64,000 bases of DNA, from contig CM097885.1 in assembly GCA_044892525.1 (NCBI GenBank), forward strand, positions 34,844,001 through 34,908,000, written 5' to 3'. Under the pieces are notes generated by a model, which searched no databases, was not told where the DNA came from, and saw nothing but the letters and a program-made list of their open reading frames with translations. The first letter of the stretch is position 1; every line of letters starts with the position of its first letter. Positions 1-64,000 of this stretch are shown here, piece by piece. Both the position numbers and the translations under genes were made by a program. The DNA is from Schmidtea polychroa. Lineage: Eukaryota.

Positions 1-2
1 AA

Positions 3-155
3 ACTAAAATAACTTGCAAAAATCACCAGCTATTCACCATAAAAATTGAAAAAACGGCACTTACCAAAGCAGATGATAAAAGGGTTTGGATGGGGAAAAA
101 TAAAAGTTAGGCATTTGGGCATTATATGGGAGATTTCTCATTTGTTGTTCAATAA
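3..155 (+). pseudogene. C-terminal fragment of a protein-primed DNA polymerase B (Polinton/Maverick/adintovirus type), cut by the window edge
   Basis: Frame +3 reads TKITCKNHQLFTIKIEKTALTKADDKRVWMGKNKS*AFGHYMG. This matches the typical pPolB C-terminus (H.I.T....K.AL...DDKR.......T.A.GHY). There is an in-frame TAG at 108-110. Confidence 0.7.
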
Positions 156-720
156 TTCGATCCGGGTCCATCATTCTTGCAATTCAAAGAATCAGCTGAA
201 GATATACCAGTTGCTATTTAAATAAATTTTTGTTAAAAAATTTGTTTTTATTGATTTTCTTTAGAATTAAATGTATAATATGTTTGACTAATATATTTTT
301 ATATTTTAAACATTTTTGTCTCAGTTTGCGTAAATTAGTAAAAAAGAGTAATAAGAATTACAGATAAGAAATAATAATTTAAATTTAAACTAAAATAAAT
401 AAAATTAAATAACAAAATAAAGAAATAAATAATTAATTAATTAAATAAAAATAGTAAAATAAAAGGAAATAATTAATGAAAACATTAGTTAACTTTTAAT
501 TAATTATTGATTAGTAAGGGGGCGCTACCAAAATCCGACAGGAAGCTCATATATACCTACTATAATCATCTAAATTTTTCATGAAATTGAAATTACTACA
601 CGAGTCACACATCTTCATAAATATATAATTTATATAATTTATAGTATTGTCAATTGCTTAATCTAGAAAATGGAGAAATTATTAGTTTAATAGGTTATTA
701 GTTTATTATTATTAGTTTAA

Positions 721-944
721 CCTCTTAAGTGGTTATGACGGATATATACGTCATCAACATTAGACGATATAAAAATATATCATAAATATTACTTTTGTGA
801 CCATATTATCTTAAAAAAATATCATCTAATAAGATATTATTTTATTTTTTGTAACACTGTCCAAGACGTATATATACGCTAGCGGGTAACAAAACTCGCC
901 GCCGATGAGCGCATTTCGTTTGACGAAATAAACCACTTAAGAGG
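721..944. mobile_element. piggyBac-like MITE (224 bp)
   Basis: Perfect 14-bp TIR CCTCTTAAGTGGTT / AACCACTTAAGAGG, flanked by TTAA at 717-720 and 945-948. Confidence 0.85.
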
Positions 945-1028
945 TTAATGAATCTTATTTCACTCAAATTTGCGGTAAATTGTGCTAAAATATACAAAGA
1001 ATACATAATCTATGAATTATTTATTTAG

Positions 1029-4000
1029 AATGTTTATATCAATGAGTGTTCAATGTGACCATAACCGTTATGGAGAAAAATGTGAAATTTTTTGCAAGCC
1101 TTCCAATTTGTATAAATGCTCACCTGAAGGCAAAAAACTTTGTAATGAAGGTAAATCTTCAAACTAATCTATTTAAATCTCTATTTTTTTTCCTTTCGAG
1201 AATTTTTTTTTGAATGTAGTTTTTCTTATTTATATATCAATAGATCAATAAATTTGTAACTATAACGACAAAATTTCGACAGCTAAATTTTCATATATTG
1301 TCACTTAATAACAAAAACATTTATTCTCGATTAATGGTAAAATTTTAACTTATGAGGTTTTAATTTTCACATTTATAGCAATGCAATTCGGCTAATTACA
1401 TGCGCTAAACATTTAATTTTTTATACTCAAATGACTATTGTTATCTTATTTTATTTTATTTATTTTCCGTTTTAAATATAAATTAAAATAGTGAATTAGT
1501 AATAATTTATTGTTTAATTGTATGATAAGTATTTCGTGGGTTGCACTCATTAAATCTGTGAACTTTGATTATTCTCGATACATCTATATAGGATTTATCA
1601 ATTATTATTGTAATCATGAATTTTAATAATTTTAATTATTCATTTGGAACATTATATACAACCTTTGGTCTATCAGCGCACTAGTTTCACGCACAATTTT
1701 AATAGCGTCTCTTGAATAAAAAAAAATTCTTTCTCAATTAATTAATTTACTGGTTATCTAAGGAAATTTTATAATATATGTTATAATACCTTATAATATA
1801 AGCAAAATTAATTCAATAAAACAAGCATACATACTTATTCTGACACAGTTAGCTTTCTCTAATCACTAAGATTTAAAAAATTTAAATTATAGAAATTTAT
1901 GTGTAGATATAAAAATAAAGTAGGTCACTGAAAACAAGCAAGCTCGCCATGTCACCACAACACACTTTCTATAATATAAAAATGTATTTTGAATCAAGAG
2001 ATTTTCAATTATTAGGTACATACACCTAATCCTCGATTTACACGGTAGATTGGTTCCACAAAAGTACTGTGTAAATCGAAACCTTGTAAAAAAATCGTGA
2101 AATTAAATACATATTTATATTGAAAAAGTAAAATAATATTACACATGTATTTTTAACATCTAAACAAAAAATTGCAAAAACCGATTGTTTATTCTGTGTC
2201 ATCTTCTTTTTGTAAATAACGCAACAGTCCTTTTTTGTTTTAAAATTGCACTTAATGAAACTTTTTCAAAACAAAATATTTTATATTTAAATACATATTA
2301 ACTTACTCAGATTGAAATTTCAAATTCAACGCCTATTGAGATTAAAATTTCTGTAGTTTTTTTGGATTTTTGAATTCTAAATTTGTGGGATATTTTTAAA
2401 CATGTTTAGCAAATATTTTTCTGACCGTGTTAAACTGAAAATTAATGTAATATAAATGTAATTTTTCCGCATTTCTGCAATCTTGCTAAACCGAAATCGT
2501 GTAAATCAAGGGTGTACATTCAAAAAATAAAATAAAAAAATTTTCAAAATGACGAAACATATATGCATATCAGATAATTAGATGTTAAAAGAAATTTAAA
2601 AAGAATACTCTTAAACATTTTGGAATTTAAATTTACTATTTTTTACAATTTTTCTCTGATTTTTCTTATACCGAAAAAATACTTAAAAATTGAACACCCA
2701 ACCCAACCCTTCATAGTATTAAAAATCCAAATAATTATTAAAATTTCGAAATTATATATCCTCAGTAATTGATCTAAATCTAGTACTTATAAAATAAATA
2801 CAAAATTATTATTTTTAATATTATTATTTTTATTATTACTATCAAAAATTATTATTATTATTATTATCAAAATTTAGACCTAATTAAGATTTAACAAATA
2901 ATGCAAGAATGGAAATTATTAAACTTAAATCTAAAATCTATTACCTAGCCATAATCAGCTACGTCGTTAATAAGTTCTAGTAAGCTCGTACGGATTTTTC
3001 ATTTTAAAAATCAATAAAAATTTGGAAAGCATACCGGTTCCAAAGAAAATTGAATCCCATCACTCGCCGTAACAATTAGAACCTAATGGTATCAAATATA
3101 AGCTGCATCTTTAATTCGTGTATGATGTCTATATAAAGAAAAAAAATAAATGTTGAAATATTTTCACATATATATAACAATTATTTAAACATGTGAGGTG
3201 TTTTCAGCTGAGAGTTAAATATTTCAAAAAATTATTAAGATAATTTTAAATGATAAATAATTGACTATTTAATTTTTCAGTTTTAAACTGAAATTTTTAA
3301 ATTTTTAAATTAAACAAGCTTTTTAACCGGGTCATTTTTAAATAAATATATTTTAAATATCGAAATTTTAATAAATGGTTTTTTGGAATATTTTATTCAA
3401 CGCGGAAAATTTGTTTGGAAATTATTTTAAAGTGGTACAAATGCCTACTTCAAGACAAGAAGTGATGATCGAATTACTGATAGATAAACAGATCAGAGAG
3501 ATATATACAGGAGTTGACCAAAATATCAAATGTTATAAGGAAAGATTGCGAAAGGCATTCGTCAATAAAACAAGTTTGGCAGAGGATTTCCAATCTGCTA
3601 CGTCTTATAGACAGACGAGTGAGGAGCCCGATAAATATTTTACTATCATAGACGAGTTAGTCGATAAAATATTTGCGCATGAGTTAAACAAGGAAAGTTT
3701 AACAGAATATCTGCTGGTACACTGTGCAGCCGAGAAGACTTTGAAACGAGAATTGTGTCTAAGTGACACCAAAGGAAAAACAGAAGTGAAGAAAAAAATC
3801 AAGAAGTTACACGAATCTCGTATAGTTGCAGAAGAGATCAATGCAGTGAGAGAAAGAATTCCAGAACAGAATATAACAAGAAATTACAGAGACGTGGTTA
3901 CAAATCAAGCAAGAAATATTGTATCTCCAAGATATAATAGCGAGCCGAGAGAGTATCGAGAAGAAAGACCGAACAGAACTAAGAACGAATGCTGGACATG

Positions 4001-7000
4001 TCACAAGGTAGGACATTTGAGTAGATATTGCATAACATTGAAGGCAGTTATATGTTTTACATGTGGAAGATAAGGACATGTAAGAAGTCAGTGTCCACAG
4101 ATGCAGAGAAAGGTAGTCGAATGTTATGCGTGTTGTACCCGGGGACACGTGAGAAGAGATTGTCAAAAAAATAAGGTGTACGAGGTGTAGCTTGGGAGGT
4201 CAAAAATAGGCAGATTGTTACACAAATTTGGAGAGAATGAGATATCGGAGAATCAATGAGAATTTTGGTAGACAACAAGAGCGATACGAAGCAGGGCATG
4301 GTTATGAAAGAATAGAAGATAAATACAGAGAATACCCAAGTATCAACGCCCGATAGAAGAGGAGATAGTCGGGGCAGTGTATTAAATAGCGATGCTGACC
4401 CCCAAATTATTAATTATTATAATAAAAGTAAAATATAATGTATTATAGAAAAAGATGTGAAAGATAGAGGTAACGGAAGAAGGTGAATAATGTAATAAGG
4501 AAAATAAACAGATTCATAAAAAAGGATTTTGCAGAAGTAGAAAGAGACAAAATACAAATACTGACATTAGATGAATGGAAAAATGATATTAATAGTTATG
4601 ATAAAATGCAAGACCGACCAAAAGTAACTATTATAATGCAAGACCAGAATATAGAATGCTTGCTTGATACAGGAGCTACAGTAAATGTCATGAGTTGGAG
4701 CAAATTTGAGAACCCTAAAGATGTAGAACTAACAACAACGACTGATACATTGAGATGTGCAAATAATAGTGTTTTAGAAACAAAAGGTAACGCAATATTA
4801 GAAATAGGAATAAATGGCAAGAAGAGGAGGGTAAAGTTTACGATAGTAAGATATATGACTCCAGCGGTAATTGGTGGTATAGAGTTGCAAAAACAATTTG
4901 GTATACAACTAAAGTTGCCAGTAGAAGAGGTCGAGAAAACGAAGCAAGAACACATGTGCTGTATCGAAGGCAAATTTGGAAAGAAACTCAAGGAAAACCG
5001 ATAAATATTAAACCTTGGAGACAACTAGTCAATTTGGAAGGTAAAATAGATGAAGCGATAAACAACTTATGGGAAAACAATATTATCAAAAAGTGTAATT
5101 CGCCATGGAACACCACATTAATATGCGTCTGGAAGAAAGAAAAGAAAAATATCAGATTATGTCTTGATTTCAGGCAATTAAACCTAGTAACAGTGAGACA
5201 GGCGTTCCCTATGCCGAATATAGCAAAGATGTTAGATAAATTGGGTGGAGCAAAGTATTTCAGTTCGATAGATCTTGGAAATGCATAATATCAAGTAGAA
5301 CTAGAAGACGAATCAAAGTTAAAAACGGCGTTTTCAACCAAATCAGGTCAATACTGTTTTAACAGAATGTCATTTGGAATAGCAGTGGCACCAGGTACGT
5401 TTCAGGAACTGATGGGAAAAGTATTAATGGGTACGAGATATGCAGCAGTATACCTAAACGATATTTTGATATTTACAGAAACGATCAATCACCACTACGA
5501 AGTTTTAAATGAAGTTCTGGATAAAATTTGAAAGGCTGGTCTTAGGATAAACCCTGAAAAGTATCATGGCCTTAAAGAGGAAGTCAAATATTTAGGTCAC
5601 ATAATCAACAAAGGTGGAATACAAACGGACCCGTCAAAGCTAGACGCTATTAAATCATTTGAAAAGCCAAAATGTGTTAAGAATCTGAGAAACTTCCTAG
5701 GAATATGCAATTGCTACAGAAGATTTATAAAGGAATACACGAAAAAGCAAAGAGTTTTAGAAGAGCTATGCGGGTTAAACAAACAAATAATTTGGATTGA
5801 CGAATTCAACATCGCATTCGAAAATATGAAAAATGCTTTAGTGTCCTCACCTATTCTAGGGTTTCCAGATTTCGAATGAGAATTCATTCTGGATACTGAT
5901 GCGAATTTTGACACGATTGGAGCAGTATTATCACAGAAAGACGACAACGGGTGCGAAAAGGTTATAGCATACGGTTCTCATGCAATGAGCATTTATGAAA
6001 AGGGATATTGCATAACAAGGAAAGAGTTGCTGGCAATCTATTATATTTGTCAACATTTCAATAATTGTTTATATTTATTTTGAGAACGGACCATAAAGCT
6101 ATCACGTCCATGTTATCCACAAAGAAACCAATAACAACCCAATTCCAGACATGGATTAACTACCTCAGTAGACTGGATATTAAAATAGAGTATAGAAAAG
6201 CTACTCATCATGCAAATGCAGATATGTTGTCAAGGAGTGCATGTGGAACATGCACACAATGTTTATTGGCACACGAAGACGCGAAAGTGGAAAGAATGAA
6301 AACGCGAAGAATAAACACGATGGAAAAAGCTGAAGATAATAAGTGGCAAAAAGATAATACAGAAATGGAACAAATAATAAAAGAAATAGCACAGGGTTCA
6401 AGTAGGAAATTTATACTGGTAGACAACGTGGTGAAAACTCTAGAGGGTAAAATATGGATACCTAGAGAAAAAAGACAAGAAATGATAAAGAGTATGCATA
6501 TTTTGCTATCACACAAAGGAGCAGAAAAGGTGACAAAATATGTAGCGGACAATTACGATATGGGAGACATAAAAGAATTGGACAATGTGAGGCATGTCAA
6601 AGAACAAAAGTTGTGACAACAAAGATGAAGGAAGAGACAATAAAACTGACACAGAGGAGCTGTGGGAAAAAGTGTACATTGATATATGTGGCCCATTACA
6701 GGAAACATTCAGAAAGAAAATATATATAGTCGCAATGATTGATCAATTTAGCAGATATATCTCTTTGACTGCTGTCGCTAGACAGGATGAGGAAACGGTG
6801 AAGGAAACAATACTACAAAAATGGATTCTTAGATTTGGAGCACCAAAGGAAATTCACACAGATTGTGGAAAAGTATTTGAATCTAAGACGACGAAAAAGT
6901 TTACAAAATCAATGGGAATTACACTATTCTTTTCAAGTCCATACCTTCATAATACAAATGGTATGATAGAACGTCAATTCAGGACAATAAGAGACTATAT

Positions 7001-10000
7001 AAATGCATCATTAAAAGAAAAAAGTAGAACAGATTGGGCAGAGATTATACCAGAGATTGAATTTACCATGAATGCAACATTTTAGAAATCAATTGGACGA
7101 AGTCCCGCAGAAGTAATATTTGGAAGAAAATTGCCGAGAGCAATTTCATAGTAAAGTGACGATGTCACAAAAAGAAGATACAAGAGAAACAACGCAGACA
7201 AAGAGATCATTCAATATTGGAGATGAGGTTCTGGTAAAAGTAGAATCAATAACGAAATATAAGGAAAGATACAGAATAAAGCAGAAGATCCATGATTGGC
7301 GATATCTGCTACAAGACCAAAGTGGGAAAATGCTTCAAAAAAATGTTGAAAAGATGAAGCGGAGAGTTAAATATTTCACAAAATTATTAAAATAATTTTA
7401 AATGATAAATAAATGACTATTTAATATAACTTTTAAATAATTTTTAAACTGAAATTTTTAAATTTTTAAATTAAACAAGGTTTTTAACCGGATCATTTTT
7501 AAATAAATATATTTTAAATATCGAAATTTTAATAAATGGTTTTTTGGAATATTTTATTCAAACTGGAAATTTGTTTGGAAATTATACAATATTTCATTTT
7601 TAAATAAAAACTTGGAATTATGTCGTTAACTTTTGAACCGGATTTAAAAAATAATTTAGAAGATGTGTTTGCAGTTTCTAATAATACACAAAATCTTATT
7701 GTCATAGAGATAAATTATCCTATACATGAAATATTATTGTTACAATAGATGTAGAATGATAATTGTCAAACATTTATTGCCAATAATATAATTCATAAAA
7801 TTGTGTTCAAAATCACATATTTCGTATAAATGTCATATTGATTATTACGAATTACAATCAATGGATAGTGGGCAAAATGGTACGGAGAAAATGTTTGAGG
7901 ATGAAACGGTATGGACAAAATGGTATAGATTAAAGTCTATTTAAATAGAGTAATAAGTTTATTTTTTAAATGTAGTTAGTTAATTATTATTGTGAAATCA
8001 ATATTCGAGAGTTATCGATAAACTGCCTCGCAACAACAATGAAATCGAGAATTGGCACAACGCGTTCAACAATGTTCTTGGTTTTGCTCATCCGTCCGTA
8101 ACAAAATTAGCTCGAAAACTACTACAGAAGAAACATTCCACTTAACCTCATCGTCGTCTACTTGAGCTAGTTTCAGCAACTAGAAAGAAAAAGAAAGAAT
8201 ACGTTCGCATAAGTGAAGCACGACAGACTATTTTAATGGATTATAACAACCTAGATCCGGTTACATATTTGGAAGATATTGCGCGCGTGCTCAATATAAA
8301 TGTTGCCTGACAGAAACTTTATTGCAAAAGTGTATAAACATAAACAAAACACTGTAAGGTCTGTAGTGAGCCTATAATGACCAGGCTTCAAAGGATCTTG
8401 TCCGTTTAGTTTGTGTCGCCAGGATGTTATAAAACTATGACCTTGGGCAGAAGTTCGTTGATTAAACTCTGATAAACTCTGATTAAACTGAGAATCATCA
8501 TAGTTTTATAACATCCTGGCAACACAAACTAAACGGACAAGATCCTTTGAAGCCTGGTATTAGTATTAGATCTATAGTATTAGATGTTTGGCATTAAATT
8601 TTATATAACTCTTATTCTTTATAATTTATATATTTTTATTTGAATAGTCAAGATTTTTCTATTGTTTTTTATTATCATTAACAGAAAGACCGAAAGAGGC
8701 AGACAATTATGCTAAATAAAGGTAATTTACTTTTCTAATCATTAATCTATTCCTTCAAGATTAATGCTATTTGTGCTAGGGTAATAATTAACTAACTACA
8801 TTTAAAAAATAAAGTTATTACTCTATTTAAATAGACTTAAATTTATACCATTTTGTACATTTTACAATTTTGTCCGCTACCATTTTGTCCTAGAACCCAA
8901 TAAATGTTATATTGATTATATCCTAATTTTTTGCTTCTTCCTTTATGTAAGTTTACCTTCCAAAGCTTCTATTATTTTTCAATATCTAATAGTCCTAAAA
9001 CTTGATAAAAGATGTGCAAAAGATTTGTGGTTATCCTTAAAAATTTATTGATATTTTTGAACATTTAAAATATTTCCGAGGATGAATTCAATAAATTGTA
9101 AAATAAATCTTAGTACCTTTTGCATATCGTATTTGAATTTTTATAGATATTAATTTAATAAATAAAATTGCAAATATTAAGGATGGAGAGGTGATCAATG
9201 TAATCAGCAAGATTTATGTTTATATCAATCGTGTGTACCTGGTGGGAAATGTATGGAAATAGATGGAAAAGCCCAATGTATGTGCAATGGAGGGACTGGT
9301 AATTCGAATACATTCTAAATTTATGAACAATTATCTATTGTTAGGACCGCATTGCTTTCCAAATTATAATCCATGCAAATCAAATCCTTGTAAAAATGAA
9401 GGCCGCTGTATACCAAATAAAACTGGAGAAGTCGGTATTCGGTGCCACTGTAATCCGAACTTTTACGGTACCTTGTGTGAGCAAAGTCTTTGTGAAATAG
9501 TACCTTGCCATAATAACGCCACATGTGAATATGATAAGGATTTCAACAGAAAGTGCATTTGTTTACCAGGTTTTACTGGCATACTCTGTGATCAAGAACC
9601 AATTAAGCCTGTTAAAACCACACCAGATACTGCACCCAATCGTGGAAATTCTAGTTATGGAGCTTTTGCGGATAAAAATGTAATTTTGATTTTAATTTAT
9701 CTTTGAAAATATATTTTATATAAATAAATTATAAAACATGAGTTTTTAAATAATAAAAGAATTTCTTAATTCCAAAATGTAAATTAACATTTTTACTAAA
9801 ATAACATGAATTTGAATAATTATTTATTTTTGAAATAGTTTCCATCAAATTTTTAACAAATTTTATTTATTATACGTAAGAAAGAGCATAATTTAAATTA
9901 AATTTAAATTAATTTTAGTGGTTAAAATATAAAAAAATTATTTAAATATAATAAAACTGTTTGTGATGAAAAGGTTATATTTACAGATGGAATACTTGTA

Positions 10001-13000
10001 AGTTTCCTTCATTGATTGTTGAATTCCCGGGTTCTCAGATTATGTCATAGTTTAGTATTTTAGAACGCATATGACACACATTTATACCTAGGCTGTGCAC
10101 AATAATATTGTTAAAATATTGCAATATATTTTTATTACAATACAATATATTGCAATATATTTTTATTTCAATACAATATATTGCAATATATTTTTATTAC
10201 AATACAATATATTGCAATATATTTTTATTTCAATACAATATATTGCAATATATTTTTATTTCAATACAATATAATATAATATATTTTTTTCAATACTATG
10301 TTAATATGTAATTTATATTATTTATTATTTTCTTATTTTTTTAATATAATATATAGAAATATTTGTAAATAATTTGAATTTAAAGTTGATCAATACAGTA
10401 AAACACAATTTAAAAATAAAATGAAAAGATTGATTTTAACTTTATTAATATACAATTTATAATGTTTTTATTTTATTAAACTTTCAATAAAACAATAATT
10501 GAGATGGAAACTTTTTGTGTTCAATTTCTTTTAATAAATAAATATTTATTGTATATAATTATTTATTTTAAATGAATTAATATGGCTTCATTGTTCTATT
10601 AGTTCTATTAATTTAATACTTTCAAATGCAATTTAACTTATAAAAGAATTATCATTAGACTATAATATAACATAATAGTAATCAATACAATATATTGTTA
10701 TTGTAACGCAATACAATACAAAAGATTGTTATTGTGACCCAATACAATACAATATATTGTTATTGTGGTCTAATACAATACAATATATTGTTATTGTGGT
10801 CTAATACAATACAATATATTGTTATTGTAGCCCAATACAATACAATATATTGTTATTGTGGTCTAATACAATACAATATATTGTTATTATAGCCCCATAC
10901 AATACAATATATTGTTATTGCTCAGACAAGCAATATATTGTATTGTTAACAATATATTGCAATATATTGTCAGTACAATATATTGTTGCGCAGCCTTGAT
11001 TTATACTATCTATTCCCCGATTTATATGGCACTTTTGTAACAATTTTTAAAATAAATTTAAAAATACTGGTAAAAACATCATGTGTTTTTCTATTCGGAT
11101 TTTTGTAATATTCATATTTTCTTGTTAGTGATAATCAATTACTTTAATTATTTAATTTAGTAGCATACCTTCTGTAGTATTTATTAATTTTAATAACATA
11201 GAAGCTTACTGTCGCATAACTTTTGTAATTCTTTTGAATGTTTTATATAATTAGCCACGAACTTTCTGTAATAATTTGTCAATCCTAGAAAACTCTTGAG
11301 TTTTTTCACACAATTAAGTCTTTCACAATATTTTAAAACTTCAATTTTACTATCATCAGTTCTAATACAATCTGGATTAATAAAATGGCCTACAAATTTT
11401 ATTTCTTTTTTCATAAAATGACATTTATTTTCAACAAAATTCCTGAATTTTTTCTAAAACATTTTTTAGTGTAAATTTAAATAACGATTGCTTCCAGGTG
11501 GCATCCTATTAAAACAATACGAATCACTTTCATTTCTTCGATTCGTCTTCCAATTTGGCTTGATAGTATGCATTGCCTAAGGTAAGAGTCGTAAAATACT
11601 TCGAGTCATTAAGAATGTCAATAATTGCATCTGTATTAAGGATTGGAAATATTGGTCTTTCTGTTAGATTGTTCAATGCCCTAAAATCTAAGCATATTCG
11701 CATTTCTTCTTTATTTTTATTTTAAGCGCAAACTAAACTTGAATTTCAGAGAAATCCACATCCTCTAAATATGCTATTTTTCTCCTTTTCCTTAATATTC
11801 TCTTCGATTTTTTAAAATAAATGCATCGGCTGTCGCCTTCCTGTTGTAGTTTCAGATTGCGAGGAGTCAGTAGTATTAGTATCATTGGTAGATGTTTTGG
11901 CTTGCCTGATTTTAAAATTAAAATCGCTAAGGAAAAGTTGGTGGCTACGCTTCATTTCCTAAAATTATTATTTTATTTTTATTAGTATAATAATAAAACA
12001 ATAATTTCAGAAATTGAGCATCAATAATCCTTGTGCCAAGCATTATTGATGCTCAATTCCTGAAATTACTCCATATACAATCATAATAATGGCTCCATCT
12101 GTTGTTGAGCATACGATATCTGTGGCGAGGTTCAATCCGAATTTCATCAAATGATTATTGACCATGATTTTTGTTTTTCCACTGTTCAATGAGCCATACA
12201 TAAGTTTGATTTGAATCACTATGCACATTGATGTTCATATGTATTTTGTTGGTTGAGGCTGTGTATTCATCGAGTTTGACGTAAAAGCGCTAATTCTTAA
12301 ATAAAACGTTTTTAAAAGATATTTTACATATTTACTATTTTAAACAAAAACTCGAGTTGTTTTCACTCCGAGTCCAATCCCTAATACTTATTTAAAATTT
12401 CCTATTCTTCTAAATAAGTCAAGACCTATAACGCTAACAAGTATCTAATAAACATTGGGTTTTTAATTTTATTAATAAAATAATCTACACTTTAACTATA
12501 TAATAATTAAATATCTACTAATTTTTCATTATTACATAACACATATATATTCATTACAATTATTAAAATTATTATATATACCAGAGTTTCCCAAAGTGTG
12601 GGTCGCGACCCGAAACGCTGATATATTCTACTAATTTTATCAAACAAGCATTTTCAACATACAATGTAAAATTTAAATTATTACAATTATTAAAATTAAG
12701 CTCAGATTATACCATTTCATTCATATCATTGCATAAATTGCTCAAAATGCTACTCATGTCTAATTCAGCGGTCTAATCACTTATCCCTGTGTCCAGGCAT
12801 ACTCGTTCCAGTCTTGATCATCTGGTTCTCCTGAATACCAATCATCCGCCTTACCCACGTATCGATAATTTCTACATTGTTTCAGTTATTGGACATCATA
12901 TCATTGATGTTTAAAATGGTTTTTTTTACAGTGACCAAATTTTACACTAGGACTTTCAGTTCCTATATTAACATCTTATCAGCATACTCAACATTCCCGA

Positions 13001-15173
13001 GATGTTTTCCCTATTTCTATTGGTTTTCTGCCGTTGCCTCTAATATTAATTTTTAAAATTAATTGACGTCAATTGCTGTTGAAATCTTGGTCTTTTGATT
13101 CCCAGCTGATATGAATATTATTACCGTTCATATCGAATCTTTGTCTGTAAAGATTTTGGTTCATGATTGAATTGTATATCATTTCTTCATTGAGATTCCC
13201 ATAATTGTCCTCTCTTAAAATTTCCTGCATCTGCGCAATGTATTGACGCCAAATCTCCTTCTATTGATAAAAGCGCTTTCACAAACCTTGATTTGAGTTA
13301 TTTCTATATCTGGGTTATCTCAAAAAATTTTCCAAATTGTCTTCTGGTTTAAATAATTCCGGAGGCTTAATGAACTGCGTCATTGGTCCTTGCGTGGCCG
13401 CTGTGTTAGAATTTGAACGAGTCATTTCGAATTCAACCCAAACAATATATTATTTAATAACATTACAAATTGTTGAAAAAATAATGTTTTAATATTTGAG
13501 CAATTCATTATAATTTATTCATTCATCAAACATTATAATTCTAAATTGGTAATTATAAATACACAAATTAAATATAATTAATAATTAAATATATAAATAC
13601 AATGTCATTTGAGAAAAAATCACTAGGACTAGATAAAAATTGAAAAAAGTTCTAATTATATATATTCTCCTTACAACGACCATGAATTTTCAGCTCTGAC
13701 CGAAATTAAATCAAAGAAACGACAAGGATATCAAATGGTTCCGAGTTTAGTTTTTTGATAATGAGCTTCGCCTAAACGTAATTTGTAAAATGAAACAATC
13801 TCAGGTTTCACAATGAAATATATTCTTTACTGATTTTTATCATTTTGTAGTTATATTTGCAAAATATTAATAAACTGATATTTCATTAATATGATTTACA
13901 ATAAATTTGTTGTTTTTAGTTATATCTAAGGAGGGATACCGATGACCAAAACATTTTTAGGATGACAGGCACGCGAAAAAGTTGTCCAACACTTCCTAAA
14001 TATCTTATGCAATACTATTTATTAAAGAGGTCTGTAGAAAATAAAAAAAGCACCTAAACCCCAAATTAAGAACAAAGAAATTTATTTTGAGATTTTTAAT
14101 AATTAAATTTGGAAAGTCAAATATGATTTGAAAATCAAATTTAAAACATTAACTGCACATTAAACATTGGTAAAGTTGTACTGGCACCACTGTACTTCAC
14201 ACAGTTTCAAAACCAAATGTACCACAGAGTTATATGTAACTCTAAAGGCGCCTAAACCTTTTAACTCGCGTAACATTCAACATGTTACACAACTTAATTT
14301 TCACAAATAATAATCAGAGACTGTAGAGTTAGGCTAACACTGCTCCTGCCTAGCTCGCAATATCGAAAGGGGTGCATAAACGATAATCATATTTTTTAAT
14401 AAATTTTCACATAATTTATTAAATGTTTTCATAAAACAACGATATAATGAAATATTTCGTTCACTGTGGTTTTTGGTTTAGGGTGGAAATGTCTCCATTT
14501 ACTCCCGCAGGTCATTTTGGATGGGCTCACCCTCTAATAGTGATAATAATTATATAGAATTGAATTAGGAATTTTCTTCATTTTTCAAAATTTAAACGAA
14601 TTGGTTAAAACCTATTCATTATTCATTAGATTCATTTGGGAAACACAAAAACGATCCTATTTCTCAGTATCGGAATATTGTTGTGCATATTGGGCGCTAT
14701 AATCTCAATGTTATTATATAGAAGAAGAATCAGGAAAGCGTGGATTACTGAAAAGTAGTATAAATATTTAATGTAACATTTAATAGGAATATTTTAGTAA
14801 ATACAAGTTTTCAATGAAAGAACTAGAAAGCAAATCCAATCCACGAGTAATTTCCAATGAATATGTCACCAAAAGTCGCGATGAATGCATCTACGAAACA
14901 GTAAAAGATGAAAGTACATACTCATATTTGCAGGAGAAAAATGATGAATATTTGATTCCCTCGAGACCCAATACTCCTGGATTTCCCAATTCTCCCGGAT
15001 TTCCCAATTCTCCTCAAAATAATGACGAATCAGACTATCTAGAAATGTCCAACAATTTTGAAGACAATCATACAATGACATCGAATAAATTTTATGAGAG
15101 AGAGGAATTACCTCCATTACCAACAAGAGAAATAAAGAGAAAATTAAGTTTATCGAAATTTTGTATGCCTTAA
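1029..15173 (+). CDS. Delta: Delta-like Notch ligand (DSL + 3 EGF + TM + Tyr-rich tail). Exons 1029-1150, 9182-9298, 9345-9679, 14630-14754, 14798-15173; N-terminal exons not identified
   Basis: The DSL domain QCDHNRYGEKCEIFCKPSNLYKCSPEGKKLCNE|GWRGDQC is split across an 8-kb intron. Three EGF repeats follow, then TM ILFLSIGILLCILGAIISMLLY with stop-transfer RRRIRK. All junctions are GT-AG and phase-compatible (introns 8031, 46, 4950 and 43 nt). Confidence 0.85.
2023..2514. mobile_element. Tc1/pogo-like MITE, old
   Basis: Imperfect TIRs CACCTAATCCTCGATTTACACG versus CGTGTAAATCAAGGGTG, with TA on both sides. Confidence 0.55.
3443..4230 (+). pseudogene. gag remnant with 3-4 CCHC zinc knuckles
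   Basis: CWTCHKVGHLSRYC, CFTCGR*GHVRSQC, CYACCTRGHVRRDC. Confidence 0.85.
4483..7395 (+). pseudogene. pol remnant: aspartic protease, RT, RNase H, integrase
   Basis: Protease LLDTGA; RT RLCLDFRQLN with the catalytic motif mutated to YLND; RNase H DTDANFDTIGAVLSQ and RTDHKAI; integrase VYIDICGP, IHTDCGKVFES, NGMIERQFRTI. Confidence 0.9.
7864..8897 (+). mobile_element. Internally deleted MULE/Mutator element with transposase C-terminal remnant (~8011-8310)
   Basis: Remnant reads LPRNNNEIENWHNAFNNVLGFAHPSVTKLARKL. Imperfect ~100-bp TIRs (GGACAAAATGGTA...AAGTCTATTTAAATAGAGTAATAA). 9-bp TSD CAATCAATG / CAATAAATG (8/9). Confidence 0.75.
8380..8558. mobile_element. Foldback MITE nested in the MULE
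   Basis: 61-bp inverted arms 8380-8440 and 8498-8558 with one mismatch. Confidence 0.8.
10089..10997. mobile_element. Non-autonomous DNA element (hAT-like ends) carrying subterminal minisatellites
   Basis: Ends AGGCTGTGCACAATA / TATTGTTGCGCAGCCT. A ~31-bp tandem unit lies at ~10120-10270 and a 33-bp unit CAATACAATACAATATATTGTTATTGTGGTCTA at ~10690-10930. Confidence 0.6.
11190..11800 (-). pseudogene. Ty3/gypsy RT relic
   Basis: MRICLDFRALNNLTERPIFPI and IKFVGHFINPDCIRTDDSKIEVL...LKSFLGLTNYYRKFV. Confidence 0.8.
12043..12290 (-). pseudogene. hAT transposase catalytic-region relic
   Basis: KFGLNLATDIVCSTTDGAIIM resembles the hAT (T/V)TDGAxxM motif. Confidence 0.6.
12582..12611 (+). mobile_element. 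Isolated Charlie/Buster-type hAT terminal sequence
   Basis: CAGAGTTTCCCAAAGTGTGGGTCGCGACCC; no partner end found. Confidence 0.55.
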
Positions 15174-16994
15174 TATAATCTGGTGCAATAATCTCTAAAA
15201 TACTAGAAACTATTGATTTTCGATTTCTTTCAAATATAAATAAGCATGTCTTATAATTTATTTTTAATTACATTTTATTCACTTCATTTTTTTCTAAATA
15301 AAATTCATTAGAAATATAAAAATTTATTTTTTAATATTTTACTGTTGAGTGAGATTTGTTTACCCTTCCAAAAAGCAAAATGTATATAGAAAAAGTAATT
15401 TGTCTCTTGTCGCTTATAAAATGGATTGTCCAATGAGATCAAAATTGAGATCGCTTATTGAATCACAAATTTTGTACTTTTAATAAATTTCTTTACTGTA
15501 ATACTAGATTTAACATACCATAAAATTTCAAATTTATTATTATTTATTCTATTAATTAATTCTTTTCTATCATGTAAATAAATTAATAAATAAATTATTT
15601 AATAGAAATTTAGATTTGTTTTATTAAATATGTATGAAATTTTTAAATCCAATCATATCAAGAAACATCTAATAACAGATTTTGTATAATAGACTATAGC
15701 TCAGTCATAATTATAATTATAATAAACGTGAAAATAATCGTAGTGATGACGGGGATCTTATAAAATCATAACTGATAGCCGACTTCTCATTGATTCTTAG
15801 ACTGAACTTCGGATGTGATTCGCCGGCATTCGAGTGACCCACTTTGAAATTCCTTTTTTCCCTTGTACTAATTAATTAGTACTGACCTTTGTTTCTGTTT
15901 TCTAGTCTTATTTCTTTTGTTTCATTCGTCTTCCTCGTTTCTCATTTCTTTTTACTTCCAATTTTATTTCGAGTTCCCATAGATCAACACATTTGTCATG
16001 ACGATCTTCCCCCATGTAATTTACTTATTTATTATACTATTTATCATTTAGGTATCCTCAACAATTTTGATCGACGAATGAGACTCACAATATTCTGAAT
16101 TTTTCATGTTTCAATTTCGTTTGGTGGAGTCCTTTACAACACGGTATACGTAACCGGAGTTAATTCGTCACGAAGGAGCGAAGGAATTAACTATTTGCAT
16201 GTTGGGTCAAGTTCAATAATTGTGAAGTTACTTGCATCGTTTATTGCCAGTTTTCTCGAAGTGTAACATCATAAAAATACCATATACACAGATAAAATAC
16301 AGAAATGTCAATTGAATAAAATATTTTCTGTTTGAGTGAATAAAATATTGTATGGTTAGATTGTTGTAGTATATTGAACTAGAATTTTGGATTTACCTTT
16401 AAAATAGGTTTTCATTTTCTGTTGTCTGCGTTGATATTAATTCAGTATGTTTGGCCCTGTCTTGTAATATCTAATTAAGACAAATGCCATCTTTGTCATC
16501 CAACATATGTTTAATATTCAACGAATTTAATATATTATCAAAGTCATTTAGTAAAGAGTACAATCTGAAAGAGCTGAATTCTTCGGTTTCGAGTACTTCA
16601 TAAGCAATATCATAATTAAATTAATAGTCTACTCCAACCTAGCATCGGGTAATCTTAAGCATAGGAACCCAAGTGAATATCAGTACACTGAGAAATGCTA
16701 ATCTTGTCTCTTAAGTTTCATTGGTGTGTACATGACATATGTCATTTAGTAATAGATGGCATACGGATAAAATAATTTATGCTGTTTTCGTGTAACAAAG
16801 CAACAATGATAACCTTAATAACGGATTTCGACCGAATATCAATACTAAATACAACCTTTTTAATATATGGTAAATTTGTCATATTTTGAGAATTAATGAT
16901 GATCTTATATCCTTATTTTTTATCAAAAATTGGAATTGTTTTCCTTCATTTTCATTTTATTCTTAAGAACACACATAAATTCTCATTTCATTAA

Positions 16995-17222
16995 CCCTTT
17001 GAGGGCGCCATGCGACTACAGTCGCACGACTTTATTTTGGTCTTGAGGGTGAAATTCGACTCTAGTCCACAAAATGCCAAAAACTTCTAGTTTGCACCAA
17101 TATATTCTACAGCTTGTAATAGTTGTCAAAAATTATACATCAATTTAGGAAAAATTCATTTTTTAAGCCAAAATTGCACCTTTGGGGGAATAAAAAATTT
17201 TGATCCCATCGCCCTCAAAGGG
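16995..17222. mobile_element. piggyBac-like MITE (228 bp)
   Basis: Perfect 13-bp TIR CCCTTTGAGGGCG / CGCCCTCAAAGGG, flanked by TTAA at 16991-16994 and 17223-17226. Confidence 0.9.
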
Positions 17223-17343
17223 TTAAGAATGACAAATTTTTTAAAAAAGATATAATAAAAATTTTGGATGTAATTTAATTAATTAAAATATAATTATTTG
17301 TTTGAAATTATTATATTAAATTTGCAAATATTTAAATAAATTA

Positions 17344-20300
17344 ATGTCAATTTATACATCAGATATAGTAAAGCCTGTTACGCAAGTTTTTAGTCAACAG
17401 CCAAAGCATTATTCTGTAATAAATATTGAAAATTCTAATTATGAATTATTGAATTTTGCTAATAATGGAAGTAAAGGATTGGGTAAGTTAAGTAAAAAAC
17501 CTGTGGCTTACGTATCTCCTATTGAAACTTTAAAACGAAAAGATCAAGCTATACAGACTGATTCAATCTCCATAGACATAAATTCGATAATTGACATACA
17601 TGATTTTCAAAGATCAGAAAGAATTATAGGCAAACTAGACATAATGAAAAATAATTACGAATGCAATGATTTAGAAACAGCACGAAAGAGAATTAAGGAT
17701 TTGGAGGATACTTTGAAGCAGCAATTAACAAATAATCAAGATATAAAGAAATTACTGATTGCGTCATTGGGCGAAGATTTGTCCGCACATTATTTTAAAT
17801 TAACAAGGTAAAAATTTTTATGAATATATGAATATTAATTATATTTATGTATTTAGCGATGTAGCAGGTTTTAATGAGAAAGTTCAAGAGTTAATATCTG
17901 AACAAATAGATTCCAATGAAAATATTGATAAATTGTCAATTGAAGCTGATTTGTGGAAAAATAAATTTTTCGCTGGCAGGTAATTTAATTTTATATTTTA
18001 TGAAACAATTAAATTAACATATACTTTAGTATAATACGATTTTTTTAATTTTCTTAATAAACTAAAATTAGTTTTTCGAGAAATGAATTAATTGCTTACG
18101 TCAGCAAGAAAGGGAATAACGAGAGTCTTTTGGAGCTATATATTAATATTTTATAGGAGATAACTAGAAGATATATGCAGATCAATTATAGTTTTATATC
18201 TATTGCAAATTAATAAGCCGTTAATTAATAAGAACGGGGATTTTGGTAAATATTATTAATTTAGAACCAGGAGACCAAAAAAGGGGGTCAAAAATTGATT
18301 ATTTATTTTTGTTAGAAAAATCAAAATTTTAGATAATAAATAGCCTTATTTGTAGGTTACGTTGGAATAATAAGCAGCAACAATCCTTTATTTCCCAGGT
18401 AAGGAAATTGGGGGAACGCAACTAATTAATTGATTTTTTAACAAATTTAATTACGTAACAGTATGATAATAGACATAGACTTGGTGCTGCTTTATATATT
18501 ATAAAACACCGCTCGAATATCACTTATACAATATTAATCAACGGACTCACTCGCAGAATCAGGTAGCAACGGGAAAAATATATCGATTTATTCGAAAAAT
18601 ATTATTAAAAAATCAAATAATAAATTTAATATTCAAATCATTTTGCACATTATTTAACCACTTATAATATCGCTATTAATTATTTTTCAAACAATAATTA
18701 TAAATAACAAATATAATAATAAATAATAAAGTAAAATAAATAATAATCATGAAAAAATAATATTAATAAAAATAGGTAATAATTATGAAAAAATATAAAA
18801 TAATATAATATATTAAATAATATATTAAAATTATAAGATAACGCCAATCAAACATTCTTTTCACGATATATTTTGACAGTTTTCATGTCATCATCAGATG
18901 GGATATAATAACTATATAAATTAAGGATTTTTAACAAATTTATTAATTTTATTCATTATATAAAATTTTTTTATTATTTAATAAAAACATTTCATTTTTT
19001 AAAAATCATAATTAAAATTATATATTATTTTTAAAATTTTTTTTTGATAACCTTTATAATTTAATTTAATAATTTAAATTTTTTTATTATTTAATTAACT
19101 TAACAAACAATAATGAATACATACAATATATAAAATATTATATAATAATAAATAACAAAAATAATATAAATAAAAATAGATAATAATTATGAAATAATAA
19201 TGACAATAATAATAATAGATAATATATTAAAAATAATAATAATAAATAATATATCAAAAATAGTAAAAATAAATAATAATGAAGTAAAATAAATAATAAT
19301 CATGAAGAAATAATATTAATAAAAATAAAAATAATAAAAATAAATAATAATGAATAACAAAAATAATAATGAAATAAAATAAATAATAATCATGAAAAAA
19401 TAATATTAATAAAAATAAAAATAGATAATAATTATGAAATAATAATGACAATAATAATAATAGATAATAATAAATAAAAAAAATAATATAAATAAAAATA
19501 GATAATAATTTTGAAATAATAATGGCAATAATAATAATAGATAATAATAAATAAAAAAAATAATATAAATAAAAATAGATAATAATTTTGAAATAATAAT
19601 GGCAATAATAATAATAGATAATATATCAAAAATAATAACAATAAATAATAATAAATAACACAAATAATAATGAAATAAAATAAATAATAATCATGAAAAA
19701 ATAATATTAATAAAAATAAAAATAGATAATAATTATGAAATAATAAATAAATAATAAATTCACTTGAAAAAGGCAGTGCCGAAAATTCGTGAGTATCAAC
19801 AAACATCGATATATTACTGATTTATTGTCTTCAAGCTCTCTTTTTAATCCAATAGATAATATATTAAAAATAATAAAAATAAATAATATTAATAAAAATA
19901 AAAAATANNNNNNNNNNNNNNNNNNNNNNNNNNNNNNNNNNNNNNNNNNNNNNNNNNNNNNNNNNNNNNNNNNNNNNNNNNNNNNNNNNNNNNNNNNNNN
20001 NNNNNNNNNNNNNNNNNNNNNNNNNNNNNNNNNNNNNNNNNNNNNNNNNNNNNNNNNNNNNNNNNNNNNNNNNNNNNNNNAATAAATAATAATCATGAAG
20101 AAATAATATTAATAAAAATAAAAATAATAAAAATAAATAATAATGAATAACACAAATAATAATGAAATAAAATAAATAATAATCATGAAAAAATAATATT
20201 AATAAAAATAAAAATANNNNNNNNNNNNNNNNNNNNNNNNNNNNNNNNNNNNNNNNNNNNNNNNNNNNNNNNNNNNNNNNNNNNNNNNNNNNNNNNNNNN

Positions 20301-21149
20301 NNNNNNNNNNNNNNNNNNNNNNNNNNNNNNNNNNNNNNNNNNNNNNNNNNNNNNNNNNNNNNNNNNNNNNNNNNNNNNNNNNNNNNNNNNNNNNNNNNNN
20401 NNNNNNAATAATTAAAATAAATAATAATAAAGTAAAATAAATAATAATGAAAAAAAATATAATAATCATCAATAATTTATTAATAAATATAATTTTTAAA
20501 GGATATTTTACCACGCATGTTACCACTCACCCATCTCCTTGGATATATATTACTTATTTAATGTCTAAGTCGTATGAATTCTTCGATGAGTTTTGTCAAT
20601 ATGTAATGATTATCAATAGGGTGTTGGTTGATGAATTAGCTGGCTGGAAGGAGCAATTCTCAATTAGATATAAAGAGTCACTTGATGCCATTCATAGCTT
20701 ATTGCAAGAACGTCAAATTCTAAGAAGATTGTTAGCTGTGCTTAGAAGCGAGTTGTTAGTGATTTTAGCTCATTTAAACTTCAACCCGACATCGAATTCT
20801 TTAACTGACACTCTTAATTTAACTCACACCAATATAAACCTATTGAAAACTATTAAAACATTGTTATGCAATGGAAGTGTTTGGAATAATCAAATAACTT
20901 ATGAAGATAAATTTTTAAAAGAATTCAAAGATTTTACTGAAGGAGAAGAGCTTGCTCTAGAGGTAAATATTAAAAAGATTTCTGTCGTTCCTATAATATG
21001 AGTTATAGGTAATACGTAACCAACCTAACCCGTATGCAGATAATACTGCAAGAATTACCACTTCTTTTTCATCTCAAAATTCTCGATGTTTGGAGAAAAT
21101 TGCCGACAGACTTTGCAAAAATTGTAAAGGGGATATTTTTATTATTTAA
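17344..21149 (+). CDS. BLZF1: Golgin-45 (BLZF1/JEM-1) ortholog. Exons 17344-17807, 17857-17979, 20620-20962, 21009-21149
   Basis: NQDIKKLLIASLGEDL, LSIEADLWKNKFFAG|RVLVDEL and C-terminal CKNCKGDIFII* match Golgin-45 motifs (LKKLLVASVGDDL, CDVWRSKFLASRVMADEL, C..C.GE). Junctions are GT-AG and in phase. Confidence 0.88.
18690..20470. repeat. Very AT-rich degenerate tandem repeat with assembly gaps (N at 19908-20080 and 20217-20406) in BLZF1 intron 2
   Basis: Recurring AAATAAATAATAATCATGAAAAAATAATATTAATAAAAATA and related units. Confidence 0.85.
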
Positions 21150-24100
21150 TGTGATATTTCTTTCTATTGGACACTTTGTTTCCGACTTAATCAAAATGGT
21201 ATTTGTTTTTTTCATTTAATGGTATTTGACAAAATATTGCAATTATTATTTATTTTTATGCATTTTCCTGTCACTGTTTTATGGATTATTTTAATGTACT
21301 TTTTTGAATATGATTTTCGCATTTTGTTTTTATTTCTTCAGATTACTTAATCATAATCATTATATAAGGAGTTGTAATGATAATCTCCATTTATATTTAG
21401 CGGGTTAAAAGGTTAAAGATAAATATAATAATTAAAAATTAATGGGGTGTCCAAGGAAAAGGTATTTTGATAATCCCAAATATTGCAGACGTAGTTTTGT
21501 TCTATCATGAAATCAATGAAAGGAAAACCAAAATAATGGAAACGAACCTGGGAAATACTAACAACATATGACAACCTAAAAAAAGAAGCAATTGAACAAT
21601 GTTAACATCAACAGGAATACATGAAAGAAGCGGATATTGAAAAATAACAAGAGAAATAGGTCAATTATGTTAAGAGGAAGAAGGGTAATCACCAGTGTAA
21701 AGAGGAGTATTAAAACAAAAAAGAGAGCTTGGTTGACATTATACTATAATATAAGATTAGATTATTGAAGGCAGAAATACAAATCTACGAACTGTGAAAC
21801 AATGACAGTGAAGGAATAAGTGATGCGAAAAAAATATAGCGCAAAAAGGTAAGGAATCTTTGTAAATAGTATTCACATATTGTATCATAAACGTATAGAG
21901 TAGAGATGGAATTGTAGCTCGAAGTATAGCTCGTTGTGATTGTATGTTCAATCGAAATCGAAATATCAAAATATCCAAACAATATAAGAAGAAAAAACCC
22001 CAAGCCAACTCTAATTGATCAAAGAAAAAAAAATGTTTGATCGGTTTTGGAACAAAAAGTAGAAGATAGTAGTTACTAAAAGAATACAGAAATCTAAAAA
22101 CCTCGTACTAAACTTGGTTACATGGCCTTACTACAATACGATACATAAAACTCAAATAAGGTTTAACACAAAATATTGCATGTTACAAATCCCGATAGGA
22201 TTAAATTTCCAAGTTAATATCTAAGCTTCCAAAATAATAACACAATGATCAATAGCATTAAATTTCACAAGGAAACATTAGGTAGAAAGTCGTGGAGTTT
22301 CGACACTCCGTAAATAGTAGGTAAATTATCAAGACGGGTTCGTTTTTTTGATAAATTATCGACTATAAGGACACTGATACGTACACCCATTTTAAATATT
22401 AGTTGGATAGGGTACATTTAACATCTTATACGTATAACACGACAAATAAACTTGATTTGCAGCACGCAATTTTTTAACTGTAAATAAAAAAGCAAAGATG
22501 CAAATAAAATAATTAGTAAACATGTATAAGCATGTATACTGATTGATTATAAAATTTCGACATTTCATTGTAAAATGAATATTTATTTGACATGGGTAGA
22601 TAGACGTGTGAACAAGAATCCTCGACTCTTACAAATTCTTTTTTGCAAGATTCCTAATTTTTTTAAATTGATGATTACATAATTTTTTATTTTAATCGAT
22701 AATTACATCATCAATTTTAATAATTTATAAGAACTTCTGACAGACAATATTAAACGTTTCAGTAAATAAAATAATTTTGTTCAGTAAAAAGATTGAAATG
22801 TTCGGTAAGAAAGATTGAAACGTTCAGTAAAAAAGATTTTAATGTAAAGCAAACAGTTTTTTGGTCAATATATCATCAGAAATTATAAAAATCTTCCCAT
22901 TTTCCATTGCATTGACTAACCGGATTTTGTCAAGTTCTGAAATTCTATAGAAATATTAATTTTTAAATTTAAGTAAATAAAATTTACGATTTTCTAGTTT
23001 TTTTCCCAACATCGGATGGCAAAGTTGAGATTTTAGGGCAATGTGAAATACTAAAAAACTATTAAATTTATTAAAAATTGAAGATAAATCTTACGAAATA
23101 ATGTCTTTATTATCTATACAACTCAAAGTTGAGTTTTCGGAATTTTCGTCAAAATTTTATCGGTCATTTTTTTCTAAAAATTTCTAAAAATGTCTGTAAA
23201 TGATTTATTATATTGCGTTTATTCATTACAACGATTCTACATATCGAAAATTTGCATGCATTTTTTACTATGTGTAGTGTTTGTGTGTGTCAGTTCATTT
23301 TTTCTACCACTTTCTCACTTTCTATATTAAATGCGTTTATTCATTGCAACTCTAAAAATCAACACACGTGTAAGTTTGTTTGTTTACATAATATACACGT
23401 ATTGATTTTATTTTTACATTATAGATGCGTTTATTCAGTGCAAACGGGTGTATTTACGTTAAACAAAACCTTTTGAATCAGTATCACACACACATTTCAA
23501 ACATTAAAAAATAGAAATTATTCATCAATACGTAAAAAGAATTTGTAATAATTAAAATATACTACTATACAAAAAAGATATTAAAAACTAAACATTTATT
23601 AAAAATTCATTAAATTACTAGAGAAATTGGTCACTATCTACTTTCCAAATTGAAGATGTCATTTTTGTAATCCATTTTATATTAGTGTGTTGAAATATTT
23701 TCAAATCATCTTTAGTTATCTTTATATTCAAAAGGCATCATGTTTAAGCAAATTTCGATTGTTGATTAATATATATTATATTCATTGCATCACAAATTCT
23801 TATTTATTTTCATTAAACCTCATTTACTGCAACAACATTCTCTTTAGTTATATGATCAATGATGCTTGAATATTGGAACTAGATCTGTTTGACTGCATTT
23901 GAGAACTGATATGGAATTTTATCTACCAAGAAATATATCTTATGGTTATAATACATTTATATTGTTTTCACAGTGTTGGACTATAACCTGAAAATTTAGA
24001 GTTTGTTTGAATAAGTCGGAAAATATATCAAGAAAACCGCACCAAGTCGAATCCAAATCCAGAAACTATCACCAAATAATATAAAGTAAAGTACACAACA

Positions 24101-24329
24101 TATTGGGGATACATAATCAATTATAGGTAAAATAACAAACGCAAGAAGTTACAATAACTGACATTCAAAAATACACATTAAAAAACTGCCAACTCGAAAA
24201 GAAAGGAATAAAAATAAATGAACGAATTAGTAAAATCGAAAATTAGAAAAGATTGCTAATCAATTGCATGTGTGACTCATGATATGTGAGCATGGCCTTT
24301 GTAACCCAGAATACAATGGTCTTTTACCG

Positions 24330-24470
24330 CTTGATATTCTTTCAATGATCAATGTTGGTATTGTATCAAGTAGGTGAGTACCAGCAAAAAGTGAGCGAAC
24401 CTATGTACACTATAATTGGAGGGTACTCGCATGAATTTGCGAACTGCCGATAGAAGACCTATGTCGACTT
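24330..24470 (+). ncRNA. Candidate structured RNA module, copy M1 (subfamily B, partly decayed)
   Basis: CTTGATAT...GTTGGTATT-GTATCAAG hairpin, GTGAGTACC/GGTACTCGC stem, GCCGATAGAAG. Confidence 0.5.
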
Positions 24471-24671
24471 TCGACTGGTCCCTATCATACTAACCACTTT
24501 TCTTGACGGTTCGGCTCTTATTGTCATCTTTCCCCTTAATTAATAATCTAATGAACTCCTAGAATATAAAACAAATTTTATTAATAAAACCACACGAACT
24601 AATACACAGATTATTACAGTTCAGTAGATATCAAAATTTTTCGGCTTATCTTTACCCGCGCCCATTCGGTT

Positions 24672-24989
24672 TTACCGAGGCCTTTCCTCTTCGATGCTGA
24701 CGACCACTGTTACTTCGGTAATGCTGCGCCACTCCCTAGTCAATATTCTGTTGATTGAGTTGTGTTTCCAATATACACCAATGAGCGCCTTTACTTCCGC
24801 TTGATCTTGAGCACTGTGAAGTTGCAGCTGTTGGATCAGCTACAGACGCTTTTGCATTTCGATGGGACTGAACTAGGTGCCTTCGAGTTCCCGACACCGT
24901 CCCTTGAATTTTTTCACTCGCAGCATTCACTCCTCTGTTTGCTTTTGTGCCTGCTCCCTGTCGGCTCGTAGGTTCTCCATTAATTGCAT
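24672..24989 (-). pseudogene. Distant, stop-riddled homolog of the LTR-borne antisense ORF
   Basis: MQLMENLRADREQAQKQTEE*MLRVKKFKGRCRELEGT*FSPIEMQKRL*... retains the LEGTWFSPxxM signature (W to stop). Acceptor TTTCTGTTTTTAG lies 2 nt before the ATG, and module M1 is ~200 bp downstream as in the other copies. Confidence 0.6.
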
Positions 24990-27900
24990 CACTAAAAACA
25001 GAAATGATTTAATTTAAACTCCCGCTAGTACAATAACAAATTAATCCTAGTGTGGTAAACGCACTATTTCCAATAAACATGTCACCTATTACTACATGTC
25101 GTTCGTTCGACAGTCTTATCCAGGGCTGGGGAACCTTTTCATTTCAAAAGGCCACATTCACTTATCTGATTTAACAGTAAATAAAACGTTAACCCCCTAT
25201 AAACTATTTATTTTAATTCACATTATAAATTTGCCAAAACGCAATTTAAAATAATCTTTTATGAAAAAAATATATATTTACAAATCTAATTTATTATATT
25301 GTATATTGTTAAAAAAATGTTAAAAAATAAAAAAATAGCATAATTTTCCTTAAATATCAAAAAATCACTCAATTTTTAAAATATAAAAAGCCCCATTAAA
25401 AAAACTTGTACAGAAGAAGAAAAAGGTAGTAAAATAGCGGCCGTGTTTAACGACACTGGTTAAAAAATTACTTTGGGGTTTTTAAAATTTTTATAGCCCC
25501 AATTTTAAAAAAGTGGAAAAAGAAAGTTTTTTTGAAAAAAGATCATTTAATTATTTTACTTAAAACAAAAACACAAACTACTACGAATAAATAAAAATCA
25601 TGTGAAGCGGCATATGCATCATAAACATTTTTTCTCGATCGCGTAAATTGAAACCATGCAAAAAATTACCAAAAAATAAAAAAATCGGTATTACTCAAAA
25701 AGCCGCACTAGAATAGCCAAAAGGCGCAGGTTCCCCACCTCTGGTCTTGTCTGTCATTATCTATAATTATTATTATCCTACTTACTGTCATCATGGATGA
25801 TTAAATTTAACCTAAAATTATTAATTTTCGGTTGACTTTAAGTTTCAGTTTTAGCTCAACACTTGGTGTAAAAAATAAATGTATTTAGTGTGAATATCTG
25901 TTATTTTAAACTAATTTGTAATATTGTGGCTTCGCATTTTCGAAGAATATGCTGAGCTAGGACCGAAAATGGAGAGTTTGTGTTAATAGATCGGAAATAC
26001 ATATCATAAAAACCACACCAGGTTGAACTAAAATCTATAATAGTATACCAAATAATACAAAATAAAGTGTACAATACATTGAGAATAAATGAAACACGTA
26101 TAATAAATTCAAGAAACGCAAGAAGTTGCAATCAACAACACAATTAAGAAAAAAATATCGCATCCAAAAGATCTGCCAACTAGAAAAATAAAAGAGTAAT
26201 AAATAAAATAATAATTGATGATAAATTAATCAATAATATGAAAAGAAATTTTAATAGGAATATTGGTCGGATTTACATACAAAGGACCATAATCGGATTA
26301 ATTATGGATGTTATGGTCATTATTTACACACAAAGGAGCTATAGCAATGAGTGCATACTTTAAGCAGAGGAATATGAAGATGTTCTAAATAAATAAATTT
26401 AAAATTGAAACTTAAAATTTCCAGTAAAATTAATAAAAATTAAATAATTTGAGTAATTAAATTAATTAAATTAATTGTAAAAAATTGCGCACACTCAAAT
26501 AAGTGTGTGCAACGTAATTCAACTTTACTACATTTTAATTGAATCTAATGGCAGATAATGCAAACAAAATCAGTATAAATATTGATTGCAAATTCAGTTG
26601 AAGGGAACTCAAAAAGTGAACATAAATTTCAGCTTAACTTGTTATTTGATTAAACAAAACTTGATTTTCACAAGAACTGATTTTCTATGTAACCTGCTTT
26701 TAGTTTTTGGTCTATGTCATTGTGGTAAACTTGATTTGGATTAAGTAATTTTTATGTAATGTTCTAAGTCAGTAAATCTTTAAATTCAAATTTAATTTTT
26801 TTGATTTATGTTCTTTTTATCGTTGTTTCTAATTATAATTATGATGTTTTTGAATGATTTTAGAAAATAATGGTGTTGAAACCCGGTGTGACCACGGTAA
26901 GAGAAATCTTTAGGTCTCTTCGCCAACAGGTCAGTTGGAATATTCAATCATTTTCAGTTGATCAGAACTCGGGTTGGAGGTCTCCTGCGAGTCCCTCGCT
27001 GTAAGTATTTTTAGTGGAGCATATGTAGCACAACGATATCGTTATCAATCGCAGATGCCTTTTCATTAAATTTTAGTGAGATAGGAAAGTAAGGTCGTTT
27101 ATAAGTAAAGAAGGTTTATTTTTGAATGATGTTAGAGATCCCTCGAGTGATAAGAATGGAAAATAGGTCAGAATTAGAGATATAGGCAGATCCCTGGTCT
27201 AAATATTTTGAAGAATAACTTGAATATTAACAAGTATTGTGGAAAGTATAGAATGATATTTGTTAACTGGGAAATAAGGGCGAATCCCTGCGCAAACTTT
27301 AAAATAACAGTAGGAGACATCCAGAAATGAGAACCATAATTAACTGAATAAATGACAATAATCTAAGGAAGAACTAAATAATGAACGATGTCGAAAGACC
27401 TTCTATTGGTGGTCCAGAACTTGAAAATGAAAATATCATGAGGAGTAGTTTTAGCAGTAGAGCTCACCTGCTCATGGATTTTAGCCATTGTGTACAGCAC
27501 CAACATGGTCGTCGTCATGGGTACACAAATGTCTAAAGTACAATAATCTTGATGGCTTTTAGGAATGAATCGATTCAAAATTCATAAGTACCCCTAACAC
27601 GTTTAAAATGACACATCCCAAAGCACCAACAAATAAACATTAGTGCTTTACTCCCAAAAAGGATTGAAAACCTCCGTAATAATCTTTATTGGGTGGCCAT
27701 CTCAAATAAGCTGATAAAACAAATCTAATACTACTTAAATAACTATTTTTTCTTTTTGCTATCTTATCCTCTTTGATTTCAAAATTTTCACTTCGGCTAT
27801 ATACTTTTTTTATCTTCGATTAGAGAAATCATTTTATAAGGGACTCTCGCCTCGTTAAAATTCCCATCAAAATATTTTCTAACAAAGACCTGGTACCAGC

Positions 27901-28352
27901 CTAATTTTAAAATTATTTTTGTTCGACAGGTAGTCGTTTCGTCTGACAAGTTTTCCGTTACATTTATTTTTACCTTACTAAATTAATTATTTTTTATTTC
28001 TTTAATAACTTGGTCTGAAACCATTAAATAATATTCTTGTCCATAACATATTTTCCTATCTATTCATATCTGTTTTCCCGGAAATATATTGTTTTTCCAA
28101 CTTTTTAATTAGTTCGTTATTATTTTTGAATTTTGTTATTTTGAAAATTTTATTATTTTGTACACATATACAAATGAGTGTGAAATGCAAATTTACCTTA
28201 ATTTTATTTCGAATATTCACTTTTATCGAATTAACGAAAATCTTAATTGAAACATTGATACATGGAAGAAAAAATGTTAAAAACTATAGTTAAAATAGTT
28301 TTAAATATACAGACATTTGTTTAAATAAATATAACAAAGATTTCAATTTACT

Positions 28353-31300
28353 ATGAATAATCAAATTGCTGGATTTTTTACAAGTAGATATATATTTTTT
28401 TCTTCTTTTTTTACGATTGATAGATGATGTTTATGCTGATCGCCAAAATTATGGATTCATTAAATTACCGAATCCGCGAACAGGTTTGCAAATTTCATCT
28501 AATTTTATTTTAATTATTAAATAGGCACTGATTCTGTTTATTTGTGGAATAGTTCGAAAAAAGTTTTAAATGAAATACAAAATTTCAATCGCGAACATAA
28601 AACATGGATATTTAATGAAAAAGTTATTAAAGGTAATTTTGATCTAAACTAATTATTTTTTACTAAAGATGTCTGACTTCAGATTCGAAATTTTACGTTT
28701 CAAACGTAATCGATCCATTATTTTTAGCAATTCCATTTCTACAAAAACATGTTAGTCTTATTTATTATTATGAATTAGAAACTTATGCAAAATATTAAAA
28801 GGGTAAATTTTATTTTAACACTAAGATTAAAAGTTATAAAAATTTTAATTAATTAGTTATCAACTATATAAAATAAATTAGGTCAAAAATTATTATAATC
28901 TAATAATAAAAATTAAATATCACTTGAATATTTCAATTTCTAAGTTAAAAAAAGTTTTAATAATTGAATGTTAGGTAGTTAAAGCTCAATTTATCCGTTT
29001 TATTTTTAAGCATTGAAACTTTTATAACGTTTATTGGAACTCTAATTTTGATTGAGAACTCAATAAAAATATTTCTATTGATTTTTCCTAATATATTGTT
29101 AATTTCCCTAAATAATCATTTAAAATGGTATTTACACATTCAACACTGCGTTTATATTTCGGCTGAATGCAGCTTTTTATGTATAATGTCATTTTTTTTT
29201 GACAAAATACGCCGACTAGGCATTTAGTTGAATAAAATTCGATATTTCTAACTATTTTGCTAAAGAAAATTGGATATTTTGAAAAAATTAGACATTTTTT
29301 CTGAGAATAAATCGACTGCATCATCTAACAGTTGCTTTAAATTTGTTACTCTCTTCTAGATTTGCAGTCATTCGGTCTTTGGGTTGAATATCCATTCTGT
29401 AACATGATTTTCCTTTTCTGATCAATTTATGATTTCCATTCTCATTTCACATTTTCTCTTGAGTATTTTTAATGAAATAATTTCATTTTTCCTCCAACCC
29501 TTCACAATTTTTTCGGTAATGTCCAACATTCTTGCAACAACACTATTGTTTCATTATTTGATATTTCAATTACTTTTAATTAAAACTTGCTGCATATTTT
29601 CTTCGATTTCCCGATTGCCATGACATTAAAATTTTGGAGAGATGGATTACGAAAAAATTTAAAATTTAGAAATAAAACAACACTTGTATCGGGGACCATG
29701 TTTGATTCCATATTCCTTCAATTTCGTATTTTCAGACAGATATTTTCCTCTGTGGATTAAATTTTGCTTCCTAATGGGAATTCCCGCTTCCTTTTGAGGT
29801 CGTGAATCGATGATCCTAATTCCATTTCAAGTGTGACAACATTTACAATCAATGTTTTCAGGAATATCTGTTGATTTAAAGGGGGTAAGGTATCCATTGG
29901 CAACCTCCGGGGCCCATTACGGGGGTACGGTTAAATGACAAAATTTGTACCCCATCCCAAATTATATTATTAAAATGAATTTTAGAATTTTTAAAAATCA
30001 GATCGTGACAAATTGCAATCATACCTGCTATCTGATTTTTTGCTGATTGGCCTGAATGTGACTTCAATTTGAGGAACACCTTTTAAAACAGGTTTCATTC
30101 CCGAAAAATTCGAATTTACCAAGTAGATTGTTGTCTCTAGTCGTGTCTCTTTCACCTCCAAAATTTGAATCAAGAGACCTGTTTGGTTATCGACGTATGT
30201 TGAAAAGGTTTGAGCTTGTTTGGTTGGAATGGTAGAATTTCTCTTAATAAGAGCTGGCATGACTCCTCCAGCAGTTTCAATATCCAAACTTAATGGAGAA
30301 CATTAAACAACAATGTCACTCTTGTTTACAGATAAAATAGCAGCCTGAACAACTGCACCATAAGCTGCAGCTTCATCAAGATTGATTGGCTTGATAAACT
30401 CTTTACCGTTGAAATAATCTTGTAATGAATTTTGTACCTTTGGAACTCTAGTGTGGCCCTCCGAAGGGAACCACACTCTGCTACCATATGTTTCGGTAAA
30501 AGTAAAAGTTTGTATAAAATGAACAAAATTCGTTTCTTCTTTTTAATATTCATATTCAAAGACTTGATCTAAATCTGTATTAGAGGCGCTGCGGACATAA
30601 ATTATTTTCCATTCCAAATCATCTTCTAAGCTCTCAAGACATTCGAATTTAACTTTAAATTTAAATTTTTGAAGAAAATTTGGCTGAATTTTCCAGAACT
30701 TCAACATAGCTTATATTAATTTTATCCATTGTTCCCCGTATTAAAAAATAATCAAAATCCAATGTTAGGAAATAATAAAGACTGAGGAAATTTCAAAACT
30801 TTATTAATCAGCAAAATTAAACTAAAATTCCAAAAACTTTCAAAATTTTCACAAATTCCAATTTCAAGAAGAAACAAATTTAAACAACTGAAAATATTAG
30901 ATAAAATTTTCGAAAAACCCAATTTATCAAATCAAAGTCAAAATAAAATTAAAAGGACTAATATTATTCATCAACAATTAAATNNNNNNNNNNNNNNNNN
31001 NNNNNNNNNNNNNNNNNNNNNNNNNNNNNNNNNNNNNNNNNNNNNNNNNNNNNNNNNNNNNNNNNNNNNNNNNNNNNNNNNNNNNNNNNNNNNNNNNNNN
31101 NNNNNNNNNNNNNNNNNNNNNNNNNNNNNNNNNNNNNNNNNNNNNNNNNNNNNNNNNNNNNNNNNNNNNNNNNNNNNNNNNNNNNNNNNNNNNNNNNNNN
31201 NNNNNNNNNNNNNCATTTAAATTTTAGTTTTAAGTTATTTTAAAAGTAATAGCCTTAACAAATAATTTGCACAAAGGCTTATCTTATCATTTACCTGTTT

Positions 31301-32215
31301 AATTTATATTGTTTATACTATATAACACAAAACTAAAATCTCTTTGAATTAAGAACTATATAAACATAAAATATATTAGAAACAAGTTCCTTTTAAAATT
31401 TCAGATCGTTTTATTCGCAGTTGAAACTTTTAAATTAGTGTTATTTAAAAATATTTTAATATTCCTAGTAATATTATCCATTAATAAATGAGATTTTCTT
31501 TTATAAATAAACTCCATTAGTGAAATCCATTAATTTGATTATCCTCATTTTTAAAACTCTAATTTCCCAGGCCAACCATTATACCGCTATTGATACAATT
31601 ATGCATTCTGATGAATATCCACAATTTTCTTCTATCATGTGCGCAGTATTTGAATCAAATTCTAAATTAGAAGCGTTAAGTGATTCCAAACATATAGATG
31701 AAAGTTGTGTAGTTTATAAGTATAATAATGAGAAAACAATGAATTGGTTGAAAGTAAAAGTGGATAAATTATCCTCTTATTTCTTCCAAAAAAAGATCGT
31801 TTCTGATGATTCTGAGCTTGCTATCCCCATTTCGTTTAAGGACTGTAAGTTTTCTATTGTAAAATTAATGACATATTATCCAAATAAAGGCACAGAATCT
31901 GACACAGACTATTCTAAACGCTTAACAATGGAAACCAAATCAACAGCTGTCGAAATCGTTTGCGACTATATTTCACTTGAAATTGAAAAAGCTTTCAAGG
32001 AATTTATAAATTTTAAAGATGTAGTACCAGAGAATAAATTACCCGCATCTTCTCCTATTGCGCATTCATCCAAATCTTTAAAATCAATCGAAGAATATGA
32101 AAATATTTTACCTGGAAAAATCCCTAAAACGCGAACTACAGCAAAATCTAAAATTAGAGAATCTGGACTGAAATCTATAACTAATTTTTTCAGTAAAAAA
32201 AATAAAGAAATGTAA
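28353..32215 (+). CDS. RNASEH2B: Ribonuclease H2 subunit B. Exons 28353-28383, 28424-28483, 28525-28632, 28683-28750, 31571-32215
   Basis: [46 protein letters not shown] and C-terminal PIP box KSITNFF. Introns of 40, 41, 50 and 2820 nt are in phase. Confidence 0.9.
29090..29620 (-). pseudogene. pogo/Tigger-like transposase N-terminal relic in RNASEH2B intron 4
   Basis: Frameshift-joined KF*LKVIEIS...[18 protein letters not shown]...ENHVTEWI resembles Brk-DBD / CENP-B HTH. Confidence 0.55.
30040..30470 (-). pseudogene. HSP70: Intronless cytosolic Hsp70 fragment (end of NBD, linker, start of SBD)
   Basis: [41 protein letters not shown]...[38 protein letters not shown]...[10 protein letters not shown], with a stop and substitutions. 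Confidence 0.9.
30984..31213. other. Assembly gap
   Basis: Run of N. Confidence 1.
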
Positions 32216-32369
32216 TAGTAATAAAATGTTTTAACTTTTTGTATTTTGTCTTTTTACATTTATTGATATTGAGAGAGTTTCCTTCGAATGTGCTGAAAAA
32301 TCCTAAATAAATCTTAAGTTTCTGTTATGATTGGTAGGTTGTAGGTAATTTACACATACCATTTCCAGC

Positions 32370-32503
32370 TGTTTCCAGTATAACACAAAATACAATTGTT
32401 ATTACCACTCACTACACGTCGATTATTCAACGTTGAAACTTATTAAATAAGTGAATACTTTTAAAAGTGAGCGCATCCCTCTGCACTATAATTGTCAAGC
32501 AAA
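32370..32503 (+). repeat. Decayed partial copy M2 of the subfamily-B module
   Basis: GCTGTTTCCAGTATAACACAAAATACAA...TTCAACGTTG...AAAAGTGAGCGCA...GCACTATAATTGTCAAGCA aligns with 60067-60200. Confidence 0.6.
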
Positions 32504-32799
32504 ATTTTTAACTTTTTATTGTTTATAAATAAAAGAAATATTGTTGTTTAAATAACATGTTAAAAAATTAAACTAGAGAAGTTTAAGTTTCAAAAAAGAA
32601 TTTTTTATTGTGGAATTTTACTTTTTTATTTTTATTAATATCAAAGTTAATTTTAAAATCAATGAACTATTACCACTAAATTATATTAAAAAGTTAAAAT
32701 CTTGGAAACAGTCAAAAAATAATATAATTAAAAACCGAACAGCGAAGAAATCGAAATTACAAAAAATCAATAAATTAACAAATTTTTACCTATATGTTT

Positions 32800-33354
32800 C
32801 AGGGGCGTATATTCAGGGTGTGCTAGGTGTGCGGCGCACACCCGCAAAACCATCTGAAATAGAAATTTAGAAAATTTAGGGCATAAAGCGACCATATTGT
32901 TTTGCATACACTATATGCCATACAGTAGTATTTGTAAGCGCTTGTATTTGTGAGCGCGTGAATAGTGTGCATTGATATTTGTCAGTCGCTCGGAACGTTT
33001 GCGCAAGAGCAACGGCTATATAACAACGCCTGTGGCTCTTCAACTGTGCGCGCGGACGGTGACTCATATAAATTGTTCCGAGATTTAACTGCTCAAGTCG
33101 ATCTGTCCGCTGGCAGCGCTCAGTAGTAAAATTATATATAAAAAAATTATATAGTAAAATTTTATATATAAATAATTATAGTTTTATGTTTATTTGAAAT
33201 CTGATATTTTTATATAATAATATTTTAAATTAGGTTTGATGTTTATTTATATGTTTATTTGATGTTTATTTGATGTTTATTTTACCTAAATAAAAATGAA
33301 AAAATGTATGTTTTTTTAAGCACTCCCAATATTAACATCCACCGTACGCCACTG
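32800..33354. mobile_element. hAT-family MITE (555 bp)
   Basis: TIR CAGGGGCGTA / TACGCCACTG (9/10) and perfect 8-bp TSD ATATGTTT (32792-32799, 33355-33362). Confidence 0.9.
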
Positions 33355-33767
33355 ATATGTTTATGGGGTTAATATAGAATGCAATAATATAATATAATAA
33401 AAATTAATTATTATTATTTATTCATTTAAGTTACTTATAACAATAAGTAACTTAAATGAATAAAATATAAATGAAAAATAAATTGAGCATTCCAGAATCA
33501 CAAATAACCAGATAATGTTGGATATATATTGGGGTTCAACAAGAGAGGTACAAAATGAGGTGAAAAATCAATAAAAACACCAAATTCACAATAAAAATTT
33601 AAAGTACAAAATATTAATTAAAAAAATCAAAAAATTATAAATGAATATTTTCTGGGGGAACTGGTATGGGCGGATGCCGAATAATGAGATGAACTCAACT
33701 ATAATAAAATAAAATAAGTGGGGGTTCCCTAGAAGTAATAAATTACAAAAAACAAAAATTAATTAAC

Positions 33768-33835
33768 TAATGGAGAACCCCAGCTAATGGGAAACCCGAG
33801 CTAATAAGAAACCCGAGACAATGGAAAACCCGAGC
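33768..33835 (+). repeat. Four 17-bp tandem units in the leader upstream of gag
   Basis: TAATGGAGAACCCCAGC / TAATGGGAAACCCGAGC / TAATAAGAAACCCGAGA / CAATGGAAAACCCGAGC. Confidence 0.85.
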
Positions 33836-34116
33836 GATTTCAGAGAACATGAATTATCAATCAAATTAAGAAAGGCAATTTAATCAGCCGACTAAAATTA
33901 AATTGGGGTGAAAGGAGATTGAGAAAGTATTGTAAAGTGAAAAAAAAATTGATTTGAAAGTGGTGAATATTATCGGAGAATTATTAAAGTGGTGATATTA
34001 TTATTATTAATGCGAAGTGAAAAAAAATTGTGGAAGTCGATTATTGAAAAGTCAAAATTAAAACGAAAGGTAAATTTTTTAATTGTAACACTTTAAATTT
34101 TAGACGAGTAAAACCT

Positions 34117-35393
34117 GTGTTGACCCGATCATTTTATAAATTGAGAAGCCAAAAACTAGTAGAGAATATAATGAGTACCCAAAGACTAACCAATAATACA
34201 AATAACAATGACGAAAAACCTGTGTCCATGGTGGGCAATGGCAAGGAAGGCAATGATTATGCGAGTTGTCAAAAGCTACCTGTAGATCAGTACGGTGGAG
34301 ATCCGCTGGAATTTGTCGACTTTATGGAAGATTCTTATATGTATGCGACAGCCTATGGATGAAGCCAATCGATCATGGTGCAAAGATTACCGCTATACCT
34401 GAAAGGAGCAGCCAGAGAAGCGTGACAACAAATTGATAAAAGATTAGTATCAAATGGCTGGACCAAAGTTGAAAGACGCGCTAGCCACGAAATTAATCAG
34501 AGGGGATATAAAACGGATAATGTGACAGAAATTCTATAACCGCATACAAAAGTCAGAGGAATCTGTGAGTTTGCTTATCATTTATCAACTCTTGCAGAGA
34601 AAACATTCAAAGTGAAACCAGAACAGGCCGAAATGGCAAGACAGGTTAAAGAATTATTGCAGGATCAATTCTTGTCAGGAGTAAAGAAAGAAATTAAAAA
34701 GGCTTTATGTTATGTTGATTTTAATGACTTTGATGAATTGATTAAAAAGGCAATGAAAATTGAGCTAAATTTAAAAGCACACAGTCGAAATCAGAGTCGC
34801 TTGCAGTCATCTCAGGCGCAAGCGAAAGATCAATAACTCCAATTAGAAACAATCGTTTTCAACAAACAAGTAGTCCATCACCAAAATTTAGATCAAAATT
34901 TGAGTCGAACAAGTCAACAGATATTTAAATGGATGGAAAGGAAGGTCCTATCCAATGAAAACATTGGCAAAGGATTGGACACCATGTTAACTAATGTTAG
35001 TTTAAAAATAGAGTACAGAGAAGCCCAATTCCGATTCAGTGTGATAATTGCCAAAGAATGGGACACAACAGCAATAACGTACAACATAGTCCAAGGCAAA
35101 TGTGGCCCGTTTGGTCAAAAGGAAATGGTGGGAAAAGCTTCACTAATGCGAACATTAATGATCAGAGAACTAATGATAATTTACAATGGTATAATTGCGG
35201 AAGAAAAGGGCATGTGTCACGAAATTGTTTTGCCAGGTCAAGATCAACATCACCATCACCGCAGACAGATAGAGTAAATCTACAAGGACAAATCCAGTGC
35301 CATTCATGCAGAGGTTATGGACACATGGCCAGATCATGTCCAAGAAATATGGATAAATTCAAAAGGCCAATATTAAAGAAGTTGATAATGTAG
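34117..35393 (+). pseudogene. Gypsy-type gag (decayed) with CCHC knuckles
   Basis: YGGDPLEFVDF..., RLPLYLKGAAREA, LQDQFLSGVKKEIKKAL, (W)YNCGRKGHVSRNC, CHSCRGYGHMARSC. Confidence 0.85.
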
Positions 35394-35556
35394 CTTTTGT
35401 TCAACCAGATAATTTTAATGAAAGAATTGAAAGCGAAGTGAGATAAATGGGTCGACGTTTGGATCGATTGATGTCAAAATTTGAATCAGAAGATTTATTC
35501 GGTAGTAGATATGTCGGATTGCCCAGGTGCGTATCCGAGTAATTTAAAAATAGAAA

Positions 35557-36009
35557 ATGAAAACTAGAATCTTGCTTGATGAACAAACTAAACCAAAGAT
35601 TTTGCAATGCAATCGATTATTAGCCACTTTATACCGATTAGCTACAGATTCATGGATAGCTTTACCAGATTATCGTAGGGTCAAGACTCCAGACAAACTA
35701 GAATTAACAAATTTAGAATACCTGATAAATTTCACATCATTAAATACAATGGCACAAATAGGTTTGTATGCGAGCGCAGATATCGAAGAAGAACAGAGGA
35801 ATCTGTTGTTTCCACCCAAGAAGGAACGGGTAATTTCAGAAATGATTGACACGATATTACCGAATGGAGAAGGAACAGTAAATTACGAAAATTTGCTAAC
35901 ACCTGATCATTTCAAACGAGCTACCTACAAAACGATGGAAAAGATTTGGGGCAAGTTCATGTTTTTGGGACAAGCATGTGCAGGTTTAAGTGGAATTGAA
36001 TTTACGTAA
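35557..36009 (+). pseudogene. C-terminal remnant of a class III (gB / chuvirus-G-like) envelope glycoprotein
   Basis: KTRILL...CNRLLATLYRL...WIALP...P...GLYASADIEEEQRNLLFP...LLTPDHFKRATYKTMEKIWGKFMFLGQACAGLSGI follows the pattern of chuvirus-G-like retroelement env (GIY...L...IMFP; membrane-proximal WG.F..FG...AG..GI). Recognised from memory. Confidence 0.65.
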
Positions 36010-36206
36010 TCGTGATAACGGCAAAGGTGGTAGTGTCACAGATGCTATCAGTACATCGAATATCTGCAATATCTGGATGGTCATGGAAATTGATTATTGA
36101 CTGTATTCCATTGTTGGCTAGATTCTTTATGCTGGGTAATTAGGGTAGTTATTAGTACACTCAGTCTCTTCCCCTAACTACCGTTCATGGTTTGCTAATT
36201 GCCATG

Positions 36207-36341
36207 CGTATACCCCTGATGATGTTTCACGTTGGTGCGTATACGTAGGTGGGAATCTGTGGACAGGTGAGCCTCTATGTTAAGACTACTCGCCACAGTA
36301 TTCTCGGTACGGGTTCCTAGGTGCCAATAGAAGGACTTAAC
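36207..36341 (+). ncRNA. Candidate structured RNA module, copy M3
   Basis: CGTATAC/GTATACG around CC-CTGA..TCAC-GTTGGTGC; CTGTGG/CCACAG around AGGTGAG...GACTACT; GCCAATAGAAGGACTTA. Confidence 0.6.
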
Positions 36342-36713
36342 ATTTTACTCATTACCTCGTCTCTGGTCCAAGAAGACGGTATTCAAATTTCTCTGTTCAA
36401 GGGATTTTGATTTGAGCAATCTCATTTCGGTCAATCACACTATTTCACAATCTCATATTTCAGCATTTCCACATTTTTAAATATATTTTCATATAAGGAT
36501 CTATTGACTACGTCGAGGGAGGTTATACTACAAAACAGACAAGAAATCATCCGACACTCAAAGTTTTATTACGAATACACGATCGAAATTACATTAGACA
36601 TCAATAAGAAAAATAACAATCCGGTTGTCAATATCTACAATGTTCTATATTTACATATGAATTAACGAGATATTTCTAATATTTTGTCGTGCGCTTCCAT
36701 CCGAGACATTTCT

Positions 36714-37444
36714 TCACATGGTTTCTACCTCAAATAGTAGTGCATCCATGTTGACCTGCAACCAAGGATCTTTTGGAGGGGTCGTTACAGTTGACGAGAT
36801 TATTCGAAACGAATCCGATGCCGATACTGATGAAGGGTTGGCGCCAGATTGTGCAATTGCAGATTTTGCGACAAATAGTGATGCCTCCAGTTCATTCACC
36901 TTTTCCCTCATTTTTGCTGTTCTTTCTGCTCGAGAAGGTCGCTTTCGTTTTTTCGGCCGTAGAATCGGCGCGGAAGATACTTGCGCGGATGAAGAACCAG
37001 TGGTGACTGTTCCGATTAAAATAGGATCAACTAATTTTGGTACAACCGGTCCATACCCTGCACAAAGAGATAGCGTTGCACTATTTAGTTCATCCGCTAA
37101 ATTGTGAAGCCGAAATACGTTCACGCCATCCTTGATTGGATATTCTCGGATTCTTCTTTGCAACTCAGACTCGGTATATATTTTATGTAGAGCCTCGGAT
37201 TGAGCTTTAATACTTAGTCACTGTCCACGGCTTTCTTCCAGGAGACTGTCACGACAGTGCTCCAACCTGAGAATCTTCATTTTTTCCTCCTTCATTTGTG
37301 GCGGGGAGTACCACGTAGCTTCCAGCGTTTCGACACGTTTTTTAGAGCCCCAATGTACTCATGTAATTTTCGTATGTCTTCGTTCTTATCGGAGCACGAG
37401 AAACACGGTCTCGGCCCTTTTGGTGGAAGATTCGGTTCCGACAT
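36714..37444 (-). pseudogene. LTR-borne antisense ORF, copy 1 (one frameshift, one stop)
   Basis: MSEPNLPPKGPRPCFSCSDKNEDIRKLHEYIGALK/KRVETLEATWYSPPQMKEEKMKILRLEHCRDSLLEESRGQ*LSIKAQSEALHKIY...KKRKRPSRAERTAKMREKVNELEASL...NMDALLFEVETM. Confidence 0.85.
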
Positions 37445-38228
37445 ATCTAGAAGATAAAAGCTATTGATAATTCGTTACTCTTTACGTCTCAACATTGCTC
37501 CGACATCGTAACTGGTTTCGGAAATTTTCATGTTCTCGGGCACCCACAAAATGAATCGAAAATTTATTTCTCTATTGGGGTACTTGACCCTAAACGCACA
37601 TTCGCAACTAGTTTAATGCCGGGAAGAGGCTTGATGAAAATGACAAGTGAAAAATTTTTAACTCGTATAAATAGGCAAACTTTAATTGGATACACCTTTT
37701 AGTTATGTTTCATTACATTATTACTACAATAATTCTCAGGGTTGGAAGTTATGATTAATGAAGAATGTTAGCCGCAACAACGTCGAATTCATTTTCAATC
37801 TCCATAATTAATAAATTAACCAAATAAAATTACTAAATTAATTTTATTCACAAAACTGCGCTTTTTTGTAATATTCAAATAACCTGTTCGAGGCTTTTTT
37901 ATTATTTTAATGTTGATGCTGATTTCAATGCTGGTTTAATTTATTTTAATATTTAATATATTTTTATATTTTAAACTTACTTTAATTTATTAATTTAAAT
38001 ATTTATACAAAAATTTATGTAATCTGATAAATACAATTTAAATGTTTATTAGCAATATTCAGTTTTAACTTAAACGTGAATTCTATCCTTTCATCCCCCT
38101 TCTTTAAATTCTTTAATCTTTTCAATATTCCTGATTAAAGACTTCCCACTTTTATCTCTCAGCATATAACTGCGATCGTGTATTCGTTTTGTTACCGTGT
38201 ATGGTCCTTGATATCTATCTTGATCCTG

Positions 38229-38641
38229 GTGACCCGTCAAAATAGCCCAAGACAAAATAGCCCCGTCAAAATAGCCCCGTCAAAATAGCCCCATCATAAA
38301 TAGTATATAGTAGTATATAATGAGGGGTGGCTAAAACCCCAAAAATTTTAAAGTTCACATTTTCAAGATGGCCGTCCCACCTCATCATTCGTAGTGGAGG
38401 TTCTGCGTTATTGTATGTAAAATCGACCATGACATTTTAATTAAATTCTCCGTCTTACTATTGACATATGCTCGGCTACTCCGTAAACGAGTCGCGCTGG
38501 CTGTGGTACATCGTGGTACCTCCACTACGAATGATGAGGTGGGACGGCCATCTTGAAAATGTGAACTTTAAAATTTTTGGGGTTTTAGCCACCCCTCATT
38601 ATATACTACTATATACTATTTATGATGGGGCTATTTTGACG
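38229..38641. mobile_element. MULE-like foldback element inserted in the gypsy integrase
   Basis: Perfect 124-bp inverted repeat 38278-38401 / 38518-38641 with tandem GTCAAAATAGCCCC terminal motifs. The right end is truncated and adjacent integrase sequence is deleted. Confidence 0.8.
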
Positions 38642-39840
38642 ATGCATTAAGTAAATCTCTTATTGTCCGGAATTGTCTTTCGATTATACCATTCGTATTA
38701 TGATAGTATGGGCTCGAATACACTATCTCGAACCCTGCATTTTTGCTTATAAACTTTATGCTATTAGCTTCGAATGTTTTCCCGCAATCTACATGTAGTT
38801 CTCTGGGTGCCCCAAATTTAAGAATCCAGTTGTTTAACAATATCTTCCCAATTGTCTCTTCATCCTGTTTATTTATTGCTGTTAACGAGATGTATTTGCT
38901 GTAATGGTCGATTATTGCGCAAATGTATCTTTTCCTGTTAAATGTTTCTTTCATTGGGCCACATATGTCCATATATATTTTCTCAAAGGGTTCGGATGCT
39001 TCAAGTACTTTTGGTTTCTCTTTCATCTTTGTAGTTACAACTTTAACTTTTTGGCACGATTCACAATTTGATATTGTCGTTTTACCTCCTTTATTAGATC
39101 TCTCATATCAAAATTGTTTTGTATGTATTTGATAACTTTGTCAACTCCAGCATGGCACAGTAATAGATGTGTTTTGATAATCATTTCTCTTCTTTTGCTT
39201 TCTGGTATCCATATTCTTTTATATTTGGTATAAATAATATTATCCTCTATTATAAACCTTCCACTCGTTTGCGTTATTTTATTTTTAATCTCCTCTATTT
39301 CATCACTATTCATTTGCCATTCCTCTCCTTTGTCTTCAGTTATTATATTTAACAATCTGGTTTTCATTATTCCCATTTTAGGATTATCGTTTTCCATAAG
39401 GCATTGTACACATATGCCACACGTTTTCATCGATAACATGTCTGCATTAGTAATACTAATTTAGTATGTAGTGTACCCTTTCTAAATTCCATTTTTATAT
39501 CAAGGCTACTTAAATGGTTTATCCAGCTCTGGAATTGAGCTGTAATTGGCTTCTTCGTGGTTAGCATAAATGTTGTTGCTTTATGATCTGTACGTAGTGT
39601 AAATCTTTTTCCATATAAATAGTGATTGAAATGCCGACAAAAATAATATATAGCCAGGAGTTCCTTTCTTGTAATACAATAGCCTCTTTCGTGGTCATTC
39701 ATCGCATGTGAGCCATATGCGATAACTTGCTCATGCTGGGCACCTGGAAGGACGGTTAATGATTAATGCGACTAGGGTTTATCGTGGTGATTCATTTGTC
39801 CCAGATGCCAAAATGATTTGTCGACCAGATATTCCCTCCT

Positions 39841-39972
39841 GTGTGCCCATGACTACGAGTCATATTGGTGCTGTACACCGAGGTCGGAACCTGTGAGCAG
39901 GTGAGCCCTGTCGCCAAAACTACTCCTCACAGCATTCGCGGTTCGGGTTCGGAAGGCCGTAGAAGGACTTAC
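39841..39972 (+). ncRNA. Candidate structured RNA module, copy M4
   Basis: GTGTGC/GTACAC around CC-ATGA..TCAT-ATTGGTGCT; CTGTGAG/CTCACAG around AGGTGAG...AACTACT; GCCGTAGAAGGACTTAC. Confidence 0.6.
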
Positions 39973-40219
39973 ATCACTAGAAAAGCCGCCTAGGTCGTTA
40001 TATCTTGTTACTTACAGTGTCAAATTCAACATTCCAACAACTAGTAAAAACGAAGTAAAATATAATTTCCAAACACAACATGAATTAATAATTAAATAAA
40101 CACAAGGTCCATAAAGGAGTCACATTGAATTACAGAAAATATACATATTGTCTGCCATGAGGTGGGCGTGATATTACTGGGAGGATTGTGATGAGAAGTT
40201 ACTGGAAGCTGGCTACTTC

Positions 40220-40963
40220 CTAGATCATCTCTCCTTCCGCTAACATCGCATCGATGTCGCACTCCAAAGCAGGATTGAAAGGTGGTTGAGAGGTGGAGAC
40301 AGGCACAACTTTGGCAGGAGCGATGATCTTAGTCGCTGGTGTTTCCTTCGCCTGAGTGGCCGCAAATAATGTCGCCTCGAGGGCTGCCATCTCTTCTCGG
40401 CGTTTCTTTGTTTTCTCGGCCCGTGTTAGCCGTTTCTTCCGTTTCGGTTTCTCCGGTAAAATGACTGGCTGCGACGTTGATGGGTTCGATGAAGTGGTGA
40501 CTGGCAGTACAGTAGTTGACTTAGTAGCCGCAATGATGTCGGTGAGAGCTGGGGAGACTGGAGTTGGGCCGTGGGCGCCGCAAAACGGATGCTGATTGGG
40601 TTTGGGAGTAGGTAGATCATGATGTATAGGGAAGAGATTTCCTTTGTCTAAAATTGGATATTCGGCTACTCTCGCCTTTAGTTCGGCGTCGGAGTAGATA
40701 CGATGGAGGGCAGCCGACTGTGCCTTAATGGTGAGTCTTTGACTCAGATTTTCTTGTAACAAGCTGTCTCGGCAATTTTTGAGACGGAGAATCTTCATGC
40801 GCGCCTCCTTCATACTGGCAGGGGTAAACCATGTCCCCTCCAGCGTGTCGATCTTTCGTTTTAACGACCCAATATAATCAGCTGAATTCTTCAGAAGGGC
40901 ATTTTTGTCGGCACACGAGAAGCACGGTCTCGGGCCGGTTGGAGGAAGGCTTGGTCCAGTCAT
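40220..40963 (-). CDS. LTR-borne antisense ORF, copy 2 (intact, 247 aa, unknown family)
   Basis: PCFSCADKN, coiled coil, LEGTWFTP, CRDSLL, Pro/Ser/Thr linker, basic KPKRKKRLTRAEKTKKRREEMAALEATL, acidic end DIDAMLAEGEMI. Conserved in three other copies. Confidence 0.85.
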   Translation of the reverse strand: MTGPSLPPTGPRPCFSCADKNALLKNSADYIGSLKRKIDTLEGTWFTPASMKEARMKILRLKNCRDSLLQENLSQRLTIKAQSAALHRIYSDAELKARVAEYPILDKGNLFPIHHDLPTPKPNQHPFCGAHGPTPVSPALTDIIAATKSTTVLPVTTSSNPSTSQPVILPEKPKRKKRLTRAEKTKKRREEMAALEATLFAATQAKETPATKIIAPAKVVPVSTSQPPFNPALECDIDAMLAEGEMI

Positions 40964-43900
40964 TTGTTATAGTCAAGTTTACTGAAAGAAATATATGTTT
41001 ACTTCAATTAAAATCTCTTATTTTAAGAAGCGGGTCTTTTCCATTTCATTCCCCGTGAATTCACTACTACACGCATCCTCCACATACATCATACTTTATT
41101 CATTCAAATATATGATCCATACACGCAAAATTATTAGCGTTTAGTCGCCTCTATTTGAGCAAAAAGGGGTGGCGGGGCTCCGATCGTGAAAGCACAAAAA
41201 AATCAATTATTTGCCCCATAAAATCAATTTATTAAAAATTAAACAAGAAAAATTGTAATAGGATTATTTATGTATCGATTCTTTCGCAACTCGTCCGTTC
41301 CATAGTATTTGTTAGAAATGTAACTAATGTCTTTTGCCCATTTATCCTACCCGCAAGAGCTCACCCTAATTCAGTCTAAACCTTGTGAATGCAATTTATT
41401 TGTTCGTAATTGATTTTCAAAAATTTTAATCATTTTATTTAACTACAAACCCGTTAAATTTAATTACGACGTTTACTGGAACGGTATGCAGAGATCTGCT
41501 GTTAATTCAGAATAGCGTAACTCTTGATAACACCGAAAAACAAAATCCGATTAGTGCCCATACTGCTGAATAGTAATTACTGCCGAAAAACTCTCATGAA
41601 GGAAGCTTATCAGACGTGAAGCGCGAGAATTGGAGATAAAGGCTTGCTGCTTATCTATTTATCTGTGTGAATCGTAACATTCGGAACGAGTATGACGGGA
41701 AATTCACAAATCGACAACAGTGAAAATATTGGTGGACTATCGCTTATTCAGATTATTTTAATGTATTCTAATAAGCCAGCTATTGTTTCTCATCTAGTTT
41801 GTGCATATCCTTCTTGCAGTGACGTTTCAGTTGATTGACATCTACATCCATCGGAAAAATCTACTTCGGACAAATTTAACACCTATCTCTCTTATTCCAG
41901 AGTTGTACCAAGATACTAAGGTAAAAGGAGACTCATTTACTAACTGGAAATAAATACTTCAATACGCCACTATTAAGCTGGTTTTTCGTTCAGATCCGAG
42001 AGATCATTTAACAGAGTTCCGTTACCGAGTTGGAGCATGAAGTGGTGATTATATAATAACACTCTACTTCCTTCTACTGGGATCAATCATCAATGCGAAC
42101 ATCGACAAATTCCGGACGTCCTCCCAGCTAATCAATCCCCGAAATCATATGCATAAATTACTATAATAATGAGAATCTAAATATCTTCGTGTCGAAAATC
42201 AAACAACCAACATTTCGTAGAATTCAAAATAATTTATTTTCATATATTCACATCTTTCTACATTGGGTTCAATATTGATATAAATCGTTGCACATTCTTC
42301 AGGTTCAATACTCCCTTCATTACGAATTTCATAAATACATCATTCTACAGCTACTCAACTTCCTGAAACCACATTTAATTGTTGTCGAAAAAATAAGAAC
42401 ATTATTACTACTTAAATTACAGTTTAAAATAGGATAATATTTACCATAGCATTCAAAATTATTTACGTAATAGCATTACAAAATCAAAATAATCTCTTAC
42501 ATTTCCTTTAGATTTCGATGCTGGCGAATAGAATAACTGGTTCGGCTGATGATGCTATTGAATAAATTTTAAAACTATTAAATTGATGATTTAGCTTACC
42601 TATTGATTAAATTTTAAAACTATAAACTAACTGTTCCGCTTTTCTTATATATTAAATTCCGACCAATCAGAATTCAACGCGGTTGTAATATTTTAATTTT
42701 ATTGGTTTTCCCTTTTTTTATTCTTCTTTTATTTTCTATTGTTTTTTGGTGGTTTTATTATTAATTTATTTTTTATTCTTAATTTCCTTTCGTTCGTCGA
42801 TTTTTAAGTAATTTTTCGTATTTTTATTGATTTTTTCTTAATTCTTATGGTTATTTTTAGGTTTATTGTTTTTATCCTGATTTCCTGTGCTAGCTTTTTT
42901 ATTATTTTTTTTTCTATTTTGTTAGGTAATTATTTTTATTAATTTCCTAGTTTCTCTTTCTCTGGGGTAGTTCCCCCCTCTATTTTCTGCTAATTATAAA
43001 TTTAAGTATTATTATTTATTTTGGATCATCAGCCCAACACTCATATCCCATGTCATTCTTCTGTGATAAAACTGCGCCGATTGTATCGAAACTTGCGTCC
43101 GTATCCAGTATGAATTCTTTCTTAAAATCTGGAAATACCAAAATCGGTGCGGTTATTAATGCCAACTTCATAATCTCAAAAGCCTGCTCACAATTTTCAT
43201 TCCATATTATTTTGTCGCTATTTTTACCACATATACTCTCTAAAGCTCTTGTCTTCTTTACGTATTCTTTAATAAATTTTCGATAATAGTTGCAAATACT
43301 CAAGAAACTCCTTAAATTTTTCACATATTTCGGCCTTTGAAATGATTGAATAGCTTCAATTTTGCTCTGATCTGTTTGGATGCCGTCTCTATTTATAATA
43401 TGGCCTAAGAATTTCACTTCGCTTTTCAGTATTTGACATTTTTCAGGAATAATTCTTATTTTCTGCAATACTCTTTCCAGCAGTTTATAGTGTTCTTCAA
43501 TTGTGTTAGTAAAAATTAATAAATCGTCCAGATAAACCATTACCGCGTCTTTCCATAAATCCCTTAATATCTTCGTCATGCGCTCTTGAAAAGTTCCTGG
43601 TGCTGCCGCGATGCCAATTTTATGTTGAATTAAATCAGTGCATCCAACATCCCACTTGTCAGCCATGAAAACACATTTATTTCTCTTGATAATTTCTACA
43701 AGCAATTTATCTTTTACTTTCAACTTCTCTATCGCATGTTGGAATCTTTCTTCATTTGTAATATTCCTCCCAAATTTAGCATCAATTTCACATATACGTT
43801 CGTTAGATATCATTTCACCTTCTTGAAATCATCTTAATTCAATACCGAATTGTTTCTGTAATTCTATACCCCCAATAACATCTGGGACAATGTTTTGTAC

Positions 43901-45096
43901 GACGGTAAAGGTCACTATTTTTGTTAGCTTCTCTATCTTTACCTCAATTTGAACTTTTCCTATAGTCTCCAATTTACTGTCATTTGCACACTTTAGCATT
44001 TCATCTGTTTTTATAATCTCGACTTTGTCCAATTTATCCAGTACTGCTTTAGACATTACATTAACTCGTGCTCCTGTATCTAACAGACACTCGATTCCGC
44101 GCCCTTGAATTTTAAGTGTTATACTTGGTCTACCTTGCATTTTATGATAAGTCATACGAGGTCCTTTCCATTCGTCTTTCGTAAATATATTTTGTTCCAC
44201 TTTGTTCTTTATACTATTGGAGATTTCATTAATCCACCCAATCTTATCTTCATTCATATCAAATGACTTCTTAGAAAACTATATACTTTTTCTCCTGTTC
44301 TTTCATCGCTACACATTATTTTGCTGTTTTCATTTCTATGATCTATACTGCTACTTTTATAAACATTAAAATTAGTTTTATCATCCATATTATTACATAA
44401 ATCTTTACTAAAAAAATTAAAATTATCTACACTATTCAAATTATTTACATTATTCAAATTATTTACATTATAAAAATTATTTACATTATTATAACCAGCA
44501 TTTTCATGAAAATCATCATTACCTAATAAATGGCTCCTATCATCGCCTCCTGTGATGGAGCTTCCTCGTTTGGGTATTGCATTTCGACGTATTTTTCCTT
44601 GGCTTCACTTGAATAATCCAGTTGATAGTTACCATCTTGATTTCCAATTGCTGCTACCTCTCTTCTGTTATACTGATTGTTCTGTTGAAATCGGCCCCCT
44701 TTATTTCGGTGTGTTGCATTAGTTCTTCCGTAATGATTCATTTTTGGCATAAATCTTTCTAGGTTTGTATAACATTTAGTTTCTTTGTGACCTTGTAGAT
44801 GACATCTCCTACACTGAATGTTTGGACATTCTCGGCGTACGTGTCCATATAATCCACATCCAAAACACTGAATCCTCCTCTTCATAGTACATTCTTGGCT
44901 TAAATGGCCTGGTTTTTGGCATGTCAGGCATACGACGTTCTTAGTCGCTTCCGGTGGTTTTGATATTGGTGCTGGGGTACTACCCGGTTGACTCAAACGA
45001 CTTTTAAGTCCCGTCTAGAGGATGATCGTCTGTTATACTAACGTCTTCCATTTTTCCGTCAACCTCGAGTAGAACTCCACACGATCTACACTCCAA

Positions 45097-45237
45097 CATA
45101 ATACCCATGAACTGCTTCATGTTGGTACTGTATTATGCCGGCGAGACACCAGAAAACAGGTGAGCCCCTGCCTTAGGACTACTCCTTTCTGAGGGCTCGA
45201 CTTCTCTTTCCCCATGACTGCCTATAGAAGGTCTTAC
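45097..45237 (+). ncRNA. Candidate structured RNA module, copy M5
   Basis: CATAATAC/GTATTATG around CC-ATGA..TCAT-GTTGGTACT; CAGAAA/TTTCTG around AGGTGAG...GGACTACT; GCCTATAGAAGGTCTTAC. Confidence 0.6.
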
Positions 45238-45517
45238 GTCTCACTACTTCTCTATACTCGATACTCCATCGTTTCCTGAGTTCGGTACCCGTTATATACT
45301 ATTTGAAGATTTCAGTCAATAAAACCATTCCTTCCTGGTGGTGGAGAAAAAAGCAAATAACAACACACAAAACAAAACCCAATGATTTAAACAAAATTTA
45401 TTTACTAAATGGTCAATATACAAGAAAACATAGATACTACAAGCAAAACAGTTCATCACATCAGAAAAAGTCGCAAGAGTTAGGACTAGAAACTTCAGCC
45501 TGCACAAGAGGAACTGG

Positions 45518-46271
45518 TCACTTTTCCCATTCCGTTTCCGTTAATAATGCATCTAGATCGAAAAATTCGGACGCATTCTCCTCCCACGTGATGCCAGCCG
45601 CAGAGATAATACGCCCCGGAATTCCGGTGTTCACACTAGGGGTGGGAGCAACACTACCTCCCGATGATTCAACAACTGAGACTCGCTTCTTCTCTTTCTC
45701 TACAATTCTTTCCTTTTGCTTTCGTTTCTGTTCGGCTCGGGATAACTGTCGCCGTTTGGGCTTGGAAGAGGAACTGATAAGGGGGGGGGGGCGGTGCATT
45801 AGATGTGGAAGCAATTTTTGGATTTACTTTGCTGGTGCCCGTAAAGATTACGTCTTTGGGTTTGGGCGAGAGCTCCGCCTCCACACAACCTCGGCATGAT
45901 TTCTCCGATGTTCGAGGTCTATTTGGAGTCCGATCGTGATGAGTAGGGAACACATTGTCCTCCTCAGTGATCGGTATGCTCGCGATCTTTCGAGTTGTTG
46001 CGGCTTGCAAGTATACCTTATGTAGAGCCATTGATTGCTCTTTGATAAGGATACGTTGTGATCTACTTTCTGCGATCAGGCTATCGTGGCAGTGTTCGCT
46101 TCTATTCAACTTCTTCACTTCTTTCATCTGCACTGGGCTAAACCATGTGCCTTCTAATTCGTCGATCTTGCGTTTCAGCAGTCCGATTTGGGCTTGCAGT
46201 CCCTTGATGGCCTCATTCTTATCTGCACACGAATAACAAGGCTTAAGGGAATTCTTGGTGACTGGGTTCAT
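45518..46271 (-). CDS. LTR-borne antisense ORF, copy 3 (one frameshift in a G11 run at 45781-45791, possibly a sequencing error)
   Basis: PCYSCADKN...LKRKIDELEGTWFSPVQMKE...CHDSL; after the shift, KPKRRQLSRAEQKRKQKE...FFDLDALLTETEWEK. Confidence 0.8.
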
Positions 46272-48871
46272 GATCGTTAGCTATAAAAGAAAACAGATAT
46301 AGGGAGTGATTATCTATAATCCACTTCATCTGTAAGCAGATCGTACATAAAAATAAACATTAGCCATCGTACGGCCCATTTGATGCACCTATAAAGTTTG
46401 CGCAATCAGAAAGACGACACTGTACCGACAAGAGAAACTCAACCCCAGACGATCTATTAGACTAGCGCAATTTTGTATTTATGGTAAAAGGTACAATTCT
46501 ATGGCATCACACCCATATTTATCTGGATTCTTTACCCGAAATTTGAAGTACACCTGAACAATTATTGGGATTTACTATTATTACCATCCGATAGTGGATA
46601 GGTACTTATTAAGATTATTAAACAACAAAATAAAATATATAGGAAGGTAAATTAAATCAATCCTTATTTATTCCTATCCCAGATCATCAAGTAACAAACA
46701 TTTTAATTCAAAAGTAAATAAATTCATTTATTCTTAATGTGAAATTTCAATTATTTCTATCTGTAACGGGTTTTTAGTCTGTATGTTGGTAAAGATAATA
46801 GTTTATGAATCTACAATTGGTACTCAGCTGCTTGTTGTACATGCACTCGGTAGGGACTATGGTGTTTGTGACATGAGGGTGGAATCGAAATTAAAATAAA
46901 CAGAAAACAGTGTTTATCTAGCCTGCTGATAAAATAGTGGTGGTTCTCAGGCACTACCGGATGATCTATTCATTATCTCGATTTGTATTTTTCATGTGGC
47001 TATTCAAACGGATCGATTCTTGTCATTCGGTACTCATCAGACGGCATAGGTGGTGTTACCCCATCCGTTTAGACTAGGTTATGTATATCATAATAAAAAG
47101 TCACCATGTTACCTGTGTTTTTGCTCGCTCTACGTGCTTTCCTCATGGAGTATTTTCGCATCTTACCGACATGCAAGTTTTATAGTGGAACGGTCAACTA
47201 TCATAAAATCATAGAAATTATCGGTGCCTATGGTGACTATGCGACTGATTAATAGATATTAGTAGATTGTTCAATGTATTTTCGCAGCATGCTGTTCCTA
47301 GTGCGTGTATCGACTCAATTGGAATTATTCAAAAGGAAACTCGCTACTCGTAGAATCACGTTCGGGCTACTCGATGATCAGTCCTAACTTACAATGTTCT
47401 AAATACTATCAACAGGTAGGAAAATGGATCACTTTCGCGAGTGAATTTAATTTTGCGTTTTGTTGACCCAGAATAAAATGTACATAATCGTTTTTCGTGT
47501 CTATTTTCGAGTATCTGTATCGTAAAGAGGTGCTGAAAAATGGACTCATGCTAATTTAAATTATCTGAGGAGAATATGAACGGTGAGACAGATCTTATAG
47601 AGTTATGATGAATTGGAGAAGATTGAAATAAATTTGATTTTTGTGTGATGATACTAGCGTGAGTGCTGAAAATTAGATGAGATTCACATTGTACTGCTAC
47701 TTATGAGGATATCCTAAATCAAATGTCGCTCGACGAAATCTACTTTCGGATTAGTAAGTGGTTTTAAAATATAGTTCACCCTAGCTGAGATTTTGTGCTT
47801 TTAAATATGTGATGGGATGAATAAGGTAAAGTGACGAATTTCGCGCGAAAATTTCAAATGTAGAGCTAGTCCAAGATCGGTTAAGGAACATTTAATCACG
47901 ATAGTGTGCGACACCCTCAATCACTGTGTAGACCTACTCATGGCACTTCCTGCCTCCTTTATTCCGATAATGCTGTCTCTTTCCTACTACTCTACATTGA
48001 CCTTATTTTTCAATAGTATCTCCCGCTAATTTATGCGCATCTTCAGCGACGGACCCGTGAGGAAGCCCCCACATTTCGGCCCGAATCAGCTGCGTGACTG
48101 AAATGCTCCGTACCCACCGGCTGAGCACCCGAAGGCTCCTCACACCATGGTATGAAACATTTCAGCTCCAAGTTACTCAGTAATTTTCATTAAAACAAAA
48201 CATAAAAACTCGCATCAAAATGGCTATTAATAATTCCGTCATAAAAATAAATATTTAATTACATCGAGTGAAAAAGAAGAAATGTTTTCAAATTTTTAAT
48301 TTTACATCCAAATATATTTACAAATAATTACTGTCATAAATTACCAAATCATACCAAATTATAATGAAAAAACAAAATTTTACCAATATATCCGTTCAAA
48401 TATTTCCTGGTAGGTAAAAATCTGAGTCTGAAGTTTGGTTAAGATAGTTAAATAATCTTCGAATGATTTGCGGGCTGAATCGATTTCCTCTGTTTCTCCT
48501 AGATTATCCTGATAGCTAATATGTTCGAATGCTAAAGCTGAATCGTTGTTTGATTGACACTAGTTAGTTATTTTGTTAACACTGAATAGTCGTATGGGTG
48601 AATCCATGGGGGGGGTTTCAGAAAACATATTTTGTATATGTATTTTTATTTTTTCACGTAATAGCTAGCACTATTTACCAAATTATATTTCACTTTATTT
48701 CAATATAAAAACAATTACCTATAGGTATATTTTTCTCTCAACTTTTTTATAGAAAATTGTAAAGAAAACTAAATAAAAATTTATTAAGAAATATGAATAA
48801 TAATTATACATTATAAGAAAAATTAATATAAAAGTTTTATTAGAAAAAAAGTAATATAAATAAATAAATAC

Positions 48872-49920
48872 CTAATCCAAGAAAATTTCTAATTTACATG
48901 AACTTTTTGCTAGTTCACCTAGAACTGCATCTGTAGAAATCGCGACATTACGGTGAATATTAAGTAAAGCTAATCCATTTAACCTATCTTCAGTCATTGT
49001 GTTGCGTAAATACGTTTTAAGTCGTCTCAATGTTGAAAAAGATCGTTCACTGCTTGATGTTGTAACTGATATTTTAAGTAATTTTCGAACAGTTGGGAAA
49101 ATTGAATAGTCGCATGCTAAAATGCATTATGAGCATTTTTTGGTGTATTCGAAGAATTTAAAACATGGCGCCACCATAGCTTCAGCTCACCAATGCCCTC
49201 AACTATGCTACAGTTTGTAATACTATTATATTTTTCTATAAAGGATTTTTGTAGAATTTTCGTGCTCTGATGAAAAGTTTTGTTCATTTGGCAAAAGACA
49301 CATAAAACTTTGAAATATATTTTTATGTTTCAGAAACCGATCGTGAATTTGCATCTTTGTAGAATCCACAATACGATAATACTCTTCAGGATTTTCAACT
49401 ACAATGTTGGAGCGATGAACTTGTCTTCCGGTTAGACGAGGAATTCGTATTTCTACATTAAGTTCGTCACATAGATCAAGATTTATTGTTTGTATTAATC
49501 GACTTAGCGGTAGGGTTATAGCAAAAACCTTGGCAAGAACATGAAGCGATACTTGAAATTCTGTACTCCTAAAAACAGATAGAAACTGATTTAAAACTTT
49601 AAATTACGTTTTCCACTAACTGGGAATACAAATTTGTCGTCAGGATACCAAACGTTTTTCAACAAAAATAATCTTTTTTCATCGTCGTATTGGTCTTTTC
49701 CAATAAAATTACTAATATCATTAATAATTACATTTGAATCTGATCCTGATGGAGACTCACATTCACATCCATTTACTGAAGCTGCAGCACTATCATTTTC
49801 ACTAGGAACAGGAGCAACCTGATCAGCTGTTCTTTCTAAATCACTTGTTTTAGATTTTTTAACAAAATAATTTGTTAAAGTAGAATTTTTTAATTTTCTT
49901 TTCTCGTTATTCATCTTCAC
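48872..49920 (-). pseudogene. Internally deleted hAT transposase (ZMYM/TTF-type N-terminus plus dimerisation domain)
   Basis: VWYPDDKFVFPVSGKRNLKF and IFPTVRKLLKISVTTSSSERSFSTLRRLKTYLRNTMTEDRLNGLALLNIH. Confidence 0.85.
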
Positions 49921-50222
49921 AAAATATTATTTAAACAAATTTTAAAATTAACATTAAACAGAAATTAGACTTTCTCAACAGAAAACAAATTTTAAAATGA
50001 ACAGTAAGAACAAAAATTAGACTTTCAAGTTCAAGAGAAAACAAAAAACAAAGTAAATTGAACAAAGCAACACTACTCGTGTGAATTTTTTTTAAAAAAT
50101 TTCGCCGAATTTTTTAAAAAAATACACGTTTGAAAATTTAAAAACGCGACTGTTTGGGTCCTGCAATTATTATTATTAGTAATAGAAAGTACATTATTAC
50201 TATTTTATTTTTAATAAAAATA

Positions 50223-50224
<2 letters not shown>

Positions 50225-50294
<70 letters not shown>
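50225..50294. repeat. (AT)n microsatellite, about 35 units
   Basis: Direct reading. Confidence 0.98.
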
Positions 50295-50297
<3 letters not shown>

Positions 50298-51371
50298 TGG
50301 CCTGCCGAACTTTGATTTGAACTTCGATTCGGACCAAAGTTCAAACACTTCGGACTTCGGCAATAGACCCTGTACGATCCAAATAGTGAAATTTTGCTTG
50401 AGCGATAATAAATTATTATTGTTCCGTGATTATTTACATTAAAATTAATGGCGACACGCAAACAGTGAAAGTAAATAAAATCTTAGTTGTTGTTCATTTT
50501 TCTTTACTATCGATTTTCCTTTCTACGGCTATGTCATACGAACACTGACAAGTCTAGCCTAGCCGTGGCTGTGTCGCTGTGTACACAATAGCCGTTCATG
50601 TTCATGCATCTCTATTCTCTACACTATAGCAGCCCTATACGTCAATCTCCGACTATTCTTAGCATAATCTCGATTGATTCGAGCCACGATATCGGGGGGC
50701 AGGCGCTTGAATAGGCATGGCTTGCGAGGCTGAGGCTACTGTAATACCACAATCAATTACCGATCGCAATCTAATAGGCCTAATAATAAATTTACTCTTT
50801 CCGAAATTTATTGCTTGGGCACTATTAGACTTGACTACTGTCAAGAGAGAAATATCACATAATCTACACATTTAAATTAATGTTGAGCACATTTAAATTT
50901 ATTATGTCATCTATCGTCTCTGTATGTCGACTCTCCAATCTTATTGCATGCCTGATGGAAGCAGCACAAGATGCCACGCGCGTGTATGCAGTTCAACCGA
51001 GTGCATATGTCAATGTCATGCACGATGATGTTCGTATACCGTACCTATCGACTTTATCGACAATAATACTTATTATAAAATTATATAGAAATAATTGTGT
51101 CATTTTTCTGTCATAAAATTGTGTGTCATAAATGAATGATTTATTCATTAGGTAAAATATTAGACTGAGCAGAACTGCCAGTTGAGCATCCGATTCACTT
51201 TCCACATCATCACATGCGAAAATCTCCATAGCTCCATACCCCTCCCCAGTGTACTGTTGGTGTATGAAGGGGGGAAGGAAATTTTCTTAGTCAGGCACAC
51301 GATCTCATGCATTAGACTCAGACTTATCCCAACATACATCACATGACTTCGTTAATATTCCCTCATGCGAG

Positions 51372-51500
51372 CCCGTGGTGATGTTTCCACGTTGGTTCTG
51401 CCCACACGGGTTGGAGTTGGTTAATAGGTGAGCCCCTACCTTAGGACTACTATTAACCCCCTCGCGGTACAGGTTCTAAGGTGCCTTAGAAGGACTTACC
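51372..51500 (+). ncRNA. Candidate structured RNA module, copy M6
   Basis: CC-GTGG..CCAC-GTTGGTTCT; GGTTAATAG/CTATTAACC around GTGAG...GGACTA; GCCTTAGAAGGACTTACC. Confidence 0.6.
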
Positions 51501-51760
51501 CTCAATCTCATACATCCTCGGGTCGACCCTGGTCCAAATGGACGACCTTCATACAATGCCAAACATTTAGTTCATCAATCGAATCGGGTGTTTCACTCAT
51601 CGTTCACGTAAAATAACTCATTAAACATCGAATAATTATATTAATTTTACAACACACATTACACAATCACTAAAGATAAAATGAGAAGTTGTCATATTCT
51701 AGAGAGGTGGTTGCGAATACCTCCGACAAGGTAGATCAACACTGTCGTCACCTCGCGTCA

Positions 51761-52498
51761 TTAAAAGACTTCTCTGTCCACTGGCAGGCGACGGTCCGCG
51801 AGATACTTGATGTCCTCGGCCGGTACGATTCGAAATATTTCTTTGGCCGGAATCACATGGGAACTAGAAATCTCTTTGAGGGTGGACTGGGCCACTGATA
51901 GTGAAGCTTCCAGCGCTGCCATCGCATCCCTGCGCTTCTGATTCTTGGCGGCCCTGGTTGGCCGTTTCTTTTTGCGAGAAGGTATCGGATTATTTGTGAT
52001 GGACGCGGCAGAGGGTGCCGCCAGGACTGGAGCCAAGATAGGGTCGGAAGAGCCACCTACTAAGGGTTGTTGATCGGATAATACCGGAGCTGGGATGGGC
52101 GGCAGATAGGAGCCATGCCCTTGACAGTTTGATGCAGACGCTTGAGACGTCTGGTGGTGTAGTGGAAATGCATTAGTACTATCAAAAACGGGAAATTCCG
52201 GAACTCGTTTGGCCAATTCGGCCTCCGTGTAGACCTTGTGGAGGGCTTCAGATTGCGCTTTAATTGTCAGTCGTTGACAACGGCTCTCCTCCAGCAGGCT
52301 GTCCCTGCAATGCTCCAACCGGAGGATCTTCTTTCGCTCCTCCTTCATCTGTGGCGGAGAGAACCACGTGCCCTCGTAGAGGTCAATACGCTTCTTCAGA
52401 GCCCCAATATATAGATGTAATTGGGCAATATCCGCGTTCTTGTCTGCGCAAGAAAAACACGGGCGAAGCTCCTTGTTAGTGTTGGACGATGTAGACAT
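51761..52498 (-). CDS. LTR-borne antisense ORF, copy 4 (245 aa, open; C-terminus divergent)
   Basis: PCFSCADKNADIAQLHLYIGALKKRIDLYEGTWFSPPQMKEERKKILRLEHCRDSLLEESRCQRLTIKAQSEALHKVY...RKKKRPTRAAKNQKRRDAMAALEASL. Confidence 0.85.
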   Translation of the reverse strand: MSTSSNTNKELRPCFSCADKNADIAQLHLYIGALKKRIDLYEGTWFSPPQMKEERKKILRLEHCRDSLLEESRCQRLTIKAQSEALHKVYTEAELAKRVPEFPVFDSTNAFPLHHQTSQASASNCQGHGSYLPPIPAPVLSDQQPLVGGSSDPILAPVLAAPSAASITNNPIPSRKKKRPTRAAKNQKRRDAMAALEASLSVAQSTLKEISSSHVIPAKEIFRIVPAEDIKYLADRRLPVDREVF

Positions 52499-55400
52499 CT
52501 AAAGATTGAATAATTTTCATGTTCATCCGTAATATTCGTTTATGTGACATTTACAATAGGGATACGGGCGTTGTAATTTTATCAATCATCCTACCCGGTG
52601 ATGCCCCGAAAATCTTTACCATTCATCTGTGCTCACATTCATTTAATCATCAACATTCAATTTAATTCACCCAACCCATGCAACTTGAAGAAAAGAAAAC
52701 GGGGAATTCTCAAAAAGGAACTCACTGGGTATGAACTCAACCTTTAGATTTACTTTCGGATTGGACAATTCCAATCTACTATACGTTTATGCATTCAGTA
52801 CGGTCAATTCTATCCCCTTTATTATTTGTCGCAATTTTGATAATTAAAATCTCGTTACTATGTTTTGTGAATTTGTGCGTATGTAATACTTATAAAATTA
52901 TAATTTCATGTCACTGGCGTCTACCCGTGTCATATTAATTACGATTAAAGTTATAAAAAAGACTGAAATATATATTAACTAAAATCATGTTATAAATTAT
53001 GTTTAATTATTTTAAATCTTTCACTGTAAGTGTTGTCATGGAGACGCCTACTCGTATGTAGTTATGTATTGTTCTTATTTTCTATGCATGCTGATATTCG
53101 TCATTATATCTGTTGAGGTGCATGTGTTATTTAATTTGTTATCAGCCTGTGCCGGTGTAATATCTAATGATTCTGTTATTTTAACTGAAGACATCAAATT
53201 CTTTACTCCTACATGCAGTCTCACCAATTCAAAGATAGTCCAGGTTGTTGTGTCATTGTATGTACTGTGTTCCACTAGGTGAGGTGTACGTGTGTTGTTG
53301 TGAATGGTGATCGATAAATATGACGTGGTGTTTGGACGTTTCAGTAGCTTAACTTCAATCGACGTCACCGAAAATTTGCTGCTCTAACTGCAGATTAATT
53401 TATATGTTGTCTGGTGGAAATTTATCTAGTGCGCACACATGTATTTATACTCTCAAGTCAAAACATTTGGAATCCCTGCAGGTTTCCCCAGAAAATCAGT
53501 AATATTAGACGAAACAGGGAGAGAAAATTGATCGTAACGAGTACGGGGTCAGTTATGAGTCTACTTGATTCTACAATCAGATTCCCTTCTATCATGTTAG
53601 TTCAAGATAACAACTGTCAATTCGTTCGCTTCGCGACATCTACCAGAAACCGATACTCAAGATCTCTTATCAAACTATTATCGACTATTTACTACGCCTG
53701 ACTCTAAACTGGCTGAGATTGACCGACGATTTCGCGATATCTCCGACGACTGTTTCTTTTAGACTCGTGGTAAGTGTTTTGATAATTTATCACGAAATGT
53801 TTACTTTACTGACAGGCGAAACGGTTTTCGCTGATTACGGTGAATCAAGAGCGACAAGTTATCCTAAAAGTGCATCGATGATGAATCTGACTGCTAATGC
53901 CCTGGCGATACAAATCCTGGAAATCTTCAATTCTTATGACAATTAATACGAGTCTTGTTGGAATCTTTACGAAAAATAAAACTCCCTATTAACGGATGTT
54001 TAAACAACTGCTGTTCGAAAACGTAAGCAATGGTCCGTGCCAACTCTAAGCTCAATAGGATGCAATTGGATATATGGCAGAAATGATTACCAATTGGAAA
54101 ATTTTCCTGGGATCCTCGGTGGGTTCATTATTGGCATTAAATTTTGTGACTGCGAATTTTCGATGGATAGGATCTCTACGACGACAATTATAATTGATCT
54201 CACCCGATGAAGAATTTTTCTCAACGCATCTATACCTCTCGCTAGATGTCCTCACCCCTCCTGACCCACCTAAGAGCGGCAATCATCGCTGCCACCGCCC
54301 TTAGACCGCCAGGAGGGACGATTCTATCTCCTCAATCATTACAAACTTGTATTCATAAAAATTTATTATAAAGTTGACTGATATGATTAAATAAATGTTT
54401 ACATTCGTTGCAAAATTATTTACTATATAAAAGGTTACTTGCCTGGCGACCACGCCGTCTGAGTCTCAAATATGATGCCGTTTCAACATAATCGCAAGCG
54501 CTTAACCATTTAAATTTGTAGTAATACTGACTTTATCCAGATTCTCAATATCGCTTCTAATAGCCATTCTCGTAGCTTCTCCAGATTTATTTAAATTTTC
54601 CGCATCATATTGGATTCTCAGACGACATCGTCGCCAGCACCATAGAGAGAGAAATACCTTTGGAAATGCAAATAAGTTTATTAAAATTAAAATATTTCAA
54701 CCATTATACGTATATATTACAATCATAAAAATTCATTCGTCTTACTGTGAATTAGTTGAAAATCGGGTTCAAGTTTCCTGTTAATTGGTATTTTCTCCTT
54801 AAGTAATTCGATTCCCTGTCGTAAATAGTCTGCTGCTAATTGTCGATCCTGTGTAAGTGTCTTCCTGTTATATTCGGTGCTTGGTATAATTTAGAATTGA
54901 GTGTCTGCAAAAGTGGTTCCTGTAGAGCAACGATTAAAAGTGGTGGTGACAAATAAATTTTTTACCTGTAGAGCAACGATTAAAAGTGGTACTCTACAGA
55001 TTTTTCTCTTTCGTTATATATTATTCTTCGTCCAATCAGGACTCGAATTGTGTGTAATATTATTATTTATTATTGTTTTTATGTTTTTTAATGTATTATA
55101 CTAGATTTTTATGACTTCTTTTATTTTTATTATTGTTTTATTTATTTTCCTATTTTTTCTTATTTTTCTCCTGTTTTTTCCTGTGAATTCATGGTTATTT
55201 GGTGATAGTATAATTTTTTGTTTTAATTATTCCAAGTGTTTATTTGAAAATGGCTTTATTTCTATTTATTTCTTGTTTATTTTCCTTAATTTCTGTTATT
55301 CCCTTTTTATTGTTATGTATGTTAGGTAACTTTCCTTTTCTATCTTATTTTTCATCTTATAAATTTCATTGTATTATTAGTTATTTTTATTTCCTTTATA

Positions 55401-55795
55401 ATCTTATTTCTTTTATTGTTTTTCCCAATTTAGTAATTCTTATAGTTTTTCCGCGATTTTTATGAAATTTATTTTTCCTGTTTATTTATCCCTAACCCGA
55501 TTTTCAACATTCTCAAAATTTAGCCCAACAAATCACTCCGGGGCCCGTTAAAATTGCGTCCCGCAATTTACATAATATCATACACTCCGATCATACCTTC
55601 TCGGTATTACACATAACTCACATTCAAAATTCACACAAACACAAAACTAAAATTAACTAAAAAATACTTTAATTAAACAGATCAAGGACAAATATAAGTA
55701 AGCAGTAGCCACTTAAGGTGACCGGTTTCATCATGTACACAATAAAACATCAATAATTTGTCAATAGTTATAGTTCGGAATGTTATGCTTGGTGT

Positions 55796-56458
55796 TCAGT
55801 TTGCTGTTGATGATGGTTGATTGGGTTGTTGGGGTTCGAAGTTGTAATACATTCGACAACTTGTGGACGGTCTGATTGTTTCTGCGATGGAGGTTCGTTG
55901 TCGGAAATTTCCTTGGATTACGTCAGCCATATTAGCTTCTTGGGATCTTCTAGAGGATCTTTCCGGTACGGGGTGACTTTTCTTCCAAACTTTGTAGATA
56001 TTATAGATTTTTAGGAGAGTGATTACCATGATTACGGTGGTTTCGGCGATTACCACGTAGAGGAGTTCATAGTTGTCATTTGTTCCGTTGGGGTTTTTTA
56101 CTTGTTCGACTGGGTTTTGCATTTCTTGATGTTGGATTTGCTGTTCTAATTGATCAAGTTGGTGAATTTGGTCCAGAATTCTTCTATCGATGATTTTATA
56201 CATAGGGTTGTGGTTACACGTGATTCGAATGTTGTTGATGTAATTTCGGGTTGCTCGAAGGTTATTGATGAGATTGGTTTTTATTGCATTTGGGTAAGCG
56301 CATGATGGGTTTATTGGTACGATTTTTTGATTGGGTTTTCTGTTGTCTCGAACCCGTTCGATTTGGGTTTTCACGGGTTGTCGCCTTGTCAGATCGAGAA
56401 TTATCATCATCATCAGCGTTGCTATGATCGGTTGGCTTCTCATGATACTGGTATACAT
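55796..56458 (-). CDS. Intronless predicted type I membrane protein (220 aa), unknown family
   Basis: N-terminal hydrophobic PIIATLMMMIIL, two Cys, a heptad LDQIHQLDQLEQQI, TM LLYVVIAETTVIMVITLLKI, then a basic-flanked tail. Confidence 0.6.
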   Translation of the reverse strand: MYTSIMRSQPIIATLMMMIILDLTRRQPVKTQIERVRDNRKPNQKIVPINPSCAYPNAIKTNLINNLRATRNYINNIRITCNHNPMYKIIDRRILDQIHQLDQLEQQIQHQEMQNPVEQVKNPNGTNDNYELLYVVIAETTVIMVITLLKIYNIYKVWKKSHPVPERSSRRSQEANMADVIQGNFRQRTSIAETIRPSTSCRMYYNFEPQQPNQPSSTAN

Positions 56459-56502
56459 TAATTATTTTATACACATTTATATACATCGGTTTTTTGTTGG
56501 CT

Positions 56503-57228
56503 TTAATTTTGTCGTTTCTTTTTAGGGGCTTTCTCTCGGATTCGCATTAATTTAGACTCTGCTTTCATGACCCTATGCCGGAGTTCCGGCAACATTTCTA
56601 GCTGCCTATCTTTCTCCTGGGCCTTGTCTGTCAAGTGTCTTATCTCTCTTTTCAAGGTTTTTATCTCCTTCTTCTTCTCTTTCAGGTTCCGTTCCAGCTC
56701 CAATTGTAGGAAATCATTTTCCTCTGGGTCGTTTGTCTTTGAGTTTTGTTTCTGCCGTTTTGTTTCTATTTCTCGATATTTATTGTTCCATTTTTCCATT
56801 TCTGCGTTTTCCTGTACTTTTACTTCCAGCTGGTTTTCTAGTTCCCTGATAGTTTCCTGTCGTTTCCTCGCTTCCATCTTCCAGTAATCTTCGATCACTT
56901 CGTTTGCCTTGAGACTGGCTCTTTCCTGCCATAATTCTTCCGCGATCTTCTCCCAATTTCTCCCTCGCTTTCTTTGATCGTGAAGCCATTCGTTTTCCTC
57001 CTCTACCTCTTTCTTTACTTCTTCTAACAAGGTATATTCTTTTTTCAATACTTTAATCATTTTTCGATTATCTCTCCATCTTTCCACTAATCTTTCGTTT
57101 TCTTGTCTCTCCTCTTGTAATTCTTCCTTGATAGTTTTCTTCCTCTCCACTTCTTCTAGTTCAATTTCTCCCTCTTCTAGCTCGATTATAGATGTTATGA
57201 TGGGTCGTCCGTTTTCAGTGTTTATTTT
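56503..57228 (-). CDS. Intronless coiled-coil protein; no ATG, frame opens at a TAG acceptor
   Basis: The Glu/Lys/Arg-rich heptad ORF (track 56503-57150, GTG start) extends in frame to 57228, immediately after TATATTATAG. Confidence 0.6.
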   Translation of the reverse strand, partial: KINTENGRPIITSIIELEEGEIELEEVERKKTIKEELQEERQENERLVERWRDNRKMIKVLKKEYTLLEEVKKEVEEENEWLHDQRKRGRNWEKIAEELWQERASLKANEVIEDYWKMEARKRQETIRELENQLEVKVQENAEMEKWNNKYREIETKRQKQNSKTNDPEENDFLQLELERNLKEKKKEIKTLKREIRHLTDKAQEKDRQLEMLPELRHRVMKAESKLMRIREKAPKKKRQN

Positions 57229-57399
57229 CTATAATATATACATAATTAATAATTGCGCTATAGTGCGGCTTATACGTATACATCTATATGTAATTATATA
57301 ATCGGGGTTACAGTCCCGTAAATATTTTTATCGTACTATTAATTTTTTTGTTGGGATACAGGTCCCGATTTTTATATTTTTTATCTTTTCCATTTATCT

Positions 57400-58437
57400 T
57401 TATACAAAGGTCTCTTCCTGGCCTACATACCCTTCATCGCTTTCTATTGACGTTTGTAGTTGGATTGCGATGGGATCGAATGGGATGTAGTACCGGGGAA
57501 TCTGCGCTCTAAGCTCCTGAACTTCGTCTCTTAGCGCTCTTGACACGTTGAGTTCCTCGTCCATCAGGTATGTTAGATACCTGGTTTCGTCGTCCCTTAC
57601 CTCGATCTGTTTTTCTAACTCTTCCGCTTTTTCGCCGTTCTCCCATTTTTTGATTTCCTTTTCGAGGTTCTTGATATTTTCGTCATACATCTTCCTCTCG
57701 TTTTCCAATTTTTTATTCTTTCCGGCTATCACTATGTTCCGTTGTTCTAGTGCCCCCTTGTAGCCGTTATTGTCTCTTTCAAGGTCTGCCACCTTATTTA
57801 CGAGTTCAACGATTCTACCTGACTGTTGCAGGATCATCTCTTCCATGGCGGTATTCTCCTGTTCCTTCATAGACAGTTTCATGGCCAGATGCCTTTCAAA
57901 TTCCATGGCCTTGGTCTGCCAGGTTTGACTTCTAGCGGCGATTTTTCGGAGCCTTCTTAGCTCTTCTCTCTGATCCAGGTTTTCTTCCCATTTTCCTTGT
58001 TCACTTTCGTATTCCAATTTCTGAGGTAGTTCTTTCATTTCCTTTTTGATTTCTCGATGTTCTCGTTTCCACTTTCTGGCTTCTGCTAATAGTTGACGGT
58101 TTTTCCTCTCCTCTTTTTGTTTTTCTACCTCTCGTTTTTGTTTCTCGTCTGTCAGTCTTTTTCTCGATTCTTGTACCAATTGTTTTAGGTAGTGACCGTG
58201 AGCTTCCTGTCTAGTGCTCTCTAATGCTGACCACTTGGCGGCTCTTTTACATGCCTCTGCCTCTGCTCGTAAATTTTGCACCAACCACTGGAATTGGTGG
58301 TTTTCCCATTCTCTTGCTTCTTCAAGATAGTTTCGTGTCTGATTTGATAGTTGCGCCATCACTTTAGCCCATCTTTCTCTGTGTACTCTATTGATTTTTA
58401 TTTCGTTGTTTGGGGCTTCAGTTCGTTCTTGTGTCAT
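57400..58437 (-). CDS. Intronless coiled-coil protein (345 aa), unknown family
   Basis: Long open heptad-rich ORF with purine-rich coding strand; GTTATTCAG acceptor 6 nt before the ATG. Confidence 0.7.
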   Translation of the reverse strand: MTQERTEAPNNEIKINRVHRERWAKVMAQLSNQTRNYLEEAREWENHQFQWLVQNLRAEAEACKRAAKWSALESTRQEAHGHYLKQLVQESRKRLTDEKQKREVEKQKEERKNRQLLAEARKWKREHREIKKEMKELPQKLEYESEQGKWEENLDQREELRRLRKIAARSQTWQTKAMEFERHLAMKLSMKEQENTAMEEMILQQSGRIVELVNKVADLERDNNGYKGALEQRNIVIAGKNKKLENERKMYDENIKNLEKEIKKWENGEKAEELEKQIEVRDDETRYLTYLMDEELNVSRALRDEVQELRAQIPRYYIPFDPIAIQLQTSIESDEGYVGQEETFV

Positions 58438-58657
58438 CTTTGTCTGAATAACGATATTATCAATTCAACGTCGCACATTTATATTTGTTCTATTATTTAT
58501 TTATTGTTACAATTTGGTATAGGTGGGTTGTTTTAGAAGTTTTCCGCTTAAGTTTACCTTTAGTGGATTTGGGGGTTTTTCTACACTACTATATAATATT
58601 TTACTGGATATATACGCCGATATTTACAATTTAGTATATACAAAATTATTCGTCTCG

Positions 58658-59727
58658 CTACTCAGTCCTACTCTTCCCGTCTCGCCTCACCGCTATTTTT
58701 ATGTATATAGTGTCGTTTCTTGTCATATCTTCTACTTTCCGCTGTAGGATGAAATTCGGTGCTCCGGTTGCTGATCCTTCTTCTTCCAATGGCCTCTGAT
58801 AACATACGAGGTTTCCCGCTGTATGGAAACTCTGTTCATGTATACTTTGATGGTTCATCATTGCGAGGTCTATTTTTGCTTTAAACGGCCATTCTATTAA
58901 CTCGTCGTATAGCCCTTTGCACATCAAGAAGAATACTGAGAAATGTGTTCCGTATGCGCTTCCATCCCCGTTGGGATATGCTTTCATTTTCATTTTATAC
59001 CCGTTTTTCCATGAGTAGAATGCTGGACTTAGTAATGTTGTATCCTTTCCATTTCTCGCTCTCTGCATTTTCTCTTGTACTCCCGTTATTTTCCATATGT
59101 ATGGAGCCGTTGGTATTAGTTCGTTGAGGTTCACTTCGCTTACTTTTTGATGTAGTTCCTTCACCATATTGTTGCTAGTTTCCACTAGATCTGTCTGTAT
59201 CTTTGTACTTGTTCTTGCCTCTTCGAATGCTTCTTTCTCCTGCAGTAACTCCTTTACCAACGCTTTTAGCGAGATTATTTCTTTTTCTAAGTTCTCGGTT
59301 TTCCTCTCGTTTTCTTGTAATACCGTTGACCACATTTCCGCGTGTGTTGATACGTTCTCTGCTAGATGTTGGCGTAATTCTCCTCGGTGTAATTGTTTTT
59401 GGCATCCCAATTTCCTAATACACACGTTATCTTTTTCTTTCGACATTCTCTTAGATGTTGAGCGAGTTTTATTACTCCGGATTCATCTCATTTGTTAGGA
59501 CATTCACCTCTGAACTCTGTGCATACTTTTTCCTCTTGTAAATTGTGATGTTGACTAATTAATTTTCTTCGGGTATCGGTCTCTCCGCAATATTCACATT
59601 TTTCCAGCCTTTCTACGCATCGACTTTGATGCTCTTCCTCTTCATTTGCTTTAATCGTTTCCTGGCAACGATCGCAAACCAATAACCAATTATAACCAAA
59701 TTTATTGGTTTTATTATAACCAATGAT
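58658..59727 (-). pseudogene. Intronless RING-less TRAF (TRAF zinc fingers, coiled coil, MATH) with one stop and one frameshift in the zinc-finger part; 58658-59446 remains open
   Basis: CDRC..HQSRC..CEYC; CPNK*...LAQHLREC..ITC/LGC..LRQHL; MATH YIWKITG...LLSPAFYSWKNGYKMKMKAYPNGDGSAYGTHFSVFFLMCKGLYDELIEWPF...GAPNFI. Confidence 0.9.
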
Positions 59728-60105
59728 CTGAAAATGATCTGAAAATGATCTAGATGTGATTTAACAATGATCCTGACATGATTCGACGATGATAGGATTT
59801 GACTATCATTGTGATTTGATGCCGATATTATATATTACTTTGATATTATTCGAGTATAACAATTTGATTAAATTTTGTGTGGACCCACCGTGGTCTTCTT
59901 TCTCTTCTTCTTTAAACCTTTTTCTAGCATGTAGCGTATCAGTAGAAACGTTTTATGTATGTGGGTATTGAGGTCACAACCCTGTAGCTCGTGGACCCAA
60001 TTACATGTAGGCACTTGTTATACAGTGTGGTGGGTTACTGATGATCAAATATCTTGCTCTTTAGTGCTGTTGCCAGCGTAACCCAAGATACAACATTGTT
60101 TACCG

Positions 60106-60240
60106 CTTGATACCCGTTGAATGATCAACGTTGGTACTGTATCAAGAGGGTGAGTGCTCGCAAAAAGTGAGCGCACTACTTGCACTGTAATTGTCGAGCA
60201 CTCTACTGGGTTCACGGACTGCCGATAGAAGGCTTGTGTC
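60106..60240 (+). ncRNA. Candidate structured RNA module, copy M7 (subfamily B)
   Basis: CTTGATAC/GTATCAAG around CC-GTTGA..TCAAC-GTTGGTACT; GAGTGCTCG/CGAGCACTC and GCAA/TTGC around AAGTGAGCGCACTACT; GCC-GATAGAA-GGC. Confidence 0.6.
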
Positions 60241-60836
60241 CGATTTGGCCTGGTCCCTTCACCAGATTGTCTTCCCAATACCATACCCTATTCATCCCCC
60301 TTATCTCCCACATACATCATTTTTTCCAATTCATGCACACACGCTCATGTTTCATGTCAACTCTCTAGTGAAAGTTAATAATTATTTATTAAAACACCAC
60401 ACATAATTCAGGTTTATGTTGGGTTAATTTCCCGTTCAATCAAAATACCAAAAATTAATACTTAATTTTAATTCAGGCAATCCAGATTAAATTAAAGTTG
60501 AGTTTAATTATCCATATTTCTTTTCCTTTTAAAAATTAAATTTTCAATTAATAATAGAAATAAAAATTTATTCCCAGGTGTTTAAATCACCTATTTATAA
60601 TTAACATAATTTTGATAATTTGAAATATTTTCTTTTTAACAAACCATTTTATTTATATATTAGTAATATTTTGCAATGAAAATTTTATCAGTTTTTTTTT
60701 TAATCATTGTTTACTATGTAATGTCAGCTACAGTTAATGAAAATAATTGCGAAGGTATTTGGCACTTAATTTTATTATATTTAAAAATTGTTCAGTTTGT
60801 GTTAAGTTTGTGAGACGCCTGAAAGATAGTCTAGAT

Positions 60837-63212
60837 CAGCGGTTCTCAAACTTTTTGAACCGCGGAGCCCTCCAAAGCCATATAGATTTCCACGGAACCC
60901 CATTGGTTCACTAATTATGTGTATGCCACTCGATGATCTAACATCGAAGAGTATATATATTTTTATATATATATTTATAAATAAAAAAAGATTTAAATTT
61001 TTTGTACTTCAATTGAATCATTTATTTATCGGAAAATAATTACAAAATATTACAAAAAACAAACATTGCTAGTGGGACGGATGGACTTGTTTCCTTTTTT
61101 GACATAATTGTTTTATGTCTGGCTTTATAGAGGACAGTTGAATCCTCATATCAGCTTCTGCATCGAGTCTATTGCGATATTTTGTTTTTGTTGCAGCATA
61201 CGAAGAAAATCCAGATTCGCACAGATAAGTTGTAGCGAAAGGAAGAAGTATTTTAACAGCTTGAATTGATAAATCTGCATATTCTTCTCTCAAAGTACAC
61301 CAAAATTCTGGCAAAGATAGTTTTTCAAATAGGAGCTGCAGTGAGGAATCTGATATCATGTCAATGAAAATTTCGTACTCCTTAGCTGTGAATTTTTCTG
61401 GCCTTTTCTGCACTATGAATGGGGTTCTAATCCATGTATAACTTTTAAGCTTTTCATTCTCTTCATTTGGAAAATATTGTTTGACCGAGTTTAGAATTTC
61501 TTCCAAATGTTGACAAATTTCATCACACAACATAATAAGGTCACTTGCATCAATGTCTCCATTAATTTCATCGCAGAAATCCTTAAGTATTGTGAAGCTA
61601 TCTAGTTCACGAGAGCGAATGCAAGAGATCCATAATTCCAATTTCTTTTTAAAAGCTTGAATCTTATCATTGGCTGTGAACACTGTTACTTGTTTTCCTT
61701 GAAGTGACATATTCACTTTATTTATCTTTGAAAAAATATCGGCGAGATATCCAAGTCGAAACAACCATAGTTTATCTGTCAATCTTTCTTGTAAGTCCAT
61801 CCTGTTGTTCATGAAAAAGGAGCCCAATTCGGAACGTAGCTCGAATAGTCGAACAAGTACTTTCCCTCGAGACAGCCATCGTACTTCGGTATGGAGCAGT
61901 AAAGCTTTATGAAGGCTGCCCATATCTTCGCATAGAATCTTGAAAAGCCGAGTTTGTAATGGTCGCGATTTTATGAAATTTATAATCTTTACAGACTCGT
62001 CAAGGACCTTTTTAAGTCCCAATGGCATTTTTTTTACAGCAAGTGCTTGGCGATGAAGAATACAGTGGCTATTTGTGCAGTTTGGTGCTAAGTTCTTGAT
62101 TTTTGCGACAGCGCCAGCAGTTTTTCCTACCATTGCCTTTGCACCATCAGTGCAGATATCAACACAGTTTTTCCAATCTAAGTTATGAGTATTAAAAAAG
62201 TTATCCACCATTTTAAATATTTCGGCACCAGTTGTATCGGTTGGCAATGGTTGACACAAAAGTAGATCCTCTTCAAGCAAATTTAGATGCTGATATCGGA
62301 CAAATACAAGCAAGACTGCAAGTCCAGCTACGTCTGTGCTTTCGTCCATTTGCAGAGAAAAATTACAACATTGCAGACGAGATATCAATTCAGCCCTTAC
62401 ATTGGCTACTAAATCTTTAATTCGACGAGCTACCGTGTCATTGGATAGTGGCACATTAGTGATTTCTTTTGCCGACGTTTCATCAAGTATACATTTAGCG
62501 ATATCGACTGCACAAGGCTTGATCAATGTCTCAGCTATTGTATGAGCTTCGCCTGCCAATGCAATACGATAACTGACAATATATGATGCTTCAGTGGCCT
62601 TCTCATTGCTAGTTTTAAATGTTGAAACAATTAGGCTTTGGCGCTTTAAGAGTTCATCACGCATACGCATAAAATAATCAACTTTCTTATGTTTAAACTC
62701 TGGATGTACGGTTTCCAAATGGCGACGCATTTTAGCGGGTACCATAGCACTATTTGGAAAAAGCTTGCTGCATAAGACACATTGAGGCACATTGTTAGCA
62801 TCTACAAAACCAAGAGACAGGTAGCTTTCATCATATTTCCTTTTCTTAGTGGCTGGTTCACGTAATATGCTCGTAGTGGCAGCAGATACTTCTTTTTCTG
62901 GATTTATGCAAGTTTCCACTGTTGTTTCATTTTCAATGTTTTTGGATGTAGACGGTCCAGCTGATTGCTGCGATCCTGTATCTTTCGATGTACCTTTGAT
63001 AAGCCAACGATCCATACTTAATAAGTTGCAGATAAAAAAAATAATAATTAAAACTCGCTTAATAATGTATATATAAGTAATTTATAGAAATAAATAAATT
63101 AATATGTAAATTAATAATAATTTTTAGCGATTTTAAATTTATAATTCACGGAGCCCTTTGAGGTACCTCGCGGAACCCCAGGGCTCCGCGGAGCACACTT
63201 TGAGAACCGCTG
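60837..63212 (-). mobile_element. Full-length hAT transposon, Buster/Charlie group (2376 bp)
   Basis: 14-bp perfect TIR CAGCGGTTCTCAAA, subterminal CCGCGGAGCCC motifs, and a perfect 8-bp TSD GTCTAGAT with central TA. Confidence 0.97.
61069..63015 (-). CDS. Intact hAT transposase (648 aa; BED finger, DDE, dimerisation domain)
   Basis: PQCVLC...MRRHLETVH; DESTD; CTDGAKAM; HCILHRQAL; EVRWLSRG; TTYLCESGFS. Confidence 0.97.
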   Translation of the reverse strand: MDRWLIKGTSKDTGSQQSAGPSTSKNIENETTVETCINPEKEVSAATTSILREPATKKRKYDESYLSLGFVDANNVPQCVLCSKLFPNSAMVPAKMRRHLETVHPEFKHKKVDYFMRMRDELLKRQSLIVSTFKTSNEKATEASYIVSYRIALAGEAHTIAETLIKPCAVDIAKCILDETSAKEITNVPLSNDTVARRIKDLVANVRAELISRLQCCNFSLQMDESTDVAGLAVLLVFVRYQHLNLLEEDLLLCQPLPTDTTGAEIFKMVDNFFNTHNLDWKNCVDICTDGAKAMVGKTAGAVAKIKNLAPNCTNSHCILHRQALAVKKMPLGLKKVLDESVKIINFIKSRPLQTRLFKILCEDMGSLHKALLLHTEVRWLSRGKVLVRLFELRSELGSFFMNNRMDLQERLTDKLWLFRLGYLADIFSKINKVNMSLQGKQVTVFTANDKIQAFKKKLELWISCIRSRELDSFTILKDFCDEINGDIDASDLIMLCDEICQHLEEILNSVKQYFPNEENEKLKSYTWIRTPFIVQKRPEKFTAKEYEIFIDMISDSSLQLLFEKLSLPEFWCTLREEYADLSIQAVKILLPFATTYLCESGFSSYAATKTKYRNRLDAEADMRIQLSSIKPDIKQLCQKRKQVHPSH

Positions 63213-64000
63213 GTCTAGATGGAGATGAAAGTACAAATATCGAAAATATTGAAAATAAATTCAAAAAGATGAGCAAAACAAGTAAAGGAAAAGAATAAAG
63301 TCTGGTAAGGTATTATAACTGATTACTATAAAATTGTAATTTATTTTTAGTGTTATTATATTGGAGGATTGGTAACATCTACTGCATATATTGTAAAACA
63401 TTTGTTTCAGCCTTTGAGTTGGGTTATGCCCGCTGAAAAAGTCTGAAAAACTAAAAGCAATGGATTCACAAATTTGTGAATTAAAATATGGTATGTTCAG
63501 TTAAGATTTTAAATATTAATTCAACTATTTTTCAGACAAACCTATTGATCTTACTGGTATTAATCTAAACAAAGCTCGCGTTAAAGATCTCAAAAAATAT
63601 TAGAAAGCTGGGGTGAAGAATGTAAAGGTTGTACAGAAAAAACTGATTTTATCCGATTAATAAATGAAAAATGCCCATTTATGATCTTAAAGCAGCCAAG
63701 CAAAGAAATAAAGCCGATTTGGAGTTTTTTCTTTTTGAGTTTTTATTCAGGATGTTGTAATTAAATAAAATATTAAAATTCTTTTTTACAATGATGTAAA
63801 TAAATTTGGTAATTGAAATTAATAAATTTAGTTTACTATTGGGTTTTGTCTTTTGATTTGATTTGAACATAATTTTGTCCATAATTTTTATAAATTATTC
63901 TATCTTTATTACTTTAAAGGGGTTGTGTAAATTATTCCACAGGGGTCTTGAGGGGAAGATTATGGTATTGGTTATTTTCTAAAATCTATAGATACATACA

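Follow-up and report, generated by a model that had tools for sequence, protein, structure and literature searches.

A covarying multi-domain RNA fold at the 3′ end of giant gypsy-type LTRs in the planarian Schmidtea polychroa

Host elements and motif copies

The window, by which we mean the whole 64-kb stretch of Schmidtea polychroa DNA that was analysed, carries tRNA-Pro-primed, Burro-like giant gypsy elements with an RNA motif at the 3′ end of their LTRs. On the minus strand lies a 3′ LTR of 4.28 kb with TG...CA ends (51255..55531). It contains an ORF of 245 aa with a basic C-terminal stretch (51761..52498, minus strand), which precedes the motif in the sense direction and for which we found no homologues at E<=0.001 among proteins of near length and no Pfam family. 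The adjoining internal region (55532..59482, minus strand) contains coiled-coil ORFs and a MATH-domain ORF (58658..59482, minus strand), and the 3′ LTR has no canonical polypurine tract in front of it. Multi-kb LTRs, a CCHC gag and a MATH domain identify the hosts as giant gypsy-like elements, and solo LTR copies are flanked by 4-bp target duplications. The planarian Burro/GYPSM1 elements likewise have LTRs of 4-5 kb about 26 kb apart, a MATH domain and thousands of copies (PMC6431247). The likeness drawn here is one of architecture, and section 7 of that paper does not describe an LTR RNA structure.

Motif copies in the window were called as covariance-model (CM) hits. There are eight, one of them decayed and one overlooked in the sequence-only reading that first described the motif; the six copies named there and the decayed one were all present as CM hits. 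Three are of A type, at 51354..51507 (placed at 51372 in that reading; 117 bits, from a family of 29 distinct copies), 36195..36348 (36207) and 39828..39980 (39841). One is of A′ type, at 45086..45245 (45097), and two are of B type, at 60095..60246 (60106; from a young gag-only family) and 24319..24471 (24330; within an old LTR fragment). All six are on the minus strand, as is the decayed B-type copy (32397..32498), a partial hit of 37.7 bits with domains 2 and 3 only. The overlooked copy lies in reverse orientation on the plus strand (27385..27539). Genome-wide, the motif core was matched about 6,500 times, against 119 for a control.

The motif had been placed near the left end of the LTRs. 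Copies do sit 77-127 nt inside an LTR end (36130, 39734, 44970, 51255 and 60028 for the copies first placed at 36207, 39841, 45097, 51372 and 60106), but gag and the primer site show that, with the element read in its proper direction, this is the 3′ (U5) end. The gag gene, with its Ty3 capsid and CCHC domains, is encoded on the strand opposite to that on which the motif was first written, and a perfect 18-nt tRNA-Pro primer site adjoins the nearest LTR end. The T-loop of the motif is 213-266 nt from the primer site in 14/14 loci. When loci were picked by LTR end and primer site only, the motif was at the same place in 29 of 30, six of the 30 being already in the model. Downstream of the primer site, gag follows after a long leader of 0.3-4 kb. 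The motif's spacing to gag ranges tenfold, and its spacing to the primer site hardly varies. At least three lineages share the motif, and families with LTRs that cannot be aligned elsewhere have it in common. It is also kept, with the primer site, in a young B-type family of 16 kb that has gag but neither a reverse transcriptase/integrase hit nor the LTR ORF.

Fold, covariation and coding strand

Read on the sense strand, the motif has three domains: first a hairpin with a T-loop-like loop, then a long stem that contains a C-loop-like element, and last a hairpin with a bulge. Beyond them, a further hairpin pairs the LTR end. Positions given here are those of the 51372 copy, all on the minus strand. 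Domain 1 has a pentaloop, UUCUA (51487..51491), with one or two extra nucleotides and a CC/GG closing helix; the first three loop nucleotides are invariant in 44/44 representatives. A pentaloop of the form U..A, with 1-2 additional bases preceding the closing pair, is the sequence pattern of a T-loop. In domain 2, a core GCUCAC (51428..51433) stands opposite UAGU in a 3x1 internal loop under a covarying hairpin of 3-4 bp. Its three-nucleotide C-A-M strand facing 0-2 bulged bases has the pattern of a C-loop, and similar variants are among those listed in PMC4551918. Domain 3 carries ACCAA (51392..51396), the conserved part of a bulge of 8 nt that separates two covarying helices. Upstream lies a conserved block, GGACCAG (51529..51535), found in 18/20 A, 14/17 B and 2/7 A′ representatives. 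It forms a hairpin loop in A types, and its stem is present in 14/20 A representatives only. The remaining U5 (51255..51353) forms the long hairpin that pairs the last bases of the LTR; this hairpin adjoins the primer site and occurs in 26/30 representatives with a located LTR end. We infer that the T-loop-like, C-loop-like and bulge loops may dock into a compact tertiary fold.

The stems are supported by covariation far above chance, and those named in the sequence-only reading do pair. Among 6,903 column pairs, the 14 with the strongest covariation were all predicted helix pairs, and 14/42 predicted pairs were significant against a tree-aware null. RNAalifold found compensatory changes in 18/22 pairs, and in 19/22 on copies fetched later. 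Domain 1 was missed by RNAalifold on the MAFFT alignment and is absent from many single-sequence folds. A small hairpin with a 7-nt loop, proposed between domain 2 and GCC, corresponds to no shared helix; the helix common to the copies there is the CC/GG pairing that closes the TAGAA block. The covariation analysis found no covarying pseudoknot. Pairings of the upstream loop UUGG or the downstream GG with the bulge CCAA were rejected as invariant or family-specific and without covariation.

Wobble pairs had been said to favour the plus strand, and the opposite holds. At the family level the element's sense strand shows G·U in 37 cases against A·C in 2, compared with 34 against 24 in a singleton-change control, and tree events on this strand gave 71 against 30. 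Folding z-scores were lower on the sense than on the antisense strand in 13/14 cases. Because the strand had first been read wrongly, the proposed AG|GTGAG splice-site switch and the GTGAG-CTTAC pseudoknot fall off the genomic RNA: the former lies on the opposite strand, and the latter can form on the antisense strand only (25/26 A-type and 6/18 B-type representatives), with no covariation behind the pairing. The strand tests and the lack of covariation ruled out a plus-strand splice switch, a plus-strand pseudoknot and Pol III boxes alike. Covariation and strand bias together support the earlier proposal of a functional, structured cis-acting RNA.

Searches of metagenome, viral and prokaryote sequences found no relative of the motif. 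As the sequence-only reading had suggested checking, we compared it with Rfam: the motif matches no family, the window giving one weak, irrelevant hit at E<=1 and two young copies giving zero matches at E<=10. A strict motif pattern had no match in metagenome and viral contigs. Looser patterns gave one match in metagenomes, none in prokaryote genomes and six in viral contigs; we regard these as chance, since the best scored 27.9 bits, lacked the helices and lay in apparent protein-coding DNA, and the others reached at most 8.1 bits. In runs guessed to be RNA, contigs cover the motif but carry no information on strand, start or end, and GT..AG joints seen in a B-type LTR came from a host-gene copy and not from the motif. 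Titles and the opening parts of abstracts gave no report of the motif, part of which the original Burro and RSV U5-IR papers may cover.

Possible roles of the fold

Among the three functions first proposed for the motif, a packaging or replication element fits best. The specific reading we favour, and which we hold with even confidence for and against, is that the motif is a 5′-leader platform that serves to place the primer and package the genome, in the manner of U5 structures in retroviruses. Within the 5′ leader of the genomic RNA, the fold would act as a docking platform, holding the primer tRNA in position, and would be recognised for packaging, probably through Gag/NC binding. The stretch would be U5, downstream of the poly(A) site; if so, the motif would be present once only, at the 5′ end of the full-length RNA. 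The 3′ 18 nt of the primer would anneal first, and an unpaired GAACCC linker would then pair with the primer T arm, a step proposed by likeness to the avian U5-TΨC and HIV PAS contacts. This linker can pair at least 6 nt with the T arm in 20/20 A and 13/18 B representatives (33/44 in total). Such complementarity is absent in 6/6 A′ representatives despite the same primer, and it descends from perhaps one origin. The invariant bulge showed useful complementarity to the tRNA in just 2/44. Pairing between U5 and the spacer before the primer site beat shuffled sequences (p<=0.05) in only 5/18 loci, two of the rows being mis-cut. The hexamer A[AT]TAAA, counted in 50-nt bins 100-200 nt upstream, was only slightly commoner on the sense strand (11 and 15 of 44) than on the antisense strand (7 and 11). 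Retention of the motif in the gag-only family is what should be seen of a cis signal for mobilisation in trans.

The same features can be read in other ways. The fold could control 3′-end formation or splicing, with a GUAAG donor in the first loop recruiting U1, or the fold masking poly(A) elements further downstream and thereby allowing read-through of the 5′ LTR. U1-dependent poly(A) suppression operates in HIV and foamy virus, the upstream LTR ORF implies a long R and hence a need to silence the 5′ poly(A) site, and in many B and A′ copies a hexamer lies 100-190 nt upstream. On the sense strand, a GT donor-like site occurs in 22/26 A-type representatives but in only 1/18 of B type, where the fold is kept all the same, and this scarcity weakens the splice/poly(A) switch of the sequence-only reading. 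The sequence is moreover identical in both LTRs, and among the joints listed, which come from contigs only, no GT..AG joint falls at the motif; we consider such a switch unlikely. It is likewise doubtful that the motif serves nuclear export or translation of unspliced genomic RNA, whether as a Rev/Rex-type target of the basic LTR ORF, a CTE-like element or part of an IRES. A basic protein is indeed encoded just upstream in A-type LTRs, and a long leader separates the primer site from gag. Against this, the B family has the motif without the ORF (supply in trans is possible), and it is the primer site, not gag, to which the spacing is nearly fixed. Finally, the fold might act as single-stranded DNA, in the form of minus-strand strong-stop cDNA, or as RNA of an antisense transcript; or a protein might bind the stems as DNA palindromes. 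The B-type domain-3 loop is a GNRA on the antisense strand in 14/17 copies, and the invariant GUGAG-CUUAC pairing is only possible there. We find this most improbable: the 37:2 excess of G·U over A·C on the sense strand stands beside a symmetric control, sense-strand GNRA loops make up 4/5 A and 5/7 A′ tetraloops, and the stems differ wholly in sequence between families, which a sequence-reading protein would not permit.

Self-cleavage is a further rival. The density of invariant unpaired bases is also what a catalytic core would show. A new ribozyme built from twister-sister-like parts could cut read-through RNA in both LTRs and release a genome of unit length, possibly circular, in the way of the hammerheads of plant retrozymes. 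Three blocks of the motif, namely RYAAR, a T-loop that extrudes two bases, and GCUCA, follow the order L1 5′ strand, SL4 and L1 3′ strand of twister-sister (block order as given in PMC5660989, sequence in PMC7373991), and the A at the position extruded there is invariant (44/44). The L1 strands GYAAG and GCUCA are present in order, B types often differing at the first and last base. LTR-borne ribozymes have a precedent in PMC4918200, and the canonical polypurine tract is missing before the 3′ LTR. The twister-sister-like fold is nevertheless incomplete, as had been judged by eye: P1 is possible in 15/44 and P2 in 8/44, a competing local helix forms in 43/44 and covaries, the SL4 loop G-UGYRA-RY-C occurs in 0/44 on either strand, and Rfam gave no hit at E<=10. 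With a normal R region, the template would be broken by a cut upstream of the primer site, and one contig from a run containing spliced RNA covers the entire motif, a weak point against cleavage. The resemblance was also spotted post hoc, with many ribozyme classes and both strands open to comparison. The earlier statements that a hammerhead core is lacking and that an HDV-like fold is not completed both stand: CUGANGA plus GAAA occurred in 2/44 on the sense and 0/44 on the antisense strand, and a nested double pseudoknot with P1.1 and a catalytic C in 5/44 and 3/44, at scattered places. Every known family definition tested fails; we judge self-cleavage quite unlikely, and keep it as a rival. 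Its fullest form is very unlikely in our view: a new ribozyme class, made of twister-sister-like parts joined by loop-loop docking, would set the genomic RNA ends of giant coding retroelements from within their LTRs, and a template cut by the ribozyme, possibly circular, would take the place of R-region strand transfer.

Relation to known folds and significance

The closest parallels to a leader platform are the retroviral U5/primer-site leaders (avian U5-IR and U5-TΨC, HIV-1 PAS/anti-PAS, HIV-2 U5-T stem). These likewise place sense-strand RNA structure at the LTR 3′ end before a tRNA primer site, and PMC3185550 and PMC3601003 describe in them a sequence that can pair with the primer T arm on its 5′ strand. 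The planarian motif is far larger, with three domains and an end hairpin over 250-330 nt. It lies about 210-270 nt from the primer site, lacks the T-arm match in one lineage and has no sequence similarity to these leaders. The yeast Ty1 5′ pseudoknot, as outlined in PMC4974528, is also a compact 5′-leader fold; Gag binds it, and reverse transcription depends on it. It joins R with gag sequence, whereas the planarian motif lies wholly inside the LTR with no covarying pseudoknot found. In T-box stem I, a C-loop hinge and T-loops hold the tRNA (PMC4919913). The T-box needs two interdigitated T-loops and a specifier codon, and the motif has one T-loop-like element and no Rfam hit. Twister-sister shares the order and identity of short blocks (GYAAG, T-loop, GCUCA) with the motif, which lacks its P1, P2 and loop sequence and carries the blocks in separate covarying hairpins. 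Plant retrozymes (PMC4918200) likewise have structured RNA in both LTRs of gypsy-related elements, including non-autonomous ones; they carry a hammerhead, unlike the motif, whose elements are 16-30 kb and in many cases coding.

LTR sequences are seldom alignable between families. In these elements a single RNA fold of tertiary appearance persists in thousands of copies from three or more lineages. Natural compensatory changes already yield a near-complete secondary structure. The motif is a candidate new Rfam family and would also mark such LTRs in flatworm genomes. If the motif does cleave itself, it would represent a new class of ribozyme, and LTR elements would have a new route of replication. 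To our knowledge, primer placement and packaging have hardly been studied outside retroviruses and yeast Ty elements. As a leader platform, the motif would offer a testable, compact model of how a giant animal gypsy element may place its primer and package a genome of 16-30 kb.

Fold, covariation and strand of the motif

All copies named in the sequence-only reading are present, and three conserved blocks align across them. A covariance model trained on 40 copies matched the window eight times. Seven of these matches are on the minus strand, and that at 32397-32498 is partial; the eighth, at 27385-27539, is on the plus strand and had been overlooked. The window's two ordinary small gypsy elements gave no match. 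Across the 781-Mb genome, a 13-letter core pattern matched 6,506 times against 119 for a reversed control, and a domain-1 pattern 3,520 times against 3. Very diverged or decayed copies at L277, L292 and L294, which retain the pentaloop and core blocks, possibly form a further lineage.

The 226 matches in fetched loci (158 distinct) fell into 54 clusters; 10 mis-anchored or deletion-bearing representatives were removed and 44 were aligned by blocks. On the sense strand, domain 1 starts with a helix of 3-4 bp; an internal loop, RYAA facing one or two bases, separates this from a second helix of 2-3 bp, which carries a loop of UUCUA plus 1-2 bases whose sequence has the pattern of a T-loop. In domain 2, a long and irregular stem leads through a CAC-over-U internal loop, C-loop-like in sequence, to a small hairpin at its tip. 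Two helices make up domain 3, one of 7-9 bp and one of 5-6 bp, and between them an 8-nt bulge that ends in CCAA faces G. Upstream of the motif lies a GGACCA block, which forms the loop of a hairpin in 14/20 A-type copies. Where the LTR end was located, in 30 copies, its last bases are paired within a long hairpin in 26.

Covariation was tested with our own R-scape-like script (not R-scape), using a G-test, APC correction and a tree-simulated null. The two-set test gave E<0.05 for 14/42 predicted pairs, spread over all three domains, and the all-pairs test for 3. Among 6,903 column pairs, the 14 top-scoring were all predicted and no unpredicted pair stood out, bearing out the co-varying stems described earlier. 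RNAalifold on a plain MAFFT alignment recovered domains 2 and 3 unaided, with compensatory changes at 18/22 pairs, but not domain 1. In later-fetched loci the model matched 68 of 70; across their 65 distinct rows, which were fitted to the model and come in many cases from training families, 91% of cells pair, compared with about 40% when partners are slid, and 19/22 pairs change on both sides.

G-U wobbles had been taken to favour the plus strand; they favour instead the sense strand, which is minus for the named copies. In 13 clusters with at least three distinct copies each, G·U was the commonest state of a pair in 37 instances and A·C in two, against 34 and 24 among single-copy departures, expected to be neutral. 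On the tree, G·U arose in 71 changes and A·C in 30. Mean folding z-scores were -2.7 (sense) and -0.7 (antisense), with sense lower in 13/14, and of the tetraloops, 4/5 in type A and 5/7 in type A' are GNRA on the sense strand.

Comparison with known RNAs

Rfam contained no match to the motif, and metagenome, viral and prokaryote collections no true one. In pattern searches, a hammerhead core was found in only 2/44 representatives and an HDV-like descriptor in 5/44 at differing places, in agreement with the earlier reading; hairpin-ribozyme loops occurred in 0/44. The twister-sister look-alike also fails to complete its fold, as reported, but the likeness is stronger than first thought because it lies on the correct strand, with GYAAG, the T-loop and GCUCA in order (blocks as in PMC5660989 and PMC7373991). 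However, P1 is formable in 15/44, P2 in 8/44 and the loop sequence in 0/44, while a competing local helix forms in 43/44, and we therefore place the motif outside twister-sister. A literature search, covering mostly titles and abstracts and not the first Burro publication or its supplementary files, found no description of it. The motif is a real, uncatalogued RNA family.

Host element, LTR and primer site

The LTR carrying the 51372 copy (type A) spans 51255-55531 (4.28 kb) and is bounded by TG...CA; solo copies are flanked by 4-bp target duplications. Because its multi-kb length, a MATH-domain frame among the minus-strand ORFs of the adjacent internal region and LTR pairs spaced by about 26 kb all fit Burro/GYPSM1, giant gypsy elements of planarians (PMC6431247), we infer such a host.

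The motif does lie near one LTR end, as proposed, but in the element's orientation this is the 3' end, which precedes a tRNA-Pro primer site. In the young family of the 60106 copy (type B), the gag frame (Ty3 capsid, CCHC) points the other way from the motif as it was initially drawn, and an 18-nt site complementary to the genome's tRNA-Pro lies beyond the LTR end nearest the motif; A and A' LTRs have the same site behind their ends. In 30 loci picked solely by LTR end and primer site, six of them already in the covariance model, the motif occupied the same place in 29 and unrelated sequence in one. The pentaloop lay 213-266 nt upstream of the primer site in 14/14 loci examined.

At L064, L191 and L211-L240 the primer site begins 6-8 nt past the LTR's terminal CA, a spacer that is usually shorter. 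This spacer is able to base-pair with U5 in phase with the hairpin at the LTR end, although the pairing outscored shuffled sequences in only 5/18 loci. Ahead of the 3' LTR (55532-55600; L091:3445-3525) there is no polypurine tract; a hairpin and a GGGCCCC-containing block common to the A and B families stand in its place. The gene for the primer tRNA is present in very many copies: a tRNA-Pro(UGG) pattern has 1,555 genome-wide matches, and L185 (G000:C1:130.90 Mb onward) holds a 475-bp tandem array of these tRNA genes. Three B-type LTRs at 16-kb spacing, with a primer site at the middle one (L069-L071; G000:C2:77.90-77.94 Mb), are tandem elements with an LTR in common.

The young B-type LTR holds, antisense to gag, a broken host MANF/ARMET gene copy (L184:3800-4620, plus; Pfam ARMET_C, E=4e-13). 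Its retained introns suggest capture by a DNA-level or antisense route; three GT..AG introns of 41-46 nt are skipped in contigs that are probably reads of the host gene itself. In the window, a hAT transposon (60837-63213) has split this very young LTR; its transposase frame is open over 670 aa, and it is bounded by terminal inverted repeats and a target duplication. Four minus-strand LTR-internal ORFs (36714-37217, 40220-40966, 45669-46280 and 51761-52498) form one family with a Cys-containing conserved N-terminus and a basic tail, for which no homologue or Pfam family was found. On the plus strand, a mononegavirus-type fusion glycoprotein fragment (35554-36009, PF24664), cut where the 36130 LTR inserted, is consistent with the env region described in Burro elements. 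An exon of a host gene resembling RNase H2 subunit B (31511-32215, PF09468), likewise on the plus strand, adjoins the decayed motif copy.

A putative leader platform and its rivals

We give an even chance to a leader element acting as a U5 platform for primer placement and packaging. Because the stretch is taken as U5, the motif would mark the 5' end of full-length RNA. Its invariant loops would dock, and a GAACCC linker, complementary to the primer's T arm in 20/20 A, 13/18 B and 0/6 A' copies, would pair with it, a contact of the kind suggested in avian and HIV leader RNAs (PMC3185550). Gag would bind the motif by analogy with the Ty1 leader fold (PMC4974528). The young 16-kb family of the 60106 copy keeps the motif together with a gag-like frame, and shows no RT or integrase match and no LTR ORF. 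The poly(A) hexamer A[AT]TAAA, counted 100-200 nt upstream of the motif, occurs only a little more often on the sense than on the antisense strand (11 and 15 of 44 per 50-nt bin against 7 and 11).

Contigs of runs guessed to be RNA cover the motif, one spanning it whole, and carry no strand or end. A poly(A) or splice switch is unlikely, and none of the joints listed for these contigs uses the GUAAG site; an export or translation element is equally unlikely, and a self-cleaving ribozyme slightly more so. A role at the DNA level or in antisense RNA seems very improbable, although, counter to the sense-strand assignment, the B-type domain-3 loop is GNRA on the antisense in 14/17, and the pseudoknot first proposed is formable on that strand only (25/26 A and 6/18 B copies), without covariation. 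The motif family is most likely an unusually elaborate new form of retroviral U5 leader, with a putative function.

What the first reader, a model, noticed from the sequence alone, without database searches (positions are those of the whole stretch)
39734..43039. Giant (3.3-kb) solo LTR that encodes its own antisense protein: a complex-retrovirus-like regulatory cassette
Seen: TG...CA ends, a perfect 4-bp TSD, no gag/pol, and an intact 247-aa ORF on the opposite strand with its own acceptor and a minus-strand AATAAA-rich region after the stop. Paralogs at 36714-37444, 45518-46271 and 51761-52498 keep CxxC (PC[FY]SC[AS]DKN), a coiled coil, E[GA]TW[FY][ST]P..MKE, C[RH]DSL, a basic KKRKR..RAE..KKR block and, in three copies, an acidic D[ILM]DA[LM]L..E end, while flanking DNA is barely alignable. 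That pattern points to purifying selection. Orientation comes from copy 1 (env-PPT-TG), which places the ORF antisense in a ~2.9-kb U3. Established analogies: HTLV-1 HBZ (antisense from the 3' LTR), MMTV sag and HIV nef in U3, and giant multi-kb-LTR gypsy ('Burro') elements of Schmidtea. Inference: a nuclear regulator (NLS/DNA-binding plus acidic activation tip) or anti-silencing factor that survives in solo LTRs, so LTR-LTR recombination does not remove it.
Basis: partly seen in the sequence, partly recalled or inferred. Interest (0 to 1): 0.88.

Follow-up and report, generated by a model that had tools for sequence, protein, structure and literature searches.

The report
Giant solo LTR with accessory gene
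A 3.3-kb retrotransposon terminal repeat, left on its own inside another dead retrotransposon, carries an intact and conserved 247-amino-acid gene with its own promoter, intron and a structured RNA, but the evidence offered for the gene being "antisense" does not hold.

Summary
The sequence-level observation holds. Window 39734-43039 is a clean insertion with TG...CA ends, an 8-nt terminal inverted repeat and a perfect CTCA duplication. It sits in the RNase H region of an older minus-strand gypsy element. It has no gag or pol and holds an intact 247-aa ORF on the minus strand.

Four further copies of the ORF exist (one intact, three broken). The pattern is that of a protein under purifying selection, although synonymous sites are saturated. 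About 15 unnamed, chimeric predicted proteins elsewhere share the N-terminal domain. Pfam, PDB and viral-fold searches gave no named hit.

New here, all on the ORF strand:
- a GATTGG/TATATAA promoter island conserved between the two complete units;
- a splice donor about 45 nt downstream of the TATA;
- an acceptor 1-20 nt before the ATG in all four copies;
- a 140-nt two-hairpin RNA with strong covariation, present in seven copies.

The "env" is an internal fragment that follows gag zinc knuckles directly, and no purine tract adjoins the TG. No AATAAA follows the stop on the ORF strand.

Most likely this is a solo LTR of a giant Burro-like gypsy element whose accessory gene lies on the LTR's sense strand. 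This remains unproven, because the window holds no paired LTRs.

The parts
39730..39733 (.). Left copy of the 4-bp target-site duplication (CTCA)
   Evidence: the identical CTCA lies at 43040-43043
43040..43043 (.). Right copy of the target-site duplication (CTCA)
   Evidence: host pol is colinear across the insertion
39734..43039 (-). The 3306-bp LTR-like unit (probable solo LTR). Its ends are TGCTGGGC and GCCCAACA, an 8-nt inverted repeat with one mismatch. The strand given is the proposed sense strand.
   Evidence: no terminal direct repeats inside; no gag or pol
42645..42670 (-). Promoter-like island: GATTGG (inverted CCAAT) followed by TATATAA, about 390 bp from the unit's high-coordinate end. 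The only other match in the window is at 55014-55039(-), in the other complete unit.
   Evidence: 2 matches against 0.01 expected; the pattern was derived from these two copies
42594..42600 (-). Candidate 5' splice donor (G|GTAAGC) about 45 nt after the TATA. Copy 4 has AG|GTAAA at the aligned place. It lies in a 45-bp tandem duplication (42555-42644).
40982..42599 (-). Candidate intron (1618 nt), or outron if the acceptor is used for spliced-leader trans-splicing. It contains all five minus-strand AATAAA hexamers that lie downstream of the TATA.
   Evidence: inferred, no transcript data
40982..40990 (-). Splice acceptor (TTCTTTCAG) 18 nt before the ATG. An equivalent pyrimidine tract plus AG precedes the ATG in all four ORF copies.
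40220..40963 (-). Intact 247-aa ORF. It has an N-terminal CxxC and a helical hairpin (residues 15-41 and 49-89), a disordered linker (102-166), a basic helix (181-206) and an acidic-hydrophobic tail.
39838..39976 (-). Conserved 140-nt structured RNA block (two hairpins), downstream of the ORF and about 100 nt from the unit's low-coordinate end
51288..55530 (-). Copy 4: a second complete unit of about 4.2 kb. It has the same TGTTGGGC terminus at 55530, a degenerate other end and no matching duplication. It holds an intact 245-aa ORF at 51761-52498, an RNA block at 51364-51504 and a promoter island at 55014-55039.
36130..37850 (-). Copy 1: a truncated unit whose upper bound is approximate. Its ORF at 36714-37444 is broken by one frameshift and one stop. 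Its RNA block is at 36208-36345 and its end TGCTGGGT is at 36130.
44970..46420 (-). Copy 3: a partial unit with uncertain bounds. Its ORF at 45518-46271 is broken by one frameshift. Its RNA block is at 45096-45241.
24329..24980 (-). Fifth, decayed copy: an RNA block at 24329-24466 plus an ORF remnant upstream of it on the same strand, with at least 3 stops in 67 codons
38091..44996 (-). Host element: a small Ty3/gypsy with zinc-knuckle NC, protease, RT-RNase H and integrase. It lacks the capsid part of gag, is split into at least six ORF pieces, and is interrupted once by the 3.3-kb unit.

Best explanation
39734-43039 is a solo LTR of a giant Ty3/gypsy-type (Burro-like) endogenous retrovirus-like element of a flatworm-type genome. 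It was left by LTR-LTR recombination after the element integrated into the RNase H region of an older small gypsy element.

This LTR family carries one transcription unit on one strand:
- a CCAAT/TATA promoter about 390 bp from one end;
- a very short first exon with a splice donor;
- a 1.6-2.5-kb intron (or outron);
- an acceptor just before the ATG;
- a roughly 245-aa ORF;
- a 140-nt two-hairpin RNA about 100 nt before the other end.

I take that strand to be the LTR's sense strand. On that reading the promoter is the LTR promoter, and the ORF is a sense-strand accessory gene in the transcribed part of the LTR rather than an antisense gene. The hairpins would then be a leader-type cis element.

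The protein probably self-associates through its helical hairpin and is probably nuclear through its basic cluster. It probably binds nucleic acid with the basic helix. My best guess is that it regulates the element's own RNA or transcription, possibly through the adjacent structured RNA.

Shown: the insertion, the ORF family under constraint, the promoter-like island, the splice-site motifs and the RNA covariation.
Inferred: LTR identity, the sense orientation, the splicing and the protein's activity.
For: Insertion and LTR hallmarks:
- TG...CA ends, an 8-nt inverted repeat, a perfect 4-bp duplication, and host pol colinear across the gap.
- No internal direct repeats, gag or pol.
- The size fits the LTRs implied for Burro elements (internal region up to 25 kb, total over 30 kb; PMC6431247). 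Burro-type pieces lie nearby: gag followed by a mononegavirus-type fusion protein, and zf-TRAF/MATH plus coiled-coil ORFs.

ORF constraint:
- Copy 2 against copy 4, N-domain: pN 0.25 against pS 0.92. Differences by codon position are 33/18/55.
- Eleven invariant columns across 11 proteins at 23-43% identity.
- Five copies in at least two LTR subfamilies.

Same-strand signals:
- The promoter island is found only in the two complete units, both on the minus strand.
- The donor is conserved. The acceptor is present in 4 of 4 copies.

Structured RNA:
- 26 pairs, 18 with compensatory changes. 91.6% of cells pair, against 72% in shuffles (0 of 500 reach it) and about 40% when partners are slid.
- Minus-strand consensus energy is -21.5 against -11.2 kcal/mol for the plus strand.
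- About 20 G.U cells on the minus strand against 4 on the plus strand. Z-scores are lower on the minus strand in 4 of 4 copies tested.

Sense orientation:
- Only one conserved promoter exists in the unit.
- No other conserved island could serve as an opposite-strand promoter.
- The promoter-proximal region is A-rich on that strand, like the sense strands of the gypsy genes here.
- One block-bearing LTR end (60105-60241) lies just upstream, on the same strand, of Burro-type accessory ORFs.
Against: - The window holds no pair of these units flanking gag-pol. No primer-binding site or purine tract adjoins any copy's end. 'LTR' and its orientation are therefore not demonstrated.
- An antisense cassette with its own promoter would show the same three conserved features.
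- A sense reading implies a short U3 (about 400 bp) and an unusually long transcribed part (about 2.9 kb).
- No canonical poly(A) hexamer follows the ORF on its strand in copy 2.
- The predicted first exon is only about 20 nt.
- There are no transcript or protein data.
- Half of the AlphaFold model is below pLDDT 50, and fold searches are non-significant.
- dN/dS itself cannot be computed because synonymous sites are saturated.
- All outside homologues are unnamed, chimeric gene models without DNA context.
Confidence: 0.55

Rival explanations
1. The LTR's sense strand is the plus strand. The ORF is then an antisense gene inside a roughly 2.9-kb U3, driven by its own antisense promoter in the R/U5 end of the LTR, in the manner of HTLV-1 HBZ.
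For: - The LTR would have a conventional layout, with a long U3 and a short R-U5.
- Plus-strand TATAAA and AATAAA hexamers exist near the 43039 end in copies 2 and 4.
- The minus-strand promoter, splice sites and structured 3' region fit a self-contained antisense unit equally well.
Against: - Its only positive evidence (env-PPT-TG at copy 1) fails.
- The plus-strand hexamers are not in alignable sequence and are expected by chance in DNA this AT-rich.
- It requires the essential sense promoter to be unconserved while the accessory promoter is conserved.
- The RNA block is kept in LTR copies whose ORF has decayed or is not detectable. That suits a core LTR function better than an accessory 3' UTR.
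- No bZIP or HBZ similarity was found.
Confidence: 0.27
2. It is not an LTR at all. It is a non-autonomous DNA element moved by a retroviral-type integrase or transposase (Ginger-like), and it carries a passenger gene.
For: A 4-bp duplication and TG-initiated termini are also features of Ginger-type elements (from established knowledge). No paired copy around gag-pol was seen in the window.
Against: - The terminal inverted repeat is only 8 nt, not tens to hundreds.
- There is no transposase or integrase ORF.
- The unit has a TATA promoter near one end and a structured RNA near the other, as LTRs do.
- It sits among gypsy and Burro-type fragments.
Confidence: 0.05
3. The structure is as in the best explanation, but the protein is a structural or particle-associated product rather than a regulator. 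It could be a leader-encoded, gag-associated adaptor.
For: - Some outside homologues carry a proline-rich PPPY stretch after the shared domain. By established knowledge such motifs occur in budding (late) domains.
- The ORF would be the first cistron upstream of gag on a sense reading.
- Helical hairpins are common oligomerisation modules.
Against: - The window's own copies lack that motif.
- The basic cluster and acidic tail look more like a nuclear factor.
- No similarity to any Gag family was found.
Confidence: 0.08

Closest known systems
Burro / GYPSM1 giant Ty3-gypsy elements of dugesiid planarians (Grohme et al. 2018, as summarised in PMC6431247)
   Same: - Multi-kb LTRs are implied by the published sizes.
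- The genome context is AT-rich.
- The window holds gag zinc knuckles followed by a mononegavirus-type fusion-protein fragment, and zf-TRAF/MATH plus Smc-like coiled-coil ORFs. These are the unusual domains described for Burro.
   Different: - The description I could read does not report a protein-coding gene, intron or structured RNA inside the LTR.
- Membership of this LTR in a Burro family is inferred from neighbourhood and size. It was not shown by a paired full-length copy.
- The primary paper was not held in the library.
MMTV sag (superantigen ORF inside the LTR, sense strand)
   Same: A sizeable ORF lies wholly within an LTR, is reached through a splice acceptor, and so is retained in solo LTRs. 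If my orientation is right it is also on the sense strand.
   Different: - By established knowledge sag lies in U3, upstream of the LTR TATA. Here the TATA lies upstream of the ORF.
- There is no sequence or fold similarity.
- This protein has no signal or membrane features.
HTLV-1 HBZ (antisense bZIP factor transcribed from the 3' LTR)
   Same: A small regulator-like protein with a basic region and an acidic segment. It is spliced, with a promoter at an LTR end.
   Different: - The antisense orientation is not shown here and is less likely than sense.
- No bZIP or HBZ hit was found in Pfam, PDB or viral folds.
- By established knowledge the HBZ coding sequence lies mostly outside the LTR.
Extra ORFs of LTR retrotransposons (rotifer Vesta/Juno ORF3 including coiled-coil types, PMC5408684; plant Ogre extra ORFs, PMC6431247)
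   Same: Lineage-specific accessory ORFs of unknown function, some of them coiled-coil, expressed from spliced messages.
   Different: Those ORFs lie in the internal region, so they are lost when a solo LTR forms. Here the ORF is inside the repeat.
Rev/Rex-type RNA-binding regulators with a cis RNA element
   Same: A basic (arginine/lysine-rich) helix, a helical oligomerisation module, a short hydrophobic-acidic tail, a neighbouring conserved structured RNA, and an element that seems to splice.
   Different: - The resemblance is functional only.
- One outside homologue gave a sub-threshold Pfam REV match (E 0.0013), driven by its arginine run. The window protein gave none.
- SIV Rev models appeared only at non-significant rank.
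- Binding was not tested.

Membership tests
Solo LTR of an LTR retrotransposon | TG...CA termini forming a short inverted repeat | tested here: met
   TGCTGGGC and GCCCAACA
Solo LTR of an LTR retrotransposon | 4-6 bp target-site duplication at an otherwise continuous target | tested here: met
   CTCA on both sides. Host pol is colinear across the gap with a related element.
Solo LTR of an LTR retrotransposon | No gag/pol and no terminal direct repeats inside | tested here: met
Solo LTR of an LTR retrotransposon | The same unit occurs as a near-identical direct pair around PBS-gag-pol-PPT | tested here: inconclusive
   There is no such pair in the 64-kb window. The copies differ by about 30% even in their best parts. 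Outside DNA context could not be obtained.
Solo LTR of an LTR retrotransposon | Promoter and polyadenylation signal on one strand | tested here: inconclusive
   A conserved GATTGG/TATATAA island lies on the minus strand. The only minus-strand AATAAA hexamers after it lie in the candidate intron, and none follows the ORF.
Burro-type giant gypsy element (as its LTR) | LTR flanks a polyprotein with gag, accessory domains (Smc, MATH/TRAF and others), an in-frame env-like region and pol | tested here: inconclusive
   Such pieces are in the window, and one LTR-end block abuts TRAF/MATH ORFs. No contiguous element is present.
Antisense LTR gene (HBZ-like) | ORF on the strand opposite to gag-pol of its own element | tested here: inconclusive
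No own gag-pol was found. Indirect evidence favours sense.
Antisense LTR gene (HBZ-like) | bZIP domain or sequence similarity to HBZ | tested here: not met
   No Pfam, PDB-sequence, PDB-fold or viral-fold hit
MMTV Sag-like LTR ORF | ORF located in U3, upstream of the LTR TATA; type II membrane glycoprotein | tested here: not met
   The TATA at 42645-42651 lies upstream of the ORF. The model has no membrane segment and there is no Pfam hit.
Ginger-like DNA transposon | Long terminal inverted repeats and an integrase-like transposase (or clear derivation from such an element) | tested here: not met
   The inverted repeat is 8 nt only, and there is no integrase ORF. The 4-bp duplication alone is shared.
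Rev/Rex-like RNA regulator | Arginine-rich RNA-binding helix that binds a structured cis RNA of the same element | not testable with these tools
   A basic helix and a covarying RNA are both present. Binding is unknown, and there is no family hit for the window protein.

The most novel reading that the evidence does not exclude
Giant planarian-type endogenous retrovirus-like elements carry a complete regulatory module inside their LTRs. The module comprises a spliced (or trans-spliced) gene for a dimeric basic/acidic nucleic-acid-binding protein plus its structured RNA target. This would be an invertebrate, independently evolved counterpart of the Rev/Rex- or Tat-type circuits of complex retroviruses. 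Because it lies in the repeat, it would persist and could stay expressed from thousands of solo LTRs.
Probability: 0.2. Interest if true: 0.8.

Novelty: new variant of a known kind. Interest (0 to 1): 0.6.

Why it matters
Accessory genes of LTR retroelements normally sit in the internal region and vanish when a solo LTR forms. A conserved protein gene inside the repeat itself would survive that recombination. Here it comes with its own promoter, splice sites and a covarying RNA structure.

Every solo LTR would then be a potential expression unit. The protein could act in trans on related elements or on host genes. The case would also add an invertebrate example to the short list of LTR-borne genes, alongside MMTV sag and the LTR-overlapping genes of complex retroviruses. 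It defines an unannotated protein family and an unannotated RNA motif, and both can be searched for in flatworm genomes and transcriptomes.

Tried and rejected
- Pfam on all ORF copies and on 11 family members gave nothing beyond the host parts of chimeric models.
- The PDB sequence profile matched only the actin part of one chimera.
- Foldseek against PDB and BFVD gave nothing significant, only generic helical hairpins.
- Rfam on 35-56 kb gave no family. ARAGORN found no tRNA, so the block is not a tRNA-derived module.
- The word-indexed protein search with the single ORF gave no hit. With the family alignment it returned only unnamed chimeras.
- Context look-ups for homologues and for the window ORFs found nothing on record.
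- Viral and metagenome contig scans found no relative.
- I considered that copies 3 and 1 are the two LTRs of the host gypsy element, since both flank its gag-pol in the same orientation. I rejected this. They are not alignable at DNA level. A relative of the host has 220-bp LTRs. The host's own purine tract and AT-rich end lie at about 38.1-37.85 kb.
- I considered copy 1 as the 3' LTR of the plus-strand gag/env element and rejected it.
- dN/dS could not be computed because synonymous sites are saturated.
- The primary Burro paper could not be read.
- The bacterial-type promoter and terminator scan was uninformative for a eukaryote.

Full report
CONTEXT. The window is AT-rich, at 15-41% G+C in 2-kb bins. 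From about 34 kb onward it is a nest of retroelement fragments. Host-type exons lie elsewhere: EGF repeats at 9263-9706 and an RNase H2 subunit-B-like ORF at 31520-32215. The window has three runs of N, which I left untouched.

THE INSERTION IS REAL.
- The unit begins TGCTGGGC at 39734 and ends GCCCAACA at 43039. These ends form an 8-nt inverted repeat with one mismatch. CTCA lies on both sides.
- It interrupts a minus-strand Ty3/gypsy element. That element has zinc-knuckle NC at 44996-44523, protease at 44257-43829, RT/RNase H at 43813-43040, and integrase pieces from 39439 down to 38091.
- A related gypsy copy at 5553-7016 aligns to both sides of the gap (5946 with 43051, 5961 with 39726). 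The 3306 bp plus one CTCA are therefore exactly what was added.
- Inside there are no terminal direct repeats and no gag or pol. The only long ORF is the 247-aa one.
- A solo LTR is the simplest reading. A Ginger-like DNA element is unlikely, because the inverted repeat is only 8 nt and there is no transposase.

THE ORF FAMILY.
- ORF 40220-40963(-) is intact. No shuffle of the unit or of the ORF's own composition reached 247 aa.
- tblastn finds four good copies in the window and one decayed remnant:
  - 51761-52498, intact, 245 aa;
  - 45518-46271, one frameshift;
  - 36714-37444, one frameshift and one stop;
  - a remnant within 24780-24980, with at least three stops in 67 codons.
- The copies share 36-44% identity overall and more in residues 12-115.
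- Between the two intact copies the N-domain has pN 0.25 against pS 0.92. Differences fall 33/18/55 on codon positions 1/2/3. This is a clear protein-coding constraint. Synonymous sites are saturated, so a dN/dS value cannot be given.
- The constraint reflects the history of the active lineages. It does not show selection on this particular copy.

OUTSIDE RELATIVES.
- An exhaustive phmmer search of 1.8 billion representatives gave 10 hits (best E 1e-11). A profile search added five more.
- All are unnamed UniParc entries. In each, the shared domain is fused to actin, phosphatase, subtilase, transporter or hAT parts. They look like gene-model chimeras around repeat copies in draft genomes.
- Across 11 sequences at 23-43% identity, eleven columns are invariant (W45, P48, L68, E71, Q75, R76, Q82, S83, L86, P112, H115 of the window protein).
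- The CxxC is specific to the window's copies.

PROTEIN MODEL. With that alignment AlphaFold gives:
- a confident helical hairpin (15-41 and 49-89, pLDDT about 85-90);
- a disordered linker (102-166);
- a confident basic helix (181-206);
- a short acidic-hydrophobic C-terminal helix.

Pfam, PDB sequence, PDB fold and viral-fold searches return nothing significant. No relationship to HBZ, Sag, Nef or Rev came back.

NEW: THREE CONSERVED NON-CODING FEATURES, ALL ON THE ORF STRAND.

(1) Promoter island and donor. About 390 bp from the 43039 end, the two complete units (copy 2, and copy 4 at 51288-55530) share an island with GATTGG and then TATATAA. It lies at 42645-42670 and 55014-55039, both on the minus strand, and there is no other match in the window. 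About 45 nt after the TATA both have an AG|GTAAG-type donor. The donor sits in a short tandem duplication.

(2) Acceptor. All four ORF copies have a pyrimidine tract plus AG 1-20 nt before the ATG. This fits cis-splicing of a 1.6-2.5-kb intron. Because the acceptor sits so close to the ATG, it also fits spliced-leader trans-splicing, which is known in flatworms (established knowledge, not tested here).

(3) Structured RNA. A block of about 140 nt downstream of the ORF is conserved in all copies and in three further LTR fragments: 39838-39976, 36208-36345, 45096-45241, 51364-51504, 24329-24466, 60105-60241 and 27389-27529.
- It folds into two hairpins.
- 18 of 26 pairs show compensatory changes.
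- 91.6% of cells pair, against 72% in column shuffles (0 of 500 reach it) and about 40% when partners are slid.
- The minus strand is favoured. Its consensus energy is -21.5 against -11.2 kcal/mol.
- It has about 20 G.U cells against 4 on the plus strand.
- Its single-sequence z-scores are lower in 4 of 4 copies tested.
- Rfam has no match.
- A covariance model finds one further weak hit at 32407-32546(-).

WHAT IS NOT CONFIRMED.
- Copy 2 has no AATAAA or ATTAAA on the ORF strand between the stop and the unit end. The minus-strand hexamers lie upstream, in the A-rich promoter region and the candidate intron.
ORF 35557-36009(+) is indeed a mononegavirus-type fusion glycoprotein (PF24664, E 1.6e-19). 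However, it covers only profile positions 414-557 of 653 and follows gag zinc knuckles (35058-35393) after about 160 bp. It has no continuation.
- No purine tract adjoins the TG at 36130.
- It is a rearranged internal fragment. In Burro elements env lies between gag and pol anyway (PMC6431247). It therefore says nothing about which end of the LTR faces the 3' side.

ORIENTATION. This is not settled, because no copy adjoins a recognisable primer-binding site or purine tract. I favour sense (about 65%) for four reasons.
- The unit has a single conserved promoter, and an LTR must keep its sense promoter.
- No other conserved island could serve as an opposite-strand promoter.
- The RNA block persists in LTR copies whose ORF is decayed or undetectable. 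That suits a core LTR or leader function.
- One block-bearing LTR end (60105-60241) lies just upstream, on the same strand, of zf-TRAF/MATH and coiled-coil ORFs (59.7-55.8 kb). These are the kind of ORFs described as Burro accessory domains (PMC6431247).

A weaker argument is that the promoter-proximal region is A-rich on that strand, like the sense strands of the gypsy genes here. Against this, a sense reading gives an odd LTR with a short U3 and a transcribed part of about 2.9 kb. An antisense cassette would show the same conserved features.

MECHANISM (committed, with likelihoods).
- Solo LTR of a giant gypsy-type element: about 0.8.
- The ORF is expressed as a spliced or trans-spliced message from the LTR strand that carries the TATA: about 0.6.
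- That strand is the sense strand: about 0.65.
- The protein is a self-associating nuclear nucleic-acid-binding regulator of the element's own RNA or transcription: about 0.35.
- It acts through the neighbouring structured RNA: about 0.2.

COMPARISON AND NOVELTY.
- The closest known analogue for a gene inside an LTR is MMTV sag. Here, though, the TATA lies upstream of the ORF and there is no similarity.
- HBZ is an analogy only if the gene is antisense, and its defining bZIP domain is absent.
- The extra ORFs of rotifer and plant elements lie in the internal region, not in the repeat (PMC5408684, PMC6431247).
- I found no description of a gene, intron or structured RNA in Burro LTRs, but I could not read the primary paper.
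- I rate this as a new variant of a known kind, of moderate to high interest for mobile-element biology.

- None was entered into a tool or used as evidence, and none is written here.
- In my early reasoning I also paraphrased the conserved RNA block from the consensus line that an alignment tool had printed. That line was not used for any tool call, result or statement in this report.
- The DNA pattern searched is the set of positions identical in two copies.
- The outputs list per-frame alignment bounds for the two broken ORF copies. I do not repeat those bounds.

Noticed in passing
window 34117-36009 (+): Gag-like ORFs with two CCHC zinc knuckles (35058-35393) are followed after about 160 bp by a fragment of a mononegavirus-type fusion glycoprotein (PF24664, profile 414-557 of 653). 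This gag-then-env order matches what is described for Burro elements. The fragment ends about 120 bp before LTR copy 1.
   Followed up: partly
window 55796-59700 (-): A run of long minus-strand ORFs: a TRAF-type zinc-finger region, a MATH/TRAF domain (58658-59446, E 1e-25) and lysine/glutamate-rich coiled-coil ORFs. They are intronless and strongly A-rich on the coding strand. They resemble the accessory domains reported in Burro polyproteins and lie just downstream of an LTR-end RNA block (60105-60241).
   Followed up: partly
window 61069-63015 (-): An intact 648-aa ORF with a weak hAT C-terminal dimerisation match (E 0.007). It is probably a hAT-family transposase or a gene derived from one, lying upstream of the 60-kb LTR fragment. 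A shorter hAT-like N-terminal fragment may lie at 49591-49920(-).
   Followed up: no
window 3206-7585 (+): A small gypsy element with 220-bp LTRs (3206-3425 and 7358-7585, 91% identical) plus protease and integrase ORFs. It is 65-69% identical in pol to the element that hosts the 3.3-kb insertion. This shows that the host family has short LTRs of its own.
   Followed up: partly
window 38278-38401 and 38518-38641: A perfect (100%) 124-nt inverted repeat with 116 nt between the arms. Such perfection in an otherwise decayed region suggests a very recent event or an assembly artefact.
   Followed up: no
window 42555-42644 and about 54920-55000: The candidate splice-donor region is tandemly duplicated (45-bp unit) in copy 2, and a similar duplication is present in copy 4. 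Only the first unit keeps a GT after the AG.
   Followed up: partly
window 32407-32546 (-): A weak eighth match (23.9 bits, rough E 3e-5) of the covariance model built from the LTR RNA block, in 27% G+C sequence. It may be an old decayed copy.
   Followed up: no
window 42540-42553 and 43025-43038: A 14-nt stretch just downstream of the candidate donor is 93% complementary to the LTR terminus. Matches of this size are common in the unit (19 such pairs), so it may be chance.
   Followed up: no
proteins P0001-P0015 (outside homologues): Every homologue of the LTR protein in the public protein sets is an unnamed UniParc entry. In each, the shared domain is fused to an unrelated host domain. Several carry a long arginine run and a PPPY stretch that the window's copies lack. 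One gave a sub-threshold Pfam REV match (E 0.0013) through the arginine run.
   Followed up: partly
window 36130-55530: All four LTR units, the host gypsy element and the TRAF/MATH ORFs share one orientation (minus) over 25 kb. This could reflect orientation-biased retention inside a transcribed host region, or it could be chance.
   Followed up: no
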